Assembly (NCBI GenBank): GCA_964456445.1
Contig: CAYWBI010000004.1
Location: forward strand, 4,110-68,109
DNA from: an uncultured Calditrichaceae bacterium
GTDB taxonomy: Bacteria; Calditrichota; Calditrichia; Calditrichales; J004
Direction of reading: 5' to 3'
DNA length: 64,000 nt
Shown here: positions 1 to 64,000 of the stretch, one piece after another
Numbering within the stretch: the stretch's first letter is position 1
How the letters are laid out: the number at the start of each line of letters is the position of its first letter
The notes under the pieces: generated by a model
Told to the model about the DNA's origin: nothing
The model's input: the letters and a program-made list of their open reading frames with translations, nothing else
Database searches by the model: none
Translations under genes and position numbers: made by a program

Positions 1-264
1 GAAAGGGATGGGCATGTAAAGATAAATGTCTCCTGTCTTACCGAAAAGAAACATCAGCTTACGATTGAAGACGATGGGCCTGGCATGGATAAGGCAACCT
101 GTGAAAAAATATTTATTCCTTTTTTTACGACCAAGGATGCGCATCAGGGAACAGGACTCGGGCTGTATATCGCAAGAAACATATGCCATAATCATAATGC
201 CACGATCACTTGCGAAAGCGCTGTCGGTCATGGCACAATATTTAAAATCATATTCCATGGATAA
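1..264 (+). CDS. Sensor histidine kinase, C-terminal HATPase_c fragment (5' end outside window)
   Basis: Frame 1 is open from base 1 to TAA at 262-264. It reads ...LTIEDDGPGMD...FFTTK...GTGLGLYIARNI..., which carries the G1 (DxGxG) and G2 (GxGLGL) ATP-lid boxes. The stop lies 3 nt before the response-regulator ATG at 268. It is absent from the ORF track because it has no start codon in the window. Confidence 0.8.
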   Translation, partial: ERDGHVKINVSCLTEKKHQLTIEDDGPGMDKATCEKIFIPFFTTKDAHQGTGLGLYIARNICHNHNATITCESAVGHGTIFKIIFHG

Positions 265-267
265 ACA

Positions 268-1635
268 ATGAAAAATGTTTTACTAATTGACGATGAACCC
301 GAAATGCTGGAAAGCATGAAAAAATTAATGTCCAGGCGCGCTGATTGCAACCCCACACTTTTGCAGGATCCGGTGAAGGCATTGACGCTGGTCAAGGAAA
401 AACGGTTTGATTTGATTATCACAGACCTGAACATGAAAAGCGTGTCCGGTCTGGATATCCTTAGGGCCGCCCTCGAAGCCTTCCCAGATGCCACCGTTAT
501 CCTGATATCCGGTTATGGAACCATCGATACCAGTGTAAAGGCAATGAGCGAGGGGGCTTTTGATTTTATTGAAAAACCGTTTACATCAAAAAAACTCTTT
601 TCTACCATCGAACGGGCCTTTGAGCAAACTTATAAAAAAATTGAACAGATTGATCCTTCAAAAAGTAATGACCCTTTCCATGGTATTGTGTACCGGAGCA
701 CCCAGATGATCGAACTGATCAATGTTATCCATCGGGTAGCCAGAGGGAACATGAATATTCTTATCAGCGGAGAGAGCGGAACGGGAAAAGAACTCGTTGC
801 CCGTGCCATACATGCAACAAGCAAAAGAAATGAGGCGCCATTTGTACCGGTAAATTGTGGCGCACTACCGGAGAACCTGTTCGAAAGTGAAATTTTTGGT
901 CACGAACGCGGGGCCTTTACCGGCGCGATAAAGGCCAAGCCCGGTCTTTTGGAATTTGCCAGTCAGGGTACTTTTTTTCTTGATGAAATTGGTGATTTAA
1001 GCCTGGCCATGCAAGTAAAACTGTTACGTATGCTGGAAGACCATAAAATCCGGCGTGTTGGCGGCACAAAAGAAATTGAGACCGATGTCCGCGTGGTTGC
1101 GGCAACAAATAAGAACCTTGAATCGGCCATAATAGAAAAAAGGTTCCGCGAGGACTTATACTATCGGCTGAATACTATCCATCTCACGATCCCACCGCTA
1201 AGGGAAAGACCCGATGACATCATCCCTCTGGCCAATCATTTTCTATCAAGGCTTAGTAAAGAAAACAACCATATGGTCTATAGGTTTTCTCCGGGGGCGA
1301 TCAAAATGTTACAAAACTTAACCCTGCCCGGCAATGTCCGTGAACTACAAAATATGGTCAGCCGTGCTTACTATTTATGCAACAATTCTGTCATTCAAAA
1401 ACAAGATCTGCCAATAGGGAACCAGGGCCATGCCACCTTATTTGCGGATGATGTCCTAAACCTGTCCTATAAAAATGCCAAGGACGCCATTTTTGAAAAG
1501 TTTGAAGTAAAATACCTTTTGTTTAATCTAAAGAAACACGGCGGCAATATTTCGCAAACTGCCGATCAATGTGGTCTGGACCGGCGTACCATACACCGCC
1601 TGATAAAAAAACATAATATCATTCTGGATGAGTAA
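268..1635 (+). CDS. Sigma-54-dependent response regulator (REC + AAA+ sigma-54 interaction + Fis-type HTH; NtrC family)
   Basis: N-terminal receiver domain (DLIITDLNM). Walker A is GESGTGKE and the sigma-54 contact loop is GAFTGA (ERGAFTGA). C-terminal HTH reads ISQTADQCGLDRRTIHRLIKK. Tightly coupled to the upstream kinase. Confidence 0.9.
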   Translation: MKNVLLIDDEPEMLESMKKLMSRRADCNPTLLQDPVKALTLVKEKRFDLIITDLNMKSVSGLDILRAALEAFPDATVILISGYGTIDTSVKAMSEGAFDFIEKPFTSKKLFSTIERAFEQTYKKIEQIDPSKSNDPFHGIVYRSTQMIELINVIHRVARGNMNILISGESGTGKELVARAIHATSKRNEAPFVPVNCGALPENLFESEIFGHERGAFTGAIKAKPGLLEFASQGTFFLDEIGDLSLAMQVKLLRMLEDHKIRRVGGTKEIETDVRVVAATNKNLESAIIEKRFREDLYYRLNTIHLTIPPLRERPDDIIPLANHFLSRLSKENNHMVYRFSPGAIKMLQNLTLPGNVRELQNMVSRAYYLCNNSVIQKQDLPIGNQGHATLFADDVLNLSYKNAKDAIFEKFEVKYLLFNLKKHGGNISQTADQCGLDRRTIHRLIKKHNIILDE

Positions 1636-1987
1636 AAAAGTGTATTTTCAGGTGCCCTTACAACTGATAATCTTATATATAATTCGCTTTAAAATTTACC
1701 AGGGTATTCATCCGGCATTAAATTGTAACTTATATATTCAATAAGCAAAAGTGTTTCTTTCACTAAGATAACAGATAGACCACGAGCGTCTAAATGTGGA
1801 ATGAAATATTTTACTTTTGCTTTATTATTACTTGTTTGCTTCTACTGGGTTTTGTGTGGATACAGAATAATCCTTTGAATGAACATAGATGATTTCTGAA
1901 ATCAAAATAAATTAAATCCATTAGAATGCCATCCCGCAAATGGAATGCAAAGTTAATGGTTCCAACTGTTGCAGAATATGTAAAGTT

Positions 1988-2250
1988 GGGGCTAAAGCCC
2001 CATTAGTTGCGTTGCCCGCTTCCATCCCCGCCATAAATGGCGGGGTTAGTTTGTGGCCGCACTCTACCATAAATAAGGCACGATCCCACCTGCCGAGCAT
2101 GAGATAACTGAGGCACCTTCATGACTAACCCCGGGATTTATCCCGGGGACAAACTACCCTAACGATTAGCCTGGGCTTTAGCCCCTGTAGTTGTTGCGCT
2201 AAAACCCCAATGAGTTCTGTCTTTCTTCCATCCACGAGATAAATCTCGTG
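1988..2250. repeat. Cluster of short GC-clamped palindromes / hairpin modules in an 890-bp ORF-free spacer
   Basis: Perfect palindromes: ccccgccat-aa-atggcgggg (2026-2045), ccccgggat-tt-atcccgggg (2129-2148) and cacgagat-aa-atctcgtg (2233-2250). GGGCTwwAGCCC hairpins sit at 1988-2001 and 2173-2184. The prefix cttccatcc precedes two of the palindromes. Confidence 0.7.
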
Positions 2251-2524
2251 TCAATTCATGAAGCGTCCTGAAATAGGTTGACTGTTTTTGCCGCTTTTCC
2301 CGGATGAATCCCTGTGGGAAGCACCCATGTACAAAACAGCAACCGCCGTAGAGGACAATTTACGATTAGACAATCCTGTTATCCTGTCTAATAAATATTC
2401 TTACAATCTAAGAATTTACCATCAAGAAACCCGGTAGAGCCACTTGTTTAAGTAGCAATACGCATTTTCTTGTTACGAGGTGTATCAATCCCTGCAAAAA
2501 ATTTAAACCTTGTTTTGCACGAAG

Positions 2525-3103
2525 TCACGATTTATTCAGAGCCTGCTCAAAGATATCAACCCCCTGGCAGCCCAACAGCAACTTTTTATCCCACATAAAG
2601 GCGGGCAGAGTTTTTACCCCAAGACCAAGCGCATTGTAGCGTCGTTTGTCCAGGCGCAGTTGATAGGTCGGAACGGTTAAAGCCAACAAAGCCTCACCGG
2701 AATCCAGCCCTGCCTGAACAGCTATCTGTCCCAACACGCCGTTGTCTTCCAGGTTGGCGCCTTCGTTCCAATAGGCCTGCATGGCCGTTTTTTGAAAGAC
2801 ATCCAGCTTGTTTTTGTCACGGGCAAACTCAGCGAGCCTTAACACTTTTCCGGTATTATATGTTTTATCCGGGAAGGGGACGTTGTCCAGGCCAAAATCA
2901 CGGGCATATTTTTCCACATATAGCCTAAACGGCCGATAGCGGGCGTCGCTGGTATCCACCCCGCCGGGCGGCGTTTCGGGATGTAGTTCCATACCAAGCC
3001 AGAGGAAGGAAACCCCGTAAACTTCCTTTAGCTTAATCATCACCGAGTGTTCGGCAATGTAGCAAAAGGGACAGATCAAATCTGAGAAATAGCGTATTTC
3101 CAT
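2525..3103 (-). CDS. DsbA-family thiol:disulfide oxidoreductase (FrnE/HCCA-isomerase-like)
   Basis: MEIRYFSDLICPFCY carries a CPFC thioredoxin-fold active site near the N-terminus. I chose the start at the internal ATG (3101-3103), which has GGAG 8 nt upstream. The track ORF extends to 3196. Confidence 0.7.
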   Translation of the reverse strand: MEIRYFSDLICPFCYIAEHSVMIKLKEVYGVSFLWLGMELHPETPPGGVDTSDARYRPFRLYVEKYARDFGLDNVPFPDKTYNTGKVLRLAEFARDKNKLDVFQKTAMQAYWNEGANLEDNGVLGQIAVQAGLDSGEALLALTVPTYQLRLDKRRYNALGLGVKTLPAFMWDKKLLLGCQGVDIFEQALNKS

Positions 3104-3251
3104 AACCGGCTCCGTATAAAAAACAAGAGCATAACACCGGATTCCTAAAATTGCATCACGCTTTCTTAAACTTTTTAAATGTCCTGGCCTGGACAAGCAT
3201 GAAACTAAAAAATAATTTTAATTTTCGGATTGGTATTGTTTTTATAATACC

Positions 3252-3432
3252 ACGCCTCCGGCGTTTATCTTCCCTCGGTAATTATTTGCTATAATCATAT
3301 CACACCTACGGTGTTTTCGTAATTTGATTGTAGCATTTCTCAAAAGAATCTTGCCAAATCACATATCCCAATCCCGAAGGGATAAAATGATTATAGTTTT
3401 TTGCACCACACAAAACGAAACCCCATAGGGGT
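3252..3432. repeat. Array of four 5-bp-stem / 3-nt-loop hairpins
   Basis: The four hairpins are acgcc-tcc-ggcgt (3252-3264), acacc-tac-ggtgt (3302-3314), atccc-gaa-gggat (3371-3383) and acccc-ata-ggggt (3420-3432). They explain the spurious track ORF 3306..3533. Confidence 0.6.
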
Positions 3433-3547
3433 GTCACAAAATCAGCGGCATACATCAATTTTATTAAATCTGATCCGGATATACCGGGCTCGAAAATGTG
3501 ATTTTTATTTTCTGCCCCAAAAATAAAATTCATTATATAGGCCGGAA

Positions 3548-4018
3548 CTAATCGTCATCGTCATCAATGGGATTTTCTTTTTTTAAACTGTCTGTCTTTG
3601 CGCCTTGCGACCATTTCTTTAAAATGTCAATTTGTTCGGGGCTCAGTTTTGCCTTGGGATGCAGAATCAGATAAGGCGGCAGAGGCATATCGCCTTCACC
3701 AACTTCCTCGGCGGTTTGATCACGACGGTGAGTGCGTTTTTTATCGGTCATCAATTTCCATTCGGAAAAATTGAGTTTATGGCGGGCTTCGTGGACATGG
3801 TCAGCTACAAACCAGGAAACCGGGGCCACATAACTGTACCAGGGCCAGACCGATTGATTGGAATGGCAATCGTAACACGCCGTTTTTAAAATCGTATGGA
3901 TGTTTTCCGCAACCTGAATCTCATTTTGCGGGTCCGATTGTGGATTATCATGCGTCACCGTTACAAATTGAATCAGCACGAACAGCACCGATAAATAAAC
4001 AAGCCATTTCTTCAACAA
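3548..4018 (-). CDS. Haem-binding domain protein (small membrane-anchored cytochrome-like)
   Basis: N-terminal TM helix followed by ACYDCHSNQSVWPWYSYVAPVSWFVADHVHEARHKLNFSEW. This contains a CxxCH haem motif in the typical Haem_bd context. Confidence 0.65.
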   Translation of the reverse strand: MLKKWLVYLSVLFVLIQFVTVTHDNPQSDPQNEIQVAENIHTILKTACYDCHSNQSVWPWYSYVAPVSWFVADHVHEARHKLNFSEWKLMTDKKRTHRRDQTAEEVGEGDMPLPPYLILHPKAKLSPEQIDILKKWSQGAKTDSLKKENPIDDDDD

Positions 4019-4070
4019 ACACCTCCGGGTTATAATTTATGGATTAAAGATTATTGTGTTTAAACAAGGG

Positions 4071-4691
4071 TTACAATTTTATGACATGGATACAACCGCG
4101 CTTCAATTTTAAATTGCCATTATGTTCCATTCGTTTTAGCAAACGTGAAACCACTTCGCGTGCCGTGCCAAGCTGTATTGCAATTTCCTGATGCGTAGTT
4201 TGTACGTTCCTATGGACGTCACAACTTTGCAGAAGCAACCTTTTCAAACGCTGATCCACACTCTTAAAAGCAATTTCATCCACAAGGTCAAAGATTTCGG
4301 TCAGGCGTTCGTCATACAAATCGGTTACATAACGTCGCCAGCTTGGATAGCGGTTATGCCAATCCTTAATTTGTGCATCGCTGATCAAAATTATTTTTGT
4401 CGGTTTGCCGGTCACGGCGACCAGGGCCTCCATATTAGCAAAATCCCTTTTTAGGCTGGATGTAATGGAAATAATACAGCTCTCACCCGGCAAAATATGG
4501 TACATCAAAATTTCCCTGCCGTCTTTATCGGCACGGGCAACCTTTATGGCGCCTTGCAAAACAATTGGTGTATAGCGCAGACTATTGCCGGCAGTGGTTA
4601 TATAGCTTTGGACGGGCAGGTTCATTTTTTTGCACGCGTCCAACTCACGCGTCAGGCCGGGTTCAAACAGCTTATCAAGATTTATGTCCAT
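4071..4691 (-). CDS. Crp/Fnr-family transcriptional regulator
   Basis: About 200 aa with a cNMP-binding-like beta-barrel region and a C-terminal HTH (IAIQLGTAREVVSRLLKRMEHNG). Confidence 0.75.
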   Translation of the reverse strand: MDINLDKLFEPGLTRELDACKKMNLPVQSYITTAGNSLRYTPIVLQGAIKVARADKDGREILMYHILPGESCIISITSSLKRDFANMEALVAVTGKPTKIILISDAQIKDWHNRYPSWRRYVTDLYDERLTEIFDLVDEIAFKSVDQRLKRLLLQSCDVHRNVQTTHQEIAIQLGTAREVVSRLLKRMEHNGNLKLKRGCIHVIKL

Positions 4692-4857
4692 TCGGGCCTT
4701 AATTGTGAAAAGTAAAAAATTGGCTTCAGCAATCTAAATAATGAAGCGATTGAGGGCGAATTATTTTCTCTTGGGCCTGGTTGAAATATATCAACGGAAA
4801 ACATAGCTCTCATAAACCCGTGGTTGGTAAATTGAACCAATCTTGATATATTACAAT

Positions 4858-6717
4858 ATGAAAAAAACAAGCCAAAACCCCTTGTACCAGATCGGTCGCC
4901 CGGTTTCTGCCTGGCTGCCTACAACCCTTAAGGAAGTACAGTCGCGTGGTTGGGACGAACTTGATATTATTTTATTCAGTGGTGATGCCTATGTAGACCA
5001 TCCGGCATTTGGCCCGGCGGTTGTTGGCCGGATAATCGAAAGCATGGGTTTTAAGATTGCCATCGTTCCCCAGCCCAATTGGCAGGATGACGGCCGTGAT
5101 TTTAAAAAACTCGGCAGACCGCGTCTATTTTTTGGCGTAACCTCCGGCTCAATGGACTCCATGGTTAACCACTATACCGCATCCAAAAGGCGGCGCGCTC
5201 ATGACGCCTACACACCTGGCGGCGACCGTGACCATCGCCCGGACTACGCCACGGTTATTTATACACAAAAATTGCGCAAATTCTTCCCGGATACCCCCAT
5301 CGTAATTGGCGGGATCGAAGCATCCTTGCGCCGTGTTACCCATTATGATTATTGGTCGGATCAATTACGTCCTTCCATATTGGCCCAAAGCGGAGCAGAT
5401 ATGCTTGTTTATGGCATGGGCGAACAACCATTGCGTGAGCTGTTGCGCCTGTTACAACGAGGGGTCCCTTTTAACAGCTTAAAAACAATTGCACAAACAG
5501 CCATTTTACTCCCCGCGGATGCGGAGCTGCCAAAAATGAAAAAATGGAATTCACTGGAATTGTACAGCCATGAAGATTGTTTGGCGGATAAATTAAAATT
5601 TACAAAAAATTTTAAACCCATCGAACAGGAATCAAACAGGTACCGTGCCCAAAGACTGCACCAGCGCATAGGTGATATGCGCATTGTAATCAATCCGCCC
5701 TACCCTACAATAACCGAAAGCGGGATTGACGCATCTTTTGACCTGCCCTATACACGTTTGCCCCATCCCAAATATACCAAACGGGGCCCCATCCCCGCAT
5801 ACGAAATGATACGCCATTCTGTAAATATGCACCGTGGATGTTTTGGTGGGTGCAGTTTCTGCACCATCTCCGCCCATCAGGGTAAGTTTATCGCCAGCCG
5901 TTCAAAAAATTCGATTATGAAAGAAGTCGAAGCCATTACCCAAATGCCCGATTACAAAGGATATATAAGCGATCTCGGCGGGCCATCGGCCAATATGTAT
6001 AAAATGAAGGGCAAGGATCTGGCCATCTGCGACCGTTGCGTGGCCCCCTCCTGTATCCACCCAACCGTATGCCATAACTTAGATACTAGCCATGCCCCTC
6101 TGCTGGATATTTATAAAAGTGTCGATGCGCTGCCAGAGGTAAAAAAAGCATTCGTCGGCAGCGGTATTCGTTATGATTTATTGGTCGATAAAGACCCACT
6201 CAAACAAAAAGAAAATGACGGTTTTATTGAACAACTGATGCAGCACCATGTATCGGGCCGCTTGAAAGTGGCCCCGGAACATACATCGGACGACGTGCTG
6301 AAAATCATGCGCAAGCCCTCATTCAAAAAATTTTATATTTTTAAGGATGCTTTTGACCGGATAAACAAAAAATGGGGATTGAAACAACAGCTTATCCCCT
6401 ATTTCATATCCAGCCACCCCGGTTCCACCGAAGAAAGTATGGCGCACCTGGCCTGTGAAACAAAGGATATGGGTTTCCAATTGGAGCAGGTGCAAGACTT
6501 TACCCCAACCCCGATGACCGTGGCCACGGTTATCTACTACTCGGGTTACCACCCATATACATTAAAACGTGTTTACACAGCACATAGCCCAAAGGAAAAG
6601 AAGGACCAGCACCGCTTTTTCTTTTGGTACAAGCGTGAAAACCGCGAATGGATACGGCGCACACTTACAAAACTAAACAGGAAAGACCTTGCGGAAAGAT
6701 TGTTAAAGTTCAAATAA
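4858..6717 (+). CDS. ygiQ: YgiQ-family radical SAM protein (UPF0313)
   Basis: N-terminal motifs GDAYVDHPAFG and QPNW. Radical-SAM cluster motif HRGCFGGCSFCTI. Length and layout match YgiQ. Start taken at MKKTSQ; the track ORF begins at 4843. Confidence 0.85.
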   Translation: MKKTSQNPLYQIGRPVSAWLPTTLKEVQSRGWDELDIILFSGDAYVDHPAFGPAVVGRIIESMGFKIAIVPQPNWQDDGRDFKKLGRPRLFFGVTSGSMDSMVNHYTASKRRRAHDAYTPGGDRDHRPDYATVIYTQKLRKFFPDTPIVIGGIEASLRRVTHYDYWSDQLRPSILAQSGADMLVYGMGEQPLRELLRLLQRGVPFNSLKTIAQTAILLPADAELPKMKKWNSLELYSHEDCLADKLKFTKNFKPIEQESNRYRAQRLHQRIGDMRIVINPPYPTITESGIDASFDLPYTRLPHPKYTKRGPIPAYEMIRHSVNMHRGCFGGCSFCTISAHQGKFIASRSKNSIMKEVEAITQMPDYKGYISDLGGPSANMYKMKGKDLAICDRCVAPSCIHPTVCHNLDTSHAPLLDIYKSVDALPEVKKAFVGSGIRYDLLVDKDPLKQKENDGFIEQLMQHHVSGRLKVAPEHTSDDVLKIMRKPSFKKFYIFKDAFDRINKKWGLKQQLIPYFISSHPGSTEESMAHLACETKDMGFQLEQVQDFTPTPMTVATVIYYSGYHPYTLKRVYTAHSPKEKKDQHRFFFWYKRENREWIRRTLTKLNRKDLAERLLKFK

Positions 6718-6846
6718 GCAACTATGCGCCACGGTCAACCATGCTACATTTTTCCTTTTTTTATCAATCCCACCTATATTTTTCCGATGAGGGATAAAGG
6801 CCCTGGCAGCCTCACGGACACATAATTAAATTGATATCCAAAAAAC

Positions 6847-8625
6847 ATGCGCATACATCAATCATATTTTGAACAAAACAACCTGATCGCCTCCTTAGCT
6901 CAGTTTGTTCTGTTCTCAACCCTATTTTTAATTCCTGAGGATGGACATTTCCATCCATCAAGCTCGCTTGTTGCACTGACCATAATACTGCTTCTTACGG
7001 TACTGAAAATCACGATGTGCTTTATTGGGACAAATAATAAAATACATAAGCAAATCTCTTTTGTTCTGATTGATTCGACCGCACTGTTTTGGTCCACTCT
7101 ATACTTATTGGAATTGCTCGAGACGTCAACTTTAACACATCATACCATATATTTGCTTTTTTTGATCATGGGCATTAGCGGGTCCGGGGTCCTATCACTT
7201 TACAAACATCACTCCCTAACCTATTCATACATTGCATGTATCGAACTCACATCCTTTTTCTATACGGCTTTTCTTCTTACAGAAATCCGATTTACAATTC
7301 TTATCGGCATATTTGCCTCAATGGTATTTAACAGCTACTATGCTTTTTTACATTATAAAAGCTGGCAAAATTTTTTAAATGAAAAACAAAAAAGCGATGA
7401 TCTCTCCCAAAAACTGGCAAATGAAAAAAAAACACTTCAGGATACAAACCATAAGCTGGATGCGGCCCTGGCTTCGGCGAAAGAGTACAGCAAATTAAAA
7501 GATGATTTTGTCGCGACGGTCAGTCATGAAATACGCACGCCTATGAACGGGGTAATCGGCATGAGCGCCTTGCTCGATGAAACTGAATTGTCGGATGAGC
7601 AAAAAGAATATAACACCCTTATCCGTCACTCATCCAAGGCCCTGTTGACCATCATCAACGATATTTTGGATTTTTCCAAAATCGAAGCGGGGAAACTGAC
7701 CCTGGAAGAAACGGCCTTTAATCTTCATGACCTGTTAAATGAAATAATTTTGATACATATTGACCGGGCAAAAGCATCCAATATTACTTTAAGGCTAAAT
7801 TTTCCCGACGAGATAACAGGACAAGTTTTGGGAGATCCTACCCGGTTAAGACAAATCCTGACCAACCTGATAGGAAATGCGATAAAATTTGCAAAGGACG
7901 GAACGGTGTCCCTTGATGTAAAACATACGCCCGAGGGCTTCTTCCGGTTTGACGTCACCGATGATGGGATTGGTATTCATCCTAAAAAGATAGATAATAT
8001 ATTTGAAAAATTTACACAGGCCGATTCATCTACCACCCGTCGGTTTGGCGGAACAGGCCTGGGGTTGTCCATCACCCGCGAGCTGGTTTGGCTGATGGCC
8101 GGAGAAATTAAAGTAGAGAGCAGCCCGGGCCGGGGTTCCACTTTTTCTGTTATCCTGCCGTTAAAGCCTTCTAAATTTAATGTTGAAAATTTGGATGAAC
8201 CGCTGAGAAACCAAAAACATGGCGTGCAAAAATCCTACGATAAAAAAGTGCTTATTGTAGATGACAACCTGATCAACCAAAAAGTGGCGTCCCGCATGCT
8301 CCAGCTTGATAATTTGATGGTCGATGTGGTTTCCAATGGCAAACAGGCCGTGGAAAACGCATACCATACTTTTTATGGCTGCATCCTAATGGATATTGAG
8401 ATGCCTCAAATGAACGGCATAACCGCCACAAAAGAAATACGCAAATCCAATGGCGCATCACAACAGGCGCCAATCATCGCCCTAACCGCTAATGCGGTAA
8501 AAGGTGACCGCGAGCGCTATCTTGCAGCCGGTATGGATGATTACCTGAGCAAACCACTTGATAAGGAAGAACTGCGTGCCAAGGTGCGGCATTGGCTAAA
8601 AACAGGCCATTCCGTGCCCACCTGA
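6847..8625 (+). CDS. Hybrid sensor histidine kinase / response regulator (multi-TM sensor, HisKA, HATPase_c, REC)
   Basis: About 170 aa of TM helices. H-box is FVATVSHEIRTPMNG, N-box is NLIGNAIKF, and G-boxes are DDGIGI and GTGLGLSI. The C-terminal receiver has VLIVDDN...ILMDIEMP. Confidence 0.85.
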   Translation: MRIHQSYFEQNNLIASLAQFVLFSTLFLIPEDGHFHPSSSLVALTIILLLTVLKITMCFIGTNNKIHKQISFVLIDSTALFWSTLYLLELLETSTLTHHTIYLLFLIMGISGSGVLSLYKHHSLTYSYIACIELTSFFYTAFLLTEIRFTILIGIFASMVFNSYYAFLHYKSWQNFLNEKQKSDDLSQKLANEKKTLQDTNHKLDAALASAKEYSKLKDDFVATVSHEIRTPMNGVIGMSALLDETELSDEQKEYNTLIRHSSKALLTIINDILDFSKIEAGKLTLEETAFNLHDLLNEIILIHIDRAKASNITLRLNFPDEITGQVLGDPTRLRQILTNLIGNAIKFAKDGTVSLDVKHTPEGFFRFDVTDDGIGIHPKKIDNIFEKFTQADSSTTRRFGGTGLGLSITRELVWLMAGEIKVESSPGRGSTFSVILPLKPSKFNVENLDEPLRNQKHGVQKSYDKKVLIVDDNLINQKVASRMLQLDNLMVDVVSNGKQAVENAYHTFYGCILMDIEMPQMNGITATKEIRKSNGASQQAPIIALTANAVKGDRERYLAAGMDDYLSKPLDKEELRAKVRHWLKTGHSVPT

Positions 8626-8915
8626 AAAGCTTTCCCTCACGCTGCTGTTATTGTCTTTGATATTGCCAGCAGGATCCCTCCTGCGCTTGCGGATATCATT
8701 CTGTGGTACATTAAAATAAAATCAGGACGAATGCCGGGATAATTATTTATAAATCTGTCTTATTACAAAACGGATCTGTTTTCGGACCGACGTTTTTTAT
8801 TTTCAATCGGCGGAAATACTAATGAAAAATTTATAGGATTGTATTTTGGCAGGGGATGGAACACATCCAATAGCGCACTGTTCTAACGGGCGCAATTGGA
8901 TGTGATGATGTGCGA

Positions 8916-9134
8916 TCAGGCAAATACGTTCAAATTGTGCCCAATACCGCCAAAAGCAGGCGCGGCCTTCGGGCTTGCCGAAGGGGATGCAGTGACCACC
9001 TTGTCATCCGCGTCATGATCATGATCCGGCTTACCAGATTGGACTCCTAAATCTGAGTCGGCCCGCTGAGCAGCCTGTATCGTTGTTTGTGTTGCCTGAA
9101 ATACCGATGCTCCGGCGACTGAAGACATACCCAT
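8916..9134 (-). CDS. Small (72 aa) YjfB-like protein with a His/Asp-rich insert
   Basis: Strong SD (AAGGAGAAAGTT-ATG). The N-terminus MSSVAGASVFQATQTTIQAAQ and the C-terminal ...GGIGHNLNVFA resemble the two conserved ends of YjfB-type 'putative motility' peptides. The middle is KPDHDHDADDK plus an Ala/Pro/Ser-rich stretch. Confidence 0.4.
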   Translation of the reverse strand: MGMSSVAGASVFQATQTTIQAAQRADSDLGVQSGKPDHDHDADDKVVTASPSASPKAAPAFGGIGHNLNVFA

Positions 9135-9250
9135 AACTTTCTCCTTAAAGTTTATGAATGGTTATTAATTATACTGGTCGTCGGGTATGACTTTTTCTTA
9201 AACTATTGGTTATATGAGATCAGGATGCACGAAAAGTATTCGCACTGTTT

Positions 9251-9526
9251 TTATTTTTGACCTGTTTTTTTTATGATATGAAAACCGAATTGCGTACGGA
9301 TCACCCGGGGAATAAGCCGGTTGGGGGCTTTGATCACAGCCTGTTCAAACTCTTTTACCATTTTTCCCGGTCCAAACCAACCTAAGTCACCGCCCTTGCC
9401 TTTACTGGGGCAAGTGGAAAATTCCTTTGCCAGCGCGGCAAAATTGCCGCCTTTTCGCAGACGCTTTAATATTTCATCCGCCAGCTTTTTATCTTTTACC
9501 AAGATATGGCTTGCCCGCCATTCCAT
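9251..9526 (-). CDS. ppiC: Parvulin-type peptidyl-prolyl cis-trans isomerase (PpiC-like, 91 aa)
   Basis: MEWRASHILVKDKKLADEILKRL...CPSKGKGGDLGWFGPGKMVKEF...QFGFHIIK aligns along its full length with single-domain parvulins. AGGAG lies 9 nt upstream of the ATG at 9526. The track's 45-aa N-terminal extension is unsupported. Confidence 0.8.
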   Translation of the reverse strand: MEWRASHILVKDKKLADEILKRLRKGGNFAALAKEFSTCPSKGKGGDLGWFGPGKMVKEFEQAVIKAPNRLIPRVIRTQFGFHIIKKTGQK

Positions 9527-10095
9527 ATCACATTCTCCTGTTATTATTGTTGTCATATATGCCCACGCGCCATCCCAAACGGAGTGAAAATCCATCCATG
9601 CTTGTTCCGCGCGTTTTTTTAAACATCCGCAGGTATAGAATACCGACACGTCACCCGGCATATTTCAAAAGTCCTTCTGTAATTTATTCTTTTCTTTAAA
9701 CACCATTTCACTAGTTGGAACAGCACATCCAGCCGATCGATCGTATTTGATCCAAACGCTATAAATGAATTCAAAAGAACGGACAGAACTTACATCCGAA
9801 ACAGAAATATAAAAAATTTCCCGACGCGCTTCACTTAAAACTGTGTACCACATTTATTTAATCTATCATATCTGTCCTAAATAAAAACCGATAAACCGGT
9901 TTTCATTGTATTTCTATTACTCATGATTAAAGATGACGTGTAAAAATGTGGAATCAAGTTTAAAATGTCATTCGCCATTTGATTGAGATTCCCAAAAAAA
10001 CAATAGGTTATGGATTCATCCCGATGCCTCGGTACGAAGGAATGAAGGTGTGCCCTAATTATCTCCGGGTATGCAAGGGGGGGGTGGTCTGCGTC

Positions 10096-10398
10096 ATTCC
10101 GGGCTTGCCCCGGAATCCAAGCCAGGGATGGCGCCTTATCGTTTGGAACCTTGGTTGGGCACGGATATCGGTTTTATTTCATGCTTTATCGTTTAGATTT
10201 CTGCCTCTGCAGGAATGACAAGATTGTGAATTCTCATTAAGATTCCCCCTGAATCCTCGGGGAGCGGGAATGACTGTTGACAAGGTATTTTCACACAGTC
10301 TCTAAAATCATGGGGTAAGCAAGACCCACCTAACCCACGAATTCATTCGTGGGAAACAGGCATAGAATACGAGTAATCGAATCCGATTTATCGGATTC
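10096..10398. repeat. Cluster of hairpin modules in a 1.24-kb ORF-poor divergent spacer
   Basis: Hairpins present: attccggg-cttgc-cccggaat (10096-10116); attccc...gggaat enclosing an inner GC hairpin (10242-10271); cccacgaat-tc-attcgtggg (10334-10353); gaatccgat-tt-atcggattc (10379-10398). Confidence 0.65.
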
Positions 10399-10713
10399 TA
10401 TATTTTAAAGGCGATTATTAAAAACAAAAGATGGATTGTTTTTGAAATCAGGATAAAATCCAGCCCAAACGTTGATATATCAATACAGAAAGTGCACTCA
10501 AAAATTATTTAGGACAGCTGTGTTAATCTATAATACATTTCTGTTTTAGGGGACACAAAGCGCAAAACTCATCCATCCATGCCCTCCTGTTTCAAAAATC
10601 TGGGGAAAATACGTCTCGCGCATATTTTGCCCAATTCATGTTTTTTCAACCCTATTTTGCGCTACGCAGGCAAAAGGCCATGAATATAACCCCATATTAC
10701 GGGCTTTTGTTTT

Positions 10714-10729
10714 TGGCATCATTATTGAT
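10714..10729 (+). promoter_or_regulatory. Weak candidate sigma-54 (-24/-12) promoter
   Basis: TGGCATCATTATTGAT has GG-N10 spacing and a TTG at -12, but GA replaces the consensus GC. It lies 39 nt upstream of the ATG at 10768. Two sigma-54 activators are encoded in this window. Confidence 0.2.
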
Positions 10730-10767
10730 TTAAGTAAATCAAACATTCACTAACAAAAGGAGGTCCC

Positions 10768-12774
10768 ATGAGGAACTCGAGACTTTTTTTATCGGTTATA
10801 TTTTTTACATTGTGTGGATTGGCTGTTGGATTTGCCGATGGGCCACATAACAACGAATTCAAAACCGAGGGTAACATTGAATCCATTGGCCCGGACAGTC
10901 TGATGGTAAACAATTTCGTTTTTGATGTCGATTCCACTACATCGGTATCGGCGGAAAACGATTCATCTTTTTTATATGCAGACCTTAAGCCCGCTGATTA
11001 TGTAAAGGTTGAAGGTTACGCAAAGAATGATTCTTCGGGAGGCTATTTTGCAACCAAAATAGAACTCCGGGAAAAAGGGCATCACGACATGCATGAGATC
11101 AAAACACGAGGTCTTATCTCCGCTATTTATGACTCATCATTCGATGTAAATGGTTATACTTTTTGGGTGGACAATAATACCGTCTTTAAGGGTCATGACG
11201 ATTCCCTGCTTGCATTTGCCGATTTTGCCGTGGACATGAACGTTGAAGTGGAAGCGTACAAGGACAGTCTTGGAAACTATGTGGCAAAAAAGGTAAAACT
11301 CGATGATGGTTCCGATCAGAATGATCATGAAGAGTTTGATTTTAGCGGTGTTGTTGACAGTCTTGCCGCTGATGGCTTTGCTATGAGCCAGCGGTTCTTT
11401 TTTGTTGACAGCCTTACCAAATTCAAAATATCCCACGATCAATCTGCCAGCTTTAGTGATCTGACTGTTGGTTCCGAAATCGAATTAGAAGCATTGCAGC
11501 TAAGCGATGGTAGCTTTTACGCAAAAAAAGTTGAATTAAGGGATCAGAGCCAGGCCTATCTTGAATTAACAGGGGCCATCGATTCTGTTGGGTTTGATTT
11601 TATCGTAGTATTGGATTATATGGTGAAAGTCGATAGTACAACACGCATCAGTGGACGCAACAAGACACCGCTTACTTTGGCGGATTTACAAAAAGGCCAA
11701 CGCGTGAAGGTTCGCGGGGTTGAGACAAGTCCCAATGTTGTGGCTGCTAATCGTATAAAGGTTTACGAATTTCATAGCAATAAAGATCATTTCAAAGGCA
11801 CCGTCGTTGCCATAGGTGCTGACTATCTGCAGGTTGATCAGCGTACTTTCTTTGTTGACTCTCTTACTCAATATAGGGACAGTTTGGGGCAGCGCAGCTC
11901 TCTGGCCGCTTTCTCGGTTGGCGACTATGTAAAAGTAGAAGCACGCTCCAATGCAGACGGTTCCTGGTATGCACGTGAAGTTAAGCAAAAAGAACAACAT
12001 CGCTCAGAAGTTGAATTCAGTGGAACAATTGATAGTTTGTTTATTGATGGAATCCGCGTGGCCGGCAATATTTTCTGGTTAGACAGCCTGACACAGGTTT
12101 ATGACCTTCAGGATTACCCTATGTCGGCGGACAGTCTTGGAATGGGCGATGTAGTTGAAGTAACCGCCCAGGTACTTGCCGATGGAAGTTTCCGCGCTTT
12201 GCGTATTAAACAAGAAAGCCGTCCGGATTTGATTACCGTTGATGGCGTAGTTGACGCTGTTAGCTCAAATTCGGTGTGGATAAGTGGACCGGAATTCCAA
12301 TTGTCCCAACGTTCAGTGGTATTGGATCAAAATTATGCGCCTACCGCCAACAGTAACCTTCAGCCGGGTGATGCGGTAACCTTATGGGCCGTTCCGGGCA
12401 ATTCCGCAACGCCGATCGTTATACAAATAAAACTGAACACAACCAGTGTTACAGGTCTGGCGCGGGGCGAGCTGAGAACGGGGATTGTAAGGGATTTTGT
12501 ATTGAATCAAAACTATCCCAACCCTTTCAACCCGTCAACGACAATCGCCTTTAAGATCAATCTAAATGGATATCATAAGGTGCGCCTGAGCATCTATGAC
12601 GCCACCGGACGGTTGATCAACACATTATATGATGGCCTGCTTGAACGTGGCGCATATAACTTTGTATGGGGCGCCCGTAATAACTTTGGCCAGGACGTGG
12701 CAAGCGGTCTTTATTTTTACCGTCTCAGTGTAGGGACACAGGCAAAGACAGCACGGATGCTTTTACTCCGTTAA
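10768..12774 (+). CDS. Secreted repeat protein (seven DUF5666-like ~75-aa repeats) with a T9SS type-A C-terminal sorting domain
   Basis: SD AAGGAGG at 10757-10763 and a signal peptide. There are seven repeats of the F-x-VD-S-x-T ... GD-x-V-x-VE ... DGS-x-x-A-x-x-V pattern (aa ~31-555). The C-terminus reads NYPNPFNPSTTIAFKI...GLYFYRL. Confidence 0.75.
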   Translation: MRNSRLFLSVIFFTLCGLAVGFADGPHNNEFKTEGNIESIGPDSLMVNNFVFDVDSTTSVSAENDSSFLYADLKPADYVKVEGYAKNDSSGGYFATKIELREKGHHDMHEIKTRGLISAIYDSSFDVNGYTFWVDNNTVFKGHDDSLLAFADFAVDMNVEVEAYKDSLGNYVAKKVKLDDGSDQNDHEEFDFSGVVDSLAADGFAMSQRFFFVDSLTKFKISHDQSASFSDLTVGSEIELEALQLSDGSFYAKKVELRDQSQAYLELTGAIDSVGFDFIVVLDYMVKVDSTTRISGRNKTPLTLADLQKGQRVKVRGVETSPNVVAANRIKVYEFHSNKDHFKGTVVAIGADYLQVDQRTFFVDSLTQYRDSLGQRSSLAAFSVGDYVKVEARSNADGSWYAREVKQKEQHRSEVEFSGTIDSLFIDGIRVAGNIFWLDSLTQVYDLQDYPMSADSLGMGDVVEVTAQVLADGSFRALRIKQESRPDLITVDGVVDAVSSNSVWISGPEFQLSQRSVVLDQNYAPTANSNLQPGDAVTLWAVPGNSATPIVIQIKLNTTSVTGLARGELRTGIVRDFVLNQNYPNPFNPSTTIAFKINLNGYHKVRLSIYDATGRLINTLYDGLLERGAYNFVWGARNNFGQDVASGLYFYRLSVGTQAKTARMLLLR

Positions 12775-12786
12775 CCACCAACCTCC

Positions 12787-12832
12787 AGGATTCCCGCTTC
12801 AATACCCATCTATTCCCAGATTCGGGAATCCT
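12787..12832. repeat. 10-bp inverted repeat (aggattcccg / cgggaatcct) with a 26-nt loop
   Basis: Arms at 12787-12796 and 12823-12832, read directly. It sits between the stop codon of the upstream gene and its terminator. It shares the ggaatcc/ggattcc word with modules at 10096-10271. Confidence 0.5.
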
Positions 12833-12838
12833 TTCTCC

Positions 12839-12867
12839 AAAGCCCGGCACTCCCCCGGGCTTTTTTT
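12839..12867 (+). terminator. Rho-independent terminator
   Basis: aaagcccgg (12839-12847) pairs with ccgggcttt (12855-12863) across a 7-nt loop, followed by a T7 tract (12861-12867). It lies 65 nt after the stop at 12774. Confidence 0.65.
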
Positions 12868-13059
12868 ATTTTACGGCAATACACCTGCAAGATGTAAACC
12901 GCGCCTATACCCGGTAATCTTAAAAGATATTTTGAGCCGTTCTAACGTTAAAACGAGCTCGAACCAGAACCGTGGATATTCCCATCAGTAAAAAAAACAA
13001 CCCAGAGGACAAAAAAAAAAGGATAATAAAAATATTATAATTTTCATCATCCTTTGATA

Positions 13060-13148
13060 TGGTACCGAGGGCCGGACTCGAACCGGCATGGAGTTTAAGC
13101 TCCGAGGGATTTTAAGTCCCTTGTGTCTACCAATTTCACCACCTCGGC
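13060..13148 (-). tRNA. tRNA-Leu (anticodon UAA), long variable arm, CCA encoded
   Basis: The reverse complement folds by hand. Acceptor GCCGAGG/CCTCGGT (G1-U72). Anticodon arm AGGGA-CTTAAAA-TCCCT. T-arm GCCGG-TTCGAGT-CCGGC. A long extra arm is present and the 3' ACCA is in the genome. Confidence 0.9.
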
Positions 13149-13178
13149 ACGAACAACATTGGTATCTTTAAAATCTCG

Positions 13179-13251
13179 AGGCGACGGTCGGATTCGAACC
13201 GACGCATAAAGGTTTTGCAGACCTCTCCCTTAACCACTTGGGTACGTCGCC
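13179..13251 (-). tRNA. tRNA-Cys (anticodon GCA), CCA not encoded
   Basis: The reverse complement is GGCGACGTA-CCCAAGTGGTTAAGGG-A-GAGGT-CTGCAAA-ACCTT-TATG-CGTCGGTTCGAATCCGACG-TCGCCT. The cloverleaf is verified by hand. Confidence 0.9.
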
Positions 13252-13385
13252 ATAAATAATATTCTTTTTTTACTACGCCGGGTAACGCCCACTTTTTAAC
13301 AGAAATGACTATTGTGATAAATCAGAGCGGGTAAGAAATGTGCCTGAAAAAGGGCCATCGACTTTGGCGTTTGTAAAATAAAAAA

Positions 13386-13460
13386 GAGCGAGAGACGGGA
13401 TTCGAACCCGCGACCCCAACCTTGGCAAGGTTGTGCTCTAGCCAGCTGAGCTACTCTCGC
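13386..13460 (-). tRNA. tRNA-Gly (anticodon GCC), CCA not encoded
   Basis: The reverse complement is GCGAGAG-TA-GCTCAGCTGGCTAGAGC-A-CAACC-TTGCCAA-GGTTG-GGGTC-GCGGGTTCGAATCCCGT-CTCTCGC-T. The track ORF 13296..13547 overlapping it is spurious. Confidence 0.9.
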
Positions 13461-13597
13461 TAATCCAGCGCTTATTTCAGCGTTGTGAGCAAAGAATATA
13501 CGGACGGTTTTTATTTCTGTCAAACAAATTTTTATGGAATTTTCCATTTATTTATTTGTATAAAACCATGCCATTTCTTCAATGAACAAGAAAACAG

Positions 13598-13955
13598 TGG
13601 AGACGCCGGGAGTTGAACCCGGGTCCGGACAAGGACCAAAATGAACATCTACAACCATAGTCAATGTTTAAATCTTACTTTAACACAGGTACGTTAACAA
13701 AACCACGCGCTAAAGCCAGCCCACTAAATATGTCCTTAAGCCCGCAGGCGCTGCTTAAGTCCAATCTGCCCAAAGTTGGCGTTACAAATCTCCCCGGCAA
13801 ATTAGAGGGAAATGTAACGTAACAGTCATATTACTATGCTGCTAATGCGTAATTATTTTCGGCACTTATGTGCTTTCCGATTAATCACGGGATAACCGGA
13901 ATCCCGGGTTGCCGTTCAAATCCTTCACTTGTCCGTCGAATCCAAGATCGTCCCC
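13598..13955 (-). ncRNA. ssrA: tmRNA (SsrA), tag peptide AENNYALAA
   Basis: The reverse complement starts GGGGACGATCTTGGATTCGACGG. It ends with the tRNA-like CCGGGTTCAACTCCCGGCGTCTCCA. The internal reading frame gcc gaa aat aat tac gca tta gca gca tag taa spans 13863-13831. Confidence 0.9.
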
Positions 13956-13984
13956 AAATGGTGTGGCAATTTATAAATGTATGG

Positions 13985-15445
13985 TCACTTTCGCAAGACC
14001 AATTCCTGATATAAACTAACATACGAACGAATTTGTTTCTCCCAGGAAAAATCTTTCCACATACCGGCCTTGATGATCTTGCTCCATGTCTTATGATGCC
14101 CGAAAGTGGAAAGCGCATAACCCAGCGCCCATTCCAATCCCGCCGGGCTATAATCTTCAAAAACAAAACCATCGCCGCTTTGTCGCTCCCAATTATATAA
14201 ATCAACAGAATCCGCCAGACCACCTGTTTTACGCACGACGGGAACGGTGCCGTATTTAAGACTATAGAGCTGATTTAAACCGCATGGTTCATATTTAGAT
14301 GGCATCAAAAAGATATCGGCGCCCGCTTCAATTTTATGTGATAAGGCATGGTTGTACCCATGTACAAAGACCACCTTTTGCGGGTGCCGGGTTTGCAAAC
14401 CTAAGAAATAATGTTCATATCTTTCAAAACCACTGCCCAGCACCACCAAACGAAAGGTGCGTTCTATAAGTAATTTATCCATCACCGCTTCGATCAGATC
14501 AATCCCCTTTTGAAAGACCAGCCGCGAGACGATCCCTACCAGTGGGACTTTTTTATGATAGGGCAATTTTAGCTCATCACATAAATCCTTTTTATTCTGT
14601 TGTTTATCCGATAGCTTTTTTTGGGTATAATTCTTTTTTATATAACGATCGGTTGCGGGGTTCCACTCATCATAATCGATGCCGTTCATAATGCCCACCA
14701 GATTTGCACTGCGATAGGCCAGCATGTTCTGCAGACCTGCCCCGTATTCGGGCGTTTGGATCTCACGGGCATAGGTTTCACTAACCGTGGTTATTTTGTC
14801 TGCATGGATTATCCCGCATTTTAAAAAATTGAAACGCCCGTCCCGTGTGTCATAGTCATCTAAAAGGGCCGTATGGCCACCAAGTCCAAGCCGGTTGGCC
14901 TCGTCCATGCCAAACACTCCCTGATAGCCTATGTTATGAATGGTCATGATTGTTTTGGTCGCGGCAAATAAACTGTCCCAGGCATATATGCTTTTCAGAT
15001 AAAGCGGGATAAGCGCCGATTGCCAATCGCTGCAATGCAGGATATCCGGTGCCCAGGCCATACGTTGAAATATTTCCAATGCGGCCCGGTTTAGCAGCCC
15101 AAAACGCAGGTACTCATCGCTGTCATCCGTGTAGATCCCGGATCGGTGGTACAGATGCGGGCAATTGATGAAAAAGATATCCGTTTGTGTACCGGGCAAT
15201 TTGGCGGTATAAACCGAATAGCTGATTTTCAACCCGTTAAAATCTACTTCCAACCCCTGTAAAAAATCTACCGCATAAAAATCCGTTTGATCCAGGTTTA
15301 TCTGGCTGTACATGGGGGTGATGACCCGAACGTCCAATCCATGGGCAGGAAGGTACTTTGCCAGGGCAGCGCTTACATCGCCCAAACCGCCGACCTTTGA
15401 AAAGGGAAATATTTCCGATGTTACCAATCCAATACGCATATCCAC
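13985..15445 (-). CDS. glgA: Glycogen synthase (ADP-glucose type, GT5)
   Basis: N-terminal IGLVTSEIFPFSKVGGLGDV (KVGGL motif). About 480 aa with GT-B layout, including PSKYEPCGLNQLYSLKYGT. Confidence 0.9.
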   Translation of the reverse strand: MDMRIGLVTSEIFPFSKVGGLGDVSAALAKYLPAHGLDVRVITPMYSQINLDQTDFYAVDFLQGLEVDFNGLKISYSVYTAKLPGTQTDIFFINCPHLYHRSGIYTDDSDEYLRFGLLNRAALEIFQRMAWAPDILHCSDWQSALIPLYLKSIYAWDSLFAATKTIMTIHNIGYQGVFGMDEANRLGLGGHTALLDDYDTRDGRFNFLKCGIIHADKITTVSETYAREIQTPEYGAGLQNMLAYRSANLVGIMNGIDYDEWNPATDRYIKKNYTQKKLSDKQQNKKDLCDELKLPYHKKVPLVGIVSRLVFQKGIDLIEAVMDKLLIERTFRLVVLGSGFERYEHYFLGLQTRHPQKVVFVHGYNHALSHKIEAGADIFLMPSKYEPCGLNQLYSLKYGTVPVVRKTGGLADSVDLYNWERQSGDGFVFEDYSPAGLEWALGYALSTFGHHKTWSKIIKAGMWKDFSWEKQIRSYVSLYQELVLRK

Positions 15446-15447
15446 CT

Positions 15448-16008
15448 CTATTCAAAAACCAACAAAAAAAGGACCGGCAACAATACGCCTAATAAAACGA
15501 GAACCGTTCCACGTTCGCGCATTCCGTTCTTCCCTTTCAATAAAAACATCCCGCTGACCGCCAGGAAAACAAGGCTGACGGCAAATAAATCGGAAATGTA
15601 TGTCCAGCCTTTTTTAGGCTCGTTCAGATGCAAACGGTTAAAGACCCGTATAAAAGGACGGTCATTAACAATTTCCCACGCAACTTCCCCCGTTTCCATA
15701 TTGACGTCCATCCTGTTTTTGTCCCAAAATGCACGGATCACCGTTGGGGAAACATGTACAATGGCGGATAGGCCGGACTCAATCTTTAGTTCCCTGAATA
15801 CGTGTTCCATGACCTTTCTATCGGACAGACCAGGCACGATCTTAACCTGGGACGTATGGTGGGCAATTTCATAGTTTGGGTTCCAGTGCCGGATATGGTT
15901 TACGGCAATGCCGGATACTGAAAAGATGATGGTCAGACCGACGGCAAGATACCCGATATCCCGGTGCAAAACATGTAATAAGCGGCGTACTTTCAGGAAA
16001 CACTCCAT
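15448..16008 (-). CDS. PepSY-associated TM-helix membrane protein
   Basis: N-terminal LHVLHRDIGYLAVGLTIIFSVSGIAVNH, a soluble middle region and a second TM helix near the C-terminus. It ends 2 nt before the glgA start. Confidence 0.55.
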   Translation of the reverse strand: MECFLKVRRLLHVLHRDIGYLAVGLTIIFSVSGIAVNHIRHWNPNYEIAHHTSQVKIVPGLSDRKVMEHVFRELKIESGLSAIVHVSPTVIRAFWDKNRMDVNMETGEVAWEIVNDRPFIRVFNRLHLNEPKKGWTYISDLFAVSLVFLAVSGMFLLKGKNGMRERGTVLVLLGVLLPVLFLLVFE

Positions 16009-16068
16009 GATAAATTAAAAAAGCCGCCAAGAAGACATGCTTAGCGGCCGCTGCAGTTAATTGCTCAT

Positions 16069-16533
16069 CTACATTTCTATTTCGGCGCCAAGGGCATGCA
16101 AACGATAGATGACCCTGGGTTGTGTAACCTTTGCGGGATCAAATTTTTTGCCCTTAATCTCGCATTGTTCTTTTTGTTGTACCCGGGTTTCTTCCAGTGT
16201 AAATTCCACTTTTTCCATAACACCCTGCACCCTGGCAACTTTTCCACTTGCCTCAAGCGGGAAAACGATTTCACCGTCCTTCACTTTTATAAGCAAAGAT
16301 CCATAACCGGAATCGGCGGCAATCTTCATCCAGCAGCCTCTTTTTTTACAGACATCGATCACCCGGCCTTTTACCAAAACCGTTTTTCCAAGAAAGGCTT
16401 CCGGCTTGTTAAGTATATCCGTGATGGCCACCGTTTTTTCCAGCGAGATTGCTTCGCCAAGCTTTTTGGGGGCGTTTGCAAAAGATGCCCCAAGCAATAA
16501 TAATACAGCCAATATAATTCTGTACGATTTCAT
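16069..16533 (-). CDS. DUF4920-like periplasmic protein
   Basis: Signal peptide followed by ...FLGKTVLVKGRVIDVCKKRGCWMKIA...IKVKDGEIVFP..., a pattern I recognise from the DUF4920 family. Confidence 0.55.
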   Translation of the reverse strand: MKSYRIILAVLLLLGASFANAPKKLGEAISLEKTVAITDILNKPEAFLGKTVLVKGRVIDVCKKRGCWMKIAADSGYGSLLIKVKDGEIVFPLEASGKVARVQGVMEKVEFTLEETRVQQKEQCEIKGKKFDPAKVTQPRVIYRLHALGAEIEM

Positions 16534-16613
16534 TCTATCTCCCTTTGTTAGATTTTAAGCGAACTTAAAATTAAGAAACTAAATTTAGATTTGCAAAACG
16601 GATTGCTCATTTT

Positions 16614-19600
16614 CTATTCCACTTTTTTCACGTTTTGCATTATGGTATCATATTGTTTACGGTATAAACCAAATACCTTTTTTTGGCCCGCGGTCGGCGC
16701 GGCATCGGCGCCCTGAACGGTTTGTAACAAAGTGCTCAACGAAGCGGCCAGGGATTTCAGACTGGGCTTCCCGCTTAACAAGATTTTTTTCAAAGCGGTT
16801 TTTTCATCCATCCCGGATACCTTGTCCAAACGCATTTTAAGATGATGATAGGCATCCACAACACTGTTGAGCATTGTGCTGATTTCCGCAACCATCGTCT
16901 GTTGTGCCTGCAACGACCCTATCCCAACTGTTGAGCGTGGGTCCATTTTAACTGTAAATATCTGCCGCATGGTTTTTTTGCCCGCTTCTAATTCCACGCT
17001 GTAGTCTCCCGGCAAAACAAGGGCCCCCTGCGGACCTATCGGCGTTCCATCATGCCATACGGCGGTCATTTTAAAACCATAGTTTAAAGACCGTGCACGC
17101 GGGTGACGTAAATCCCATACAAAGCGGTGCATGCCCGCTTTGGCCGAGAGTATTTTCTCCGGGGCTATCCAGCCATCCTGAAAATATTGGTTGGCCGTCA
17201 GTTTTTGCGGTTTGTCGGCGCTCGAAAAACGGCGGATCAATTTGCCCTGAGCATCTTTAATTGTCAGGGTTACCGCTTCCGGATTGTCATCTTGAAGCCA
17301 GTAATCGATAACGGCGCCGGCCGGCGGATTTTGTCCAAGTGGCGTTTCCGGTGGCGGTGGGGTATCGTGATTATTGGATTTTCGGAGTCTCCAGGTGGCG
17401 GAGGGTTTAAAAAGATGAGCCGTTTGCAACTTTACGCCTTCCGCTATTTGCCGTAACGGCGCCAGAATATCCAACGCCCAAATTCCCCTGCCCTGCGTCC
17501 CTGCGATCAGATCCGTGCCATGAACCTGCATATCACGGATGAAGGTGGTGGGCAAATTCAGTTGAAGTGATTGCCAGTTGCCGCCATCATCAAAAGATAC
17601 AAAAGCGCCACGGTTGGTCCCTGCAAAAAGCAATCCGGCTTGCTTTGTGTCCGCGCGAACGGTGAGTACAAACTGATCAGCGGGCAAACCGTTGCTGATG
17701 GAAGTCCAATGGGCGCCGCCATCGTTTGTTTTTATGATCAGCGGACGATAATCACCGGTGCGGTGGGCGTCCACGGCGGCGTAGGCCACATTTTGATCAA
17801 ATACTGACGGGGAGATGGCATTGATCCGGCCCCAGGGCTTAACGACTGCCGGCGTCACATTACGCCATGATTTACCTGCGTCCGATGTACGATGGATCAG
17901 ACCGTCGTCTGTGCCTATCCAAATCATTTTCTCATCAATTGGAGATGGTGCAATGGTAAATATAACACCGTATCCGCAATCGCGGGCGTCTTTTTGGGAT
18001 GGATTGCCCACACAAGGCGGGGCGCCTGGTTTTTTAGCGCTCAGATCGGGACTGATTATTTGCCAGTTGTCACCATCATCATCGGAGCGGAAGAGTTGCT
18101 GTGCGCCAAAATAAAGGGATCTTTTTCCTACGGGCGAATAAGCGATCGGTGTGATCCAGGTATATCGGTTTTTCACACGGTCAAGCCGGGCGCCGTAACT
18201 GGAAATGGGCCAGGGTGAAACATTTACCACTTCCCTTGTAATTTGGTTCGATCGGGATATATACCCGCCCAGCCCGCTGCCCAACACAATATTTGGATTG
18301 CCGGGCTTTGGCAATTGATAGTCGCGCTCATGCCCGCCCACGGGCCGCCAATCGCGCTCTTCAATAACGCCATAAGGCCCGCGGCTTTTGATTTGAACCG
18401 TGCCGTTATCCTGTTGGCCACTGTAAATTTTATAGGGGAACTGGTCATCGGCAGCCACATGATAAAATTGCCCCGTAGGCTGATTGTACCAGCTCGACCA
18501 TGTCAAACCACCATCAACGGATACAGCCGTGCCCTGATCGGCGGCGGATATCAGATGGTCCGGGTATTTGGGGTTGATCCACATAAAATGATAATCGTCC
18601 CCGCCGGGGGAGCCTTTAATGATGCTAAAGGTGTGGCCGCCATCATCACTCATATGGATGGAGCGGGCCATCACATATACTTTTTTCGGGTTATCCGGGG
18701 CGATGGTTACCCGGCAAAAATAATCACTGCTCAATTCGGGGTCGGTGTTCAACAATTTCCAGCTTTCGCCACCGTCCTCGCTGCGATAGAAACCGGCGCC
18801 TTTGCTGGCCGCAACGGTGGCATACACCACTTGACCATTGGAACCGGCCGGTGTTGCCAACCCAATACGTCCCAGATTTCCGGCCGGTAGGCCTCTGCCT
18901 TTAAGCCTCTGCCAACTCAAACCACCATCGCGGCTTTTATAAATAGCAGAACCCGGTCCTTCCTGTGGTTGGAAATAGTCCAGCCAGGGATGTTGACGGA
19001 ACTGCCAGGCAGCGGCGTAAACAATTTGTGTGTTATCGGCGTCCCAGGCCATATCCACAACACCCGTTGCGTCATCAATTTTTAAAACCTGTTTCCATTT
19101 TTTACCGCCGTCGGTCGTCAGATATACACCGCGTTCGGGATTTGGTGCAAAGGCCGCGCCCATGGCGCCGACCAGTACACGTTGGGCATTCTTCGGATCA
19201 ACCAATATCCCGCCTATGTGACGTGTTTTTTTCAAACCCATATTTTGCCAACTTTTCCCGCCATCGGCGCTGCGGTACACTCCATCGCCGGAGGCGATAT
19301 CATAACGCATGGTCACCTGACCTGTCCCGGCATAAATAATATCCGGGTTGGACGGAGCAACCGCCAATGCGCCGATGGAAGCCGATGCCTCCTGTTGCAT
19401 CAACGGTTGCCAGGTTTGCCCGGCATTTACTGTTTTCCACACCCCGCCATTGGCCGCGCCAAAATAAAAGGTGTTGGGTTTATCGGTAATCCCGCTGGCG
19501 GAGGTTGACCATCCCGCACGTAACGGACCCACCAGACGCCAACGCATGGCGGGCAGGGGTTCTTCTGCCCAGGCAAAGGCGCTAAGCAGCAGGAGCACAG

Positions 19601-19664
19601 TTAAAAACACCGGAAACAGTTTCCGGGAGACAGACATGTATTTAATCTCTGTATGGATTTGCAT
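16614..19664 (-). CDS. BNR/Asp-box repeat beta-propeller protein (sortilin/VPS10- or GH74-like 'glycosyl hydrolase, BNR repeat')
   Basis: Signal peptide plus at least 11 Asp-box motifs (S/T-x-D-x-G-x-x-W). Examples: SADGGKSWQ, TTDGGKKWK, SRDGGLSWQ, SEDGGESWK, SVDGGLTWS, TNDGGAHWT. The start could instead be the ATG at 19637. Confidence 0.8.
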   Translation of the reverse strand: MQIHTEIKYMSVSRKLFPVFLTVLLLLSAFAWAEEPLPAMRWRLVGPLRAGWSTSASGITDKPNTFYFGAANGGVWKTVNAGQTWQPLMQQEASASIGALAVAPSNPDIIYAGTGQVTMRYDIASGDGVYRSADGGKSWQNMGLKKTRHIGGILVDPKNAQRVLVGAMGAAFAPNPERGVYLTTDGGKKWKQVLKIDDATGVVDMAWDADNTQIVYAAAWQFRQHPWLDYFQPQEGPGSAIYKSRDGGLSWQRLKGRGLPAGNLGRIGLATPAGSNGQVVYATVAASKGAGFYRSEDGGESWKLLNTDPELSSDYFCRVTIAPDNPKKVYVMARSIHMSDDGGHTFSIIKGSPGGDDYHFMWINPKYPDHLISAADQGTAVSVDGGLTWSSWYNQPTGQFYHVAADDQFPYKIYSGQQDNGTVQIKSRGPYGVIEERDWRPVGGHERDYQLPKPGNPNIVLGSGLGGYISRSNQITREVVNVSPWPISSYGARLDRVKNRYTWITPIAYSPVGKRSLYFGAQQLFRSDDDGDNWQIISPDLSAKKPGAPPCVGNPSQKDARDCGYGVIFTIAPSPIDEKMIWIGTDDGLIHRTSDAGKSWRNVTPAVVKPWGRINAISPSVFDQNVAYAAVDAHRTGDYRPLIIKTNDGGAHWTSISNGLPADQFVLTVRADTKQAGLLFAGTNRGAFVSFDDGGNWQSLQLNLPTTFIRDMQVHGTDLIAGTQGRGIWALDILAPLRQIAEGVKLQTAHLFKPSATWRLRKSNNHDTPPPPETPLGQNPPAGAVIDYWLQDDNPEAVTLTIKDAQGKLIRRFSSADKPQKLTANQYFQDGWIAPEKILSAKAGMHRFVWDLRHPRARSLNYGFKMTAVWHDGTPIGPQGALVLPGDYSVELEAGKKTMRQIFTVKMDPRSTVGIGSLQAQQTMVAEISTMLNSVVDAYHHLKMRLDKVSGMDEKTALKKILLSGKPSLKSLAASLSTLLQTVQGADAAPTAGQKKVFGLYRKQYDTIMQNVKKVE

Positions 19665-20097
19665 AAAATTTTTCCTTTATTTTGAAAGACGTTACCGCTA
19701 AAAATAAGACACTTGTTCAACTTAATATATATTACAGATAAATATCCGGTTTTATCGCAGGCATGTATTTGAACATCAAAAAACCGGGCTTATTCGATGA
19801 AACCTAAATATAGAACCCATTCAAACTTAGTACAAAGGGGGCCACATCTTGATGCACAGGGTGTTGCCACTCACATTATTGTCTATCCTTTTCGTGGGAT
19901 TACACATGTTTAATACCCGATGAAAGACCGTCAATTTTTTCAAAAATACGGGATGTTTAAATCCCCGCAAAGGGGCAATGATACAGGGAGCTTAGACCTG
20001 CCTGCGCGTCACCATTTTCCATCGCTACGGCGGAGCTTTTAATATGACATTTTCCTTACTCTTCCGGGTAAATTATCCGATAACGTTTTCATTAATC

Positions 20098-20637
20098 TTA
20101 TATTAATGCCCGGCAAATAAGCACTGCAGTTAATAAACCGGCGGCATCGGCCATTAAACCTGCGGTTATCGCATAGCGTGTTTTGCGGATACCTACCGCG
20201 CCAAAATATACCGCCACTACATAAAAAGTTGTTTCGGTACTGCCAAACATGGTGGATGCGGTAAAGCCAATCAGCGAATCCGGTCCGTGGGTTTTCATCA
20301 GCTCGGTCATGATCCCCAATGAGCCGCTGCCGGAGAGCGGTCGCATTACCGCCATGGGCAAAAGCTCGGGTGACATACCGATCAAATTAGTAAACGGTGA
20401 TACAATCCAACTTAAAAAATCCAATGCCCCACTGGCCCGGAACATGGCAATGGCCACCAACATGGCCACAAGATAGGGGATAATTTTAACCCCTACATTA
20501 AACCCTTCTTTAGCACCTTCGACAAAAACTTCATACACGGCTACCTTTTTATAACCGCCATAACCGATAAAGAACAAAAGAATGACCGGAATGGCCAGGA
20601 TGGACAACCAGTCGATAATATGTTTAAACAGCTCCAT
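20098..20637 (-). CDS. Nucleoside-recognition (Gate) domain membrane protein, SpmB-like
   Basis: Polytopic membrane protein paired with an SpmA-like gene. Start chosen at MELFKH, which has AAGGAG 8 nt upstream. The track ORF extends to 20673. Confidence 0.65.
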   Translation of the reverse strand: MELFKHIIDWLSILAIPVILLFFIGYGGYKKVAVYEVFVEGAKEGFNVGVKIIPYLVAMLVAIAMFRASGALDFLSWIVSPFTNLIGMSPELLPMAVMRPLSGSGSLGIMTELMKTHGPDSLIGFTASTMFGSTETTFYVVAVYFGAVGIRKTRYAITAGLMADAAGLLTAVLICRALI

Positions 20638-21391
20638 CGATTTTCTCCTTCCCTTTTGATTTCTTCTTTTCAAAATATTGGATGGTTTTTACAGTGCTCA
20701 GACCAACAATGGTGGCCACGGTGGCGGCAATGATCGATGGTACAATAATTTGCTGCGGATTTGCCGAACCAAGTGAGGCCCGAATGGCAATGGCCGTGGC
20801 CGGAATAAGCGTGATGGCGCTGGTGTTGATCACTAAAAAAGTGATCATGTCATTGGAAGCGGTATCTTTGTCTTCGTTCAGCTCCTGAAGTTCGTCCATG
20901 GCTTTTAGACCCAACGGCGTTGCGGCGTTGCTTAGCCCAAGCATATTGGCGGCAATGTTCATCAACATGGCGCCAATTGCCGGATGATCGGTAGGGATGG
21001 TCGGGAACAAACGTTTGGTGACGGGACTTACCAAGCGGGCGAGGATAGCGATCATCCCGGATGCTTCGGCAATTTTCATGATCCCAAGCCAGAGAGCCAT
21101 TACCCCAATCAAACCTATGGCGATATTTACGCCAACATCGGCTGCATTGATTGCCGCTGTGGTAACCCGGCCCAGAGCGGTTGTTTTACTTAACGCTGGG
21201 GTCGCAGGTGCGCCAGGTGAGAATAAGTTCCAGATAACCTGGCCCAATGGAGTCGTTTTGCTCAGTGTTTCCTTTGTTCCCGATTGTTGCGCTTTCTGTG
21301 GGAGGGGATCGAAAAATTCATGTTTAATGTCTGTACCGGCGGCAATAAGCAAACTGCTTACAACCATCCAAAACCAAATTTTATTCAGCAT
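20624..21391 (-). CDS. Nucleoside-recognition (Gate) domain membrane protein, SpmA-like
   Basis: MLNKIWFWMVV... and ...LGLKAMDELQELN... are typical of SpmA-type proteins. It overlaps the downstream SpmB-like gene by 14 nt. Confidence 0.65.
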   Translation of the reverse strand: MLNKIWFWMVVSSLLIAAGTDIKHEFFDPLPQKAQQSGTKETLSKTTPLGQVIWNLFSPGAPATPALSKTTALGRVTTAAINAADVGVNIAIGLIGVMALWLGIMKIAEASGMIAILARLVSPVTKRLFPTIPTDHPAIGAMLMNIAANMLGLSNAATPLGLKAMDELQELNEDKDTASNDMITFLVINTSAITLIPATAIAIRASLGSANPQQIIVPSIIAATVATIVGLSTVKTIQYFEKKKSKGKEKIDGAV

Positions 21392-21643
21392 GGCCCATTC
21401 CTTTTTGAGTAATCAGATTTTTACCAGGAAAGAAAAACCAAAATTTAGTCTGTGCGCACATAGGATTCAACATAGATTTAATTTCCGGCGTGGGACCTTT
21501 AGCTGTCGCTTTGGCCATTTTTTATTTTCGGTCAGTGATGTCTTTTATTTATAAAACGGATCAATAGCCCGGTGATCTATATCACTATCAGCCTTTATCC
21601 AAAGCCCTATATATAAGTTTAGCTGCCTAAACTCAATGGAAAT

Positions 21644-22543
21644 ATGAAAACGGATTTTGTTCGCTTTTTTGGGCTTCGCTGGTATCAACGGTTCTCCGTG
21701 TTTTTTATCCGGATTTTAACGGTTGTATTATCGGTGACTTTTGGCCTTATCTTATACTTTGCAAACCTTGACTATACCCGTTTTGCCCCAACGGTGCACG
21801 AGGAAATAATATCCCGGTTTCAGAACCATATCCTGGAATTGCAGGAGCGCCCGCGGCAACAGGCGCAAACCACGTCCATTACTTCATCGAAAACCAAAGT
21901 TATAACGCCATCATCGGCGATAGGGAAAAGGGAAAATGCTATAAAACGTGCGGAAAATGTCGGTGTATTGAAAGCCTTAAAAACACAAAAAAACTCTACA
22001 GATTTATCCGGTATAAACAATTTAGATAAAGGTCTGTGGGAAAGCGAAGAATTGACCCATATTGAAAAGAAATTTGTTCCCAGCGGTGTTTTTGCAAAGC
22101 AAAGAAATATGCAGCGCGCGCTTTTAGAATCCAACACGGCAGATGAATTAATGGACATTTCCTACGCGCATTCCATAAACCGTAAACGGGCCATATTTAT
22201 CGCGAATACAAAAGATATATTCAAAGAACCGGAGCAGCATTTTGGCTATCGTGATCAAGCGGAAATTTTCCGTGTCATTTACTCCAAACAACCCCTGATC
22301 GAGGCCTGCTATAAAAAGGCCACCCGAAATTATTCGCTCTCCTCCGGCTTTATAAAGGTTGAATTCCAGATTTCCCCAGACGGTCGTGTAATCGGTTCCA
22401 GTATCCGCATCCTGGATTCAAATTTACACAGCCGAATGTTGGAACAATGCATAAAAAAGAACATCCGACGCTGGCGTGATTTTAAAAAACTGGATGACTC
22501 GCGGGGGATTGCCCACGTAGTACATAAGTTTATTTTTTACTAG
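21644..22543 (+). CDS. Membrane-anchored protein with an AgmX/PglI- or TonB-C-like C-terminal domain
   Basis: One N-terminal TM helix. The C-terminal ~90 aa (IEACYKKATRNYSLSSGFIKVEFQISPDGRVIGSSIRILDSN...LEQCIKKNIRRWRDF) has the CY...G.v.v.f.I...G.V...C...i..w.F pattern. Confidence 0.4.
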   Translation: MKTDFVRFFGLRWYQRFSVFFIRILTVVLSVTFGLILYFANLDYTRFAPTVHEEIISRFQNHILELQERPRQQAQTTSITSSKTKVITPSSAIGKRENAIKRAENVGVLKALKTQKNSTDLSGINNLDKGLWESEELTHIEKKFVPSGVFAKQRNMQRALLESNTADELMDISYAHSINRKRAIFIANTKDIFKEPEQHFGYRDQAEIFRVIYSKQPLIEACYKKATRNYSLSSGFIKVEFQISPDGRVIGSSIRILDSNLHSRMLEQCIKKNIRRWRDFKKLDDSRGIAHVVHKFIFY

Positions 22544-23220
22544 TTAGCGGATTTTTTTCTCGGACGTTTGCGCCTTGTTCTAGGTTTTGCAAATTCTGCC
22601 GTTTGCTTTGACATAAGCTTGTCATATACCGCGCGGGTTTGTTTTTCCAGAGCATCCATGCCCGCATTATTTTTTATTAAAAAATCGCCCCAGTCTTTTT
22701 TCTCATCCAAATCGATTTGCTTGGATATCCGTTCATAAAATTGTTCTTTTGTAAGGTTGTCCCGGCTGAGCACACGTTTTTGCCTTTCTTTTAGCGGCGC
22801 CCACACAACCAGCACTTCATCAAAAATCCGTTCGATACTGATCTCGTATATCAAGGCGGCGTCGATGACAATTATCGGGTAACGTCCGGAGAAACGTGCT
22901 TTTTCCATTTCGTCCACCAGGCTTTCCACCATACGCGGGTGCACCAATTGGTTCAGTTTGCGGGTTTGCAGTTCATCCTTAAAAGCCAGTTCGGCAAGAC
23001 GTGCCCGGTTCAGTTTGCCATCCCGATAGAAAATATCATTGCCAAAAACTTTTTGTAAATCTTTCTGTAATACCTTACTATGGCCAATAACAAAGCGGGC
23101 CTTTTCATCCGCGTTTATTACCTTGCAGCCCCAATCGGCAAAGAATTTACAAACCGTGGACTGCCCGCTGCCCATTCCGCCGGTTACACCGAGAATTATT
23201 GGATTTTTATATTTTTTCAT
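22540..23220 (-). CDS. coaE: Dephospho-CoA kinase with a basic C-terminal tail
   Basis: The P-loop ILGVTGGMGSGQSTV sits at the N-terminus and the CoaE layout continues through ...VVWAPLKERQKRVLSRD. The last ~25 aa are Lys/Arg-rich. Confidence 0.85.
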   Translation of the reverse strand: MKKYKNPIILGVTGGMGSGQSTVCKFFADWGCKVINADEKARFVIGHSKVLQKDLQKVFGNDIFYRDGKLNRARLAELAFKDELQTRKLNQLVHPRMVESLVDEMEKARFSGRYPIIVIDAALIYEISIERIFDEVLVVWAPLKERQKRVLSRDNLTKEQFYERISKQIDLDEKKDWGDFLIKNNAGMDALEKQTRAVYDKLMSKQTAEFAKPRTRRKRPRKKSAN

Positions 23221-23223
23221 ATT

Positions 23224-26200
23224 TTACCTGACTAATACTATTTTACCTTGTTTGTTTGATTTATCATTACGTACATCGTATAAATACACACCTGTTTCGA
23301 TTTTTTGATTTCCGTCCGTGGTCAAATCCCAGCTTATACCGCCATACTCCGGTACGCCTTGCAATGTTTTTATTTTACGACCGTTCAAATTATAGATGGT
23401 AATGGTGACCGGCCCATCGATATGTGCGAAGACCAGCTTTTCGTCATCCGGTTTCACCGGCTGCGGATAGATAAATAAATTGTCCAATCCACTTTCTTTA
23501 CGGTTTAGCGAAAGCAGCTCATCATCTTCCATTGCCGCCCCTGCAGCACTATGCAAACCGGATATGCGCAGATAGACCGGGATCCCACTCCCGCCGAGTG
23601 GCACATTGACCTTAAAGCTGACCTGAACGGATTTTTGCGAACCATCCACAAGCACTAACGTGGCAATATCCCCTGCCGGTTCAAGCGAATAATACTTTGG
23701 ATCGGTCAATTCCGAAACGGTCATGGGCTGGCTAAAATCCACGCGCAGGGTACGATCCGCGGCCCAACTTCGTTTTTGTATATAAGGTGCGTCGGGAGAA
23801 ACGCTATATCGAATGGCCACACGCTTATCCGACGGTACAACCGGTACACCCGTTTGACCATAAAGATTGCTAAAGATCAGTGTGTCTCCAAGACTAGGGG
23901 CAAAGGGCAGCGAAAAAGTGGTCAACAGGGAAAAACCTCTACTTCCGGTCAACAGGGAGCTGGCCTGCTCGCCATCCGATTGCCGGATAGCGTTTGGCTT
24001 GTGCCGCGGACTTAACGTCAGCTTTTGATCGAAACGCAAGAGACATTGCCGGTCATTCTGAAAACGGATATCCACGAGACGGGGCGGCGCTGCACCGGTA
24101 ACTGAATCCAGGTTGCTAAAATAGCTATTGGAAAGTACAAAGGATGAATCCACCGCGAGAACACGGTAATAATATTTCCGGTCCACGAAGGACAAAGTAT
24201 CCGTAAAAGAGGGTTGGTCGGTACGGGCATAATCGGAAAGTTCATTTGCTTTGCGGCCACGATAAACATGGTAAACGGGCGCGGCACCCTGCCAACTGAG
24301 CGAAACGGTTACAGAATCCAGCATTTCCGATGTTAATAAACGGGGCGGGACCGGACGATCGCCACGTTGCAGGCTGTAACCTACAATCGCATGGCCATTG
24401 TTATAATAAAACTCATCAAAGCCATCATTATCCATATCGGATACAACAACCGTATTGGAACGGGCGTTTGCATCGCTGAAAACCGGTTGCCATCCGGCAC
24501 TCCCCCGTTTAAAAAGATAGAGGTTAGGAAAAAAGGTAGCAAAAAGAAGGGACATGGAATCCAGGCGCGAAAAGATCAGGCCACTGTCAAAATCCCGTGT
24601 GGATGCATAGCCAAATGTGTTGCTTGTATCCAGCGAGAGCAAATTGTTTTGTTTTAGCCCATGGGATTCTATGGACCAAAAACGGGCGTCGAACTCATGT
24701 TCAAAATTCTGGTTTTCCGAGGTATGAGTGGCGGTTATCAGTTTGTTGCCATCGCTGGTAAACAATTCCGTGGCATTGTCATGCCAGGTATGCCCTGTGG
24801 CTTTAAGGGCAAGCGTGTTATCGCCAACACCCACATAGGCGATCAGATCGCCGTCATAATCACCATAAACCAGTTCTTTTTTTCCGTCGCCGTCAAAATC
24901 AATTATTTGGATTTTTGGCACACCCAGGCGATTTGCCCCCTGCGTGGGATTTTCCAGCACCGCTGTTTCTGCAAAACGGTTAGAACTGCGGCTTTCCAGT
25001 AAGCGATAGGTATTGTCCTTATAACCGGCAATTTCTTTTATACCGTCATTATCACCGTCGGTATAGGCCGCGGCCCAAAACCCGCTGCTATCCTGCCAGA
25101 TAAGTTGGGTGGGGAAGCTATCCGGGTCGCCGGACTCAAACAAAAATGAGTATTGCCCAAAGCCAAGCAAAAGATCGCTCTTCCCATCGCCGTCCACATC
25201 GCCTGCATCCCTCGGGATGGCCCTAAATCCGGTTCGCAGCCTTAACTGGAAGACGCCGTTTTCAAATTCATATATTTCGATCGGGCCAAAGGCATTGTTC
25301 TCGTCATAGCGGCTGATAATAATTTCCTTATGACCATCATGGTCCAAATCGGTTGCCTTGCTGAGCATATAACCGGCGGGGAGCGACCATTCCACTTGTT
25401 GAAAGCTAAACATTTCGGTTGAACTTTGAAGTGTAAAATGATACAAGGCGCCCTGGTTATTATCCACTGACGTCAAACCACCAAGGTTACGCGCTTCGAT
25501 GAAAAAAGTAAAGTCCCCGTCAAAATCGGCTCTGTCCACTTTGATGCGGTGGTTTTGAGTTTCGTAGGAATCACCAACCAGCAAAAAATCATCCGTACTG
25601 CCTGTCTTACGTATTTTAAGATGGGCGGTACAGATATCATCGGTATGGAACGTAATTAGCATGGCCTTATCCGGGCCATCTATCAGGGGAATTAGATTGA
25701 CGTCACTAATTTGTGGCGGGGTTTGGTCCTTATGAAAGGTTACACGCGTTTGTTCGTTTGTGCCATCGGTCAATTCCATGATCAGGCGCAGGGTCAGAGT
25801 CGTATCCGGATAGGCGTTTAATGGTATTGTGCTGATGGTTTCGTGCTGGTATTGCCTGTCCCTGGGCCCACCAACCGCGATAAACTCTGTTGGCTTTTTT
25901 CCAACGCCAATAGCAAGTGTGGTTTGCAGGAGTTGGGGGTGTTGGGCCGATATCATAACTTTTAGGCTGTCGCCGGCAAAACTCTCCCCGTCCAGGGGGC
26001 GTTCAAAAGTCAGGTTCCCGCCATAAGGAACATCCAGGGCCCGGCCAATATCCAAACGACCGGCGGCGGAGAAGATATCCCAGCCCTGTAGCAGGATATC
26101 CGTTGAACTTGTTTTTAAAAGACTGCGGATTTCATTTGGTGTGGCCAATGGGTTTTTGGAGAGCAATAGGGCCGCGGCCGCGGAGACCATAGGGGCCGAA

Positions 26201-27345
26201 AAAGAGGTGCCGTCCACGGTATTATACCCATTGCCGACGGCGGTTGACAAAATATCCCTTCCCGGGGCCACCAGGTCCAGGGTATTTCCATAACTGGAAA
26301 AACCCGCCAGCCCATCGTCGGAGGTGCTGGCGCCAACCGAAATTGTCTCGGGCAAACCCGATGGGAAATGCACATTGTCGTCGCCGCTGTTCCCGGATGA
26401 GGCCACCATAACCATCCCCTTATCGGCGGCATAGTGGATCACATCTTTTAAAAAACGTGAGAGCACCACATCGCCAAAACTCATATTTAGCACACGCGCA
26501 CCGTTATCCAGCGCATACAAGATAGCCCGGGCCACATCATCTTCCTCAAGATAACCACTGGCGGTCCCGGCGCGTAAAACCATCACACGGCAGCCAGGCG
26601 CGATACCGCTGCCACCGCTTGTGTTATTATTTTGGGCGGATATGATCCCGGCAACCTGGGTACCATGCCCGGAACCAAACTCATCCATTGGGTCGTTGTC
26701 CGGGTCTTTATAATCACCACCATCCGCAAAACGCGGGGCGTCGGTAAAATCCCAACCAAACACATCATCGATATAACCGTTGCCGTCGTCATCGATCCCA
26801 TTGTTGTCCTCCGGGTCTAAACGGCCATTATGATTTATATCCTCGGGCGTGTTGATCCACAACCCGGCCCGCAGATCATCATGTTTATAGTCCACACCGG
26901 TATCAATAACCCCAACGATAATCGATGGATCACCCTGTGTGTGTGCCCAGGCCGCGCCAACATTTATCTTATCGAGGAACCATTGACGCCCGATTAGGGA
27001 ATCGTTTCCTGAAACATTTAGCTTAAAATATCCGACCGGTTCAAAGGCATCCACGGTCCCGGCGGCGCTTAACCGGGCGGCCACCTGTTTCGCAGATGAA
27101 CCCGAAAGCATCAGCCACTCACTCAGGCCGGGTTTTTCCTTCAGGTGCATTTCAATTTCATCAAAATGGAAGCTGGTATCCGGGGGGCCTTTTTGCATCA
27201 ATGTTTCCAACCGTCCGGCAAGTAGGTTTGCGCGCTGCTTACTGGATGCCGGGCTAAGATGAACAAAATAGTCCCCTGCCTGGGCGCTGACGGCCAAAAG
27301 CAGAAAAAGGATGCCATATTTACACATGATTTTGTATGTGGTCAT
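23224..27345 (-). CDS. Secreted S8 (subtilisin-family) serine peptidase with FG-GAP/VCBS-like repeats and a T9SS C-terminal sorting domain
   Basis: Signal peptide. Catalytic triad contexts are VGVIDTGVD (D148), GSGHGTQVAG (H227) and DGTSFSAPMV (S381). Repeated D-x-D-x-DG-x-x-E/D calcium-loop motifs follow (DLDHDGHKE, GDVDGDGKSD, IDFDGDGKKE, SDMDNDGFDE). The C-terminus is ...TIYNLNGRKI...GVYLYDV...IVLVR. Confidence 0.85.
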   Translation of the reverse strand: MTTYKIMCKYGILFLLLAVSAQAGDYFVHLSPASSKQRANLLAGRLETLMQKGPPDTSFHFDEIEMHLKEKPGLSEWLMLSGSSAKQVAARLSAAGTVDAFEPVGYFKLNVSGNDSLIGRQWFLDKINVGAAWAHTQGDPSIIVGVIDTGVDYKHDDLRAGLWINTPEDINHNGRLDPEDNNGIDDDGNGYIDDVFGWDFTDAPRFADGGDYKDPDNDPMDEFGSGHGTQVAGIISAQNNNTSGGSGIAPGCRVMVLRAGTASGYLEEDDVARAILYALDNGARVLNMSFGDVVLSRFLKDVIHYAADKGMVMVASSGNSGDDNVHFPSGLPETISVGASTSDDGLAGFSSYGNTLDLVAPGRDILSTAVGNGYNTVDGTSFSAPMVSAAAALLLSKNPLATPNEIRSLLKTSSTDILLQGWDIFSAAGRLDIGRALDVPYGGNLTFERPLDGESFAGDSLKVMISAQHPQLLQTTLAIGVGKKPTEFIAVGGPRDRQYQHETISTIPLNAYPDTTLTLRLIMELTDGTNEQTRVTFHKDQTPPQISDVNLIPLIDGPDKAMLITFHTDDICTAHLKIRKTGSTDDFLLVGDSYETQNHRIKVDRADFDGDFTFFIEARNLGGLTSVDNNQGALYHFTLQSSTEMFSFQQVEWSLPAGYMLSKATDLDHDGHKEIIISRYDENNAFGPIEIYEFENGVFQLRLRTGFRAIPRDAGDVDGDGKSDLLLGFGQYSFLFESGDPDSFPTQLIWQDSSGFWAAAYTDGDNDGIKEIAGYKDNTYRLLESRSSNRFAETAVLENPTQGANRLGVPKIQIIDFDGDGKKELVYGDYDGDLIAYVGVGDNTLALKATGHTWHDNATELFTSDGNKLITATHTSENQNFEHEFDARFWSIESHGLKQNNLLSLDTSNTFGYASTRDFDSGLIFSRLDSMSLLFATFFPNLYLFKRGSAGWQPVFSDANARSNTVVVSDMDNDGFDEFYYNNGHAIVGYSLQRGDRPVPPRLLTSEMLDSVTVSLSWQGAAPVYHVYRGRKANELSDYARTDQPSFTDTLSFVDRKYYYRVLAVDSSFVLSNSYFSNLDSVTGAAPPRLVDIRFQNDRQCLLRFDQKLTLSPRHKPNAIRQSDGEQASSLLTGSRGFSLLTTFSLPFAPSLGDTLIFSNLYGQTGVPVVPSDKRVAIRYSVSPDAPYIQKRSWAADRTLRVDFSQPMTVSELTDPKYYSLEPAGDIATLVLVDGSQKSVQVSFKVNVPLGGSGIPVYLRISGLHSAAGAAMEDDELLSLNRKESGLDNLFIYPQPVKPDDEKLVFAHIDGPVTITIYNLNGRKIKTLQGVPEYGGISWDLTTDGNQKIETGVYLYDVRNDKSNKQGKIVLVR

Positions 27346-28727
27346 GCTTTGGTAGCTTGCAGGAATTTATCCAAAAAGATTATTTTTTTTGCAAACTTCG
27401 GATTCCCGGGCTCACGTTGCACCAACTGGCTGAACACATGCCGCGCTTCGGTAAACTTTCGTTGGGCGATAAGAATTTCCCCAAACGTCGGTGTTACTAA
27501 ATTGGGGTTCTTCATAAGTTTTTCGATGGTAACTTCTTCGTTATCTTCCCGGGAGACCACAGGAGCGGCCGGTTCAAATTTTTCCACATCGATGGGCTCA
27601 ACCCCTTGCCAGGATTTGTCTTCGGTTGGTTTTTCAACAACCGGGGGCGGGGTTTCTTCCAAACTGTTTTTCTCATCGATTGTTTCAATGTCAGGCCCCG
27701 GTTCTTCTTTTTCATCGGAGAGGATAGAAAAGTCGATCTCGTCGTCAGCGGATGACAGCTCTTCCAATAAATGTTGTGTTTCGTCCATTTCATTTTTATT
27801 GCCGGCCGGTATTTCTTCGATTTCTGCGGGAGGAGACTGTTCGTCCTCGATGATCAGATCATCCACTTCCAGCCATTCATCCTGTTCCAGTGGGTCTTCG
27901 GATGCATTAGCGTCCATGGGCGCTTCATCCAGATAACCCTCCATAAAATTGGAAAAATCCGTATCCGTTTTGGCATAGGAACTTAAATCGATATTTTTAG
28001 GTTTTTCCTCATCGTCCTCGAGCGGTATTTCATCAAGGTTCGCTTCTCCGGCTAAGGGATCAAAGCGGTCGGCCGGATCAAGCTCAGTTGGCGGAGCGGC
28101 TTCTTCATCAAAAAATGTGGCCATATCTTCTTTATCTTCATTTTGAGGGGTATCTTCAAACCCGAGCGGCATGGACTCAGGTAAATCCAACGGTGGAAAA
28201 TCTTCAACGGGCCCGGCTTCGTGCATATCGACATCTGTGGCCGTTTCATCGAGATCCAATTCCCGGGGAACGGTTTGTTCCGTTTCGGTTATTTCTTCAC
28301 TCACAAAAGAAGAGGTACCGGCAAAACGATCATAAACATGCAAATCTTTTAATTGTTCGATCAATTTTTCATCCTGCGGATTATACAATGCTTGTTTTAA
28401 CAACCAGTCGTTGGAAATCCCGCTAAAACCGGAAGTGCGCGCCATATCCGCCAAATGATGCATGGCGCTTGTATGGCCCGGTTCAAAAAAAAGCGTACGT
28501 TCAAATTCATCCCTGGCGTTATCATACTGTTTTAATGCGTAGTAGCACAACCCAAGGACAAAGTGCCCCTGGCCATGAAAGGGGAAACGTTTCACCCCGG
28601 CTTCGCAAAGATGCAAAGCTTTTTCGGGTTCGCCTTCTTTAAGAAGACGGGAGGCTTTGCCCGCAAACAGTAAAAAATCTTTATTGATCATATCTGACAT
28701 AGTTCTACTCCGCTTACCAACCGCCAA
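27342..28727 (-). CDS. TPR protein with a ~250-aa strongly acidic low-complexity centre
   Basis: N-terminal TPR-like helices (GQGHFVLGLCYYALKQYDNARDEFERTLFFEPGH). The central region is D/E/P-rich. The C-terminus has one TPR-like unit (FGEILIAQRKFTEARHVFSQLVQREPGNP). It shares a 4-nt ATGA overlap with the S8 peptidase gene. Confidence 0.6.
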   Translation of the reverse strand: MAVGKRSRTMSDMINKDFLLFAGKASRLLKEGEPEKALHLCEAGVKRFPFHGQGHFVLGLCYYALKQYDNARDEFERTLFFEPGHTSAMHHLADMARTSGFSGISNDWLLKQALYNPQDEKLIEQLKDLHVYDRFAGTSSFVSEEITETEQTVPRELDLDETATDVDMHEAGPVEDFPPLDLPESMPLGFEDTPQNEDKEDMATFFDEEAAPPTELDPADRFDPLAGEANLDEIPLEDDEEKPKNIDLSSYAKTDTDFSNFMEGYLDEAPMDANASEDPLEQDEWLEVDDLIIEDEQSPPAEIEEIPAGNKNEMDETQHLLEELSSADDEIDFSILSDEKEEPGPDIETIDEKNSLEETPPPVVEKPTEDKSWQGVEPIDVEKFEPAAPVVSREDNEEVTIEKLMKNPNLVTPTFGEILIAQRKFTEARHVFSQLVQREPGNPKFAKKIIFLDKFLQATKA

Positions 28728-29235
28728 GGGTCGTATTTAAAATATCTTCCGTAAGCTGTGCAACGGCTTCATCGATAGCCTGGTCCACTTCCTGCTGACC
28801 ACCGCTTCCGGAAAGAATACCGTGTTTTACAAAACTTTTATCATAAAGTTTTTTAGAAGTTCGAACATCTTCGCAAGAGACTTTTAAGATAACGTTTAAA
28901 TTATATTCGGCAACCGTTTCGCCGGGCTTAACTGCCAGGGCTTTTTTCTGAATAGATTGAACGGTTCCACTTATAATCAGGTCTGCTTTGCTATTATCAA
29001 CCACCAGAAGTGTATTATCCTCGACAAATGCTTCGATCAGCGCGTCGGTTACCTTTTCCCTTATATCCGGATAGCCGCTCTTGTCATTAAACAAGGGAAT
29101 GGCAATCGATTTTAAATGGGATGGTAACGCCCCCTTAAACGAATAATAACCGCAACTTCCCAAAAACAATATGAGAAGCGCAGATACGATGAGATAGGCG
29201 ATGGTTGAACGCCAGTGGCGCATCCTATAATCCAT
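28714..29235 (-). CDS. lptE: LptE-family outer-membrane lipoprotein
   Basis: Lipobox LFLGSC, then GYYSFKGALPSHLKSIAIPLFNDKSGYPDIREKVTDALIEAF...ADLIISGTVQSI. This is the pattern of FCB-type LptE proteins. Confidence 0.6.
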   Translation of the reverse strand: MDYRMRHWRSTIAYLIVSALLILFLGSCGYYSFKGALPSHLKSIAIPLFNDKSGYPDIREKVTDALIEAFVEDNTLLVVDNSKADLIISGTVQSIQKKALAVKPGETVAEYNLNVILKVSCEDVRTSKKLYDKSFVKHGILSGSGGQQEVDQAIDEAVAQLTEDILNTTLGGW

Positions 29236-30388
29236 ATTCTTTTATTTTACGGTACAAGGTCCGTTCACTTATTTGCAAGGCCCGAGCGGTTTTCCTGCGG
29301 CTGCTGCTATATCTTCGTAAAGTATCTTTTATCAATTCGCGTTCCATACCGGCCAGGGTCATGGGCTTTACTTCTTCGCCGGAAATACCGTCGCCAGCAA
29401 CGTCACCGATCGTTCCATAGGTTTCCTTTGATTCAATCACGCTTTCCGGCCGCCGCTCCATCAAGGTGGAAAACATCTGCTTCAGTTCGGTCATGTCTAA
29501 TTTAAGGGCAACAAGGGTCCGATAAATAAGTTCCCGTTCGGCCTGTTCGGGAGTTTTGTTCAGGGCCATAGGCAAAGAGTCCGACCCCGCTTGAAGCTGC
29601 CCGATGTTCAGGGCAGAACGGACATAATCCGAGCGAACAACCTGGCCACGGTTAAGGATAATCGATGTTTCCACAAAATTACGTAACTCACGTACGTTGC
29701 CCGGCCAGTCAAACTTTAGCATCACCTGAACGGCATCGGGTGAAAACCCTTTAAAATCGATTTTGTTTTTTTCCACATATTTTTTAGCAAACAGTTCCAC
29801 GAGCACGGGGATGTCATTTACCCGCTGGCGCAGGGGCGGAATACTTAGCGTTATTGCCTTTAAACGGAAATAAAGATCGCGCCGGAATTGTCCCTGCTGC
29901 ACGGCCTCTTCCAAGTTACGGTTTGTAGCCGCTACAATGCGTACATCCACTTTTTGCAACTCGGTCCCGCCAACACGCATAAATTCCGATGTTTCCAACA
30001 CGCGCAAAAGTTTCACCTGAGTGTTAAGCGGCATCTCACCGATTTCATCGAGAAAGATGGTCCCTTTATTGGCCGCTTCGAAATAGCCTTTTTTTTGTCC
30101 GATGGCCCCGGTAAAGGATCCCTTTTCATGACCGAACAGTTCGGATTCGAGAATCCCTTCCGGGATGGCGCCGCAATTTACGGTTACCAATGGACGGTTT
30201 CGCCTGGCACTTAACTGATGGATGGCCGTGGCCACTACTTCCTTACCGGTGCCGCTCTCCCCAATTATCAACACGGAAAGATCGGTTGGGGCAACCATCA
30301 TCACGGTTTGCAGCAATTCCTCTATCTTGGGATGGCTGCCATAAAAGCCGGTAATTTTTTGCAGCTCTTCAATCGAAAAATTTTTCAT
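29225..30388 (-). CDS. Sigma-54 enhancer-binding protein without a receiver or sensory domain (AAA+ + HTH only)
   Basis: The AAA+ core begins about 25 aa from the N-terminus. Walker A is GESGTGKE and the loop is GSFTGA. The C-terminal HTH is RKTARALQISERTLYRKIKEYG. It overlaps the lptE-like start by 11 nt. Confidence 0.85.
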   Translation of the reverse strand: MKNFSIEELQKITGFYGSHPKIEELLQTVMMVAPTDLSVLIIGESGTGKEVVATAIHQLSARRNRPLVTVNCGAIPEGILESELFGHEKGSFTGAIGQKKGYFEAANKGTIFLDEIGEMPLNTQVKLLRVLETSEFMRVGGTELQKVDVRIVAATNRNLEEAVQQGQFRRDLYFRLKAITLSIPPLRQRVNDIPVLVELFAKKYVEKNKIDFKGFSPDAVQVMLKFDWPGNVRELRNFVETSIILNRGQVVRSDYVRSALNIGQLQAGSDSLPMALNKTPEQAERELIYRTLVALKLDMTELKQMFSTLMERRPESVIESKETYGTIGDVAGDGISGEEVKPMTLAGMERELIKDTLRRYSSSRRKTARALQISERTLYRKIKEYGL

Positions 30389-30600
30389 GGAATATATATT
30401 TAAATCCTGTGGAGTTACAATAATTGAATTTAGAGATTTTTATTTTTTAATTCAAACAGAAGAGCAGATAATACGGGTATGAAACGTTGGCTTAGGTTTA
30501 TGGCTTTTTCAAGATTGTGGTAAAAGTCGCAACGCTTGTAATGCTACCCAAAAAACAACCCACATTATTTAAATATTTTTGAACGAATAATACACAACTC

Positions 30601-33600
30601 TTAGAATTCAATTAATTCCTTCTCAACTTCAGGATAAATTCCATCTATCTCTTTTTGAATTTCAATAGTCTTACTCAAAGCCGTAACAATACGGCAATAA
30701 CGCGGTGCTTCGTCCATCACGCGGCCTTTTCTGTCCTTTAAGTATTTATGTAAAACCTGATAACCGCCAATATGATAATTCCAGACTTCCGGCGCGACGT
30801 CTTCAAAATATTTTTCTTTATTGATGTAAATACGCTGTTCGTCTTTCTTGTAAATAATTTTTTCAATTCGGTCGTTATTGCCTGTGCCCTGATATTTAGC
30901 AATTGGCGTATCGAGTTCTGCGCTTTTGAGCAAATGTAAATCAGAAAGGCGCTTACCAAGTTTTCCTATCTGAATAAATAAATCAAAATCACTCGTAAAA
31001 GGAACACGAGGAAAATCAATCTTTAAAAACTCGGAATAAGTTTCGCGGTAGATGTTGCTGTAAAAAATTGCATAAATGTAGTATAAGATATCTTCCGGGG
31101 AAGGATCTTTACCGAAAATAGTTGTTAAATTCTCAAAAACAACGGGCGCAATATTGGGTTTTTTCCCATAAGTTATCTCTTCTTCAAAAACCATCATTAT
31201 TGTCGAACCTGGTTTTGGATCCTTTTTTGATAGATTAGGATAAATATATAAAGGGGCTTGTTGAATAATACCTTTGCTACTAAAAAAAGTACGGTTGTCA
31301 ACCATATATTCTGATATTAGAAAATGTGTATATGATAAATTACCTGAAAACTGTCTCATAAAGCATAATGAAATATTTTCATGTAGCATCTGGCTCATAA
31401 CTTCCGACCGCGTTCTCTCAACAAGCGACTGGTGGTAGAAGATGTATCTTTGATCAAAAGGACGATATAGGATTTCTTTTATATAATCATCCTGATTATC
31501 AATGTTTGATATTTCCTGACGGACGTTTTTGATTTTCCAATTTGATTTTTCTTTTAAATTAAATGCCTGTAAAATTATTTCATCTGGTTGAGATATATTG
31601 CGAAACTGCATGATTCTGTTTTTTAATTCGCTCTTTTTAAAACCAATTGCAAAATTATCGCGTGAAGTAACAACGCCAACGCTGTTCATGGGAAAAACTT
31701 CATTGATTTTCATCCATTTCAAGTATCGCATTATTTTTTCTGTATCCCTTTTTATGAAAAAATAATAGGGGCTCCGCGGCTTGATTCCCACATATTTTTC
31801 TTTTTGAAGATTGTTTTTATCCAGCCAGTTATATTTATCTTCACGCAGTCCGAATAAATCAGCCTGATATACCTGTGACTTTTTGTACTTCTTGTTTTTT
31901 ATAAATAGAGCTATCGCTACGCCCTGACGGATATCAAAGACATTTTCATCTTTTCCGCCTTCCGGATCAGTCTCCTTTTTAAGACTGTTACCATGCAAAT
32001 TAAGAATATAGATTTCATCAAATGTTTTCATCAAACTCTGGCGCATACCACGAAAAGTAGGATTATCCAAATAGCTGTGATTTGTAATCATTCCAACAAT
32101 ACCATAACCGGATTTTTGAATTTTCCACTGAGAATATCGCAAGAATTTAACATAATCATCCTGTAACCATTTTGGGTTTCTTTCACCAAGAGGTTCATTA
32201 TCAATTTTGTAATAACTTTGAATATTAATTCCATCAACAACATCTTCTTTGAGAAGTCTTTCTGTCCATTCATTTGAATTTGCTGAATGACCGCTGTAAG
32301 GCGGATTACCGAGAATTACTAAAACAGGTTGTTCTTTTTTAACTTTTCCGGCCAAATGGCTTTCTTCACTTAAAGAACTAAGGCCGGGCAGGCTAATCTG
32401 TTCAATCTCTTCCATTTCCAAAGTGTTTGTCAGATATAGTTTGAAACGCTCATCATCGCCAAGTTTGCATCCTATCTCATCAAGGATAAAACTCATTTTC
32501 AAATGGCCGATGGCATAAGGCGCCATCATTAGTTCAAAAGCAAAGTAATTTTGCAGAATATGTTTTTTAATCCAATTATTCAACCCGCCTGATCCGTACT
32601 TGTTTTTAAATTCTTCCGTGGCAATTTTGATAGCTTCTGCAGGAAAAGTAAGCGTACCGCCCGCCGGGTCAAGCAATTTAACATCTTCGCTGGCTAAGCC
32701 GTCCGCTAAATTAAAATGTGTTTTTAAAATGAAATGAATGGAACTCACAATATATTTTACGACAGGTTCGGGAGTGTAATAAACGCCGCGCTTTTCCCTG
32801 ACCGACGGGTCATAAGCGGAAAGGAAGGTTTCATAAAAATGAATAATCGGGTCTTTCCCTTTCCCTTCCGAATAATAATCCTGTAAAATCTTTTTGACGT
32901 CGGTTACTTTGAGTATTTCAGAAATATCCTCGACAATTATCTGCAATGACTTTGGCGGGTCTCCAAGAGAAATAAATCGAAACACATCCCGCAAAATGCC
33001 GATAGTATTTGGAATATATTTAAAAGCCAGTTCACGGTTAAAATCGTCTTCTGCCCTGGTTCGCGAAGCAAACAGGCCGTAAGTAATTGTTTGTGAATAC
33101 AGGTCTGCAAATTGTTTTTCGGTTAGAGTAGAAATGAGATATTTTTTAAAGGCTTCATAAAAGGCAAGGATTTGGTTGTGCCCTTTGCTCTCACTTTCTT
33201 CAAGTTCTAACTCTACTACTTCATCTCTTAAAAACCGGGTTCGTTTTGCTAATTCTAAAGCTAAAGATTTTGCAGTGCGAATATTTGGCAAAGAAAATGA
33301 AAAGAATAATTCTATTAGATTTTTAAACTGTTCGATATTTTCAAGAGGTGGTTTTGTTTTAAGTTTTTGAGCAATGACCGGGCGGGCAATCGTAACATGG
33401 GCAATGCGTTCGCCGTTGCGATACAAACGGAATTCATAGAAATTAGTGAGAATAACATTCGGGAATGTTGAAATGTACCGTTCTAATTGTTCACTGTTTT
33501 CGATGTAATCAAGATTTGTAACCGACGGGTCTTTTGCTTCGATATAACCTGTGATGTGATTTTTACCATCCCAAACACGGAAGTCAGGATTCCCGGCTTC

Positions 33601-33768
33601 GGTTTTCTTGGGCAGAATTGTAACATCGACATTTTTTACTTTTTGAAATTTAGCAATTTCTTTTAGCAAAGAACTTAAATGCTCGTAATAGCTTTCTTCC
33701 CGTGCGTCACCACGGCTTGCTGTATTTAAAAGATTTTTTAAATATTGCTCAAGAATATTTTTCAACAA
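30601..33768 (-). CDS. Single-polypeptide type IIG/IIL restriction-modification enzyme (MmeI-like) or PglX-like N6-adenine methyltransferase
   Basis: PD-(D/E)XK-like motif NPDF...GYIEAK (aa 60-79). SAM-binding motif LLDPAGGTLTF. Catalytic NPPY lies at nt 32296-32307. C-terminal motif is WNYHIGGYQVLHKYLKDRKGR. GC is about 33% by hand count, against about 57-63% in the flanking genes. Confidence 0.8.
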   Translation of the reverse strand: MLKNILEQYLKNLLNTASRGDAREESYYEHLSSLLKEIAKFQKVKNVDVTILPKKTEAGNPDFRVWDGKNHITGYIEAKDPSVTNLDYIENSEQLERYISTFPNVILTNFYEFRLYRNGERIAHVTIARPVIAQKLKTKPPLENIEQFKNLIELFFSFSLPNIRTAKSLALELAKRTRFLRDEVVELELEESESKGHNQILAFYEAFKKYLISTLTEKQFADLYSQTITYGLFASRTRAEDDFNRELAFKYIPNTIGILRDVFRFISLGDPPKSLQIIVEDISEILKVTDVKKILQDYYSEGKGKDPIIHFYETFLSAYDPSVREKRGVYYTPEPVVKYIVSSIHFILKTHFNLADGLASEDVKLLDPAGGTLTFPAEAIKIATEEFKNKYGSGGLNNWIKKHILQNYFAFELMMAPYAIGHLKMSFILDEIGCKLGDDERFKLYLTNTLEMEEIEQISLPGLSSLSEESHLAGKVKKEQPVLVILGNPPYSGHSANSNEWTERLLKEDVVDGINIQSYYKIDNEPLGERNPKWLQDDYVKFLRYSQWKIQKSGYGIVGMITNHSYLDNPTFRGMRQSLMKTFDEIYILNLHGNSLKKETDPEGGKDENVFDIRQGVAIALFIKNKKYKKSQVYQADLFGLREDKYNWLDKNNLQKEKYVGIKPRSPYYFFIKRDTEKIMRYLKWMKINEVFPMNSVGVVTSRDNFAIGFKKSELKNRIMQFRNISQPDEIILQAFNLKEKSNWKIKNVRQEISNIDNQDDYIKEILYRPFDQRYIFYHQSLVERTRSEVMSQMLHENISLCFMRQFSGNLSYTHFLISEYMVDNRTFFSSKGIIQQAPLYIYPNLSKKDPKPGSTIMMVFEEEITYGKKPNIAPVVFENLTTIFGKDPSPEDILYYIYAIFYSNIYRETYSEFLKIDFPRVPFTSDFDLFIQIGKLGKRLSDLHLLKSAELDTPIAKYQGTGNNDRIEKIIYKKDEQRIYINKEKYFEDVAPEVWNYHIGGYQVLHKYLKDRKGRVMDEAPRYCRIVTALSKTIEIQKEIDGIYPEVEKELIEF

Positions 33769-33878
33769 ACTAAAAATCCTTTAGTAAAAATAATAATTGT
33801 GAATATAAAGAAAACTAAGATTGAGTGAAATTAAAACTGACGGATTCAGAAAGTACCAGTCAGATAACAACAGATTAC

Positions 33879-33902
33879 AGAGAACCGTTTATCGGATTCT
33901 CT
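33879..33902. repeat. Imperfect palindrome sharing 13 nt with the module at 10379-10398
   Basis: The sequence is agagaaccg-ttt-atcggattctct. The stretch tttatcggattct (33888-33900) is identical to 10387-10399. Confidence 0.5.
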
Positions 33903-33966
33903 ATAAATACAAATGACCGTCTGAAGGCAGTTCTTTTAAAGGGTAAAATTTTTATTGTCCCTTTCA

Positions 33967-34857
33967 TTAAGCCCTGGGATGATACTTTAAATATTCACGG
34001 GTAATAATGTGCCGGTCAAGATGGGTATAAATTTGCGTCGTGCTTATATCCACATGGCCCAGCATTTCCTGCACCGAGCGCAGGTCCGCGCCGTTTTCGA
34101 TAAGATGGGTGGCAAATGAATGGCGCAGCGTATGGGGATGCACGTTTTTCAATATCCCCGCTTCGGTGGCGGATTTATCCAGGATTTTCCAAAACCCCAT
34201 ACGCGACATAGCGTTGCCGCGGACATTAAGATACAATGCCGCCGACGGACGGGCGGCCCGGGCCAACAAAGGACGGGCTTCCGAATGATAACGGCGTATC
34301 CAGTATAAAGCAGAAGAAGAAACAGGTACCGGGCGCTCCTTGCTTCCCTTGCCAAAAATACGCAGGATACCCTCTTCAAACAGAACATTCTTCAGTTCAA
34401 GCGTCAACAGTTCCGATACGCGTAAACCCGATGCATAGATGGTTTCGAACATAGACCGGTTACGCAGACCAAGCGACTTGCCCACATCAGGCACTTCAAA
34501 CAAACTTTCCACTTCTTCCACTGTGAGGACAGTGGGCATATAACGGGGGATTTTAGGATGGTCCACATGGGCCGTGGGGTCCTTTTCCAATAAATTTTCG
34601 CCAATCAGAAATTTATAAAATCCACGAATGGATGAGATGTTGCGCGCCAGACTGTTCTCCGACAGCCCTATTTCCGACAAACTTTGCAACAGGCGATGGA
34701 TATGTTTGGGCCGAGCATCCGCCGGGCGTTTCACACCGTTTTGCTTGATATATGAGAGAAAGCGGGTCAAATCCCGCCGATAGGCGTCAACAGAATTTGG
34801 GGAGAGGTTCTGCTCAAAAGTAAGATAGCTGATATATAGTTTTAAATGTGCATGCAC
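33967..34857 (-). CDS. xerD: Tyrosine recombinase XerD
   Basis: The 296-aa protein starts ...YISYLTFEQNLSPNSVDAYRRDLTRFLSYI. The catalytic region has GLRVSEL, HPHTLRHSFATHL and GHVDISTTQIYTH (R-H-R-Y signature). Confidence 0.85.
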   Translation of the reverse strand: MHAHLKLYISYLTFEQNLSPNSVDAYRRDLTRFLSYIKQNGVKRPADARPKHIHRLLQSLSEIGLSENSLARNISSIRGFYKFLIGENLLEKDPTAHVDHPKIPRYMPTVLTVEEVESLFEVPDVGKSLGLRNRSMFETIYASGLRVSELLTLELKNVLFEEGILRIFGKGSKERPVPVSSSALYWIRRYHSEARPLLARAARPSAALYLNVRGNAMSRMGFWKILDKSATEAGILKNVHPHTLRHSFATHLIENGADLRSVQEMLGHVDISTTQIYTHLDRHIITREYLKYHPRA

Positions 34858-34888
34858 GGAAACTCTTGGTATGGCTGAATATCGCGTT

Positions 34889-35332
34889 TTATTTAGTTTT
34901 ATTTTCCAACAACGGTTCGGTCAGGGAAAGGGCGATCCCCGAAAGCATTACTTCCGGCGCAAGTTTTGTAAAATCACCGGACAGCAATCCGCTTTCCACG
35001 TTTGTAAAAATAGAGCAACCGGCCTGGCGCTCTACGATAACCCCGGAAAGCCTATCATAGTACTCGGCAAAAAAGGTCACCTCTTCCAGCACATCGCTGG
35101 CCACATATCCACTGCAAAAATGTAACTGGGAATGGGTATATGGCGTAAAGATCGACACCAGGTTTCCGGTTTTTTCCCCGATCTGGATATCCGGGTAAAT
35201 TTCTATGGTCAGTTTTCTGTTTTCTGCTTCGTTCAACAATACGGCACGGTACTGCCCGGCCCGTTTGTTAAAACGTGTATTGAGCGTTTTCTCAATTTTT
35301 TTAAAATCTTCATCATTAAATTTAAAGCTCAT
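34889..35332 (-). CDS. Hypothetical protein (147 aa), no recognisable motif
   Basis: The ORF is co-directional and closely spaced between bshB1 (48-nt gap) and xerD (31-nt gap). Composition is host-like. Confidence 0.45.
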   Translation of the reverse strand: MSFKFNDEDFKKIEKTLNTRFNKRAGQYRAVLLNEAENRKLTIEIYPDIQIGEKTGNLVSIFTPYTHSQLHFCSGYVASDVLEEVTFFAEYYDRLSGVIVERQAGCSIFTNVESGLLSGDFTKLAPEVMLSGIALSLTEPLLENKTK

Positions 35333-35380
35333 ACCTGCCCCTAAGAATAAATAGACACTTCACAAAGTCAATATCCATAC

Positions 35381-36100
35381 TTACGTGAATATTTGCATCA
35401 AGTTATCAATTTTTAAAGCGGATTTTACATAGAATGGTTCACCATAAGCCACGCCAATCTGAAAACCAAAATACTTTGCCCGTGTTTCAACAGATTCCCA
35501 GAACCCGGGGCTGCTGATATATGTTTGCGGCTCTTTGGATTCCGGGTCATAAAACTGGCTTTTATACGCGCGTATGGCCGCAATTTTTTCTTTAAATTCC
35601 GTGGATATGTCCACAATAAAAGATGGTTTGGTAACTTTGTGCTGAAAATAATAGATCAGCGATTTGGGCCGATATGGTTCCTGCTCCGTTTTTACCTTGG
35701 CCAATCCGCTGTAAAAAAAAGCCGCGCTGACCAGGTGCGAGGTGTTTATATGATCCGGATGTCTGTCTTCCCAATAAGGAGCGAGAACGATTTTTGGCCG
35801 ATAACCGCGCAAGGCGCTGATCACTACGCGTTTGCTTGCCGTATCCGTTGAAATATTACCGTCGGGCAGACCGGCATTTGTGCGCATATCAAGCCCTAAT
35901 ATACGGCCGGCTTTATCCGCTTCCTTCGCGCGCAGCTCCGGTGTGCCGCGCGTGCTCAATTCCCCGCGGGTCAGGTCGATTATCCCGACCGTCGCACCCT
36001 GTTTTTTTAATTTTAAAACTGTTCCGGCACAGAACAATTCCGCATCATCAGGATGCGGGGCAAAAACCAAAACATCCACCTTGCTCATCTGCAATTCCAA
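35381..36100 (-). CDS. bshB1: LmbE/PIG-L-family deacetylase, BshB1-like (bacillithiol biosynthesis)
   Basis: VLVFAPHPDDAELFCAGTV...GIIDLTRGELSTRG matches the BshB1 N-terminal metal-binding signature. HPDH occurs later in the protein. Confidence 0.7.
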   Translation of the reverse strand: MELQMSKVDVLVFAPHPDDAELFCAGTVLKLKKQGATVGIIDLTRGELSTRGTPELRAKEADKAGRILGLDMRTNAGLPDGNISTDTASKRVVISALRGYRPKIVLAPYWEDRHPDHINTSHLVSAAFFYSGLAKVKTEQEPYRPKSLIYYFQHKVTKPSFIVDISTEFKEKIAAIRAYKSQFYDPESKEPQTYISSPGFWESVETRAKYFGFQIGVAYGEPFYVKSALKIDNLMQIFT

Positions 36101-36503
36101 CGCAAAATAAATACTAAAATCAACTAAGCCCGGGAAATTTAAATATAAAACATGGAAGTTAACCTTTTTTAAAAACTATACAGGCTTCTCTGACACTAAA
36201 TTGCAAAATACAAGGGCGAGGCATGGGAAGCAAAAATTTTGCTTGTATCATCTATCTAAAATCCCATCTATTATTTTCAAGTGAACACATTTTTTTTTTA
36301 CATTGGCACTGCCCTGTTTTTCCTTATTACGCGTGACCCGTTGGAAATAATACCGCAGAATATTTACTGTGGAACCCGCTTTTCGTTTTTTGCAAAATGG
36401 GGCCATGGCTGTTTCAAAATTAATACCCACGGAATAAGCGCATTTCCATATTATTCCGTTGATGTACTACAAATTTAAACCTTTAAAACAACAGGAGATG
36501 TTT

Positions 36504-37265
36504 ATGCAGGATATTCGTAAAAAACATGTACTTATTACCGGGGCCAGTAGTGGAATAGGGCTGGCCTGTGCAAACACCTTTGCCGCCGCCGGATGTAACC
36601 TTACACTTATCGCGCGGCGTAAGGAGAGACTTAAATCAATTGCAGAAACACTTCAGCAAAAAAACGATGTGCACATAAAAATCCTTGGCTTGGATATCCG
36701 GGACTCCGACGCTGTACATGCGGCGTTAACAGATGTTGAGCGGGTGGATATTCTGATCAACAATGCGGGTTTGGCACGTGGCGTAGGCGCTATTATCGAT
36801 TCCGATCCGGCTGGCTTTGATGATGTTATCGATACCAACGTGAAGGGTTTATTGTTTGTTACCCATGCAATCGTACCTAAAATGGAAGAATACGGCCGGG
36901 GCGATATTATAAACATCGGTTCCATTGCCGGCCACGAAACATACCCTGGGGGCGCTGTATATTGTGCATCCAAACATGCGGTTGACGCGCTGACCAAGGG
37001 TCTGCGCATGGATTTGGTCGATACACCTTTACGCGTATCGTCCATCGATCCCGGTCTGGTGGAAACGGAGTTTAGTATCGTCCGGCTTGGCGATGAGGCC
37101 ATGGCAAAAAAGGTCTATGCGGATATGCAGCCGCTCATCGGGGCCGACATTGCCGATGTGGCTTATTATATCGTCACCCGGCCCGCGCATGTACAAATTG
37201 CCGATGTGGTTATTTTCCCTACGGACCAGGCGGCGGCGACTGTTGTCCATCGTCATAAACAGTAG
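36504..37265 (+). CDS. Short-chain dehydrogenase/reductase (YdfG-like NADP-dependent)
   Basis: Cofactor-binding motif TGASSGIG. NNAG is present, and the catalytic YCASK gives Y-x-x-x-K. The start has AGGAG 6 nt upstream. The track ORF begins at 36459. Confidence 0.85.
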   Translation: MQDIRKKHVLITGASSGIGLACANTFAAAGCNLTLIARRKERLKSIAETLQQKNDVHIKILGLDIRDSDAVHAALTDVERVDILINNAGLARGVGAIIDSDPAGFDDVIDTNVKGLLFVTHAIVPKMEEYGRGDIINIGSIAGHETYPGGAVYCASKHAVDALTKGLRMDLVDTPLRVSSIDPGLVETEFSIVRLGDEAMAKKVYADMQPLIGADIADVAYYIVTRPAHVQIADVVIFPTDQAAATVVHRHKQ

Positions 37266-37349
37266 CAATTACATTATCCAGGTGGTTTTATAAAATTGAA
37301 ACAATACCGTGTTTTATTTCGAAATATTGCGGATAAACTTTTGCCCTGA

Positions 37350-38690
<1,341 letters not shown>

Positions 38691-38698
38691 ACCATATC

Positions 38699-38731
38699 AT
38701 TCCGGCAGACCCCGTCTGCCGGAATTTTTTA
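38699..38731 (+). terminator. Rho-independent terminator after eno
   Basis: attccggcaga (38699-38709) pairs with tctgccggaat (38715-38725) around the loop ccccg, giving an 11-bp stem. A T6 tract follows. Confidence 0.75.
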
Positions 38732-38759
38732 TTTCATCCCCGCTTATGTATATTCACAC

Positions 38760-39074
38760 ATGGTTCGAAAAAAAGATGCCCGAAAAAAAAAAATTCACTT
38801 AAACCGCCGCTCATTGGTTATTGTGGCAATCCTTTTATTTGTCCTGTTTCTGTTTATTTTTGCCGACCGGGGCACCTGGAAATTTTATCAGGATTATAGG
38901 GAACGAAACGCCCTTCAGCAAGAAATTGAAGTACTAAAACAAAAACGGGACCGCCTGCAAAAGGAAAAGGACAAACTGGAACATGACATGCAGTACATCG
39001 AAAAAATTGCCCGTGAAAAATACCAGATGCGCAAGAAGGACGAAAAAGTTTATAAAGTAGAAATTCAGCCATAA
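38760..39074 (+). CDS. ftsB: Septum formation initiator (FtsB/DivIC family)
   Basis: One TM helix is followed by a coiled coil (LQQEIEVLKQKRDRLQKEKDKLEHDMQYIEKIAREKYQM). The position downstream of eno is the conserved one. Confidence 0.7.
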   Translation: MVRKKDARKKKIHLNRRSLVIVAILLFVLFLFIFADRGTWKFYQDYRERNALQQEIEVLKQKRDRLQKEKDKLEHDMQYIEKIAREKYQMRKKDEKVYKVEIQP

Positions 39075-39087
39075 CCCGGGGCCAACA

Positions 39088-40851
39088 TTGTCTAATTACA
39101 GCCGCCTCATTTTCATTCTTCTGCTGACAGTCGCCACCCTTTCCGCACAAATCACTATCAGGGGTCAAAGTCAGGCATACAACCTGCAAAGTGAATTTAC
39201 AAAACAACATACATCCTGGCTTTGGCATGATAATTTTAGCGGCGTACACAGAAGCCAAAATGCCTTAAGCTGGCAATTGTTCGAATCGTTTAACAGCCAG
39301 GTTATTCTCCCCGGCAGCATAACAAGCCAATGGAAGGACGACCAAAAACTACAGGCGCTTATTTATTACAATTCCAATAGGTATCAATGGGGCTGGTATG
39401 TCAATAGTTGGCTGCAAAGCGATAAACACACCGACCGGCTAAATACCTTTTACAACCATGCCAGCGGTCTTTTTACAAAAATTGATATTGGCAAAGGGTT
39501 AGCGTTAAGCCCGTATGTGGGCTATCAGTTTTCACGCAATGTCAGCCAACACGATACCGGGTGGGACATTGGCATAGACGGTCATTTACGTCAGACAGGA
39601 AGTGGTTCATATCGTTCCGAAATCGATTTTTCTTCCAATTACGACTTTTATGACACACGGCAAAATTACAATAACAGGGCGGTGGCTTCGTTCTCATCTA
39701 AATTCAGCGCCTTTTCCAGCGATTCCCTCAGTATTGGCTATGAAGAGTCCATAAAACAGTTCTACGATAACCAGGGGAAAAACCTGATAAATGTTTCGCT
39801 CTATAACCGGAACTTTAACAATATGCTTTTTTATACCATCGGGCACCGTTCCAACTTTGTATTGCAAACCCAGGTGCTGTCCAAAAACGTATCCTTTTTT
39901 AATAAGCGGAGAAATTTTTTGATCGGAAACCGTATCGCTTATAATTATTTTGGAACTCAACTTCAATACCGTCTTGATTTCCGCACAAACGACGAAACTT
40001 TGGATACCGATGGGATACGGACCGATAGCCGAACCCGGCAAAGCGCTTTTGGCTTTACTTCCAGCTATAAGTTTAACGTTGAAAACCGCTTGCAGGTCAA
40101 TTTATCATACATCAAGCTTCAATACGATACACCAGACTCGGTTTTTAATAATGACGACCGCGACGAACAAACATATATCCTGAACCTGAATTATTATCAT
40201 CGCTTTTCGAGAGCGCTGGTTTTGAATATCAATTCCTATGGTTATTTGTTCCATCAACAGTATATTTACCGGGAACAAAGCATCAATAACCTTTGGAACC
40301 GCATCATTAAGCTGGAACCTTCTATTTCCTACCGTAACAAAAATATTATCAATCGGGTTAGCTCAAGTGTTATAGCCAATTACACCGATTATGATTTTGA
40401 CAATCTAAGCCTGCGGACACGCTCCTTTCTATTCCGAAAATATACAATCAGCGATTCCTTATCCTACAATGTAACAAACCGAACGGGCATCAGTGTTAGG
40501 GGGCGGGTGGAAATTGAAGAAAAAGGCAATTATTTTAAAGACAATTTTTCCCAAAATCTTATTCAAACCTATCAAACCGCTTATTTGACGATTTATTTGT
40601 CTCAAAAATTCTATAAACGCCTTGTGACCCAGATAGGCTTTGCACACTTTAAGCGCAGTGAATGGCGCTATATCCCAAAGAAGAAAAAAAACAGGGAGTT
40701 GAGCAACAATGGACCGTTCTTCCGGATATATTATAATTTTCCCGGCAGATTGTCCTTCAATGCTTCCGCCAATTTAAACCGGCTCGAAGATTCACAAACC
40801 AGACTCCAATTTTTCACAACAGGGGCAATGCGTTTGAACTATTCTTTTTAA
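39088..40851 (+). CDS. Putative outer-membrane beta-barrel protein
   Basis: Signal peptide ending ...LSAQ. Alternating hydrophobic, Tyr/Asn/Ser-rich strands run throughout. The C-terminus ...RLNYSF has the OMP-type terminal Phe. TTG start. No family recognised. Confidence 0.5.
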   Translation: MSNYSRLIFILLLTVATLSAQITIRGQSQAYNLQSEFTKQHTSWLWHDNFSGVHRSQNALSWQLFESFNSQVILPGSITSQWKDDQKLQALIYYNSNRYQWGWYVNSWLQSDKHTDRLNTFYNHASGLFTKIDIGKGLALSPYVGYQFSRNVSQHDTGWDIGIDGHLRQTGSGSYRSEIDFSSNYDFYDTRQNYNNRAVASFSSKFSAFSSDSLSIGYEESIKQFYDNQGKNLINVSLYNRNFNNMLFYTIGHRSNFVLQTQVLSKNVSFFNKRRNFLIGNRIAYNYFGTQLQYRLDFRTNDETLDTDGIRTDSRTRQSAFGFTSSYKFNVENRLQVNLSYIKLQYDTPDSVFNNDDRDEQTYILNLNYYHRFSRALVLNINSYGYLFHQQYIYREQSINNLWNRIIKLEPSISYRNKNIINRVSSSVIANYTDYDFDNLSLRTRSFLFRKYTISDSLSYNVTNRTGISVRGRVEIEEKGNYFKDNFSQNLIQTYQTAYLTIYLSQKFYKRLVTQIGFAHFKRSEWRYIPKKKKNRELSNNGPFFRIYYNFPGRLSFNASANLNRLEDSQTRLQFFTTGAMRLNYSF

Positions 40852-41274
40852 GCGGTGTTTTATTTAAGACATAAAAATGGTACCAAATTTTTAAATTGTT
40901 TTAATCTTTAATTTATTATAATTATGTTTACAAAATGAAACGTTAACGAAATTGCAAGGCTGAAGCAGAAACAACAACTTTTAGCAGCCAGTAAAGGCAG
41001 CTGACCATCTGTTCGAAGTTCCGTCACGGGTATTCGGTCTAAAAGAATGTACCGGTCTTTATCTTATTAACCTCGAGATGGGCAAAATCTGTGAATACGG
41101 ATTGGACTGACATGGTGTTTTATTTCTGCGTCAATCAATGGAAATCTGTGACAACAAATTTGCTTGCAGGCAAGTAAAAGGAACGCTTGCTTTCGATGCA
41201 GTATGATCAACATTGCCATTATGCGAAACCTAAACAAGAAACAACACATTTATTAAATCCGGTTGACATCTATT

Positions 41275-44200
41275 ATGTATAAAATTCAAAAATTTGCTCT
41301 TTTTTTATCCTTATTATTGCTTTACACAATTTCCGCCAGCCCTCTTCCTCAGGATATTAAATTAATATCTTCATCATCAAATTCCGATATTTATGAATAT
41401 ACCATGCATGGCCTCGCATTATCAACACAGACATTTGACGGCCGAAACTATCAAAAACCCTGGTTTAATAATGCTTCACTCTCCGATGACAGCAGTGATT
41501 TTTTGCCCGGCCGATCTTTTCTTTTCGGGCTGCCTACAACGGGGGATATCCGGGCAACAATCCTTTCTTTTAGCGAAAAAAAAATTTTTAACATCTATAT
41601 CCGCCGAGTGTCCGAAAGCCGTAACACTATAAATACACAATCCAACTTGCAAAGCGGAACAAAATTAGATGATTATAATAAATCTATTTTGGAACTGGAC
41701 GCCCCCGGCCGGTTCCGGGATATCCGTACCCGTAGTATTGTGCTAAGACCATTTATCTATGACGCCCGATCAAAAACATTAACGGTAAAAACGCGTATTC
41801 GTTTTAAAATAAGTTACAGCGGGAACCCTGAATCTAAAACGGCATGGCGTCAGCGCGGGAAACTGGATCGTTTATATCCATCGCTTCTGGTTAATTTTGA
41901 GCGCTCACAACACTGGCAGCTAACCCACAGACAAAGCTTAAAGAAGGAAGCCGTTCCCGGCAACGGTCCTTTTTATCTTTTTGAAATTGAAAAAGACGGT
42001 CTGTATAAAATTACACCCGCCGCGCTAACAGCCAATGGCGTACCGCTTAATAATACGCCTATTGATGATTTATGTATCTACAACAACAGCGGCCATAAAT
42101 TAAGCTTTGCCACCACGGTAAATGATTACAATCCGCCTTACAGCCAGCAAATTGCCACGTACGCCCATGATGGCAACAACAATGGATTGTTTGATGATGG
42201 CGACTATTTGTTGTTTTTCGCCAAAGGAGTGAACAGCTATTTTTATGAACCATCACAAACAGGCTTTCTTTTTCAGGAACACCCGTATGATACAAAAAAC
42301 CGTTTTGCCCTTTCGGTTGGCCAATCGAAGCGCCGTGCGATGCAAACGAATCCCGATGGTCCGATAAGCGGGGCTATGGTGCAGGACTATGCCACGCAAC
42401 GGTATCACCATGAAAACGATTTATACAATTTATTGAACTCCGGCCCGGACTGGTACGGTTTGCGCTTTTTTGGGTCGGCCCAGACCAAAACGATCGGTTT
42501 TGAATTGCCGGGCTCCCCACTGGCAACACAGAGTGCATCAATAGCAATTCGTTTTAAAGGCGGAACCGGTATAAAATACCTCGAGCCCTCGTACACCTAC
42601 CGCTGGACGGCCGGTTTGAACAACGATGAATTTCTGAGCAGCAGCCTTTTTTCCGGTTCAAGCGCGGTAACCTACAACCGTAGCCTATCAAACGGAACCT
42701 TAAAAAAAGGCGCCAACACATTAGCTGTCCAATTTAGCGGCTTCACGTTAAGAGGTTTAAGCAGCGAGGCCGCCGTTGCCTATTTGGATTGGTTCGACCT
42801 GACCTATAGCGCAAAAAACGAGGCAAACGCTGATTATTATGATTTTTTCACAGATAACACTACTCAGCCCATCCGCTATAAAATTACGAATTTCGGTTCG
42901 GCCAGCGATATAATTGCCCTAAATGTCACTACCGCGCAGTCTCCGCAAATATTACTCGAAAATGCAACAGCGTCAAATGGGGAACTTAATATAGACATCC
43001 CGGCGTCCACGCCGAAGGAGATCGTCTGTGCCCGCCTGGGATCTACGGCAATAAAAGAGATAACCACATTTAAAACCTACAGCCCGCGCAGCAACCTTAC
43101 CGATACCGGCAACCGCGCGGATTACCTGATTATTACCCGTAACTCGCTGCTGGATTATGGCCGGCAAATAGGCGCCTTGCGTGACAACCTGATAAGTAAG
43201 GCCGTTTCAATGGAAGATATTTATCTCTATTTCAATGCCGGTCTGCATGATCCCACGGCTATCAGAAACTTTATCCGCTATGCCTATAACAACTGGCAGG
43301 GCCCGGCGCTCTCCTATGTACTGCTTCTCGGAGACGGCCACTATGATTATCGCCACATCAGTATTACCGACAGCATTGTTGTACCTGTATTCGAAGTATT
43401 TGGCAAAGTGGAATTGGACAGCCGTGAAGTGGATCATTACTTTGCCCAATTGGAAACATCAAATAATGGCGCATCACAATCCACGATCCGGCCGTCAATT
43501 GCCCTGGGCCGTATCCCGGTGGAAAATGCCCAGGACGCCCAGGTGGCCCTGCAAAAACTGATCACCTATGACAAAAACCCACACAAAGACGGTTGGCAGC
43601 TTCAGCTTACTTTCGTCGCAGACGATACGGTTAAGACCTTTGGATCAGAAACCTGGTTGCATCAACCACAGACCGAGACCCTGATCAAGACCTCATATAT
43701 ACAAAAGTATCTCGAGAAGAAAATTTACCTGAGCGCTTATAAATCCGTGCCCGGTGGACGGCGTGTATTAAAACCCGACGCCACCAGGGACCTGCTGGAC
43801 CAAATCAACAACGGAACGCTTCTCCTGAATTATGTTGGCCATGGCTCGCCCACCACCTGGGCCGATGAAACCGTATTCAATTTCGAGCGGGATTATAACG
43901 AAGTCAATAATAGTGGCAAATATCCGTTTCTGGTGGCGGCCACCTGTGACTTTGGCGAGTTTGACAACCCGCATAATACAAGCTTCACCGAAGCATTGAT
44001 CTGGAAACCCGACGCCGGCATTATTGGCGGCCTTGTTTCTACCCGGTTGGTTTATTCACAACCCAATTCTATTTTTAACCGTTATTTTTTCAGCAAGCTC
44101 TTTCCATCTAACGGTCCCACCAATATTGTTGGGGATGCTTTTGTACAAGCGCTGCATGTAAGCAGCGGTTCAAATGTAAATGACCAAAAATTTCATTTGC

Positions 44201-45267
44201 TCGCCGACCCCACCATGCACCTTGCCGACCCCAAATTGCCCATGCAGATAGAGTCCGTTAAGCCGGACACACTTAAAGCCCTGTCCACGGTTGAGGTCAA
44301 GGCCACCATCAACGGTGGGTTATCACAAACCAGCTCCTTTACCGGCGGTGCAATAATTATTGTAAATGACGCCAAATTTGAACACGTGAACACCGGCGGT
44401 GGCAAGGGATTGGATTACAATGTCCCGGGCCCCTTGATATTTAGGGGCGAGGTCAGTGTGGACGCAGGTAAGATGACCGGTCATTTTATCGTACCGAAAT
44501 CAATCCGATACCAGAACAGAAAAACCGGGCGGATAACCATTTACGCCTGGGACGATAACAGCAATCAAACCGCGACGGCTTATGCCGATACCTTATTATT
44601 TCTTGGTTCGGCCTCGCTGACGGCGGAATCCAACGGGCCCGAAATGGATATCTTTTTCGACGGACAGGAGAATTTTTCTTCCGGCGATATCATTGCAGGT
44701 CAGCCATCCCTGATCATCCGTTTGCAGGATGAAAGCGGTATCAATGTTACCGGTCAGTTGGGGCATAAAATCCAATTGAGCATCGACGACGACACGGAGA
44801 TTGACGTTTCATCATTTTTTCAGTACGATCGTGACAGCTTCACCTCCGGTCAGGTGCGTTATGCCATCGCCGGGATAAAACAAGGTAAACACACGATCAG
44901 GGTCACCGCCTTTGACAACCTGAATAATCAAACGGTTGCACAAGCGGCTTTTATCCTTGAGGATAACCAGACGTTATACCTGGAGCGGGTTGTTAATTTC
45001 CCAAATCCATTTGCCACATCAACGTTGTTTACTTTTCAGACAAATCGGGACGGCGCGGATGCTGTCGTTAAAATTTACACCATCAATGGCCGCTTAATCC
45101 GGGAAATTGACGGCGCCTTTACCCAAACCGGGTTTAATAAAATTGAATGGAACGGCCTGGACGATGACGGCAACACCATTGCCAATGGCGTATATCTGTA
45201 TAAAATTATCCTGACGGACGGCAAGCAAAAGAGCGAGAAGGTTGAAAAATTAGTTAAAGTGGAGTGA
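41275..45267 (+). CDS. porU: T9SS sortase PorU-like (gingipain-type C25 cysteine peptidase) with a C-terminal sorting-type domain
   Basis: Catalytic His context NYVGHGSPTTW (CAT at 43840-43842). Catalytic Cys context FLVAATCDFGEF (TGT at 43945-43947). The C-terminus is NFPNPFATSTLFTF...GVYLYKI. The track ORF starts at a TTG at 41263. Confidence 0.8.
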   Translation: MYKIQKFALFLSLLLLYTISASPLPQDIKLISSSSNSDIYEYTMHGLALSTQTFDGRNYQKPWFNNASLSDDSSDFLPGRSFLFGLPTTGDIRATILSFSEKKIFNIYIRRVSESRNTINTQSNLQSGTKLDDYNKSILELDAPGRFRDIRTRSIVLRPFIYDARSKTLTVKTRIRFKISYSGNPESKTAWRQRGKLDRLYPSLLVNFERSQHWQLTHRQSLKKEAVPGNGPFYLFEIEKDGLYKITPAALTANGVPLNNTPIDDLCIYNNSGHKLSFATTVNDYNPPYSQQIATYAHDGNNNGLFDDGDYLLFFAKGVNSYFYEPSQTGFLFQEHPYDTKNRFALSVGQSKRRAMQTNPDGPISGAMVQDYATQRYHHENDLYNLLNSGPDWYGLRFFGSAQTKTIGFELPGSPLATQSASIAIRFKGGTGIKYLEPSYTYRWTAGLNNDEFLSSSLFSGSSAVTYNRSLSNGTLKKGANTLAVQFSGFTLRGLSSEAAVAYLDWFDLTYSAKNEANADYYDFFTDNTTQPIRYKITNFGSASDIIALNVTTAQSPQILLENATASNGELNIDIPASTPKEIVCARLGSTAIKEITTFKTYSPRSNLTDTGNRADYLIITRNSLLDYGRQIGALRDNLISKAVSMEDIYLYFNAGLHDPTAIRNFIRYAYNNWQGPALSYVLLLGDGHYDYRHISITDSIVVPVFEVFGKVELDSREVDHYFAQLETSNNGASQSTIRPSIALGRIPVENAQDAQVALQKLITYDKNPHKDGWQLQLTFVADDTVKTFGSETWLHQPQTETLIKTSYIQKYLEKKIYLSAYKSVPGGRRVLKPDATRDLLDQINNGTLLLNYVGHGSPTTWADETVFNFERDYNEVNNSGKYPFLVAATCDFGEFDNPHNTSFTEALIWKPDAGIIGGLVSTRLVYSQPNSIFNRYFFSKLFPSNGPTNIVGDAFVQALHVSSGSNVNDQKFHLLADPTMHLADPKLPMQIESVKPDTLKALSTVEVKATINGGLSQTSSFTGGAIIIVNDAKFEHVNTGGGKGLDYNVPGPLIFRGEVSVDAGKMTGHFIVPKSIRYQNRKTGRITIYAWDDNSNQTATAYADTLLFLGSASLTAESNGPEMDIFFDGQENFSSGDIIAGQPSLIIRLQDESGINVTGQLGHKIQLSIDDDTEIDVSSFFQYDRDSFTSGQVRYAIAGIKQGKHTIRVTAFDNLNNQTVAQAAFILEDNQTLYLERVVNFPNPFATSTLFTFQTNRDGADAVVKIYTINGRLIREIDGAFTQTGFNKIEWNGLDDDGNTIANGVYLYKIILTDGKQKSEKVEKLVKVE

Positions 45268-45630
45268 TAGGCCAGCCTGTTTTAGCTCTGATTTTTATGG
45301 ACCAAATGGATTTCGCTATAAATTTCGGCAAACAAAGATACTTTGACAATACAGCATCTTTGCCCATTCATTGCAGGGCACGAATTTTCTCCAGCAACCT
45401 TTCCCGTTAAAAAAGGCTTGTGCAGTAGATGGATAAAAACCCCGCACAGGTCAACCCTTGTTTTCCCTACCGGGACCAGCCGGCCCCAGTAAGGATTGGG
45501 ATCATGTTTTTATATACGGGAGTTTAGTGTTTATAAATCTGTGGAAAGCAGAAGTTGAATATCCAATCTTCAATATTCTATTTTCAGTGATTCTGTCCAT
45601 TACAGTTGCATTAAAATAAAATGCATCTTC

Positions 45631-45861
45631 TCAGCATGCTTCAATGGGCCCGCAGAAAAAAAGCTTTACATCAATTCCTTCCACCTTTTCCGGAATCACA
45701 TGCCTGAGCGATGTTTCATCTATGGAAACGCCGACGAGGATTCCGACCGCCCCATCGGCTATGGTTCCAATGCCAATTGATTCCACACCCCGTATTTGCA
45801 ACCACTGGCTTTCATATTTTTTTTTGACCGTTTTTACACGGGACAAAATTTCATTTTCCAT
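45631..45861 (-). CDS. 76-aa protein paralogous to the N-terminal domain of the adjacent serine protease
   Basis: RGVESIGIGTIADG...IPEKVEGIDVKLFFCGPIEA aligns with ANVVATGIGYKITNG...VPPSVDGILTDVFTTGPLTV of the upstream gene. Its start codon shares base 45861 with that gene's stop codon. Confidence 0.55.
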   Translation of the reverse strand: MENEILSRVKTVKKKYESQWLQIRGVESIGIGTIADGAVGILVGVSIDETSLRHVIPEKVEGIDVKLFFCGPIEAC

Positions 45862-46907
45862 TATAAACCGACATTTAATAACTCGAACACATTTTGGATG
45901 CGGTTGATGATGGTCGTATTGGAGCTTCCGGCAAAAAGCAGCCCGACAATTTCATTCTGCTCGTTTAGGATCGCCGAACCACTGTCGCCACCGGCGCTTA
46001 TATTTCCGGCCATAATCTGATCCGTAAAAGTGGCATTTTTACCCGATCCATAGTTCACAACACTTGTTACATCAATTTGCTGGATGGTTCCGTTGGTCAA
46101 ACCGGTTGTCCTCCCACTTTTTTTTATCGCCAGACCAAGCGTTCCATCGGCCACGCCTTCGATGGGGCCGATTTCCAGGATGTCATCCAAAATATCATTA
46201 TCGCTGATGGGCTTTGCTATTGCACAATCTACCTTGTTTCCGGTCGCCTGTGCAGCAGTAGAGACATCTTGTTCATCCGCATAAACGGCCATTAATCTGG
46301 ATTTCCTTCCGGCAGCGGAGGAGAGGCTGTTTAATACGGCCGCGGCGCCATTGGCCAGGGAGCATGTGCTTCCATTTCCGGGCGGTGGGGTTTCCCCATC
46401 AAATACAATCGGAATAAAATCATATAAACTGGCTATAACATCCGCCGGACGTGCACCACCGTCGGTCGGGCCTGGCTGAAGAATGTCATCACCAATATCT
46501 GCCTGATTGCTATTGGCCAACACATGATTATTGGACAAAACCATACGCATGCCATCCCTGCGTACCACACACCCGAAGGTACCGGCGGTGATCGCATAAT
46601 GTCCGATACTCACCCCACCCGGCGCGGGACGTTTACGCTCTTTATGATTTTGAAACACCGTAAGCGGTCCTGTTGTAAACACATCGGTCAATATGCCATC
46701 GACCGATGGCGGGACGCGATCGTTTACACCCAATGCGCTCACCGTTGCTTTGGACCCAACCGAACAAATTATACATATATCGTCTGTTTGACGTCCATTT
46801 GTAATTTTGTATCCTATCCCCGTAGCCACCACGTTGGCTTTTTTCATTAATTGCCGACGGGCAGAATTTAATACACCACGGACTTCTTCAATGTTCATGG
46901 CCATCAT
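45861..46907 (-). CDS. Chymotrypsin-fold (S1-type, Nal1-like) serine protease with an N-terminal pro-like domain
   Basis: Triad contexts are LSNNHVLA (H128), KVDCAIAK (D227) and AGGDSGSA (S309). KKSGRTTGLTNG is also present. The SD GGAGGTGA lies directly upstream, so the true start may be the 2nd or 4th codon. Confidence 0.75.
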   Translation of the reverse strand: MMAMNIEEVRGVLNSARRQLMKKANVVATGIGYKITNGRQTDDICIICSVGSKATVSALGVNDRVPPSVDGILTDVFTTGPLTVFQNHKERKRPAPGGVSIGHYAITAGTFGCVVRRDGMRMVLSNNHVLANSNQADIGDDILQPGPTDGGARPADVIASLYDFIPIVFDGETPPPGNGSTCSLANGAAAVLNSLSSAAGRKSRLMAVYADEQDVSTAAQATGNKVDCAIAKPISDNDILDDILEIGPIEGVADGTLGLAIKKSGRTTGLTNGTIQQIDVTSVVNYGSGKNATFTDQIMAGNISAGGDSGSAILNEQNEIVGLLFAGSSNTTIINRIQNVFELLNVGL

Positions 46908-47250
46908 TCACCTCCATTAGTATTTAAACGATTACAATCCATCGATTGATTTTGGGGGCGTCCATGCAGGTTATCCGGAATTAGCACACAAAATATGCGG
47001 AAAATCTTTCAAACCGTTTAAAAATTCTTTTTCTCTGGGAAATATCTTACGGGTTACCAGTTTCATTTGAAACAACAAAAGTCACAACCCATAATATTTT
47101 CAATCCGGGAGAAAAAAGTTTTTAACAAAAACCCTATGATTCATAAACGCCCTGCAAGGTAAAAAAGAAGCCCTGGCCAGGGGAAGAGAACAGACACAAA
47201 CAGTGTAGGAGGAAGAGATGGGTTCAAACAACACTAAAAGAAAAGCAAAA

Positions 47251-48453
47251 TCAATGAATAGCGATAAGGTCCTTGTTGTCGATCTGCCTGGCAATGCTGC
47301 GTACATAGTCCGGATCATACTTATTTGCGGCATAAAGATGGTTCAATGCCTCATCCCTCCCAAGCGCCTTAAAGGATGTATAAGCAAGAATGTGGCCTTT
47401 TGCCAATCGTGTAAGGGTTGCCTTGTCCAGTTTATTATTTTTTATGCTAAGCGCCGGAACAACCAAATTCATACCGGTTTTTACAAAATCCGGATTTTTA
47501 ATCTTATCATGGTTTTGCAAAAGAATAAGTGGCCAAAGATAACCATCATGATAATGATGCGAAGCCAACTTCCACAAATTATCACCAAATTTTGTATGCC
47601 GGGTTACCTGTTTGTAAACTTTTATTTTTTGCCCGGCAACGGCTTTGGCCGTATGGACAGGGGCTGTTTTCTTAACATTTCCTGACTGGGTTTTTGTTTC
47701 ATTCGCGGGTTGATCTGTTTTACTGGCTACCGTTGGAGCCGGTGCCGGATGATTAACCTTTGCCTGATCCGCCATGATATCTTGTGTATCATCATCGGTT
47801 TGCGTTTGAATATAAAAAAACAGAACGATAAGGATGGTCAGTACAGAGAAATATAATGCCGGTTTTCTAAGCGCCCCGGTGGTTTTTTCCAGCGGAAGGG
47901 ATTTATCCGTGTCCTTCTGATTCAAATCTGATGTTACAGTCCCGGGGCCCCTTGATGAAGGAGAGGCGTTCCCCGCAACAGGCTTTTTATCAACGGCTAT
48001 ATTTTCCGGGCCGGACTTTTGTTCGTTTGTTCCCGTTTCATTTTCCTCGGTAAATACCGTGCTAAAAAACGAACCGCTTATGTCCCTGTCGGGGGTCTTT
48101 TGGGCATGTGCATCTATACCTGAGGCCCGGGCGGGATCGATAAGCTGTGAACGTAAATGGCCGTATCTTTTATTGATTTGCTCCCTCAACGACTTTTCCG
48201 GCTTAAACATAACCTTGCGGTGCGTAGGTATAACAAGTGGCTGCCCTGTGCGGATATTGCGACCGGTCCTTTGTGGCACATCCCTCAGTTTGAAGATTCC
48301 AAAACCACTCAACGTCACCGTGCCATCACGCAAAAGCCCATCACGAATGATAAGCGCCATCTCATTGACGAAATTTCGGGTATAACTGCTTGAGGTATGA
48401 GCGTCCTCCGTGATGGTGGTTATTAAACCGGAAAAAGATATCTTATTATTCAT
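47251..48453 (-). CDS. HU-fold DNA-binding domain - TM helix - LysM-like domain fusion protein
   Basis: aa 1-95 carry the HU/IHF signature GFGIFKLRDVPQRTGRNIRTGQPLVIPTHRKVMFKP. A low-complexity linker follows. The TM helix is PALYFSVLTILIVLFFYI (aa ~198-215). The LysM-like segment is YKQVTRHTKFGDNLWKLASHHYHDGYLWPLILLQNHDKIKNPDFVKTGMNLVVP (aa ~278-333). Confidence 0.7.
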   Translation of the reverse strand: MNNKISFSGLITTITEDAHTSSSYTRNFVNEMALIIRDGLLRDGTVTLSGFGIFKLRDVPQRTGRNIRTGQPLVIPTHRKVMFKPEKSLREQINKRYGHLRSQLIDPARASGIDAHAQKTPDRDISGSFFSTVFTEENETGTNEQKSGPENIAVDKKPVAGNASPSSRGPGTVTSDLNQKDTDKSLPLEKTTGALRKPALYFSVLTILIVLFFYIQTQTDDDTQDIMADQAKVNHPAPAPTVASKTDQPANETKTQSGNVKKTAPVHTAKAVAGQKIKVYKQVTRHTKFGDNLWKLASHHYHDGYLWPLILLQNHDKIKNPDFVKTGMNLVVPALSIKNNKLDKATLTRLAKGHILAYTSFKALGRDEALNHLYAANKYDPDYVRSIARQIDNKDLIAIH

Positions 48454-48736
48454 CGCCCTGTTCCCTGTTTATTGCCTCTTTTAAGGCGCGTGCCGATATG
48501 AAATATCCCACTATTTTCCGTGGAATGAGTATCATGGCTTTTAAACGTGGATTATACCCCTTGCGATGGTTATGCTCCCGGACGCCAAAAGTGCCTAAGC
48601 CGGGAACGGAAAAACGATGATGGTCGCTCAGTTCTTTGCGAAAGCCGGAAATAACATGATTATACATGACTTTAACATTTTTTTGAGAACGTCCATTGCG
48701 TTCAGAAAGGATTTTTATGAGTTCCCGGGTATTCAT
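48446..48736 (-). CDS. HU/IHF-family DNA-binding protein (96 aa)
   Basis: MNTRELIKILSE...VPGLGTFGVREHNHRKGYNPRLK...ARALKEAIN fits the HU fold. It overlaps the downstream HU-LysM gene by 8 nt. Confidence 0.8.
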   Translation of the reverse strand: MNTRELIKILSERNGRSQKNVKVMYNHVISGFRKELSDHHRFSVPGLGTFGVREHNHRKGYNPRLKAMILIPRKIVGYFISARALKEAINREQGDE

Positions 48737-49214
48737 ATAACTACCTGTCTTTATAAAATGATTGTTGAATACCGTGTGGTAAAGAAAATTTACAATGAAA
48801 AATTATAAGCTAATTTTTACATCTTGTCAAATATATCATCGGCGGATGAAAGATAGGCAATAGTTTGAAATAAAAAAATTGTCCATGCGTTTTTTCCCTT
48901 GGGCAATATCTATGGGACTTTAATACTATCCCGGCTTGATAAAAACGGTACAGGGAGTGGGAGGGCAACACGAAAAAAACAGCCATAATTACGGATAAAT
49001 ACAATGTACAATTTGGCGCTACTGGCTTTTGTGTGGAAATAGAACAGGCCTATTAAGAAACCTGAATGCTCCTGAATTAAAAATGAATGAAAACCATTGG
49101 ATTTTGATTTCGTTTTAATAAGCAAATGGTACGGACAAGTCAATCACTTGACTTTCAATCAAATTGTTTTTCTTCTTTGAATAGCCCGGGGACGAACGAT
49201 CCGGTTGACTCATC

Positions 49215-49254
49215 GGGGCTTTAGCCCCTGAAGTTGTCGGGCTAAAGCCCCCAT
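49215..49254. repeat. Copy of a 39-nt double-hairpin unit also present at 2173-2211
   Basis: 49216-49254 (gggctttagcccctgaagttgtcgggctaaagcccccat) matches 2173-2211 (gggctttagcccctgtagttgttgcgctaaaaccccaat) at 34/39 identities without gaps, counted by hand. Confidence 0.7.
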
Positions 49255-49286
49255 CTGATACATGCAGGAAGGCAAACAAAACAAAG

Positions 49287-50636
49287 CTACAACAGTTGCG
49301 CGGCCTTGTTTTCTTCACCTGTTTTAACATAAAGCCCGGCCAGGCGTCTGCTGACCTGGGAATTTTCCGGTGCCTGAATATGCAACGCTTCGTAAATATT
49401 GATTGCCCGGTCCAGTTTTCCTGTTTTTATATATAGGATGCCCAGCAGATCCAATACATCCAAACGGCTGGGTGCCTGTTGAAAAGCATTGGTCAGCAAG
49501 CTTTCTGCCCGGATAAATTTGCCGCGTTGTAAAAAAGCCTTGCCCGCTTGCACCTTTAAAGCAATATCGTCCGGCCGATCGGCGATCAAGCCGGCATAAA
49601 GCGCTTCCGCCCTGGGGAAATTTCCATTCATCAGTTCCAGTTCTGCCTGGGCATAATCCAGTTTTTCTTTTCCAAGTAAAACATCCGTGCCTATTTGCCA
49701 GCCATGTATTTGGATGTATGATTCGCTTGTACGAATGGACTCGAGCGCCTTTAGCGCTTTGGAAAATTTATTGCTGTTTTTATATATTTTGTAGAGCAAA
49801 TAATAACCGCCCACCTGCTTCTCTTCCAGGGTTACGGATTTTTCTGCCAGGTCCAGGGCCGTTTCGTTTTGATTCAGATTGAGACAGCTCTCTGCCCAAA
49901 CGTTGAGCAATGTCGCTGTAAGTTCTTTATTAAGCTGACGTAAGGCATAAGCTTTTTCAAAATGAGGCAGTGCGAGCCGCGGTTGATCCATCAGATTATA
50001 TTGTTGGGCCAGGGTGAAGTGGGCATAAGCACTGTTTGGATTTTCACGTACCATCCGTTCCAATAGACGGCCATTCCGCTTGTGTTTCTCTTTGGTAATA
50101 TCCTCTTCCAGCGCATAACCAAGATGGTCAATATGTATCGGCATCCTGCGGCTTTCCACTTTTCCCGGCTGACGGGACATTAACTGCTCATGTATGATCC
50201 CCTTAAAAGATATCCCTTTATGATTTGTAAACAATCGATAGGCGGTACTGATGTGGACGGCAGCATCATCATTCGATGCATTATTGATCTGAACCTGGCC
50301 AATAACCGGACGTTTTTCATGGGGATTTAATTTCTTTAGAAAACCGCACGCATCCGGCGATAATCTTTCATCCGCATCCAGCCATAAAATCCAATCACCA
50401 GTGGCAGGTTTAATAGACGCATTCCGCGCGGCAGAAAAATCATCGCACCAATCAAAACTGTGAACATTGGCACCATATTTTTTAGCAATGGCAACCGTAC
50501 GGTCTGTCGAACCTGTATCAACAACGATCAATTGGCTGGCAACATTTTTAACACTGCGCAGGCAATCTTCCAAAAATCGTTCTTCATTTTTAGTAATCAG
50601 GCAAACGCTTAATGATGCCTCTGACACATTTTTCAT
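49287..50636 (-). CDS. GT2 glycosyltransferase fused to C-terminal TPR repeats
   Basis: LSVCLITKNEERFLEDCL...LIVVDTGSTDRT...FDWCDDFSAARN...LWLDADERL, then about 250 aa of TPR. Confidence 0.8.
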   Translation of the reverse strand: MKNVSEASLSVCLITKNEERFLEDCLRSVKNVASQLIVVDTGSTDRTVAIAKKYGANVHSFDWCDDFSAARNASIKPATGDWILWLDADERLSPDACGFLKKLNPHEKRPVIGQVQINNASNDDAAVHISTAYRLFTNHKGISFKGIIHEQLMSRQPGKVESRRMPIHIDHLGYALEEDITKEKHKRNGRLLERMVRENPNSAYAHFTLAQQYNLMDQPRLALPHFEKAYALRQLNKELTATLLNVWAESCLNLNQNETALDLAEKSVTLEEKQVGGYYLLYKIYKNSNKFSKALKALESIRTSESYIQIHGWQIGTDVLLGKEKLDYAQAELELMNGNFPRAEALYAGLIADRPDDIALKVQAGKAFLQRGKFIRAESLLTNAFQQAPSRLDVLDLLGILYIKTGKLDRAINIYEALHIQAPENSQVSRRLAGLYVKTGEENKAAQLL

Positions 50637-50646
50637 TTACTTCTTC

Positions 50647-52839
50647 CTAATTCATCAAAGGCGTATTGGGTTGCAGGGCATCGATCAGGCGTTCCATATC
50701 GCTCAGGTCCAGGCTATGTTTTGCCGATGAGGCTTTTACCTGGTTGAAGCATTCCAACGCCTTATCGGTATTGCCCATGTACATATCCACAATTCCACGG
50801 ATATACAGGGCGATATAGCTTTGACTGTTGAACCGCAGACAACCATCGGCATATTGCCCGGCTTCGTTGTAGTTATTGCGGGCCAGCTCAATTTGTGCCA
50901 GACGCAGGTATATAATTTCACGTATTTCGTTTGTCAAATTTCCGGTAGGGTTGCGGATCGCGCGTGCCAAAAAAGCGCCGGCCTTATCGAGGTCATTTTC
51001 CGCCTTATAGGCCTCACCAAGCTTAAACAGGGTATAACTATCCATTGGATGTTCAGCCAGTTGTTCGTTAAGCAAACGAAGGTTCCTTTCATTTCTTTGG
51101 GCATTTTTATGCATATAACCAAAATGATCGATGCGCAGGGCGCTATCGCCTAACGAGCCACCAATCCGCTTTATGGAAGGCACAATTTGTTCGTGGATAC
51201 GGTTTTCATAGCATACTTTCTTTTTATTTTGAAACAGCCGAACTTGAAATTCATCCAGATATTTTACCATGTCCTGATCCGGTTGGTAATTTCTTACAAT
51301 TATATTGACGCCCTGATGGCTGCAATCCTGTATAAATGCCCGTACTGTCTTTGCCGAAACAGGTTCCAGGGCTTCATCGGCGTCAAGATGCAGTATCCAG
51401 CGGCCGGTTGCTTTTTCAAGGGCCGCATTACGCGCGGCGGAAAAATCTCCATTCCAGTCATGGCGATAAATTTTATCGGTGTATGCCTGCGCTATTTCAA
51501 TAGTGCGGTCATTTGACCCCGTATCGACAACAATGATTTCTTCACAAACACCGGAAACACTTTGCAGACAGCGTTTAATGTTCGATTGTTCATTTTTAAC
51601 GATCAGACACAAAGTTAACAGTGGCCGTTTAGCCTGTGCTTTTTTACTTTTAGGTTGTAAAATACCCAACGTCTCCCACAAGTCGCCATCGATTTCCCGA
51701 AGATATCGGTCAAAACTATCCGGATCGATATTGGCCTTTTCCATGTAAACATCCAGCTTTTTCATATCCTTCATAAAAGTATTTACATCCGAGTGAGTAT
51801 TATGCAAACGCAACAGTTGATAAAGTGCATCAAACCGGTCATACTCTGTTATGGCCACATGCCGGGGTGCAATGCCCCGCAATAAACAGTGACGTATTAA
51901 ATCCAGACTATATTCATATTCCCCTTTTTTTTCGAGAATACGGATAACCGGTTTCACCAATCGATAATCTGACCAATCGATTCTTTCACCAATCTGTTGG
52001 GCGCCGGAAAGGAACACCCTCTGGCTGTCCTGCACGTTATAGTGATACACCCAGTCACCAAACATTCCCCAGATACCGATAACCGATGCACGTAAGGGCG
52101 GGTTTTCATGCAAAATAAGCGCCGAGGCTTTTTTTAATTCTTTCTCAAAGGAAGTGTTTTTTAAACTTTTAAGGGTCAAAAGGTATTTATATAAATAATG
52201 ATAATCATCTGGCGTTTTCTTTAATGCGTCACGTAAAATAGGGAGGTTACGGTTCAGCTTTTTTAAAGGGTCGTCATAGCCATGATGAAGTAACGTCACA
52301 CCGCTTAACCGGCCCAGCGGATCTGTTATTTGGTGTGCATCGGCATAACTGCTAACAGCATTACCGGGATGCTCATGTATAATCCCCTCATAATAAAATC
52401 CACGGAAATTCCGAAAGAGCAACAGTCGCTCCAGGCCATGGGCTTTCCCCGTCTCATCGACACTCTGCTCCTCTATAAAAAAGGCCAGTTTTCCGGTATT
52501 TTTTAGGATGTCCATCAAGTTTACTGTCTGGTTAACTTTGATTATATGGTCGGCATCTAAGTTAAGCACCCAATTTTTTGTTGCATATTGCAGGGCAAAA
52601 TTTCGGGCAGCGGAGAAGTCATTGCCCCATTCAAAGTAATAAACCCGGGCGCCGAAACTTTTGGCAATTTCAACGCTATCGTCAGTCGAACCCGTATCCA
52701 CAATGATTATCTCATCCACATATTCACGGGCCGCCTGCAGGGATTTCGGTAGATTCTCCTGCTCATTCTTAACGATCATACATAGCGATATCCCGTTTGA
52801 AACTGTATTCATTGGCACATCCTTATATAACTTCCACAC
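50647..52839 (-). CDS. Double GT2 glycosyltransferase with C-terminal TPR repeats
   Basis: Two modules of the same subtype. The first is ISLCMIVKNEQENL...IIVDTGSTDDS...FEWGNDFSAARN...LNLDADH. The second is LTLCLIVKNEQSNI...IVVDTGSNDRT...HDWNGDFSAARN...LHLDADEAL. A TPR tail follows. Confidence 0.8.
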   Translation of the reverse strand: MWKLYKDVPMNTVSNGISLCMIVKNEQENLPKSLQAAREYVDEIIIVDTGSTDDSVEIAKSFGARVYYFEWGNDFSAARNFALQYATKNWVLNLDADHIIKVNQTVNLMDILKNTGKLAFFIEEQSVDETGKAHGLERLLLFRNFRGFYYEGIIHEHPGNAVSSYADAHQITDPLGRLSGVTLLHHGYDDPLKKLNRNLPILRDALKKTPDDYHYLYKYLLTLKSLKNTSFEKELKKASALILHENPPLRASVIGIWGMFGDWVYHYNVQDSQRVFLSGAQQIGERIDWSDYRLVKPVIRILEKKGEYEYSLDLIRHCLLRGIAPRHVAITEYDRFDALYQLLRLHNTHSDVNTFMKDMKKLDVYMEKANIDPDSFDRYLREIDGDLWETLGILQPKSKKAQAKRPLLTLCLIVKNEQSNIKRCLQSVSGVCEEIIVVDTGSNDRTIEIAQAYTDKIYRHDWNGDFSAARNAALEKATGRWILHLDADEALEPVSAKTVRAFIQDCSHQGVNIIVRNYQPDQDMVKYLDEFQVRLFQNKKKVCYENRIHEQIVPSIKRIGGSLGDSALRIDHFGYMHKNAQRNERNLRLLNEQLAEHPMDSYTLFKLGEAYKAENDLDKAGAFLARAIRNPTGNLTNEIREIIYLRLAQIELARNNYNEAGQYADGCLRFNSQSYIALYIRGIVDMYMGNTDKALECFNQVKASSAKHSLDLSDMERLIDALQPNTPLMN

Positions 52840-55800
52840 CGGAATAATTTTTAAAACGTTCCTGTAATTGCAGGGCGTCGGAATTTACCGGATCAAGGGA
52901 TAACACCTTATCTGCAAATTTCCCCGCTTCAGCCCATCTTTCTATTTCGGAATAAAAGTTCGCCATAATTAATAATGTTTCAATATCGTCCGGATGTTTA
53001 CCGAGGATATGATCAAATGTCTCGATTCCGTTTTTATAATCTCCTGATTCAACCAATGAAAGCCCATAATTACGCTGTGCTTCCAGATAACCTGGATTTA
53101 AGCCAATGGCCTTTGCAAAACTGCCAAGGGCGTTCTTCAGCTCTCCATTTTGAAAGTAAATAATACCCAGCTGGTTGTAAGCCACTTCAAAATCCGGCCA
53201 TTTTTCAATCAATTTGTTCAGGGTGGTGATGGCCCTAATTTGTTGTTCTTTGCGCACAGCGCACAGGGCCTGGCCCATCAGCGCCTCGGGCGTTTCCTGC
53301 AGGTTAAGGCTTTCCTTAAAACAGATTTCCGCCGCTTCTTCCTTAAAGGCGTTGAGCAATTCGTAACCTTCATCGCTTTTTTGCTGCCAGGAGGAACGGT
53401 CTGTGCCGTTTTCCGTGCCCCTACACAGCTCCAGCATTTCGTTTACTTCGGGGTTTTCCGGATCGATGCTTCGGGCTTTTTCCAGATAAAGCGCCGCTTC
53501 TTCGTTCCGGCCGGCTTCAAGGTTAAAACGGGCCATCATGACCAGGGCAACCAAATCATTCTCATTGGTGGAAAGACAAGCCACAAAAACCTTGACGCCT
53601 TCTTCATACCGCCCGGTTTCTACCAACACCTGACCCAGGTTATGATGGGCATCCAGAAAAGATCCGTCCAGCTTAACGGTGTGTTCAAAATATTTCAGCG
53701 CAGTTTCAGGATCGCCCTGCTGCGCCTTGACCACACCAAGCTGGTTCAATACCATTGGATTATCCGGAAAATGCAGGTGCGCCTTTTGCAGGTATAGTTC
53801 GGCATTTTCCAAATCGCCCTGGGCCTGGCAACTAAAAGCCATGCCCACCAGCGCCTCTCCGGACAGCGGGTTTTCGTTCCAGACTTGTTTGTACAGTTCC
53901 ATTGCCCCCGCGGCCTCACCTTGTTCCAGCATACGGGAAGCCTGTTCAATCAAAGCCGGGTGAACTTTATGCAACGGATTCTTTATTTCCAACAGTTCGT
54001 CATAATCCACTTCCGGCCATTTTTTACGGAAGATTTTCTCATTGGCCTTCAGCGATTCCAGCAAGTCGATCTTGTTGGCTTTAAAGGAGCTATGACCATA
54101 ATGGTGAATATAGGTGCCGTCATGCACCATCAGCGCATAACCGGCGGCACGGATTTTAAGACTGATATCATCGTCTTCAAAATTGCCCAGGCCATAGCCT
54201 TCGTCAAAACCCTGCACCTGCTCATAAACAGTCCTGCCGGTCAACATGACAAAACCGGCCAACCTACGGCGCGGGGTAACTTCGCCCTGGTGTTGGGCGC
54301 GCCAGTTATCGGCAAAGGGATAAAAGCCCGCATCATCGGTGTAGGGTATGTTTTTCAGTATTTGCATGCCGCTGGCTTTGTTGGTAACCGCGCCGACCAT
54401 ACCGATGCGCTCATCCCGGTCAAAGGCGTCGATCAAATCCTCCAGCCAGCCATCGGCCACCAGGACATCATTGTTCAACAGACAGATATAGTCGCCACCG
54501 GCCTTAGCCACACCTTGATTGTTCCCGGCGGAGAAGCCGCGATTTTCACTGTTGTAGATAGCACGCACCCCATCATTTTGAGCGCTAAAAGTTTTTAGCC
54601 AATCGACCGTGCCGTCGGTTGAGCCGTTGTCCACAAAGATCAGTTCAAATGGATAGGCCGTGTGGGCCAGAACGGAAGCCACGCATTTACGGGTCATTTC
54701 CAACGCATTGCAGGTAAGCATGATAATGGAAGCCAGTGGGCGCCCGTCTTCTTCCGTCCGTGTGTCCCCACTATTGGGTTCGTACAACTTAATGGGCGTA
54801 CCGTTCAATTGTGTAGCGCTGCCATCGGTCTCTATACGAAAATCCAGCGGCACCTTGCCCAGCCATTTTTCATGCAGGCGATTGATATTTTCCGCTACTT
54901 TTTTAAAGCGTTCCACCCCGCTCTTTGATTCATGATGGATCACCTCGCTGTGCGGCTGGTAAACCACATCGTACCCGGCCTTCCGCAGACGGAAACAAAG
55001 ATCCACGTCTTCGTAACCGTTCCAAAAGCCTTCGTCAAATCCGCCCACCTGTTCAAAGGCCGTGCGGGGCGCAAGCAAACAGGCGGCGGTAACGGCCTGA
55101 AGCGAGATGATCAAATTGGTTTGCGGGTGGTCATGAGGCTGCCCGACCAGGATATTTTGGGCCAAAAGCGGATCGCCGTTCTTCAGGTCTTCCACAATGG
55201 CCACCCCGGCATGTTGAATGGTCATATCCGGATAGAGTAATTTACTGCCCACCGCGCCCACACCGTCATCGCTGCGCACAATGGCCAACATGGCGTCTAA
55301 CCAGTGAGCGCGGGGCTCGGTATCGTTGTTCAAAAACAGCACATACGGCGCCTGCGTGGTTTTTACAGCCTGATTGTTGGCAACGGCAAAACCGGAATTT
55401 TGCCTGTTGGAGATTACCTTTATGCGTTTATCCTTGCTGGCCTGTTCCTTCAGCCAGGTAGCCGTACCGTCGGTGGAGCCGTTGTCCACCACGATCACTT
55501 CATAATCGATGCCCGTGCTTTGCTCATTTACAGCTTTCAGACATTTTTGGGTATATTCCAGTTTATTGAAGACCGGAATAATAAGGGCCACTTCCGGAGC
55601 TGCCTGGGCTGCGATCACCGGCTCCCGTGGCGCTTCACGATCAAGCAGCGAAAAATAGGCGTCCCGCCATTGATGCAAGTTTTTACTTAACGTGTATTTT
55701 TCCGCCACTTCCTTCTGGGCGTTTTCAGCTATCTGAATGCGCTTTTGCGGATTATCGATCATCCATTTTATCGCACGGAACCAAGCTTTGTTGGTATTTT

Positions 55801-58800
55801 CCACCAATAATCCGGTTTTTTTATCCTGTACGAATTTGGGATAGGCGGCCAGTTTGGAAAAAACCGCCGGGATACCGCAAGCTGCATATTCCAGCCATTT
55901 GATATGGGACTTGGCCTTGTTAAAAGGCGTGTCGTCCAGTGGCACCAGGGCCAGATCGATATCCATGCCCTGCAGTTGCCGGGCATATTCAGGATAAACC
56001 GGTGTAAATTGCGGTCCGCGTACAACATTCGGCAGCTCCATCAGTTCGGGGATTTCATTGCCCCACAGCACCAGTTCCACCTTGTCTTTGTAAGCATTAA
56101 GAATTTTTATCAGCGGTTTGGCGATGGTCCGCAGATCGAGCTGATGGGTCATGGTCCCGGCAAAGAGTAGGCGTACCTTTTCACCACTTTGCACAGGTGC
56201 CTTAAAAGGCCACAGTTGTTCATCGATCACATTATGCAAAACACGCACATTATCGTTTTTGTCCCGGCAGTAGCGGGCCATATAATCGGTGGAGACGGTC
56301 ACCAGATCGGCATTTTGAATATACGCGTCCAGTTGCGGACGCATTTGGTTATAAAAATTATAGGCAAGATGTGTTTCCGGCAGCGTCCAAAAGGCGTCGT
56401 CAAATTCATAGACCAGCTTAACGCCAAAGGCATCGAGATACTTTTTAAGTCCCTCATATTTGTAGAACCCCGGCATATTGCGTTGCAGGATCAGGATATC
56501 CAGGTTTTCTAAATTGACGGTATAACCATTTTCATCTTTGGCGCTTAACTGCTGATAATCAATCCATCCGGCGTCATGCAAACGACGCAACGGTGCATCG
56601 AGGCGTATCAGAGGACAGGCACGATCAACAGGATCGGCCGAGAGAAATCCAATTCGCGGTTTATCCGATTGCTTGTCTTTATGTTTGAGCGGGGCTGCTG
56701 TTGGACCTTCACAAAAGAAATCATACCAGTACGCCGCATCTTCAGCAATGGTTAAAATCTCGGGTATCCGGGCGGCGCGCGCGGCAATGTCCTGCGGATG
56801 TTTTACGATTTTCTGCATGATTTTTAACAGCGCCCCACCATCTGTTGGCGGAAACAACCAACCGTTTTCCCCATCGGTCACCACATCCAGAATGCCCCCT
56901 ACCGCACCTGCAATGACAGGTGTTTTAAGCATAAAAGATTCCCTTACCACCATGGAATAGGTTTCGGTCAGCGAGGGTACAACCAGCACGTCAATCCGGC
57001 TGAGTATTTGCGGCAGGTCTGCCGGCTGATAAACACCCATGGTGCGTAAGCGGGGATCATCTTTACAGAATTCATGTAATTCATTTTCAGTCTGTGGCAT
57101 ATCCTTGCCCCAGATTTCCAGTTCGGCATCCATATCAGAGCCTTTAAAGGCAACGAGCAGGGTGGCCAGGTTTTTCAATTTGCCAAAGGTACCCAAAAAC
57201 CCAAAGACCGTTTTTTTATGTGGCCCGGAATTGCTAATGGGCGTTAGAGCCGGCAGGCCAAGCGGATGTACTTCTACCCTGTCGGCGGAGATGTAGCCGT
57301 TTTCCACAAAACTGTTTTTCACAAAGGTTGATGGTGCCGTTATCTTTTCTGCCGCTTTTAACAATTCCCGTGCGCTTTGTGCACGCATGCCCATTTGTTC
57401 TGTAACCATTTGCAGTTGGTTGCCCTGCGGCGCCTGCTTGTATAAATCAAAAAAACAAGAAGCGCATTTATCCTTTCCCGGACCGGAACAAAGAGTGCTT
57501 TTTTCGTCGATGTAAAAATGGTTACGAAAACACATCAGGGTAAAATCATGCAGCGTCACCGCATAGGGGATATTGTGTTTGGCCGCAATTTGCCCCACAT
57601 CAAAAGGGATATTCTTGATATGCTGAAAGTGGATATAACTGAAATCATTATGCGTCAACAATTCATCAAACATCTGTGTGAGGATTTCCCCACCCGCGCC
57701 CAGAAAATCATTGTATAAATTGAGGTCATACCACAGTTGCAGGGTGGTAATCCCCTTGTACACGCGCAGACGCAGCTCCGGCGTGGCCTGGTCTTCATCC
57801 AAATGCGGAAATAATACATGGACGGTCAGGCCTTTTTGTTGCAACGCTTTTACATAGTTGAAAACATAATTTTCCGTGCCGCCAAACCAGTATGGTGGAA
57901 AATTATGGACCACGACCAGGATGTTTTTTTTACCTGCTTCGGTGATGGTCATTTTTGGGGGCAGGATCATTTCACCCGGGAGCTCTTTATAAGCCGCTTT
58001 ATACTTTTGCCGCACCTGTTTGGCTTCGATCAACGGCGCGTTGCCACGGCGGGAAACGGTTTCATCGCTCAGATAATAGAGACCGATAAATTCCTTAAGA
58101 TGGATAAAGTCATGCTTTAATGCCACGCGCAACCAAAATTCCCAGTCGGCAGCGGATTTCAGCGAGGTATCGAAATAACCCAACTCTTCATGCAGGCTTT
58201 TGCGCCATACGGGATGCGGCCCGATGTAACACCAGGAATGCATCGTCCGCCGGTCAAAATCGGGCCAAACCAAATCCTGGCTGCCGTCGGAGCTGTTATC
58301 TTCAAAGGTTTCATTGGGCACGGTGGTAACCAGAGAATCACCATAGGCCAGGGCCTTATCCGGGTGGGCGTCAAGCAAACCGGCCAGTTTTTCGAGGGCG
58401 TCGGCACGCAGCCGGTCGTCCGTATTGGCGTTGGTCACATAGGGCGCCCGGGCCATTTTGATACCCCGGTTCCAGGATTCGTACACTGTTTCCCGTTGAT
58501 CGGTGCGCACATAGCGGATATGATCCTGTTTTTTCTGAAACTCTTCTACAATTGCTTTTTCATTTTGCGGGCTATGGGCGTCTATGACGATGATTTCCAG
58601 TTGGCCTTTTGTATAAAGGCTTTGATTTACCAGTCCCTCAAGACATCCGCGGATAAATTTTTCCGAATTATAGGTGGAAACAACCGCCGACACCCGATAA
58701 CTGTTAGCGGCCGGTTTTTCCGAAGACACGGAAAACGCAGGCGTTTTTGACCGGTAACTTTCCACCAGCGCGGGGAGGGCTTTCAGTTGATTTGGCGGCA

Positions 58801-60679
58801 ATTTCAGCGCCTGCATCATTTGATCCACTTCCGCGTCCGTAGCGGTTAAAGGCTCCGTCGAAATTGTCTTCAAATCGCCCAGAAGATCGTTGTACTCATA
58901 ACCTAAGGCGGCAAGAATTCCGGGCCCGAGCGTGTTTAGGTACACCTCCGCCAGGAGTTTGTATTGCGGATCGGCAAAGGTCTTTTTCCATTTTTCCAGA
59001 CTGTCTGCCGAAGGCCGATCGTGCCGTTCAACACCAAGCGGATCGCCCATACTGCCCTTAGGCGCGGGACGCCCGCCATAATTCAACATCCCGTCCCGAT
59101 AATCGATGCCCAGTTCCATACAAAGTTTCGATACGGCTTTTTCCGGTGTTTCTATCAGCTCTTCATAACGCACTACCGAAACGGCTCCGGGATTTTTACG
59201 CATAAAATCAGCCAAAAGCACCGGCGCCAGCAGAAGATCGTTTCGGTGCAGTCCCAGACGGTTCCAGTCCCGCCCGATCCAGGTGGTTAAAATAGAAGCA
59301 AGTACGGCCAGCGGATTGCGCAGCAATAGCACCCTTCCGGCCTGAGGCAAGAGTTCCATCAGTTCGGGCAGGATATGATAATAGCGCGGGGTTTTATCCA
59401 GGAAAAGCTCCCGGCCGCTGTTCTGCAGGGCGCGCCCGTACCAGGTGTGGGCCATGGCGCGTAAACCATCGAGATAGTCTTCCCGCCCGTTGGGCATGTT
59501 GTCCATAAAATCCTTTAAACCGATTTGGGCGTCCACCGCACTGTATTCACTTTGCAGCCCCTGCTCTTTTAGGGCATAGAGCGGATGGAGCATGATCCAG
59601 GGTTCGGCCACGGTGTGCACTTTTGGATTTCCGGCCAGGATACGTTGAAGCAAGGTGGAACCGGCCCGCGGCTGAGAGATGAGAAAAATCAGGTTTTCAC
59701 CGAGGTACTTTTCAACACTGTTGTTTTGCGCTTTCAGTGCAGGGTTTATTTTTTGCCGGTCTTGTTTTTCCATGGGTACATCCTTTTGGACGGGTGCATT
59801 GATATCATTGAGGTTTAGTTGTTCGGGATTTATTTTACCAAGTGCGCCAAGATGCACGAGTAAGGAATTTAACTCAGAAAGGACATATTTCTGCTCGCCG
59901 ATGCTGCGCTCTTGTAACAGGTGCAGGTTTTTCCGCATGACCATGAGAGCGGAAGCATAGAGATTGTCATTCTGTTTGTGATGGATACCTTCGCGATGAT
60001 CGCGGTAAAAAACCGTTTTGGCGCCGGAATAAACCACGGGATATTTAGATGCCATATTTATTTTAAGGTCCCAATCCACATGTACACTTATGGATGGATC
60101 GCCATAGCCAACCTTGCGCATAGCGGCCGTATCCATCAATTGGTTACGAAAAAGACTCCGGCGTCCTTTAAAAAAGTGCTTGGCGAAAGCCGCCACAAAA
60201 ACTTCGCCGGAAGGCGGATCAGGATCGCCTTTTTTATGCCAAACATCTTTTATGTCCCCATTTGCATCAACTATGGTCACATTGGAATAGGCTACTTTGG
60301 CACGAGTGTTTTTTTGCAAAACCTTCCATTCCATCTCCAGTTTTTCTGGATGCCAATAATCATCACCATCGATAACCGTAGTCCAATCACATGTTACCTG
60401 ATCCTTACCAAATTTGCCATTAGCGATATGCCCGATATTATTCTCATGACGGAAAACACGAAACAATTTAGGATACCGTTTTTTATATTTGGTTATGATT
60501 TCCCAGGATTTGTCACTCGAGCAATCATCACATACTATAATCTCAGATGGTTTTAGTGTTTGTTTGATGATGCTTACCAGGCATTGATCAATATATTTCT
60601 CAAAATTGTAAGAAAATACGACAACACTGATAAGTGGTTTTTGATTGCTTACTTTTTTTGGGAAGGCTTTCTTTCGCAT
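52823..60679 (-). CDS. 2,618-aa multidomain glycan-modifying enzyme: GT2 - sulfotransferase - GT2 - GT-B - GT-B - GT2 - GT2 - TPR
   Basis: Uninterrupted ORF. GT2 signatures: ISVVVFSYN/DDCSSD/DGDDYW; VSAVVSTYN/IDAHSP/NTDD; VALIIPVFN/VDNGSTDGT/LNNDT; ASIIMLTCN/VDNGSTDGT/LNNDV. Sulfotransferase-like motifs are SQPRAGSTLL and LLLRNPLAVLAS. GT4-like motifs are ILVVVHNFPPYWFGGTENY ... SLTETYSMVVRESFMLKTPVIA. The C-terminal ~380 aa are TPR. Approximate nt boundaries are given in the findings. Confidence 0.85.
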   Translation of the reverse strand: MRKKAFPKKVSNQKPLISVVVFSYNFEKYIDQCLVSIIKQTLKPSEIIVCDDCSSDKSWEIITKYKKRYPKLFRVFRHENNIGHIANGKFGKDQVTCDWTTVIDGDDYWHPEKLEMEWKVLQKNTRAKVAYSNVTIVDANGDIKDVWHKKGDPDPPSGEVFVAAFAKHFFKGRRSLFRNQLMDTAAMRKVGYGDPSISVHVDWDLKINMASKYPVVYSGAKTVFYRDHREGIHHKQNDNLYASALMVMRKNLHLLQERSIGEQKYVLSELNSLLVHLGALGKINPEQLNLNDINAPVQKDVPMEKQDRQKINPALKAQNNSVEKYLGENLIFLISQPRAGSTLLQRILAGNPKVHTVAEPWIMLHPLYALKEQGLQSEYSAVDAQIGLKDFMDNMPNGREDYLDGLRAMAHTWYGRALQNSGRELFLDKTPRYYHILPELMELLPQAGRVLLLRNPLAVLASILTTWIGRDWNRLGLHRNDLLLAPVLLADFMRKNPGAVSVVRYEELIETPEKAVSKLCMELGIDYRDGMLNYGGRPAPKGSMGDPLGVERHDRPSADSLEKWKKTFADPQYKLLAEVYLNTLGPGILAALGYEYNDLLGDLKTISTEPLTATDAEVDQMMQALKLPPNQLKALPALVESYRSKTPAFSVSSEKPAANSYRVSAVVSTYNSEKFIRGCLEGLVNQSLYTKGQLEIIVIDAHSPQNEKAIVEEFQKKQDHIRYVRTDQRETVYESWNRGIKMARAPYVTNANTDDRLRADALEKLAGLLDAHPDKALAYGDSLVTTVPNETFEDNSSDGSQDLVWPDFDRRTMHSWCYIGPHPVWRKSLHEELGYFDTSLKSAADWEFWLRVALKHDFIHLKEFIGLYYLSDETVSRRGNAPLIEAKQVRQKYKAAYKELPGEMILPPKMTITEAGKKNILVVVHNFPPYWFGGTENYVFNYVKALQQKGLTVHVLFPHLDEDQATPELRLRVYKGITTLQLWYDLNLYNDFLGAGGEILTQMFDELLTHNDFSYIHFQHIKNIPFDVGQIAAKHNIPYAVTLHDFTLMCFRNHFYIDEKSTLCSGPGKDKCASCFFDLYKQAPQGNQLQMVTEQMGMRAQSARELLKAAEKITAPSTFVKNSFVENGYISADRVEVHPLGLPALTPISNSGPHKKTVFGFLGTFGKLKNLATLLVAFKGSDMDAELEIWGKDMPQTENELHEFCKDDPRLRTMGVYQPADLPQILSRIDVLVVPSLTETYSMVVRESFMLKTPVIAGAVGGILDVVTDGENGWLFPPTDGGALLKIMQKIVKHPQDIAARAARIPEILTIAEDAAYWYDFFCEGPTAAPLKHKDKQSDKPRIGFLSADPVDRACPLIRLDAPLRRLHDAGWIDYQQLSAKDENGYTVNLENLDILILQRNMPGFYKYEGLKKYLDAFGVKLVYEFDDAFWTLPETHLAYNFYNQMRPQLDAYIQNADLVTVSTDYMARYCRDKNDNVRVLHNVIDEQLWPFKAPVQSGEKVRLLFAGTMTHQLDLRTIAKPLIKILNAYKDKVELVLWGNEIPELMELPNVVRGPQFTPVYPEYARQLQGMDIDLALVPLDDTPFNKAKSHIKWLEYAACGIPAVFSKLAAYPKFVQDKKTGLLVENTNKAWFRAIKWMIDNPQKRIQIAENAQKEVAEKYTLSKNLHQWRDAYFSLLDREAPREPVIAAQAAPEVALIIPVFNKLEYTQKCLKAVNEQSTGIDYEVIVVDNGSTDGTATWLKEQASKDKRIKVISNRQNSGFAVANNQAVKTTQAPYVLFLNNDTEPRAHWLDAMLAIVRSDDGVGAVGSKLLYPDMTIQHAGVAIVEDLKNGDPLLAQNILVGQPHDHPQTNLIISLQAVTAACLLAPRTAFEQVGGFDEGFWNGYEDVDLCFRLRKAGYDVVYQPHSEVIHHESKSGVERFKKVAENINRLHEKWLGKVPLDFRIETDGSATQLNGTPIKLYEPNSGDTRTEEDGRPLASIIMLTCNALEMTRKCVASVLAHTAYPFELIFVDNGSTDGTVDWLKTFSAQNDGVRAIYNSENRGFSAGNNQGVAKAGGDYICLLNNDVLVADGWLEDLIDAFDRDERIGMVGAVTNKASGMQILKNIPYTDDAGFYPFADNWRAQHQGEVTPRRRLAGFVMLTGRTVYEQVQGFDEGYGLGNFEDDDISLKIRAAGYALMVHDGTYIHHYGHSSFKANKIDLLESLKANEKIFRKKWPEVDYDELLEIKNPLHKVHPALIEQASRMLEQGEAAGAMELYKQVWNENPLSGEALVGMAFSCQAQGDLENAELYLQKAHLHFPDNPMVLNQLGVVKAQQGDPETALKYFEHTVKLDGSFLDAHHNLGQVLVETGRYEEGVKVFVACLSTNENDLVALVMMARFNLEAGRNEEAALYLEKARSIDPENPEVNEMLELCRGTENGTDRSSWQQKSDEGYELLNAFKEEAAEICFKESLNLQETPEALMGQALCAVRKEQQIRAITTLNKLIEKWPDFEVAYNQLGIIYFQNGELKNALGSFAKAIGLNPGYLEAQRNYGLSLVESGDYKNGIETFDHILGKHPDDIETLLIMANFYSEIERWAEAGKFADKVLSLDPVNSDALQLQERFKNYSGVEVI

Positions 60680-60689
60680 ATCAATTTCC

Positions 60690-61583
60690 TTAATCTATAA
60701 ATGAAAAATCATATCCATAAGACTCATAAGCATTTTTCAGTTGATATTTTTCAAAAAAATATTTGAATACTTCTTTTTGCCATTCGTTAAAATGCTGATA
60801 TCGGGCAGATGCATCTGTTTTATTTTTATCGGATTTATGTTCATTGACCACACCGGTTCGAAATACCTTTCTTAAATATATCTCGTCAACGGAAAGACGC
60901 CCGTTCGTAAGTTTCGCTATAATCCCACTCAACACATCAGGATTGTTGGTCACCTCTTCCATTTTTATCGCGCCCAGATAATTATAAGCGTTTATGTTTT
61001 TTACGATATCATATGCATCAAGGTCTTTACGCAGGCTGCCTAACACAGCAGAAGCACCAATAAAGGCAAGGTTCTCAATATCTCCCGGAAAAAAATCATA
61101 CTTCAGCGCGAGCTTGTGTATAAATTCCCGGGCCTCATTTAACACTTTTCCCAGTGTCCAATGCAGCTCGTTCAAGTCATAGCGAAATAGTGATTTAAAT
61201 TGTCCATAACCGCTCCAAACCAGAGAAACCGGATGGCGCACAAGGTTCATGACTGTGTAATTTTTCTTATTTGGACCAAAACGTTCCCACAGATATGGGA
61301 GATCGCGCATTCTTAACACATGGACAGAACCATAAAACTTTCCATTTCCCATTTTTTCGATTTGTTCATACTTTGCATCCACGGTATCAATGCTCCGGGA
61401 TAGATAGCCTTTATGCAACGCTAATAAATTTGCGCGCAGACTCTCATCGCTATTCATCCCTCTTTCATTCGCGGGGATGTTCCGTGCGCTATGGCTGCAA
61501 ACAATCTCCGGATGGAGATTAAGCGCGTAGGCCAGCCAGTTACTTGCGCTCCAGCCATGCGAGGTTATGATAAAATGGTTCAT
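60690..61583 (-). CDS. Sulfotransferase-fold-like protein (tentative)
   Basis: N-terminal FIITSHGWSASNWL resembles a 5'-PSB loop. NLVRHPVSLVWS resembles the 3'-PB (RxP...S) motif. It is AT-rich, at about 23-33% GC in the two hand-counted lines (60721-60840). Confidence 0.4.
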   Translation of the reverse strand: MNHFIITSHGWSASNWLAYALNLHPEIVCSHSARNIPANERGMNSDESLRANLLALHKGYLSRSIDTVDAKYEQIEKMGNGKFYGSVHVLRMRDLPYLWERFGPNKKNYTVMNLVRHPVSLVWSGYGQFKSLFRYDLNELHWTLGKVLNEAREFIHKLALKYDFFPGDIENLAFIGASAVLGSLRKDLDAYDIVKNINAYNYLGAIKMEEVTNNPDVLSGIIAKLTNGRLSVDEIYLRKVFRTGVVNEHKSDKNKTDASARYQHFNEWQKEVFKYFFEKYQLKNAYESYGYDFSFID

Positions 61584-62509
61584 AAATATTTCTCCGCATA
61601 GCCAAATCCCGAAGCTCCGAAACCATTGCCATTATAAAACATGTATAGTTTATTGCCCATTTTATACACACTGGGATATGCGACCATCTCCGAATCCCAT
61701 CCGTGTTGAGACGGGACAAGGCCGGCCAGATGATCCATGCGCTTAAAGCGGATGCCATCCATGGATTCCGCGTATCCGATCCGGTAAGAAGATTTTTTTT
61801 GGGTACGATAATCCTTTCGTCCTCTAACCGAATACCACATTTTATACGTGCCGTTGTCCTTCAGCACAGTCGGGCAGGCAATACCCCCTTCCCCAGGTTC
61901 CAGACCAACGGAAGTGAGGCCTTCACGACGCCAGGATTTACCATCCGAGGATTCGGCATATTTTATTTCGTATGCCGGTTCCATAATTCCATCAATTTTA
62001 TCCCAGCCAAGATATGACATATACCAGGTACGCAAACGTTCGCCCTCGGTCATCAGGGCCTGGCACGAAACGGATACCGGGTCACAGCTGTTCCTGTCCA
62101 TGATTGGACCGGCAGACGCCTTTTTAAAGGTACGCCCATCCTCACTGATGGCCAGCCCCAAGGCGGTCCGATAACGAGCTGTGTTGCCCGTATTCCACCC
62201 CACATAGTAAAAATAGGTTCGGTCATGATAGCGGATAACTTCCGAAGGCATCACACCGGAATCATCAAAGGTACCGGCAGGGCCCAATTCTAAAATGGGC
62301 GTTGGATGCTCATATAATACCTTCGCCGGATTGCAGGCATCTACCTCAATAAACGATGTCCGTGTCCGGTTTTTGTCATCCCTCGTTCCATAATAAATAC
62401 GTAAAACATCTTCCCCGACCGGTTCCACAATTGGAACCTGGGCATGGGTCAATGTCCACGCATGATTACCATTGACACAAAAAATGCGGCCTTTTTTAAC
62501 CCAGCTCAT
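61580..62509 (-). CDS. Five-bladed beta-propeller glycosidase-fold protein (GH32/43/68/130-like superfamily), function unknown
   Basis: Repeated blade-like segments: W...H...P, RIYYGTRD, YFYYVGW, LGLAISEDG.TF, YAESSDGKSW, YAESMDGIRF, YMFYNGNGFG. This is typical of uncharacterised propeller proteins in glycan clusters. Confidence 0.5.
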   Translation of the reverse strand: MSWVKKGRIFCVNGNHAWTLTHAQVPIVEPVGEDVLRIYYGTRDDKNRTRTSFIEVDACNPAKVLYEHPTPILELGPAGTFDDSGVMPSEVIRYHDRTYFYYVGWNTGNTARYRTALGLAISEDGRTFKKASAGPIMDRNSCDPVSVSCQALMTEGERLRTWYMSYLGWDKIDGIMEPAYEIKYAESSDGKSWRREGLTSVGLEPGEGGIACPTVLKDNGTYKMWYSVRGRKDYRTQKKSSYRIGYAESMDGIRFKRMDHLAGLVPSQHGWDSEMVAYPSVYKMGNKLYMFYNGNGFGASGFGYAEKYL

Positions 62510-63492
62510 AGCAGTCCTTCCACACGTTCCAGGGTATTGCCGGTTGAAACCATCTTCCCGGAATATTCAACAGTCATTTCGGCCACAGCATATCCTATAT
62601 CAATGGCTGGCACCGTTTTCATTTTCCTTCTCCATCTCCCCGTATCAAGCACAAAGGAGTTTTCATTTTCACGTGGGGCCCGATGATAAATATTAATACC
62701 GCCGCCGAGACTTTCATTTATCATATTCGCAATTTCATCAAGCGAAGGACTGCTCCAGCCAACATTGAACACTTCAAACGGTAACAATCCTTTTGTATTA
62801 GTAAGCAATTCCATGACAACGGCAGCAATATCCTTAACATGGATTTGCGGACGACGCTGTGCACCGCCCCATACCGATATAGATTTTTTTTGTAGGCTAT
62901 CCAGGATAAAACGATTAACGATAAATTCTTTTTTCATACGAGGAGAATAACCGAATGCCATGGCCAGCCGTAATATCACGACCGAAACAAAACCGGATTT
63001 ATACGTATTCAAAATCTTTTCTGCCTGCCATTTGGATTGGGAATAAAGCTCAGCGGGATTTGGCGACAATTGTTCGCTTAATCGATGTCTATAATCATTG
63101 CCATAAACACCAAAGGTTGAAGCAAATATGATTTTTTTACAAGTACCTTCTGCACTGAGGCGGACAAATTCCCGGAACCCTTCAACATTCACATCATAAG
63201 TATGCTGCGGCGCCATTCTCCCCGCACGGCCATCGGACACGCCGGCAAGGTAAATGACGGTTTCCACATCCCTGAGACTTTTATGGACTATCTCCGTATC
63301 GCGGATGTCGCCGCTGAGGAACGTAAAATTATTTGTATTGTTATTTAAGCTTACAGGCAAATATGCCGGCGGCCTCTGGTCAAGAATGGTTATTTTGTAT
63401 CCCCTTTGATAAAGGGAATCTGCAAGGATGCTTCCGATATATCCGGCGCCGCCCGTGATCAGGATACGATCGCCGCTATTCATTCTCATCAT
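62506..63492 (-). CDS. NAD-dependent epimerase/dehydratase (extended SDR)
   Basis: Rossmann motif ILITGGAGYIGS. The catalytic YSQSK gives Y-x-x-x-K. It shares a 4-nt overlap with the downstream gene. Confidence 0.85.
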   Translation of the reverse strand: MMRMNSGDRILITGGAGYIGSILADSLYQRGYKITILDQRPPAYLPVSLNNNTNNFTFLSGDIRDTEIVHKSLRDVETVIYLAGVSDGRAGRMAPQHTYDVNVEGFREFVRLSAEGTCKKIIFASTFGVYGNDYRHRLSEQLSPNPAELYSQSKWQAEKILNTYKSGFVSVVILRLAMAFGYSPRMKKEFIVNRFILDSLQKKSISVWGGAQRRPQIHVKDIAAVVMELLTNTKGLLPFEVFNVGWSSPSLDEIANMINESLGGGINIYHRAPRENENSFVLDTGRWRRKMKTVPAIDIGYAVAEMTVEYSGKMVSTGNTLERVEGLL

Positions 63493-64000
63493 CCCAGTAG
63501 CCGTTTTTTGAAATTAATCCATAATAATCGTTTCGGGTGACGCCTACCACAATTTTATCCCAAAAGCGATTTTTTCGGAAATAATAGTTACGTTGTCTGC
63601 CCTCTTCCACCCAGCCACATTTCTTAAGATAAACTGCAAGAGAAATTTTATTATACTCGATCATGGAACCATCAAGCCGTTCCAATCCAAGTTCATCAAA
63701 CGCATAGCGCATAACAGCCATTATTGTATCTGTCCCATAGCCCTTGCCGCGTATATCTTTATCACCAAGCATCATACCATGAAAGGCATTCCGGTCTTTC
63801 CAATTGATATTTACAAGATTTGCGGTACCAATGATGCCCATGTCCGGGGTTTCTATGGCAAATCGTTGATCCGCAGAGGCAGGCGATAAATTTTCAAACC
63901 ATTTTTTTTGATCGCTAATAGATATCGGGAAGTGCCAGGAGGCTAATAGCGGCCAGATTTTCGGATCATTTGCCCATTGATGCAGTATTTCCAAATCGCT
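63476..64000 (-). CDS. GNAT-family N-acetyltransferase (RimJ/RimL-like), 5' end probably outside window
   Basis: ...ILHQWANDPKIW...FAIE...IGTANLVNINWKDRNAFHGMMLGDKDIRGKGYGTD... The track 'M' at 63994 is a TTG, and the frame stays open to base 64000. Confidence 0.75.
   Translation of the reverse strand, partial: SDLEILHQWANDPKIWPLLASWHFPISISDQKKWFENLSPASADQRFAIETPDMGIIGTANLVNINWKDRNAFHGMMLGDKDIRGKGYGTDTIMAVMRYAFDELGLERLDGSMIEYNKISLAVYLKKCGWVEEGRQRNYYFRKNRFWDKIVVGVTRNDYYGLISKNGYWDDENE

What the first reader, a model, noticed from the sequence alone, without database searches (positions are those of the whole stretch)
1988..2250. Twenty-nt palindromes with a constant AT-WW-AT centre, variable GC arms and exact 103-nt spacing
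Three perfect palindromes were read directly: ccccgccat-aa-atggcgggg (2026-2045), ccccgggat-tt-atcccgggg (2129-2148) and cacgagat-aa-atctcgtg (2233-2250). Their centres are exactly 103 nt apart twice (2035.5, 2138.5, 2241.5). The first and third are preceded by the same 9-mer, cttccatcc. Their stems differ at most positions but stay fully complementary (ccccgccat versus cacgagat), the pattern expected when structure is selected rather than sequence. Two more members of the same design occur 8 kb away: cccacgaat-tc-attcgtggg (10334-10353) and gaatccgat-tt-atcggattc (10379-10398). The host spacer (1636-2524) has no ORF of 60 aa or more in any frame. I know of no named element family with this design. 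It is neither CRISPR-like nor a simple terminator, and I see no RAYT/TnpA gene in this window.
Basis: seen in the sequence. Interest (0 to 1): 0.62.

Follow-up and report, generated by a model that had tools for sequence, protein, structure and literature searches.

The report
Transposase hairpin repeats inside a miniature transposon
The palindromes are real copies of a hairpin module that normally brackets a small single-strand-DNA (Y1/HUH) transposase gene; here three gene-less copies sit inside a 604-bp miniature jumping element, and this transposase subclass was previously reported to have no such repeats.

Summary
All three palindromes, the 103-nt spacings and the two distant copies are confirmed. 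They are not free-standing. They lie inside a complete 604-bp MITE (1838-2441) with ISL3-type inverted ends and an 8-bp target duplication, ACTTGTTT. Each palindrome is the large hairpin of a 61-nt unit: ACTAA tag, 8-bp stem, TTYA loop, about 22 nt, then GGGCTTTAGCCC.

The assembly holds 112 such units. All are intergenic except one in a spurious upstream ORF at a Y1 locus. The inner stem base pairs covary strongly. Head-to-head doublets are spaced 103-105 nt apart.

The same units bracket three diverged single-copy Y1 (HUH) transposase genes elsewhere in this genome. Hairpins of the same loop polarity occur on each side of the homologous gene in about 60% of 78 loci from other genomes of FCB-group phyla.

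The proteins match 'subclass 1.2' of Quentin et al. 2018, which was described as lacking REPs. By sequence they are IS200-like, not classical RAYTs.

In this genome about 80% of units ride inside TIR-bounded MITE families or a 338-bp tandem repeat.

Verdict: a real REP/BIME-like cluster, and a new variant of a known kind. Recognition of the hairpins by the Y1 enzyme is inferred, not shown.

The parts
1830..1837 (.). Left copy of the 8-bp target-site duplication, ACTTGTTT
   Evidence: Identical 8-mer at 2442-2449 directly outside the two inverted ends.
1838..2441 (.). Complete 604-bp non-coding composite MITE ('family A', ISL3-type) that holds all three palindromes
   Evidence: Every module is repeated 11-35 times in the genome. 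It aligns end to end with 455-464-bp canonical copies. An exact 8-bp duplication is seen in 8 of 17 paired copies.
1838..1859 (+). Left terminal inverted repeat, GCTTCTACTGGGTTTTGTGTGG
   Evidence: 93 matches to GGCTCTACTGGNTTTNNTGTGG in the genome and none to the reversed control. The same ends bound a 1288-bp ISL3 insertion sequence in relative G022.
1988..2050 (-). Unit U1: small hairpin GGGGCTAAAGCCCC (1988-2001), spacer with cttccatcc, large hairpin 2026-2045, tag TTAGT (2046-2050)
   Evidence: nhmmer hit C4:6159-6098, E 3.8e-12. It aligns with the flanks of the C111 Y1 gene and has the same CCCCGCCA stem.
2124..2185 (+). Unit U2: tag ACTAA, large hairpin 2129-2148, spacer, small hairpin GGGCTTTAGCCCC (2173-2185)
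   Evidence: nhmmer hit C4:6233-6293, E 7.4e-13. 87% identical to family D copies. Corresponds to the left unit of the canonical family A doublet.
2196..2261 (-). Unit U3 (diverged): decayed small hairpin GCGCTAAAACCCC (2196-2208), cttccatcc, large hairpin 2233-2250, tail
   Evidence: Head to head with U2 at the canonical 103-nt spacing. Aligns with the 5' flank of the C31 Y1 gene and shares its CACGAG stem.
2420..2441 (-). Right terminal inverted repeat (reverse complement GGCTCTACCGGGTTTCTTGATG)
2442..2449 (.). Right copy of the target-site duplication, ACTTGTTT
10330..10398 (+). Solo variant unit: tag CTAA, large hairpin 10334-10353 (loop TTCA), 25-nt spacer, second hairpin 10379-10398 (loop TTTA)
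   Evidence: Same layout as the 61-nt unit. Region 10304-10410 has 4 other copies in the genome, one of them on C233.
49015..49254 (+). Truncated second family A MITE: left inverted end, a unit whose large hairpin is partly deleted, and the doublet centre GGGGCTTTAGCCCC-TGAAGTTGTC-GGGCTAAAGCCCCC (49215-49252)
   Evidence: nhmmer hit C4:53291-53336.
268..1635 (+). Left flanking gene: sigma-54-dependent response regulator, whose 3' end faces the element
   Evidence: Pfam Sigma54_activat 235 bits, Response_reg, HTH_8.
2525..3196 (-). Right flanking gene: DsbA-like thioredoxin-fold protein, convergent with the left gene
   Evidence: Pfam DSBA 78.5 bits.

Best explanation
The palindromes are the large hairpins of a 61-nt DNA module. 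The module consists of the tag A(C/A)TA(A/G), an 8-bp stem (CCCC plus 4 variable bp), the loop TTYA, the returning stem, about 22 nt, and the small hairpin GGGCTTTAGCCC.

This module is the end structure of a small IS200-like Y1 (HUH) transposase element. One copy lies on each side of the gene in mirror orientation. The gene's TAA stop codon sits in the loop of the right small hairpin. When the gene is deleted, a head-to-head doublet remains, with the large hairpins 103-105 nt apart. This is the equivalent of a REPIN or PATE.

Window 1988-2261 holds three such units in alternating orientation (-, +, -), a BIME-like cluster. U2 and U3 form the canonical doublet. U1 is an extra copy of the right half.

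The whole cluster is a passenger inside a 604-bp ISL3-derived MITE, which inserted between two convergent genes and duplicated 8 bp of target.

Shown: the anatomy, the copy numbers, the covariation, the link to the Y1 genes, the ISL3 ends and the target duplication.

Inferred: the Y1 proteins bind, and possibly cut, the hairpins as single-stranded DNA, reading the TTYA loop and the foot while paralogue-specific stems co-evolve with them. Also inferred: in this genome most copies spread by hitch-hiking on DDE-type MITEs rather than through the Y1 enzyme.
For: 1. MITE. Inverted ends at 1838-1859 and 2420-2441, with ACTTGTTT on both sides. 93 such ends occur in the genome, and many contigs break in them. 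A 1288-bp insertion sequence with the same ends, an 8-bp duplication and a 410-aa ISL3 transposase (DDE_Tnp_ISL3, 244 bits) has 16 copies in relative G022.

2. Unit family. There are 112 nhmmer hits. Only 1 of 112 lies in an ORF of 150 aa or more, although such ORFs cover 83.6% of the genome. Doublet spacing is 103-105 nt in 22 of 25 cases.

3. Structure under selection. Six stem variants recur five or more times (GGGA/TCCC, GCCA/TGGC, ATCC/GGAT, GTCC/GGGC, TACC/GGTA, GCCC/GGGC), alongside rarer ones such as CACC/GGTG and CAGC/GCTG. They are 96.7% paired against 52% after shuffling. The pair-counting tool gives 97.1% against 72.6%, with 0 of 500 shuffles as high and slid controls at 33-47%.

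4. Link to Y1 genes. Three intact Y1 genes (C111, C264, C31; 42-56% identical to each other) each sit between two small hairpins and inside alternating arrays of units. Each has its own stem type.

5. Conservation. Among 78 homologous loci from Bacteroidota, Ignavibacteriota, Calditrichaceae, KSB1, Cloacimonadota and Zixibacteria, there are 82 TTYA hairpins against 8 TRAA hairpins upstream, and 85 TRAA against 20 TTYA downstream. The stop codon lies in the loop in 19 loci.

6. Amplification elsewhere. Copy numbers in other genomes carrying this gene range from 0 to 68, and nearly all hits are perfect palindromes although the search pattern does not require it.

7. The locus is real. Metagenome contigs from four runs of three studies (2017-2020) carry the left junction or longer stretches without a difference; one contig spans the whole element.
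Against: No experiment or read data show that the Y1 proteins act on these hairpins.

About 80% of units in this genome sit inside TIR-bounded MITE families (A, B, D) or a 338-bp tandem repeat. Y1-driven spread is therefore not needed to explain their number.

The proteins fail the curated RAYT model (28-34 bits against a cut-off of 80). They find no E. coli TnpA-REP structure even at E = 10.

The GTAG or CGTC tags that define the known REP superfamilies (PMC3733652) are absent.

No full ISL3 copy is assembled in this genome; only a fragment lies at C142:9901-10056.

No empty site or insertion polymorphism was found.

About 40% of the foreign loci show no perfect hairpin on a given side under my simple detector.
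Confidence: 0.82

Rival explanations
1. The units in this genome are active REPINs that the Y1 enzymes themselves copy. The surrounding inverted ends and duplications would then be incidental, and the window cluster would have grown by Y1-mediated insertion next to existing units.
For: The same core occurs inside at least three MITE families with unrelated ends (A, B, D), so it must have moved between contexts. BIME-like alternating arrays lie next to the C111 and C264 genes. The window's tail-to-tail 103-nt junction recurs only in the C111 array. In Melioribacteraceae genome G006, 68 copies are dispersed.
Against: Only about 11 of 112 units lack a recognisable MITE or repeat context. Near-identical young copies share the MITE ends and target duplications. 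No unit-sized insertion polymorphism was seen. Recombination between copies can also shuffle cores.
Confidence: 0.2
2. The hairpins are primarily RNA-level signals, such as intrinsic terminators or 3'-end stabilisers for the two convergent genes. Their repetition would be secondary.
For: They lie between the 3' ends of convergent genes. Hairpin 2026-2045 matches the simple terminator scan. REPs and MITE hairpins are known to affect mRNA ends (established knowledge; PMC3733652 background).
Against: The terminator scan finds 2 sites against 1.1 expected. The other hairpins lack T runs. Units occur in both orientations and inside mobile elements. No Rfam family matches. The mirror-image loop polarity around Y1 genes points to DNA recognition. 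RNA runs from the same samples did not cover this organism at all, so there is no transcript evidence either way.
Confidence: 0.12
3. The hairpins are only the internal sequence of an ISL3-derived MITE and have nothing to do with the Y1 genes. The resemblance to the Y1 flanks would come from MITE fragments that landed beside those genes.
For: The C111 Y1 locus is bounded by a family A left end and a family D right end. Most units are inside MITEs.
Against: Hairpins with the same polarity (TTYA loops upstream, TRAA loops downstream) occur in 48 and 49 of 78 homologous Y1 loci from other phyla, with different stems and without these MITE ends in the flanks read. The ISL3 insertion sequence of G022 shares only the roughly 22-nt ends with family A and holds none of the TTYA-loop hairpins in the sequence read.
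Confidence: 0.04
4. It is a gene for a new structured non-coding RNA family.
For: Strong covariation and a significant fold.
Against: No promoter-like excess (1 found against 2.9 expected). Both orientations occur. Copies have target duplications. Copy number differs widely between relatives, from 0 to 58. There is a direct physical link to DNA transposase genes.
Confidence: 0.03

Closest known systems
REP / BIME / REPIN elements with RAYT (TnpA-REP) Y1 transposases of Proteobacteria (E. coli, Pseudomonas; PMC3333891, PMC3116915, PMC2817692)
   Same: Short GC-rich hairpins at high copy number, strictly intergenic. Inverted doublets of fixed size. Alternating clusters. The same hairpins flank a low-copy Y1/HUH gene in mirror orientation. 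Different paralogues have their own hairpin variants.
   Different: The protein belongs to the IS200-like class 1, not RAYT class 2: it scores 28-34 bits against a cut-off of 80 on NF047646 and finds no TnpA-REP structure. There is no GTAG or CGTC tag. The unit is a double hairpin (large plus small) with a conserved TTYA tetraloop. The stop codon often lies in the small hairpin's loop (19 of 78 foreign loci; the C111 and C31 genes here). In this genome most copies ride inside TIR-bounded MITEs.
TnpA-Y1 'subclass 1.2' of Quentin et al. 2018 (PMC6006769)
   Same: Length of 143-145 aa. Y motif YIKNQEEHH (Y---Q--HH). WQ motif. Low copy number with diverged paralogues. Occurrence in Bacteroidota.
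   Different: [quoted passage not shown] Here the genes are bracketed by conserved double hairpins that are amplified to dozens or more than 100 copies in some genomes. The range also extends to Ignavibacteriota, Calditrichaceae, KSB1, Cloacimonadota and Zixibacteria.
IS200/IS605 insertion sequences and their gene-less derivatives (PATEs)
   Same: TnpA-like protein: NF033573 scores 59-71 bits against a cut-off of 55, and the best solved relatives are the ISDra2 and IS608 TnpA proteins. Hairpins at the element ends. Gene-less elements made of the two ends.
   Different: The gene copies are single and 42-56% identical, not multiple identical copies. The two ends are mirror images (TTYA on the left, TRAA on the right) rather than both being read on one strand. 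No tnpB gene is present.
DDE-transposon MITEs such as Correia elements of Neisseria or Nezha of cyanobacteria; here ISL3-derived
   Same: Terminal inverted repeats, a fixed-length target duplication (8 bp), no ORF, dozens of copies, and an autonomous ISL3 relative with the same ends.
   Different: Its interior is not a remnant of its parent insertion sequence. It is a module belonging to a different transposase class (Y1).

Membership tests
REP/REPIN-RAYT system | Short palindromic repeat at high copy number, confined to intergenic DNA | tested here: met
   112 units; 1 of 112 lies in an ORF of 150 aa or more, against 83.6% genome coverage by such ORFs; hairpins about 9-fold above the Markov expectation.
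REP/REPIN-RAYT system | The same repeats flank a low-copy Y1 transposase gene in inverted orientation | tested here: met
   C111, C264 and C31 loci. In 78 foreign loci the loop polarity is mirrored about the gene. No such gene lies in the window itself.
REP/REPIN-RAYT system | Inverted doublets (REPINs) of fixed size | tested here: met
   22 of 25 head-to-head pairs are spaced 103-105 nt.
REP/REPIN-RAYT system | The transposase matches the curated RAYT model (class 2 TnpA-REP) | tested here: not met
   NF047646 scores 28-34 bits against a cut-off of 80. No TnpA-REP structure is found at E up to 10.
REP/REPIN-RAYT system | GTAG (or CGTC) tetranucleotide at the hairpin foot | tested here: not met
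   The foot is ACTAA...GGGGA / TCCCC...TTAGT. Definition taken from PMC3733652.
REP/REPIN-RAYT system | The Y1 enzyme binds and cleaves the repeat as single-stranded DNA | not testable with these tools
   Needs biochemistry.
IS200/IS605 insertion sequence | TnpA Y1 protein with HUH and catalytic Tyr | tested here: met
   PF01797 scores 94 bits; NF033573 scores 59-71 bits against a cut-off of 55; H53, H55 and Y113 are invariant.
IS200/IS605 insertion sequence | Several near-identical gene-bearing copies per genome | tested here: not met
   Three copies, 42-56% identical, plus one fragment. Relatives have 1-5 copies with unequal scores.
IS200/IS605 insertion sequence | Left and right end hairpins read on the same strand (asymmetric ends) | tested here: not met
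   The ends are mirror images: TTYA loops upstream, TRAA loops downstream.
TnpA-Y1 subclass 1.2 (PMC6006769) | Y---Q--HH motif, about 148 aa, low copy number with diverged paralogues | tested here: met
   YIKNQEEHH or YIENQDEHH; 143-145 aa. Assigned by motif only, not by the authors' clustering.
TnpA-Y1 subclass 1.2 (PMC6006769) | No associated REP or terminal secondary structures (as described by the authors) | tested here: not met
   Conserved flanking double hairpins and amplified copies.
ISL3-derived MITE | Terminal inverted repeats matching those of an ISL3 insertion sequence | tested here: met
   GGCTCTACTGGG.TT..TGTG ends on the 1288-bp insertion sequence of G022, which has a DDE_Tnp_ISL3 transposase. 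A related end, GGCTCTCTTGG..TGGGTAAATA, lies beside the ISL3 fragment at C142.
ISL3-derived MITE | 8-bp target-site duplication | tested here: met
   ACTTGTTT in the window. Exact in 8 of 17 paired copies, and within 1-2 mismatches in 3 more.
ISL3-derived MITE | Short, non-coding and multicopy | tested here: met
   604 bp here and 442-464 bp for the eight canonical copies aligned; no ORF of 60 aa or more; 93 ends in the genome.
ISL3-derived MITE | An autonomous partner in the same genome | tested here: inconclusive
   Only one PF01610 fragment, at a contig end. The assembly has 360 contigs that break in repeats.

The most novel reading that the evidence does not exclude
The 'orphan' IS200-like subclass 1.2 Y1 proteins may be the enzymes of a distinct REPtron-like system that spans the FCB superphylum. 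Its recognition module would be a double hairpin with a conserved TTYA tetraloop. The stems would co-evolve with each paralogue, and the gene's stop codon would be built into the hairpin. The module also recurs as cargo inside unrelated TIR-bounded miniature elements: at least three families here and two in a Melioribacteraceae genome. This suggests either a preferred insertion niche or a benefit to the carrier element.
Probability: 0.45. Interest if true: 0.7.

Novelty: new variant of a known kind. Interest (0 to 1): 0.55.

Why it matters
REP/RAYT systems are the best-studied case of a 'domesticated' transposase with a resident population of hairpin repeats. They are known mainly from Proteobacteria and are tied to class 2 Y1 proteins.

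This locus shows the same lifestyle for a different, IS200-like Y1 subclass that the reference classification lists as having no associated repeats. The evidence spans Bacteroidota, Ignavibacteriota, Calditrichota-like and neighbouring phyla. That gives this orphan protein family a testable DNA substrate.

The locus also shows two transposition systems nested in one element: a Y1 hairpin module carried by DDE-type MITEs.

On the practical side, these repeats explain many contig breaks in this assembly: dozens of contigs end in the family A inverted repeat. They can also be mistaken for small RNAs or terminators.

Tried and rejected
- **Rfam.** The whole window at gathering thresholds gave only tmRNA and three tRNAs. 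The spacer at E up to 10 gave only chance-level hits, the best being anti-hemB at 19 bits against a cut-off of 49.5.
- **CRISPR-like or tandem array.** Rejected: the units alternate in orientation and sit in a transposon with a target duplication.
- **The 9-mer CTTCCATCC as a family signal.** Rejected: 55 copies against about 33 expected, and only 6 lie beside hairpins.
- **Autonomous ISL3 in the same genome.** Only a fragment was found. No pair of inverted ends lies 1-3 kb apart.
- **Transposase candidates near stray ends on C61, C187 and C330.** None found.
- **Empty site or insertion polymorphism in metagenomes.** None was seen, although assembled contigs drop rare variants.
- **Transcription evidence.** The four RNA runs from the same samples or studies do not cover this organism, not even the flanking genes.
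- **Synteny of the C31 Y1 gene with its 80%-identical Calditrichaceae homologue.** No shared neighbours within 1.5 kb.
- **Target duplications for the two carrier families in Melioribacteraceae G006.** Unresolved.
- **Literature search for the motif strings and for REPs of Bacteroidota.** Nothing beyond PMC6006769 was found. Subscription journals are not covered.

Full report
**Observation**

Their centres are 103 nt apart twice. CTTCCATCC precedes the first and third palindromes. The two further palindromes at 10334-10353 and 10379-10398 are also present. The spacer 1636-2524 has no ORF of 60 aa or more.

The pattern is far above chance. The genome (4.39 Mb, 360 contigs, 43% G+C) holds 120 perfect hairpins with a stem of at least 7 bp and a TTTA, TAAA, TTCA or TGAA loop. 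Ten first-order Markov genomes gave 13 +/- 4. Three of these four loops (TAAA, TTTA, TTCA) are the commonest of all 256 tetraloops, and TGAA ranks about eighth. Folded as single-stranded DNA, 1980-2265 gives z = -4.9.

**What surrounds the palindromes**

BLAST of the spacer against the genome shows that nearly all of 1816-2442 is made of modules repeated 11-35 times, many of them at contig ends. The outermost modules end in inverted repeats: GCTTCTACTGGGTTTTGTGTGG at 1838-1859 and, on the other strand, GGCTCTACCGGGTTTCTTGATG at 2420-2441. The 8-mer ACTTGTTT lies directly outside both (1830-1837 and 2442-2449).

Eight of 17 paired copies in the genome have an exact 8-bp flanking duplication, and three more are within 1-2 mismatches. 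The genome has 93 such ends and no match to the reversed control.

A complete genome of the same order (G022) carries 16 copies of a 1288-bp insertion sequence with these ends and an 8-bp duplication. Its 410-aa transposase has the Zn-ribbon, HTH and DDE domains of ISL3 (DDE_Tnp_ISL3, 244 bits).

The window element is therefore a complete 604-bp ISL3-type MITE, which I call family A. It sits between the 3' ends of a sigma-54 response-regulator gene and a DsbA-like gene. Metagenome contigs from four runs of three studies carry the left junction or longer stretches without a difference, and one contig spans the whole element; no empty site was seen.

**What the palindromes themselves are**

Aligning all copies shows a 61-nt unit: A(C/A)TA(A/G), CCCC-N4, TTYA, N4-GGGG, A, about 22 nt, GGGCTTTAGCCC. 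Iterated nhmmer finds 112 such units. Only one lies in an ORF of 150 aa or more, although such ORFs cover 83.6% of the genome. That one is a spurious extension upstream of a Y1 gene.

The outer CCCC/GGGG and the loop are constant. The inner four pairs vary but stay complementary:
- Variants include GGGA/TCCC, GCCA/TGGC, ATCC/GGAT, GTCC/GGGC, TACC/GGTA, GCCC/GGGC, CACC/GGTG and CAGC/GCTG.
- They are 96.7% paired, against 52% after shuffling.
- On an alignment of the window units with the Y1 gene flanks, the pair-counting tool gives 97.1% paired against 72.6%. Seven of the 8 large-helix pairs change on both sides. None of 500 shuffles scores as high, and slid controls give 33-47%.

The 9-mer is a subfamily version of the spacer at the hairpin foot and is not enriched on its own.

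Units pair head to head with their large hairpins 103-105 nt apart in 22 of 25 cases. This explains the 103-nt spacing.

In the window, U2 (2124-2185, +) and U3 (2196-2261, -) correspond to the canonical family A doublet. U1 (1988-2050, -) with its 3' flank is an extra copy of the right half. It joins tail to tail at a 103-nt spacing, an arrangement otherwise seen only in the array beside a Y1 gene.

The pair at 10330-10398 is a solo variant unit. A truncated second family A copy lies at 49015-49254.

**Link to a transposase**

A genome-wide search for Y1_Tnp (PF01797) finds three intact genes: C111 (144 aa), C264 (145 aa) and C31 (143 aa), which are 42-56% identical to each other. There is also one fragment.

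Each gene sits exactly between two small hairpins, for example GGGCTTCAGCCC ... ATG, with the TAA stop in the loop of GGGC-TAA-AGCCC. Each is embedded in alternating arrays of the same units, and each paralogue has its own stem type: CCCCGCCA at C111, CACGAGC at C31, and CACCCGGA and CCCCCGAA at C264. The window's U1 matches the C111 stem and U3 matches the C31 stem. The gene-less doublet is thus the two ends of this element without the gene.

**Conservation**

Back-translated pattern searches found more than 535 homologous loci. The best 80 (50-63% identity) come from Bacteroidota, Ignavibacteriota, Calditrichaceae, KSB1, Cloacimonadota, Zixibacteria and one Blastocatellia.

In 78 loci with enough flank:
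- The 130 nt upstream hold 82 TTYA-loop hairpins and 8 TRAA-loop hairpins.
- The 130 nt downstream hold 85 TRAA-loop hairpins and 20 TTYA-loop hairpins.
- 48 loci have at least one such hairpin upstream and 49 have one downstream.
- In 19 loci the TAA stop is the start of a hairpin loop.

Stems differ between genomes while the loops are constant. The pattern CCCCN4TTYAN4GGGG occurs 75 times here (3 in the control), 68 times in a Melioribacteraceae genome, 58 times in one relative, and 0-22 times in others. Nearly all hits are perfect palindromes although the pattern does not demand it. The gene is present in 28 of 31 related genomes at 1-5 diverged copies.

**Classification**

The proteins pass the NCBIfam IS200 model (59-71 bits against a cut-off of 55). 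They fail the RAYT model (28-34 bits against 80). The solved relatives found are all IS200/IS605-type transposases, best ISDra2 and IS608 TnpA, and no TnpA-REP appears even at E = 10.

Their Y motif (YIKNQEEHH), length and low copy number fit 'subclass 1.2' of Quentin et al. 2018. That paper describes the subclass as found in Cyanobacteria and Bacteroidetes, with 'REP: no' and no typical terminal structures (PMC6006769). The known REP superfamilies carry GTAG or CGTC tags (PMC3733652); these units carry neither.

I found no paper in the held library that describes these hairpins. I tested it here, but that note is not independent evidence.

**How the copies spread here**

About 80% of units lie inside recognisable repeat families:
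- Family A: ISL3 ends, 8-bp duplication.
- Family D: about 380 bp, ends CAYTMCTGTCCGGTTTAA, 9-bp duplication in 3 of 4 copies read.
- Family B: about 215 bp, ends TGAGTTCACTCTAAAAAG, 4-bp duplication, two units tail to tail 60 nt apart.
- A 338-bp tandem repeat family.

Hitch-hiking on DDE-type MITEs, plus recombination between copies, therefore accounts for most of the amplification and for the mosaic window copy.

In the Melioribacteraceae genome the unit again sits inside two repeat families with inverted ends (221 and 285 bp). Their target duplications could not be resolved.

**Mechanism, with status**

Shown: the anatomy, the covariation, the intergenic restriction, the association with Y1 genes, the conserved mirror polarity, and the ISL3 ends with their target duplication.

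Inferred from established IS200/IS605 and TnpA-REP biochemistry: the Y1 dimer binds the hairpins in single-stranded DNA, reading the loop and foot, and may nick nearby.

Not shown: any current activity, or any effect on the flanking genes. A terminator-like role is possible as a side effect, but only one hairpin fits the simple scan, and no RNA data cover this organism.

**Organism**

Earlier notes call it an uncultured Calditrichota. The C31 Y1 protein is 80% identical to one from a Calditrichaceae MAG and shares its hairpin stem, which is consistent with that assignment. I could not verify the name directly.

**Verdict**

It is a REP/BIME-like cluster of Y1-transposase end modules nested in an ISL3-type MITE. 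This is a new variant of a known kind and of moderate interest. The broader point is that subclass 1.2 Y1 proteins do have cognate hairpin repeats.

Noticed in passing
genome contig ends (e.g. C29:32-53, C50:34-55, C74:31-52, C138:33-54 and 10290-10311): Dozens of contigs end about 45-50 nt inside near-identical family A inverted ends. This young MITE subfamily is a major cause of the fragmentation into 360 contigs, and true copy numbers are underestimated.
   Followed up: partly
G000 C264:1780-3220 (L011): One Y1 gene with its hairpin arrays lies between the methylase (481 aa) and the helicase/nuclease genes of a type I restriction-modification system. Its hairpins (CACCCGGA-TAAA, CCCCCGAA-TTTA, AAACCGCTGAAGCGGTTT) are a separate stem family.
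   Followed up: partly
G000 C67:5056-5694, also C258, C290, C22, C23, C213: A repeat of about 338 bp, often in tandem, carries one unit (CCCCTACC-TTTA-GGTAGGGG ... GGGCTTTAGCCC) plus further hairpins such as AAACCCTTTCAGGGTTT. Its nature is unknown.
   Followed up: partly
L095-L113 (Melioribacteraceae genome G006): The same double-hairpin unit (CCCCAGCT-TTTA-AGCTGGGG ... GGGTTTTAACCC) is embedded in two dispersed families with inverted ends. One is 221 bp with ends GAGGCTGTCTCAAAAGT; the other is 285 bp with ends TGTGTGAAAATTGGGG. No clear target duplication was found.
   Followed up: partly
L014-L093 and G000 C111, C31: In 19 of 78 foreign loci, and in the C111 and C31 genes of this genome, the Y1 gene's TAA stop codon is the first three bases of the loop of the right small hairpin (GGGC-TAA-AGCCC). 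The gene end and the DNA structure are therefore fused.
   Followed up: yes
G000 C209:5821-6015 (L013): A fourth, partial Y1 match covers only the C-terminal part (model positions 81-121). It is probably a gene remnant.
   Followed up: no
G000 C142:9826-10060: An ISL3 DDE fragment lies at a contig end, directly after a family D copy. Its end, GGCTCTCTTGGTAAATCTATGGGTAAATAG, resembles the family A ends. It is possibly the resident autonomous element, cut off by the assembly.
   Followed up: partly
window 758-1038; 29918-30262; 30482-30540: Other stretches of the window have 4-11 similar copies in the genome. The first lies inside the sigma-54 activator gene and is probably AAA+ domain paralogy. 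The other two were not examined.
   Followed up: no
window 13063-13955: A tmRNA (172 bits) and three tRNAs lie together on the minus strand (Rfam).
   Followed up: no

Follow-up and report, generated by a model that had tools for sequence, protein, structure and literature searches.

A flagellum-linked gene island of an uncultured Calditrichaceae bacterium with a giant glycosyltransferase-sulfotransferase-TPR enzyme and a probable role in flagellin glycosylation

Results

Gene content and boundaries of the island

The window (the whole 64,000-nt stretch of DNA analysed) ends in seven tightly packed minus-strand genes, designated g7 to g1 in their order along that strand (Table 1). The open reading frames (ORFs), called anew, coincided exactly with the coordinates of the initial annotation, and Pfam and fold searches agreed with the gene order that it had read, from GNAT to GT2-TPR. 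The junctions that it listed were also reproduced: overlaps of 17 or 4 nt, gaps of 10 nt, and 550 nt of spacer separating g1 from the HU gene. The 17-nt overlap at 52823-52839 exists only if g2 is read as its longest ORF, from a GTG codon; in the public gene call g2 begins at an ATG nine codons later, which makes this junction another 10-nt gap. Judged by their sequences, all seven genes are real, each with a strong family match or hundreds of homologues.

Ten glycosyltransferase (GT) modules had been counted previously, but Pfam gives nine Leloir GT modules (6 + 2 + 1), and a tenth is reached only by counting the GH130-like propeller g5. TPR arrays do lie at the C-terminal ends of all three large GT proteins, and no mutual similarity among the tails of g1, g2, and g3 was detectable by BLASTP (E<=1e-3). 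Within the spacer, a hairpin resembling a terminator lies at 49064-49045, and a sigma70 consensus promoter (12/12) for the next gene, HU (48736), lies at 48830-48802. Because the genes beyond the island are different in every relative, we place its end at this spacer.

Table 1. Features of the island in the window, listed in gene order on the minus strand.
Feature	Coordinates	Strand	Basis
g7, GNAT N-acetyltransferase	63476..64000	-	Pfam Acetyltransf_3 E=3e-16; cut by window end (ORF 63476-63994+)
g6, SDR-family NDP-sugar epimerase/dehydratase, 328 aa	62506..63492	-	Pfam Epimerase E=5e-39, GDP_Man_Dehyd E=5e-26
g5, five-bladed beta-propeller, GH130/GH43/GH32 superfamily (DUF377-like), 309 aa	61580..62509	-	Pfam GH130 E=2.4e-8 (weak)
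g4, distant PAPS-sulfotransferase fold, 297 aa	60690..61583	-	AF2 model pLDDT 93.2 and Foldseek
g3, giant, 2618 aa, GT2/Sulfotransfer_3/GT2/GT-B/GT-B/GT2/GT2/TPR	52823..60679	-	Pfam, whole protein and seven segments
g3 module 1, GT2 (aa 18-290)	59810..60628	-	Glycos_transf_2 E=4e-28
g3 module 2, Sulfotransfer_3 (aa 331-529)	59093..59689	-	Pfam E=3.8e-25
g3 module 3, GT2 (aa 664-880)	58040..58690	-	Glycos_transf_2 E=1.6e-24
g3 module 4, GT-B fold, GT4 type (aa 932-1295)	56795..57886	-	Glyco_transf_4 E=1.8e-11, Glycos_transf_1 E=3.8e-21
g3 module 5, second GT-B (aa ~1340-1672)	55664..56662	-	Glyco_trans_1_4 E=1.3e-10, Glyco_trans_1_2 E=1.5e-10
g3 module 6, GT2 (aa 1695-1926)	54902..55597	-	Glycos_transf_2 E=2.6e-29, Glyco_tranf_2_3 E=5e-17
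g3 module 7, GT2 (aa 1984-2200)	54080..54730	-	Glycos_transf_2 E=2.8e-32
g3 C-terminal TPR array (aa ~2250-2600)	52880..53932	-	TPR_19 E=2e-29, TPR_2 E=1e-25
g2, GT2 - helical linker - GT2 - TPR, 730 aa (GTG) or 721 aa (ATG at 52812)	50647..52839	-	Pfam: two Glycos_transf_2 stretches E=4.8e-44, TPR families
g2 first GT2 (aa ~18-215)	52195..52788	-	E=4.6e-28 against g1
g2 second GT2 (aa 403-594)	51058..51633	-	E=3.4e-33 against GmaR 22ao
g1, GmaR-like GT2 then TPR, 449 aa	49287..50636	-	Glycos_transf_2 E=7.6e-23, TPR_19 E=2.3e-18
g1 GT2 (aa 8-198)	50043..50615	-	
g1 TPR array (aa ~203-445)	49302..50030	-	
Spacer, 550 nt	48737..49286	-	Closes island

Upstream genes on an overlapping metagenome contig

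A metagenome contig (L001) matches the window at 100% identity across 12,421 nt and continues past base 64000, where the 5' end of the operon had been expected. Of the GNAT gene, only 45 nt fall outside the window, and a 496-nt gap follows; the complete g7 (189 aa) occupies L001 5675-6244. This gap contains the -10 octamer GCCGATAA with a poor -35 element, and no sigma28 promoter could be shown in it. Upstream of the gap lie five further island genes and then flgL, the order read upstream from GNAT including an FkbM methyltransferase, a DegT aminotransferase, a FemAB-like acyltransferase, a Sulfotransfer_3 protein, and flgL. The upstream sulfotransferase (360 aa, Sulfotransfer_3 E=1.6e-9) is the third sulfotransferase-type module of the island. 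flgL (TIGR02550 E=7.7e-16) lies on the same strand, and 63 nt separate its end from the first island gene. It had been left open whether an initiating transferase, flippase, or exporter follows beyond base 64000; L001 carries none of these, and has tailoring genes, a sulfotransferase, and flgL instead.

The small enzymes

g7 is PseH-like yet scores under the family cut-off (NCBIfam PseH E=3.6e-16, 59.6 bits vs 93.1). The top NCBIfam matches of g6 were GalE and LegB, all likewise under their cut-offs. g5 has more than 6000 homologues and matched beta-1,2-mannobiose phosphorylase in the PDB (7fip, E=5.9e-11 across 56 residues); its AF2 model is a five-bladed beta-propeller (pLDDT 94.9) with Foldseek TM of 0.70-0.74 to GH137 and GH130 enzymes. 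g5 is thus a candidate for an enzyme of phosphorylase type or for one that trims glycans.

Sequence searches with g4 gave no Pfam, NCBIfam, or PDB match. In the Foldseek search against the PDB, sulfotransferases made up 28 of the 29 top matches, including the first 21 and with tyrosylprotein sulfotransferases among the best, at weak fold similarity (TM 0.31-0.47, best E 5e-4). Invariant residues of g4 are H9-G10-x-S12-x-S14 in the loop between strand 1 and helix 1, a PSB-like loop without the usual lysine (that of the canonical PKxGTT), and R116...S124 with R-x7-S spacing. g5 and g4 form a conserved adjacent pair, which is adjacent also in L088 and L089 and occurs in a Flavobacteriaceae glycan/GT cluster without a flagellar link.

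The giant enzyme g3

The GT2 modules of the giant resemble polysaccharide synthases in the PDB (chondroitin/heparosan synthase, TagF) and not known protein glycosyltransferases. For module 1, the matches were 2z86 (chondroitin synthase, E=9e-19) and 8vh7 (heparosan synthase, E=5e-10); in A3, its DDxSxD and GDD motifs are almost invariant. Invariant in A3 are also D700, N752, D754, and D755 of module 3 and VDNxSxDG and NNDV of module 7; modules 6 and 7 share 30% identity. An E-x7-E motif (TETYSMVVRE) was read off the sequence of module 4. The C-terminal array matched the TPR domain of human OGT (7ntf, E=1.4e-24).

Module 2, the sulfotransferase (ST) domain, is the most highly conserved part of the giant family, and two ST domains are often present in the relatives. 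Its PDB matches were the CurM ST (4gbm, E=1e-9) and the olefin-synthase ST (4gox, E=3e-11). The PSB-like loop SQPRxGST (335-342) and R454...S462 (R-x7-S) are invariant in A3, and this conservation argues for a catalytically active domain.

GmaR-like modules in g1 and g2

GmaR of Listeria monocytogenes is a bifunctional flagellin O-GlcNAc transferase and MogR anti-repressor whose function is tied to flagella (PMC9638930). GmaR was the leading PDB match of g1 (E=1.8e-30), and the next were SunS (E=3e-20) and ThuS, which are peptide S-glycosyltransferases. The g1 domain shares 33% identity with the GmaR GT domain and keeps KNE, VDTGSTD, DFSAARN, DADE, IHE, and HxGY; with both g2 modules included, the range is 33-38% with motifs kept, the first g2 module belonging to the same subfamily at 38%. 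As in g1, the N-terminal GT2 catalytic domain of GmaR (~190 aa) is followed directly by TPRs, whereas its linker and anti-repressor domains find no match in g1 or g2. Only residues 145-244 of g1 are matched by chain 7x9r (503 aa, 'Glycosyl transferase family 2'), which probably represents the GmaR141-637 construct described in PMC9638930. GmaR works alone and adds a single GlcNAc; here, three such modules stand beside an elongation machine.

Export and membrane genes

The lack of export and lipid-carrier genes noted in the initial annotation held in a wider search. Pfam detected no Wzx, Wzy, Wzz, ABC, OPX, or initiating transferase in the 37 window ORFs of 150 aa or more or in the upstream 5.7 kb, and no export or initiating family in L001 or in the 10-kb flanks of three relatives (L003, L004, L006). 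No stretch of 19 residues with the hydrophobicity typical of a membrane helix occurs in any of the 12 island proteins. With the same tools, Wzz/GNVR, Poly_export, Wzx, and Bac_transf were found around the locus of a cyanobacterial relative with separate GT genes, and the absence of export genes at the island is therefore meaningful. PAPS-synthesis genes were not found in the window.

Linkage to flagellar genes in relatives

Full-length relatives of the giant share 39-59% identity with it. The island directly follows flgK-flgL (flgN-flgK-flgL) at each of the four loci of relatives inspected (L003, L004, L006, L009), and the genes downstream of it differ among them. Across related genomes, for which a co-occurrence check with flagellin or S-layer genes had been proposed, flagellar genes were present at 43 of 79 loci (10-kb flanks), in at least eight phyla. 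No flagellar gene lies within these flanks at the other 36, and the enzyme type is thus not exclusive to flagella, because some of these relatives are from non-flagellate cyanobacteria. The island sits between flgL and fliC in Marinimicrobia (L052, L070), Thiogranum (L008), and the gammaproteobacterial L066, which is also the position of the Pseudomonas island. Homologous islands in other phyla adjoin fliC, flaG, fliD and fliS, or flaF-flbT-flagellin. Neither pilin nor S-layer genes were found nearby.

Discussion

Comparison with known systems

Known Pseudomonas flagellin glycosylation islands include a-type orfA-orfN and b-type PA1088-PA1091/FgtA of P. aeruginosa and fgt1/fgt2 plus the viosamine island vioA/B/M/T of P. 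syringae; their GTs include VioT (1173 aa) and FgtA, a GT2 enzyme (PMC3927599, PMC11833859, PMC4875605). Like the present island, they lie in or beside flagellar genes without a lipid carrier or exporter (same references) and, compared by description, combine a 4-aminotransferase, N-acyltransferase, and methyltransferase block with large soluble GT2-type GTs. The surveyed islands have 1-3 GTs each (PMC4875605), whereas nine GT modules are found here in three proteins. Unlike the Pseudomonas islands, this one encodes a 2618-aa polypeptide of six GT modules, a sulfotransferase, and a TPR array, has three sulfotransferase-type modules and a GH130-like propeller, and in Calditrichota is not adjacent to fliC.

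In Caulobacter crescentus FlmG, the TPR domain binds flagellins, and in FlmG and OGT the TPR recruits a protein substrate to which the fused GT transfers sugar in the cytoplasm (PMC7591256); the same division of labour is suggested here by sequence. In those enzymes the TPR is N-terminal and catalysis is of the GT-B type (GT41 in OGT), whereas here the TPR is C-terminal and adjoins GT-A (GT2) modules. FlmG transfers pseudaminic acid; here no Pse synthase (PseG/I/F) is present. Sulfur-containing, negatively charged glycans are known on filament proteins, in the type B glycan of Clostridioides difficile and the N-glycans of haloarchaeal archaellins (PMC5207245, PMC2952790). The former carries its sulfonate on a taurine-like peptidyl moiety (sulfonated peptidylamido-glycan) and not a PAPS-derived sulfate ester; the latter are sulfated but N-linked and assembled on a dolichol carrier. 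In the literature searched, we found neither a bacterial flagellin O-glycan with sulfate esters nor a sulfotransferase in a flagellin glycosylation island. The cyanobacterial L082, a sulfated exopolysaccharide-type locus, has GT2 and GT4 modules and sulfotransferases related to the giant's, as separate genes flanked by Wzz/GNVR kinase, Poly_export, Wzx, and Bac_transf; in the present island the modules are fused to TPR tails within a flagellar cluster, without a membrane partner.

Preferred and alternative explanations

We consider it likely that the seven genes form the distal portion of a flagellar glycosylation island of 12 genes and ~20 kb, joined on the same strand to the flagellar gene cluster at its flgK-flgL end, and that this island serves cytoplasmic flagellin glycosylation and sulfation. 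A conventional surface polysaccharide locus (sulfated capsule, EPS, or O-antigen), with the initiator and exporter elsewhere in the genome and the flgL adjacency incidental, would fit the matches of the giant to chondroitin synthase, heparosan synthase, and TagF, the complete Wzx/Wzy-type locus (Wzz kinase, OPX, Wzx, Bac_transf) around distant cyanobacterial relatives, and the g5-g4 pair in a Flavobacteriaceae GT cluster; multi-module GTs are also known in ABC-transporter-dependent O-antigen synthesis. It is nevertheless very unlikely, given that the island encodes no membrane protein, that the search described above found no export or initiating gene, and that the same-strand position after flgL is conserved while the other flank varies, with flagellar linkage across phyla. 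Three modules are moreover GmaR homologues, and all three GT proteins carry protein-binding TPR tails. Protein glycosylation, favoured over capsule or O-antigen in the initial annotation with flagellin as first candidate, thus gains support from the flgL gene upstream, the flgK-flgL placement in relatives, and the GmaR homology. The genomic context gives no support to the other substrates named there: pilin, S-layer protein, and T9SS cargo.

The acceptor might instead, or in addition, be another flagellar-exported protein (FlgL, FlgK, hook FlgE, cap FliD) or a non-flagellar protein such as pilin; a Synechococcus pilin is reported to be modified by a TPR-bearing GT (PMC9306852). The Calditrichota island follows flgK-flgL and not fliC, and its three GmaR-like initiating modules, together with the dissimilarity of the three TPR tails, could point to several acceptors. 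We rate such acceptors as improbable in view of the fliC-, flaG-, fliD- and fliS-, or flagellin-adjoining islands of other phyla and the lack of pilin and S-layer genes nearby, and the characterised homologues or analogues GmaR, FlmG, FgtA, and VioT all act on flagellin (PMC9638930, PMC7591256, PMC11833859, PMC3927599). It is somewhat unlikely that the flagellin glycan is unsulfated and the sulfotransferase-type modules sulfate protein Tyr/Ser/Thr, draw on another donor, or serve as scaffolds without activity. The tyrosylprotein sulfotransferases among the best fold matches of g4, its loop without the canonical lysine, the window without PAPS-synthesis genes, and the lack of a precedent in the literature searched are consistent with this. 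The invariant loop and R-x7-S of the giant's ST domain, its rank as the most conserved part of the family, its fusion between GT modules, the second ST domain often present in relatives, and the occurrence of the g4 family in purely glycan-type clusters argue for glycan sulfation.

A model for flagellin glycosylation

Gene content, domain architectures, linkage to flagellar genes, GmaR homology, and the lack of membrane or export proteins are direct observations, whereas we infer the acceptor, the order of steps, which sugars are used, and that the glycan is sulfated. The acceptor is inferred only from the flgL linkage and the GmaR homology, because the window and L001 contain no flagellin gene and in the Calditrichota relatives no fliC was found within 10 kb. 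In the model, g6, g7, and the upstream DegT, FemAB-like, and FkbM proteins would supply at least one nucleotide-activated amino-deoxyhexose that is N-acylated and possibly methylated. Initiation would fall to the GmaR-like GT2 modules in g1 and g2, which would transfer a first sugar to Ser/Thr of cytoplasmic flagellin while their TPR tails hold the flagellin, unfolded or chaperoned. The giant would then dock by its OGT-like TPR array and perform up to six more transfers (four GT2 + two GT-B). Sulfate from PAPS would be added by g4, by the 360-aa sulfotransferase encoded upstream, and by the ST domain within the giant, and g5 might add a sugar from a sugar-1-phosphate or trim the glycan. The modified flagellin would leave through the flagellar type III apparatus, with no need of a lipid carrier, flippase, or polysaccharide exporter. 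The product of the island is most likely a large sugar chain, probably sulfated, built directly on flagellin inside the cell. What is unusual here is the giant fused GT/sulfotransferase/TPR enzyme together with three sulfotransferase-type modules.

Domain organization of the operon

All seven minus-strand open reading frames (ORFs) of the operon, g7 to g1, were reproduced with the boundaries, overlaps, and short gaps described in the initial annotation. The public gene call of g6 is 325 aa, and its longest ORF begins with MMRMNS. Pfam matched the glycosyltransferase (GT) proteins g1 (449 aa), g2 (730 aa), and g3 (2618 aa; hereafter the giant, scanned in seven segments) to several GT families, with TPR repeats behind them. 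This order had been recognized in the initial annotation, but the ten GT modules counted there were reduced to nine, of which the giant has six, g2 two, and g1 one.

Features of the window and of related loci. Nucleotide positions refer to the window unless a locus is named; aa positions refer to the protein.
Feature	Location	Strand	Assignment
Operon g7 to g1	49287-64000	minus	
g7		minus	GNAT (Pfam)
g6		minus	NAD-dependent epimerase/dehydratase (Pfam)
g5		minus	weak GH130 match (Pfam)
g4		minus	no Pfam family
Giant, module	aa 18-290		GT2
Giant, module	aa 331-529		Sulfotransfer_3
Giant, module	aa 664-880		GT2
Giant, module	aa 932-1295		GT4-type GT-B
Giant, module	aa ~1340-1672		second GT-B
Giant, module	aa 1695-1926		GT2
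Giant, module	aa 1984-2200		GT2
Giant, module	aa ~2250-2600		TPR array
g2, second GT2	aa 403-594		GmaR match
g1, GT domain	aa 8-198		GmaR match
g5-g4 pair	60690-62509; L088 650-2494; L089 6982-8903		
Non-coding gap	L001 5179-5674		
-10 octamer	L001 5275-5282		GCCGATAA
Hairpin	L001 5431-5452		
Sigma28-type promoter region	L007 7203-8459; L072 ~9001-9028	opposite to giant	TAAAGATAGC...GCCGATAA
Cyanobacterial locus	L082 1-29323		Wzx/Wzy-type
DUF5666 repeat protein	10768-12774		
tmRNA and tRNA genes	13060-13955	minus	
Type ISP gene	30601-33768	minus	restriction/methylase
Recombinase gene	33967-34857		tyrosine recombinase
PorU-like peptidase	41263-45267		C25
HU-LysM gene	47251-48453		
HU gene	48446-48736		
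Sigma70 promoter	48830-48802	minus	TTGACA-17-TATAAT

Upstream region and flagellar neighbors

An exact-sequence look-up of g5 retrieved L001, a 45-kb JGI metagenome contig that is 100% identical to the window across all 12,421 shared nt, with window base 64000 at L001 position 5720. The GNAT gene starts 45 nt past the window end. Upstream of it are, in order, a 496-nt gap, genes for an FkbM methyltransferase, a DegT-family aminotransferase, a FemAB-like Acetyltransf_6 protein, and a 360-aa Sulfotransfer_3 protein, and then flgL. The DegT aminotransferase is closest to DesI and PseC in NCBIfam, with scores below their cut-offs. Encoded on the same strand, flgL (TIGR02550, E=7.7e-16, last 108 profile positions aligned) has its 3' end 63 nt ahead of the island's first gene; L001 stops within flgL, and the context further upstream was read from relatives. 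The initial annotation had allowed that export functions might lie beyond base 64000. L001 held no initiating transferase, flippase, or exporter there, and a flagellar gene was found instead.

In the relatives L003 and L004, whose giants share 57% and 47% identity with that of the window, the island directly follows flgF/G-flgA-flgH-flgI-flgJ-flgN-flgK-flgL on the same strand; that of L006 is placed in the same way, and that of L009 likewise follows flgL. The far-side neighbors vary, being S9 peptidase/FeoAB and Ser/Thr kinase/ROK in L003/L004 and HU in the window. The more distant relative L007 carries the island beside flaF-flbT-flagellin, and in L008, from a Thiogranum MAG, the relative lies between flgK-flgL and fliC-flaG-fliD-fliS-fliT-fleQ. 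Two Marinimicrobia loci (L052, L070) have the order flgG...flgL-island-fliC-fliC-fliD. The P. aeruginosa island is reportedly located between flgL and fliC. Caldithrix abyssi has been reported to have a complete flagellar gene set (PMC5317091); no flagellin gene was present in the data for the window's own genome.

Full-length relatives of the giant were found at 45-59% identity, several of them binned as Caldithrix or Calditrichota. A giant profile scanned against one genome per species gave 79 loci, in which flagellar genes were called within 10-kb flanks using HMMs seeded from L003-L008. Flagellar genes were present in 43 of the 79 loci, across at least eight mostly uncultured phyla, where the loci are phylogenetically non-independent and many flagella-negative ones are contigs of only 3-10 kb. 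In detail, they were present in Calditrichota (9/13), Marinimicrobia/Fidelibacterota (7/11), Desulfobacterota-type (12/16), Verrucomicrobiota (4/8), Planctomycetota (3/9), Gammaproteobacteria (2/3), and Atribacterota (2/2) loci, and in none of the four from Cyanobacteria. Because flagellar genes make up about 1-2% of a genome, so that an estimated few per cent of random 28-kb windows would hold them, this would be a very large enrichment. The giant-type enzyme is not exclusive to flagella, as seen from the cyanobacterial loci.

GmaR-like glycosyltransferase modules

The GT domain of g1 and the second GT2 module of g2 (g2b) had as their best PDB sequence match the GT domain of GmaR, the Listeria flagellin O-GlcNAc transferase (E=1.8e-30 and E=3.4e-33, respectively), followed by the peptide S-glycosyltransferases SunS and ThuS. 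Together with the first GT2 module of g2 (g2a), they form one subfamily apart from the GT2 modules of the giant. The three modules show 33-38% identity to GmaR and retain the motifs KNE, VDTGSxD, DFSAARN, DAD[E/H], IHE, and HxGY, with the DxD included. TPR families start right behind the GT domain (aa ~203 of g1, aa ~575 of g2). GmaR, which transfers GlcNAc onto flagellin, also has the GT2-then-TPR order (PMC9638930), and the TPR domain of Caulobacter FlmG is necessary and sufficient to bind flagellins (PMC7591256). However, g1 is shorter than GmaR (449 versus 637 aa), and the GmaR linker and MogR-binding anti-repressor domains are missing from both g1 and g2. Because the anti-repressor part is missing, we regard g1 and g2 as homologues of the GmaR catalytic domain, not as GmaR orthologues. 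PDB chain 7x9r (503 aa, labelled 'Glycosyl transferase family 2'), which is probably the GmaR141-637 construct, matched g1 at 145-244 only.

In the PDB search, the GT2 modules of the giant resembled glycan extenders (chondroitin synthase, heparosan synthase, TagF, GalT1), and its TPR array resembled that of human OGT (E=1.4e-24). Comparison of the three TPR tails for a common recognition module gave no similarity at E<=1e-3. By homology, the GmaR-like enzymes point to a protein acceptor.

Sulfotransferase-type modules and the g5 propeller

The sulfotransferase (ST) domain of the giant matched Sulfotransfer_3 (E=3.8e-25) and the ST domains of CurM and olefin synthase. In the alignment of the giant family, SQPRxGST and R454-x7-S462 were invariant, corresponding to the 5'-phosphosulfate loop and the 3'-phosphate R...S motif. 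With this fold and these motifs, the domain is predicted to be a PAPS-dependent sulfotransferase. In long relatives (P0003, P0004, P0006-P0008; 2880-2900 aa), some 290 additional residues separate the first GT2 from the ST domain; this insert has a canonical LPKAGTN sulfotransferase loop and matches Pfam Sulfotransfer_1, and the window's giant is without it. Since no stretch of the family is better conserved than the ST domain and a second ST-like insert exists in relatives, the predicted sulfation appears to be central, not vestigial.

The protein g4 had been called sulfotransferase-like. It had zero matches in Pfam, NCBIfam, and PDB sequence searches, and the designation was upheld by the fold search only. 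When an AlphaFold model built from a 40-sequence alignment (pLDDT 93.2) was compared with PDB folds, PAPS sulfotransferases made up 28 of the best 29 matches, including the first 21. CurM ST, TPST, SULTs, Teg12, and 3-OST were among them, with low TM scores of 0.31-0.47 and a best E of 5e-4. The family-invariant H9-G10-x-S12-x-S14 in the strand1/helix1 loop is well placed but non-canonical, and R116 and S124 are spaced as in the R-x7-S 3'-phosphate motif and lie in the right location, again in non-canonical form. We tentatively regard g4 as a sulfotransferase.

The confident model of g5 (pLDDT 94.9) is a five-bladed beta-propeller, equally near in fold to GH137, GH43, GH32, and GH130 enzymes. 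Its sequence likeness to GH130 is restricted to ~60-85 C-terminal residues (NCBIfam 58.8 bits versus a cut-off of 450). Homologues of g5 number more than 6000, archaeal ones included. As a conserved pair, g5 and g4 are also adjacent in a Flavobacteriaceae GT cluster (L088) and in L089, an Alteromonas island for flagellin glycosylation that includes Maf and flagellin; a Hexapep acyltransferase gene directly precedes the pair in both, and a DegT aminotransferase gene adjoins it in L089.

Absence of membrane and export machinery

Pfam analysis of 37 window ORFs, including all of at least 150 aa, detected no Wzx, Wzy, Wzz, OPX, ABC exporter, or Bac_transf/WecA, confirming that no export or lipid-carrier genes are in view. 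These families were likewise absent from L001 and from the annotated flanks of L003, L004, and L006. A 19-residue hydropathy scan found no membrane-helix-grade window in any of the 12 island proteins, the sole windows >1.6 being the core strand of the ST domain. As a control, we analyzed the cyanobacterial relative L082, where homologous GT and ST modules are separate genes flanked by a Wzz/GNVR kinase, Poly_export, a Wzx-type flippase, and a Bac_transf initiating transferase; the method therefore detects export genes when present. L082 is a complete Wzx/Wzy-type locus, with a pyruvyl transferase also present, and is probably a sulfated EPS cluster. The comparison suggests that polysaccharide loci and flagellar islands have exchanged modules.

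A Wzx/Wzy- or ABC-transporter-dependent polysaccharide locus is thus disfavored, as the window ORFs, L001, L003, L004, and L006 have no initiating transferase, flippase/polymerase, exporter, or PCP/OPX protein. Maf-type nonulosonic-acid glycosylation is not indicated either, because no Maf_flag10, MptE-like domain, or NeuB-type synthase occurs among the island proteins. A Pse/Leg pathway was rejected, since the matches to its early-step enzymes PseB/C/H all lay far below the family cut-offs and its synthase, CMP-transferase, and Maf were absent. The window does encode two proteins with FlgD_ig-type C-terminal domains, a PorU-like peptidase of 1334 aa and a protein with six DUF5666 repeats, which suggests T9SS-style sorting in a genome with flagella and fits an FCB-group (Calditrichota-like) origin. 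Glycosylation of T9SS cargo was rejected for the island, since its proteins are predicted to be soluble and cytoplasmic and its conserved neighbor is flgL, not T9SS genes.

The preference of the initial annotation for protein glycosylation over polysaccharide synthesis is supported by the flgL linkage, the GmaR homology, the soluble products, and the absence of an exporter, with glycosylation itself as the predicted activity. It is conceivable that the acceptor is FlgL, FlgK, or another axial protein, in favor of which fliC was not found within 10 kb of the island in the Calditrichota loci.

Promoter search and other features of the window

Nine related loci show a clear sigma28 motif, TAAAG-N15-CCGATAA, ahead of fliC. 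A sigma28 promoter was not demonstrable for the island, as the 496-nt gap held only one exact -10 octamer, GCCGATAA, with a poor -35; the frequency of GCCGATA[AT] in the loci is about one in 17 kb on each strand. The gap, which lies upstream of the GNAT gene and is non-coding, also contains a hairpin. Full sigma28-type promoters (TAAAGATAGC...GCCGATAA) are located upstream of the giant in L007 and L072 (proteobacterial). That of L007 precedes small TPR-only genes, whose products might be separate flagellin-docking subunits.

Elsewhere in the window, the gene for the Type ISP enzyme (1055 aa) occupies a markedly low-GC stretch (0.36 versus ~0.45) and adjoins the recombinase gene; 30601-34857 may be an acquired defence island. 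A gene for a 400-aa HU-LysM fusion comes after the plain HU gene, and the promoter that precedes the two matches the sigma70 consensus at 12/12 positions. The tmRNA gene, whose tag is AENNYALAA, heads a run of genes for tRNA-Gly, tRNA-Cys, and tRNA-Leu.

Discussion

The well-known flagellin glycosylation islands (FGIs) are those of a few pathogens, where one to three transferases add short, neutral or carboxylated glycans. The FGIs surveyed in Enterobacteriaceae have 1-3 GTs in 2.4-23 kb, with methyl, formyl, acetyl, and lipoyl modifications (PMC4875605). Our locus combines a position by flagellar genes, GmaR-type GTs, and tailoring genes (SDR, GNAT, DegT aminotransferase, FemAB-like acyltransferase, FkbM methyltransferase) with no carrier or export machinery. 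Judged from gene content, these are the defining genomic features of an FGI. The contextual evidence for this assignment is strong, and the glycan chemistry is a prediction. The locus suggests a far more elaborate FGI, with up to nine GT and three ST-type modules and without a membrane step. What appears new is such an island of ~20 kb, dominated by a fused GT/ST/TPR megaenzyme; most of the chemistry would be fused in this one TPR-anchored enzyme of 2600-2900 aa.

We propose that nucleotide sugars of the amino-deoxyhexose type are tailored by the SDR, DegT, GNAT, FemAB-like, and FkbM enzymes, a set similar to vioA/B/M, the P. syringae genes for viosamine (PMC3927599). O-glycans would be started at flagellin Ser/Thr in the cytoplasm by the GmaR-like modules of g1 and g2, and the giant, with its TPR array holding the substrate, would perform up to six transfers to lengthen the chain. 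Sulfate from PAPS would be added by the ST domain of the giant, g4, and the upstream ST, and g5 may trim or add one residue. The modified flagellin would then leave via the flagellar type III system.

A full-text literature search found no paper in which bacterial flagellin glycosylation is tied to a sulfotransferase. The closest sulfur-bearing glycans are the peptidylamido-glycan of C. difficile, which is sulfonated, and the N-glycans of archaeal archaellins, which are sulfated (PMC5207245, PMC2952790). The giant-type enzyme recurs beside flagellar genes in many uncultured phyla. It is possible, though we would put it somewhat short of probable, that in this lineage, as in many uncultured Calditrichota, Marinimicrobia, Desulfobacterota, Verrucomicrobiota, and Atribacterota, flagellin bears a long sulfate-esterified hetero-oligosaccharide, built in the cytoplasm by one TPR-tethered 'assembly-line' polypeptide with six GTs and an ST. 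This glycan may be glycosaminoglycan-like, because the GT2 modules of the giant are chondroitin/heparosan-synthase-like.

If true, PAPS-dependent sulfation would be new for bacterial flagellar glycans, and the giant would represent a new class of modular protein-glycosylating megaenzyme. Confirmation would also provide a functional context for two widespread families that travel as a pair, the g4 ST-fold proteins and the g5 DUF377/GH130-like propellers, and a natural modular scaffold for placing defined sulfated oligosaccharides on a cytoplasmic protein, which would be of interest for glycoengineering. Sulfate esters would then join bacterial flagellar chemistry, with a bearing on filament charge, recognition by phages and predators, and life in saline or hot habitats.

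Follow-up and report, generated by a model that had tools for sequence, protein, structure and literature searches.

A 2,618-residue glycosyltransferase–sulfotransferase–TPR protein encoded at a flagellar locus of a Calditrichaceae bacterium, with a proposed role in flagellin glycosylation

The giant protein and its modules

The window analyzed here (the whole stretch of 64,000 nucleotides from an uncultured Calditrichaceae bacterium) ends within a co-directional gene cassette, which starts directly 3' of flgK-flgL, just past the window end, and which includes a giant ORF of 2,618 codons at 52823..60679. This ORF and all other features for which coordinates are given below are on the reverse strand. 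The giant ORF starts with an ATG, which is preceded by a ribosome-binding site (AAGGA) 8 nt upstream, and it has a single terminal stop and no internal stops. The encoded protein is soluble: in a hydropathy scan of all 2,618 residues neither a signal peptide nor a transmembrane helix is found, and the highest 19-residue hydropathy value (1.64) lies inside the Rossmann cores. Membrane anchoring of the giant protein is ruled out, as there is no hydrophobic segment.

The identical protein is encoded on contigs of three independent assemblies (45 kb, JGI; 13.6 kb, Logan; 73.5 kb, NCBI), which confirms the ORF as it had been delimited in an earlier, sequence-only reading of this DNA. Seven colinear orthologues (2,641–2,902 aa) have 45–59% sequence identity with it and keep the catalytic motifs of those modules that they possess. 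Because the same protein is found in three assemblies and because there are seven colinear orthologues, a chimeric assembly is very unlikely. The GC3 value is 0.41 for module 1 and 0.51–0.62 for modules 2–7 and the rest of the gene, and this step could in principle mark a junction, as expected if the ORF came from misassembly or were a fused pseudogene without activity; however, the junction between modules 1 and 2 is also present in the homologue P0002, and when considering also the repeated assembly, the uninterrupted reading frame and the motifs kept in the orthologues, such an origin is extremely unlikely.

When the giant translation, cut into eight pieces, is scanned with Pfam profiles (gathering cut-offs of 23.3 for PF00535 and 27 for Sulfotransfer_3), all seven catalytic modules score above the cut-offs, in the order GT2, sulfotransferase, GT2, GT4-type GT-B, GT-B, GT2 and GT2, followed by about 380 residues of TPR repeats. 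This is the arrangement of seven catalytic modules and a TPR tail described by the sequence-only reading, which was to be given up if a profile search found fewer than about five catalytic domains; seven are recovered, the proposed module boundaries are correct within a few tens of residues, and the quoted motifs are all present and are conserved in the orthologues carrying the respective module.

Module 1 (aa 1–300, 59780..60679) is a GT-A/GT2 domain (PF00535 Glycos_transf_2, 99 bits) with the motifs DDCSSD and DGDDYW, which are kept in six of the seven orthologues, P0005 being without module 1; the one exception among the DxD-type motifs of the orthologues is module 1 of P0008, which reads GGDD. 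Module 3 (aa 641–905, 57965..58759; PF00535, 87.2 bits; motifs IDAHSP and NTDD) is the most conserved module, having 44% invariant columns in the orthologue alignment. Module 6 (aa 1686–1965, 54785..55624; PF00535, 102.7 bits, and Glyco_transf_7C, 29 bits; motifs VDNGSTDGT and LNNDT) and module 7 (aa 1966–2235, 53975..54784; PF00535, 112.5 bits; motifs VDNGSTDGT and LNNDV) are 30% identical to each other, and the motifs of both are conserved among the orthologues. In the general form DDxS...DGDD, IDxxSP...NTDD and VDNxSxDG...LNND(T/V), the GT2 motifs are near-invariant in the orthologues having the respective module. As found by PDB sequence searches, the best solved relatives of the GT2 modules are the chondroitin synthase K4CP, heparosan synthase, the N-domain of TagF, and SpsA. 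Module 7 is the only module of the giant protein that matches the GT domain of GmaR, and this match is weak (E 8.2e-6) and not above the generic GT2 matches.

Module 2 (aa 301–640, 58760..59779) is a PAPS-type sulfotransferase domain (PF13469 Sulfotransfer_3, 89.9 bits), with the 5'-PSB motif SQPRAGSTL and the 3'-PB motif LLLRNPLAVLAS. In the alignment of this module across eight orthologues, SQPRAGSTL and RNPLAVL(A/S)S are near-invariant, and we take these to be the PAPS-binding motifs, from established knowledge of the sulfotransferase family. Judged by fold family and motifs, module 2 is a PAPS-dependent sulfotransferase, and sulfate transfer is predicted. At E<=1e-30 the clade of this module numbers 960 representatives. 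Among solved structures, module 2 is closest to the OLS and CurM sulfotransferases (E 2e-12 and 6e-11, respectively, in the PDB sequence search), which act on acyl-carrier-linked small molecules, and the score on the NCBIfam NoeE model is 82.9 bits, far under the cut-off of 500. These similarities would fit a free or small-molecule-linked sulfated oligosaccharide as the product (a glycolipid or a Nod-factor-type signal), with the sulfotransferase acting like NoeE or NodH. Such a product is highly improbable, as no lipid or acyl-carrier machinery is found at the Calditrichota-type locus, and as neither the synteny with flagellar genes nor the presence of GmaR-like partners (described below) would be explained.

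Module 4 (aa 906–1320, 56720..57964) is a GT4-type GT-B domain (PF13439 Glyco_transf_4, 44.9 bits; PF00534 Glycos_transf_1, 75.9 bits), which matches GT4 structures in the PDB sequence search. Module 5 (aa 1321–1685, 55625..56719), a divergent GT-B domain, is the weakest module, and its Pfam matches (PF13692 Glyco_trans_1_4, 42.1 bits; PF13524 Glyco_trans_1_2, 41.6 bits) cover the C-terminal half only. Its AlphaFold2 model (pLDDT 89.6, pTM 0.88) resembles the GT4-type GT-B enzymes BshA, PglA, PimA and MshA over both Rossmann halves (TM about 0.69, E 1e-14), and the predicted structure of module 5 is thus a full GT-B fold. The invariant residues of this module in the orthologue alignment are R183, G188, K270 and E277, the latter two being in the LEY..G.P segment. 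The TPR array (aa 2236–2618, 52826..53974) consists of two blocks matching TPR_2, TPR_19, TPR_14 and other TPR families, and it is the least conserved part of the protein, with 9% invariant columns. A Maf (MAF_flag10) domain is absent from the per-segment Pfam scans of the giant protein at E<=1e-3.

In pairwise comparisons no two modules exceed 30% identity, and therefore they are not decayed recent duplicates; recent internal duplication is ruled out as their origin. The DxD-type, PAPS-binding and GT-B motifs are kept at an overall identity of 45–59%, and all seven catalytic modules look active, in agreement with the sequence-only reading of these modules as working units. Its suggestion of a multi-step assembly of a defined, possibly sulfated glycan is also the natural reading, whereas the processive, template-like mode that it proposes for this assembly is hypothetical. 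The PDB sequence searches with each module give generic GT2, GT4 and sulfotransferase relatives only, and therefore the donor and linkage specificities are not assignable.

The nearest named relatives are Calditrichaceae and Caldithrix MAGs, and the family of the giant protein comprises GT2/sulfotransferase/TPR fusions of 1,500–3,650 aa from many lineages. At least seven catalytic modules are detectable in 18 of the 119 homologues, the maximum being nine (in one homologue), and in 84 of the 119 the next catalytic module after the sulfotransferase is a module-3-type GT2. In most of the close orthologues (P0003–P0008), an insert of about 250 aa contains a further sulfotransferase-like module. 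The description of the protein as unusual therefore has to be restricted: its family is uncharacterised, but the protein is not unique, and by these domain counts seven modules are at the high end of a widespread family.

The neighbouring genes of the cassette

Two other glycosyltransferase genes, as identified with Pfam, are immediately downstream of the giant gene. The first (50647..52812) encodes a GT2-GT2-TPR protein, the length of which is 721 aa when translation begins with the ATG at 52812 and 730 aa when it begins with the GTG at 52839, and the second (49287..50636) encodes a GT2-TPR protein of 449 aa. TPR arrays are thereby present in all three glycosyltransferase proteins of the cassette. 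The best solved relative of the TPR-adjoining GT2 domains of both downstream genes is GmaR, with the SunS-type peptide glycosyltransferases being next: the second GT2 domain of the 721-aa protein (aa 394–585) matches the GmaR GT domain with an E-value of 3.3e-33 and SunS with 1e-20, and for aa 8–198 of the 449-aa protein these values are 1.8e-30 and 3e-20, respectively. The domain order of the 449-aa protein, an N-terminal GT2 domain followed by TPRs, is also that of GmaR.

Upstream of the giant gene, a protein of 297 aa (60690..61583) is encoded for which no family match is found in Pfam or NCBIfam, and which has more than 120 homologues, all annotated as hypothetical. The top 30 fold matches of its AlphaFold2 model (pLDDT 92) are all PAPS sulfotransferases, at low TM values (0.35–0.5), and it is probably a divergent sulfotransferase-fold enzyme. 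This family also occurs in Flavobacteriaceae, and as Flavobacteria are generally non-flagellated, the cassette is in part made up of general sugar-modifying functions, a point against the flagellin reading given below. The next protein (309 aa, 61580..62509) has a weak GH130-like region (PF04041, 33.8 bits; 58.8 bits versus a cut-off of 450 in NCBIfam), and its gene is co-conserved with the giant gene, with 69% identity in locus L003. It is followed by an NAD-dependent sugar epimerase/dehydratase of the SDR type (328 aa, 62506..63492; Pfam and NCBIfam) and by a GNAT N-acetyltransferase (63476..64000), the 5' end of which is beyond the window. The latter is weakly PseH-like (59.6 bits on the PseH model, below the cut-off of 93.1), and its full-length gene in L001, the locus with the identical giant protein, encodes 189 aa.

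The amino-sugar genes of the cassette encode an SDR dehydratase/epimerase, a DegT aminotransferase and a GNAT acetyltransferase, and its accessory modifiers are a FemAB-like acyltransferase, an FkbM methyltransferase, a stand-alone sulfotransferase and the sulfotransferase-fold 297-aa protein. The trio of SDR, DesI-PseC-like aminotransferase and PseH-like GNAT suggests, only loosely, an N-acetylated 4-amino-4,6-dideoxyhexose. The NCBIfam equivalog matches of the giant protein and its neighbours are far under the cut-offs, except for FlgL and an FkbM-domain model, and for this reason the sugar is left unnamed; a complete nonulosonic-acid pathway is not recognised, the aminotransferase and the acetyltransferase being under the PseC and PseH cut-offs. 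Among the other products of the window there are several large secreted proteins that have a T9SS-like domain at the C-terminus.

Flagellar linkage and the proposed acceptor

The window's own contig (L001) opens with the C-terminal 178 aa of the FlgL orthologue, 9 kb 5' of the giant gene, and the FlgL orthologues of L003 and L004 score 179 and 171 bits on TIGR02550 FlgL (cut-off 127). The gene order flgN-flgK-flgL, sugar genes, giant gene, GT2/TPR gene is found in L003, L004, L006 and L018. When considering several lineages, flagellar genes adjoin the gene of the giant protein or its homologue in 12 of 12 context look-ups. In four loci, one of which is from a Thiogranum MAG, flgL is on one side of the island and fliC-flaG-fliD-fliS-fliT on the other; its neighbour in Desulfobacterales and related loci is flagellin-FlbT-FlaF, and on Verrucomicrobia, Ignavibacteriales and Acidimicrobiales contigs the relatives are flanked by flagellin and/or FliD genes. 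L006, L009, L011 and L015 are further flagellar-linked loci, and in eight more distant loci the giant gene is at most a few genes away from flagellin, being directly upstream of fliC in four of these. Within the available flanks of L007, L008, L010, L013 and L014 no flagellar genes are found. The Verrucomicrobia loci L007 (with CheA nearby) and L013 each encode a second giant methyltransferase/radical-SAM protein and have no flagellin in their flanks; as candidate counter-examples they neither support nor refute the flagellin model presented here.

The cassette is likely to be a flagellin glycosylation island: the GmaR-like enzymes would attach the base of an O-glycan to flagellin, and this glycan would then be lengthened and sulfated by the giant enzyme. 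Flagellin, rather than a free or lipid-linked oligosaccharide, is the probable acceptor because the giant gene is in a flagellar-locus island, 3' of flgL and 5' of the genes of two GmaR-like protein glycosyltransferases. These reactions would take place in the cytoplasm, prior to the export of flagellin via the flagellar type III system. The GmaR-like GT2-TPR enzymes would put the first sugar(s) on Ser/Thr residues of flagellin, after which the giant soluble protein would dock on flagellin or on the partner enzymes by its TPR tail, for which the docking of a substrate or partner is the best reading, the flagellin-binding TPR domain of FlmG (see below) being a precedent. Its six GT modules, four of the inverting-type GT-A/GT2 and two of the GT4-type GT-B, would extend the chain by different linkages, and its PAPS-dependent sulfotransferase module would add the sulfate. 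The fusion of the modules would hold successive active sites beside a substrate that is only briefly available. The ORF, the seven catalytic folds with their conserved motifs, the missing membrane segments, the gene neighbourhood and the flagellar linkage across lineages are observed, whereas we infer the acceptor, which enzymes initiate and which elongate, the sequence of the steps, and the sulfation of the glycan, not of the protein.

A report of a sulfated bacterial flagellin glycan was not found in the literature searched, in which sulfated flagellin glycans are described in archaeal flagella and S-layer papers only, and nothing relevant was found on sulfotransferases in flagellin glycosylation, on giant TPR glycosyltransferases at flagellar loci or on Caldithrix flagellin glycosylation.

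Neither the window nor the Calditrichota-type loci contain a flagellin gene; in these loci the island follows flgK-flgL, and this would agree with another protein target, such as hook-associated proteins, pilins, an S-layer protein or T9SS cargo, selected by the TPR array. Pilins, too, can be modified by TPR-glycosyltransferases (PMC9306852), and the T9SS-like secreted proteins of the window are possible substrates. Nevertheless, a target other than flagellin is improbable when considering the flagellin genes near the giant gene in the eight distant loci, including the four with fliC directly downstream, and the fact that the closest solved relative of the two downstream enzymes is a flagellin-specific transferase.

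The giant protein could also be a cytoplasmic synthase of a surface polysaccharide (O-antigen, capsule or EPS), made on a lipid carrier and exported elsewhere, its flagellar neighbourhood being coincidental. The polysaccharide-synthase relatives of its GT2 modules, compared with their weak GmaR likeness, point in this direction, as do the label 'O-antigen biosynthesis protein' given by one source to the relative P0096, a weak ABC2_membrane_2 (ABC-2 permease) match downstream in L007, and the multi-module layout described for ABC-transporter-dependent O-polysaccharide assembly (PMC11231755). However, among the called genes of the Calditrichota-type loci L001, L003, L004 and L018 there is no Wzx, Wzy, ABC exporter (Wzm/Wzt), priming phosphoglycosyltransferase or oligosaccharyltransferase/ligase. 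This absence, and the lack of a transmembrane segment in the giant protein, speak for a route without a lipid carrier. The flagellar linkage in all 12 look-ups, the GmaR-type protein glycosyltransferases in the same operon and the TPR arrays on all three glycosyltransferase proteins also argue against such a synthase, which is considered unlikely.

The proposal of a flagellin glycosylation island can be extended, more tentatively, to the whole family. It is possible that the giant GT2-sulfotransferase-GT2-(GT)n-TPR proteins form a class, widespread and not described before, of glycan assembly lines that serve the flagellum and that would build long sulfated O-glycans on cytoplasmic flagellin, the GT2-sulfotransferase-GT2 core providing a sulfated stem and the swappable downstream modules providing strain-specific diversity. 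The flagellins adjoining the giant homologue genes are short (about 270–300 aa), and in these a glycan coat may be present in place of the outer protein domains.

Flagellin glycosylation is known mainly from pathogens, where single-domain transferases make mostly short glycans. If the family-wide proposal is true, then fused enzymes of 2–3.6 thousand residues are maintained at the flagellar loci of many environmental lineages; those covered here are Calditrichota, sulfur-oxidising Gammaproteobacteria, Desulfobacterota, Verrucomicrobiota, Ignavibacteriales and Acidimicrobiales. The filament would thereby carry a complex coat, probably a sulfated one, and sulfation would join the chemistry of bacterial flagella. 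The giant proteins would also be a natural model for fused glycosyltransferase modules acting in sequence on a protein substrate, and more than 100 proteins annotated only as 'glycosyltransferase' or 'sulfotransferase' would gain a concrete function. The 297-aa protein, in turn, flags a sulfotransferase-fold family without a Pfam model.

Comparison with known systems

Module 2 has the fold family and the 5'-PSB and 3'-PB motifs in common with the Sulfotransfer_3 enzymes (the CurM and OLS domains, PDB entries 4gbm and 4gox, and NoeE). CurM and OLS sulfate beta-hydroxyacyl-ACP and NoeE sulfates the fucose of Nod factors, whereas module 2 is far under the equivalog cut-offs.

As far as is known, the ABC-transporter-dependent O-polysaccharide and capsule systems depend on a lipid-linked primer and on an ABC exporter, the genes of which are close by, and their glycosyltransferases usually have 2–3 modules. 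The four Calditrichota-type loci differ in that neither a lipid-primer enzyme nor an exporter is present. Shared with the giant protein is a single cytoplasmic polypeptide, soluble or peripheral, that combines several modules of the GT-A and GT-B types (for example PMC11231755). For three of the giant protein's GT2 modules, K4CP, the bi-domain chondroitin synthase (PDB entry 2z86), is the top match among solved structures, and for the fourth it is near the top.

The O-GlcNAc transferase GmaR, which modifies flagellin in Listeria monocytogenes, has GT2 and TPR domains (PMC9638930). It is a cytoplasmic GT2 joined to TPRs that acts directly on flagellin, and among solved structures it is the one nearest in sequence to the products of the two downstream genes. 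It differs from the giant protein in having one catalytic domain instead of seven, in adding a single GlcNAc and in doubling as an anti-repressor, and the GT2 modules of the giant protein itself are only remotely GmaR-like.

In FlmG, the flagellin pseudaminyl-transferase of Caulobacter crescentus, the TPR domain is necessary and sufficient for flagellin binding (PMC7591256). The domain layout of FlmG is comparable, being a modular combination of TPRs and a glycosyltransferase that acts in the cytoplasm, before export, and the FlaF and FlbT genes named in the same study also flank several of the giant homologues. FlmG differs in that its TPR domain is N-terminal and in that it has one GT-B domain, which transfers a nonulosonic acid.

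In the flagellin glycosylation islands of Pseudomonas and Enterobacteriaceae the transferases are, as far as is known, separate, single-domain proteins, and no sulfotransferase is reported for these islands in the searchable literature, whereas the giant family fuses up to nine catalytic modules in one chain. These islands are variable and are found inside the flagellar cluster, beside fliC and flgL (PMC4875605; for the viosamine island of P. syringae, PMC3927599). They resemble the cassette described here in combining amino-sugar synthesis genes with glycosyltransferases, and their flgL-island-fliC layout is the same as in four of the giant-homologue loci.

The giant protein and its modules

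The ORF at 52823..60679 on the reverse strand runs uninterrupted from an ATG start through 2,618 codons to a single terminal stop, with AAGGA 8 nt 5' of the start codon. Its translation was split into eight pieces close to the boundaries proposed in the sequence-only reading, and each piece was scanned against Pfam; the matches of all eight exceed the curated cut-offs. From the N- to the C-terminus these are Glycos_transf_2 (module 1, aa 1-300, 99 bits), Sulfotransfer_3 (module 2, aa 301-640, 89.9 bits), Glycos_transf_2 (module 3, aa 641-905, 87.2 bits), Glyco_transf_4 and Glycos_transf_1 (module 4, aa 906-1320, 44.9 and 75.9 bits), Glyco_trans_1_4 and Glyco_trans_1_2 (module 5, aa 1321-1685, ~42 bits, C-terminal half only), Glycos_transf_2 (module 6, aa 1686-1965, 102.7 bits), Glycos_transf_2 (module 7, aa 1966-2235, 112.5 bits) and a dense TPR array (aa 2236-2618). 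Module 5 has the weakest profile support and was therefore chosen for structure modelling. Its model, obtained from an 11-sequence alignment (pLDDT 89.6, pTM 0.88), resembles the GT4-type GT-B enzymes BshA, PglA, GlgM, PimA and MshA over both Rossmann halves (E ~1e-14, TM ~0.69), so that the count of seven catalytic modules holds. Thus, the profile search on the cut translation and this model bear out the initial claim of seven catalytic glycan-modifying modules plus TPR repeats in one chain. Neither a signal peptide nor a membrane-spanning segment is found in the giant protein, and it should be soluble and cytoplasmic.

The identical protein is present on three independently assembled contigs (JGI 3300023548, 45 kb; Logan SRR9849936, 13.6 kb; NCBI, 73.5 kb), and seven orthologues of 2,641-2,902 aa (45-59% identity) are colinear with it. 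Together with the single terminal stop, this makes breakage of the ORF by stops or misassembly very unlikely, and the explanation of the giant ORF as an artefact finds little support and is exceedingly improbable. When the eight proteins are aligned, the GT2 motifs (DDxS/DGDD, IDxxSP/NTDD, VDNxSxDG/LNND) and the sulfotransferase motifs (SQPRAGSTL, RNPLAVL(A/S)S) are almost unchanged wherever the module exists, and the modules of the giant protein are at most 30% identical to each other. This is in agreement with the earlier description of working units, not decayed duplicates; the modules are old, diverged units. The giant gene is a mosaic in GC3, being 0.41 in module 1, like the upstream gene, versus 0.51-0.62 in the other modules. 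Conservation among the catalytic modules is likewise lowest in module 1, which orthologue P0005 lacks, and these patterns hint at exchange of the N-terminal module.

A widespread family of fused transferases

Among 5.8 billion protein clusters searched, 119 other proteins (1,446-3,651 aa) were recovered, almost all of them built from the ingredients of the giant protein; their source names include Caldithrix, Desulfobacterales, 'Deltaproteobacteria', Thiogranum and other Gammaproteobacteria, Methylomirabilota, Verrucomicrobiae and Acidobacteriota. Mapping of the eight modules of the window's protein, used as a reference, onto these homologues locates the sulfotransferase in 113 of the 119; the next catalytic module after it is of the module-3 type in 84 of 119, and a module-1-type GT2 lies ahead of it in many. 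The shared core is therefore GT2, sulfotransferase, sometimes TPR, then GT2, followed by GT2, GT-B and TPR units in variable number. At least seven catalytic modules are detectable in 18 of the 119 homologues, and nine in one. At E<=1e-30, 960 of 1.84 billion cluster representatives belong to the sulfotransferase clade, stand-alone enzymes and fusions together. From these homologue counts it follows that seven modules lie in the upper range for a family that is real, widespread and uncharacterised; the architecture had been called unusual, but it is no one-off.

Most of the close orthologues (P0003-P0008) have an insert of ~250 aa. In the three inspected (P0003, P0005 and P0006; loci L003 and L004), this insert carries PKAGTN and R(H/D)P(A/R)DV, both sulfotransferase motifs (in longer form PKAGTN ... 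R(H/D)P(A/R)DV.VSHARY), and is therefore a second fused sulfotransferase, absent from the window's protein. In P0003 and P0006 it separates module 1 from module 2; in P0005 it lies close to the N-terminus. Orthologues that have the insert and retain module 1 would, judged by these motifs, possess eight catalytic modules.

Gene neighbourhood and flagellar linkage

Between 49287 and the window end, every gene is on the strand of the giant gene. Upstream are genes for a GNAT acetyltransferase (truncated at the edge of the window), an SDR epimerase/dehydratase, a protein of 309 aa that is weakly GH130-like and one of 297 aa that belongs to no family; downstream are those for two proteins with the domain orders GT2-GT2-TPR and GT2-TPR. 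The JGI copy of this contig (L001) reaches 9 kb further upstream, where it encodes an FkbM methyltransferase, a DegT aminotransferase, a FemAB-like acyltransferase and a stand-alone sulfotransferase, and it ends in the final 178 residues of a protein that is 58% identical to FlgL of L003. In full length, the proteins of L003 and L004 score above the cut-off of the FlgL equivalog model (179 and 171 bits against 127.2). The order in the orthologous loci L003, L004, L006 and L018 is flgI/flgJ-flgN-flgK-flgL, sugar genes, giant gene, GT2-TPR gene(s). The context of eight further giants, more distantly related and encoded on long contigs, was looked up as well, and all eight are linked to flagellar genes (12 of 12 look-ups overall): P0082 (Thiogranum), P0036, P0058 and P0102 in the order flgK-flgL-[island]-giant-fliC-flaG-fliD-fliS-fliT-fleQ, and P0027, P0040 (Desulfobacterales), P0094 and P0052 no more than two genes from flagellin-FlbT-FlaF. 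Further relatives with flagellin and/or FliD genes in their flanks are those on contigs of Verrucomicrobia (L009), Ignavibacteriales (L011) and Acidimicrobiales (L015). The available flanks of L007, L008, L010, L013 and L014, several of them on short contigs, contain no flagellar genes; CheA is present at L007.

The flagellin genes adjoining giant homologues in L019-L026 encode 271-287 aa where intact. From these lengths alone, the flagellins probably consist of core domains only, and it is a speculation that a large glycan takes the place of the absent outer domains. In two verrucomicrobial loci without a flagellin gene within their flanks, a second large ORF of 1,627 or 1,573 aa precedes the giant homologue (L013 5095-9978 and L007 5249-9970, respectively); the scanned copy, that of L013, joins methyltransferase domains to a B12-binding radical SAM domain and a weak polysialyltransferase-like region.

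The 297-aa protein (60690-61583, reverse strand) has no Pfam or NCBIfam match and more than 120 'hypothetical' homologues, including those of Flavobacteriaceae, Alteromonas, Francisella, Halomonas, Thalassospira and others. The top 30 fold matches of its AF2 model (pLDDT 92) are PAPS sulfotransferases, at low TM (0.35-0.5), and the P-loop-like CHGWSAS and the RHPVDLVWS motifs are invariant; the model suggests that it probably represents a sulfotransferase-fold family without an existing profile. The 309-aa protein (61580-62509, reverse strand), which is co-conserved at L003 and L018 as a neighbour of the giant gene, has a weak C-terminal GH130/beta-1,2-mannobiose-phosphorylase-like match (33.8 and 58.8 bits).

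Elsewhere in the window, a 1,055-aa Type ISP restriction-modification enzyme (30601-33768, reverse strand; Type_ISP_C and N6_Mtase) is encoded in the stretch of lowest GC (0.36-0.37 versus 0.45 overall), which suggests a defence gene gained horizontally. A 400-aa protein (47251-48453, reverse strand) combines an N-terminal HU-type DNA-binding domain with a weak LysM match, an unusual architecture for an HU protein; in L001 a separate 96-aa HU gene precedes it. Several large secreted-type proteins are also encoded: a 1,334-aa C25 gingipain-like peptidase (41263-45267, forward), a DUF5666 repeat protein (10768-12774, forward) and a 1,373-aa S8 subtilase (23224-27345, reverse). The peptidase and the DUF5666 protein terminate in FlgD_ig-type domains, and such domains resemble the C-terminal signals of type IX secretion. 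Such proteins fit an FCB-group (Calditrichota-like) host.

Proposed role and known systems

Both downstream proteins have a GT2 domain ahead of the TPRs, for which the best solved relative is the GmaR glycosyltransferase domain (aa 8-198 of the 449-aa protein, E 1.8e-30; aa 394-585 of the 721-aa protein, E 3.3e-33), followed by the peptide glycosyltransferase SunS and a relative (E ~1e-20). GmaR adds GlcNAc to Listeria flagellin, and flagellin recognition by its TPR domain has been proposed (PMC9638930); FlmG of Caulobacter binds flagellins through its TPR domain, which is both required and sufficient for this (PMC7591256). A TPR array is common to the giant and both downstream proteins. The giant's own GT2 modules, in contrast, match GmaR marginally (8e-6) and are closer to polysaccharide-type GT2s, with chondroitin synthase K4CP, heparosan synthase, the TagF N-domain and SpsA as best solved relatives. 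These modules would match the building of a lipid-linked surface polysaccharide, but no flippase, polymerase, exporter, priming transferase or oligosaccharyltransferase is found in the annotated Calditrichota-type loci, and this unlikely role also leaves the synteny and the GmaR-like partners unaccounted for.

A soluble multi-enzyme, accompanied by sugar-nucleotide genes and no lipid-carrier machinery, points, with the GmaR-type partners of the same operon, the TPRs and the near-universal flagellar linkage, to cytoplasmic O-glycosylation of flagellin before export. We propose that the GmaR-like enzymes start the glycan on Ser/Thr of flagellin in the cytoplasm, ahead of export, and that the giant enzyme docks via its TPR tail, lengthens the chain with its six different transferase modules and sulfates it. 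The giant is rather likely to be such an extension and sulfation enzyme of flagellin O-glycans beside GmaR-like initiators. The family is broad and unstudied, and we infer its function from gene context, as we do the acceptor, the initiation/elongation split, the module order and the position of the sulfate on sugar versus protein. Calditrichota-type loci have no adjacent flagellin gene, as would suit glycosylation of another protein target, which is nevertheless improbable; the synthesis of a free or small-molecule glycoside has little support and is very unlikely.

For the putative flagellin glycan, the SDR, the DesI/PseC-like aminotransferase (331 and 240 bits) and the PseH-like GNAT (59.6 bits), all of which miss the equivalog cut-offs, loosely suggest an N-acetylated 4-amino-4,6-dideoxyhexose. 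Such a sugar recalls the modified viosamine of Pseudomonas syringae flagellin (PMC3927599), identity not being claimed. By position and content, the giant-gene locus is a flagellin glycosylation island; such islands have been described in Pseudomonas and Enterobacteriaceae, beside fliC and flgL (PMC4875605). In the searchable literature, no sulfotransferase is tied to bacterial flagellin glycosylation, and the only papers with sulfated flagellin glycans deal with archaeal flagella and S-layers. Compared with the Pseudomonas and Enterobacteriaceae islands, the loci described here differ in having seven to nine catalytic modules fused in one chain and in the constant presence of sulfotransferases.
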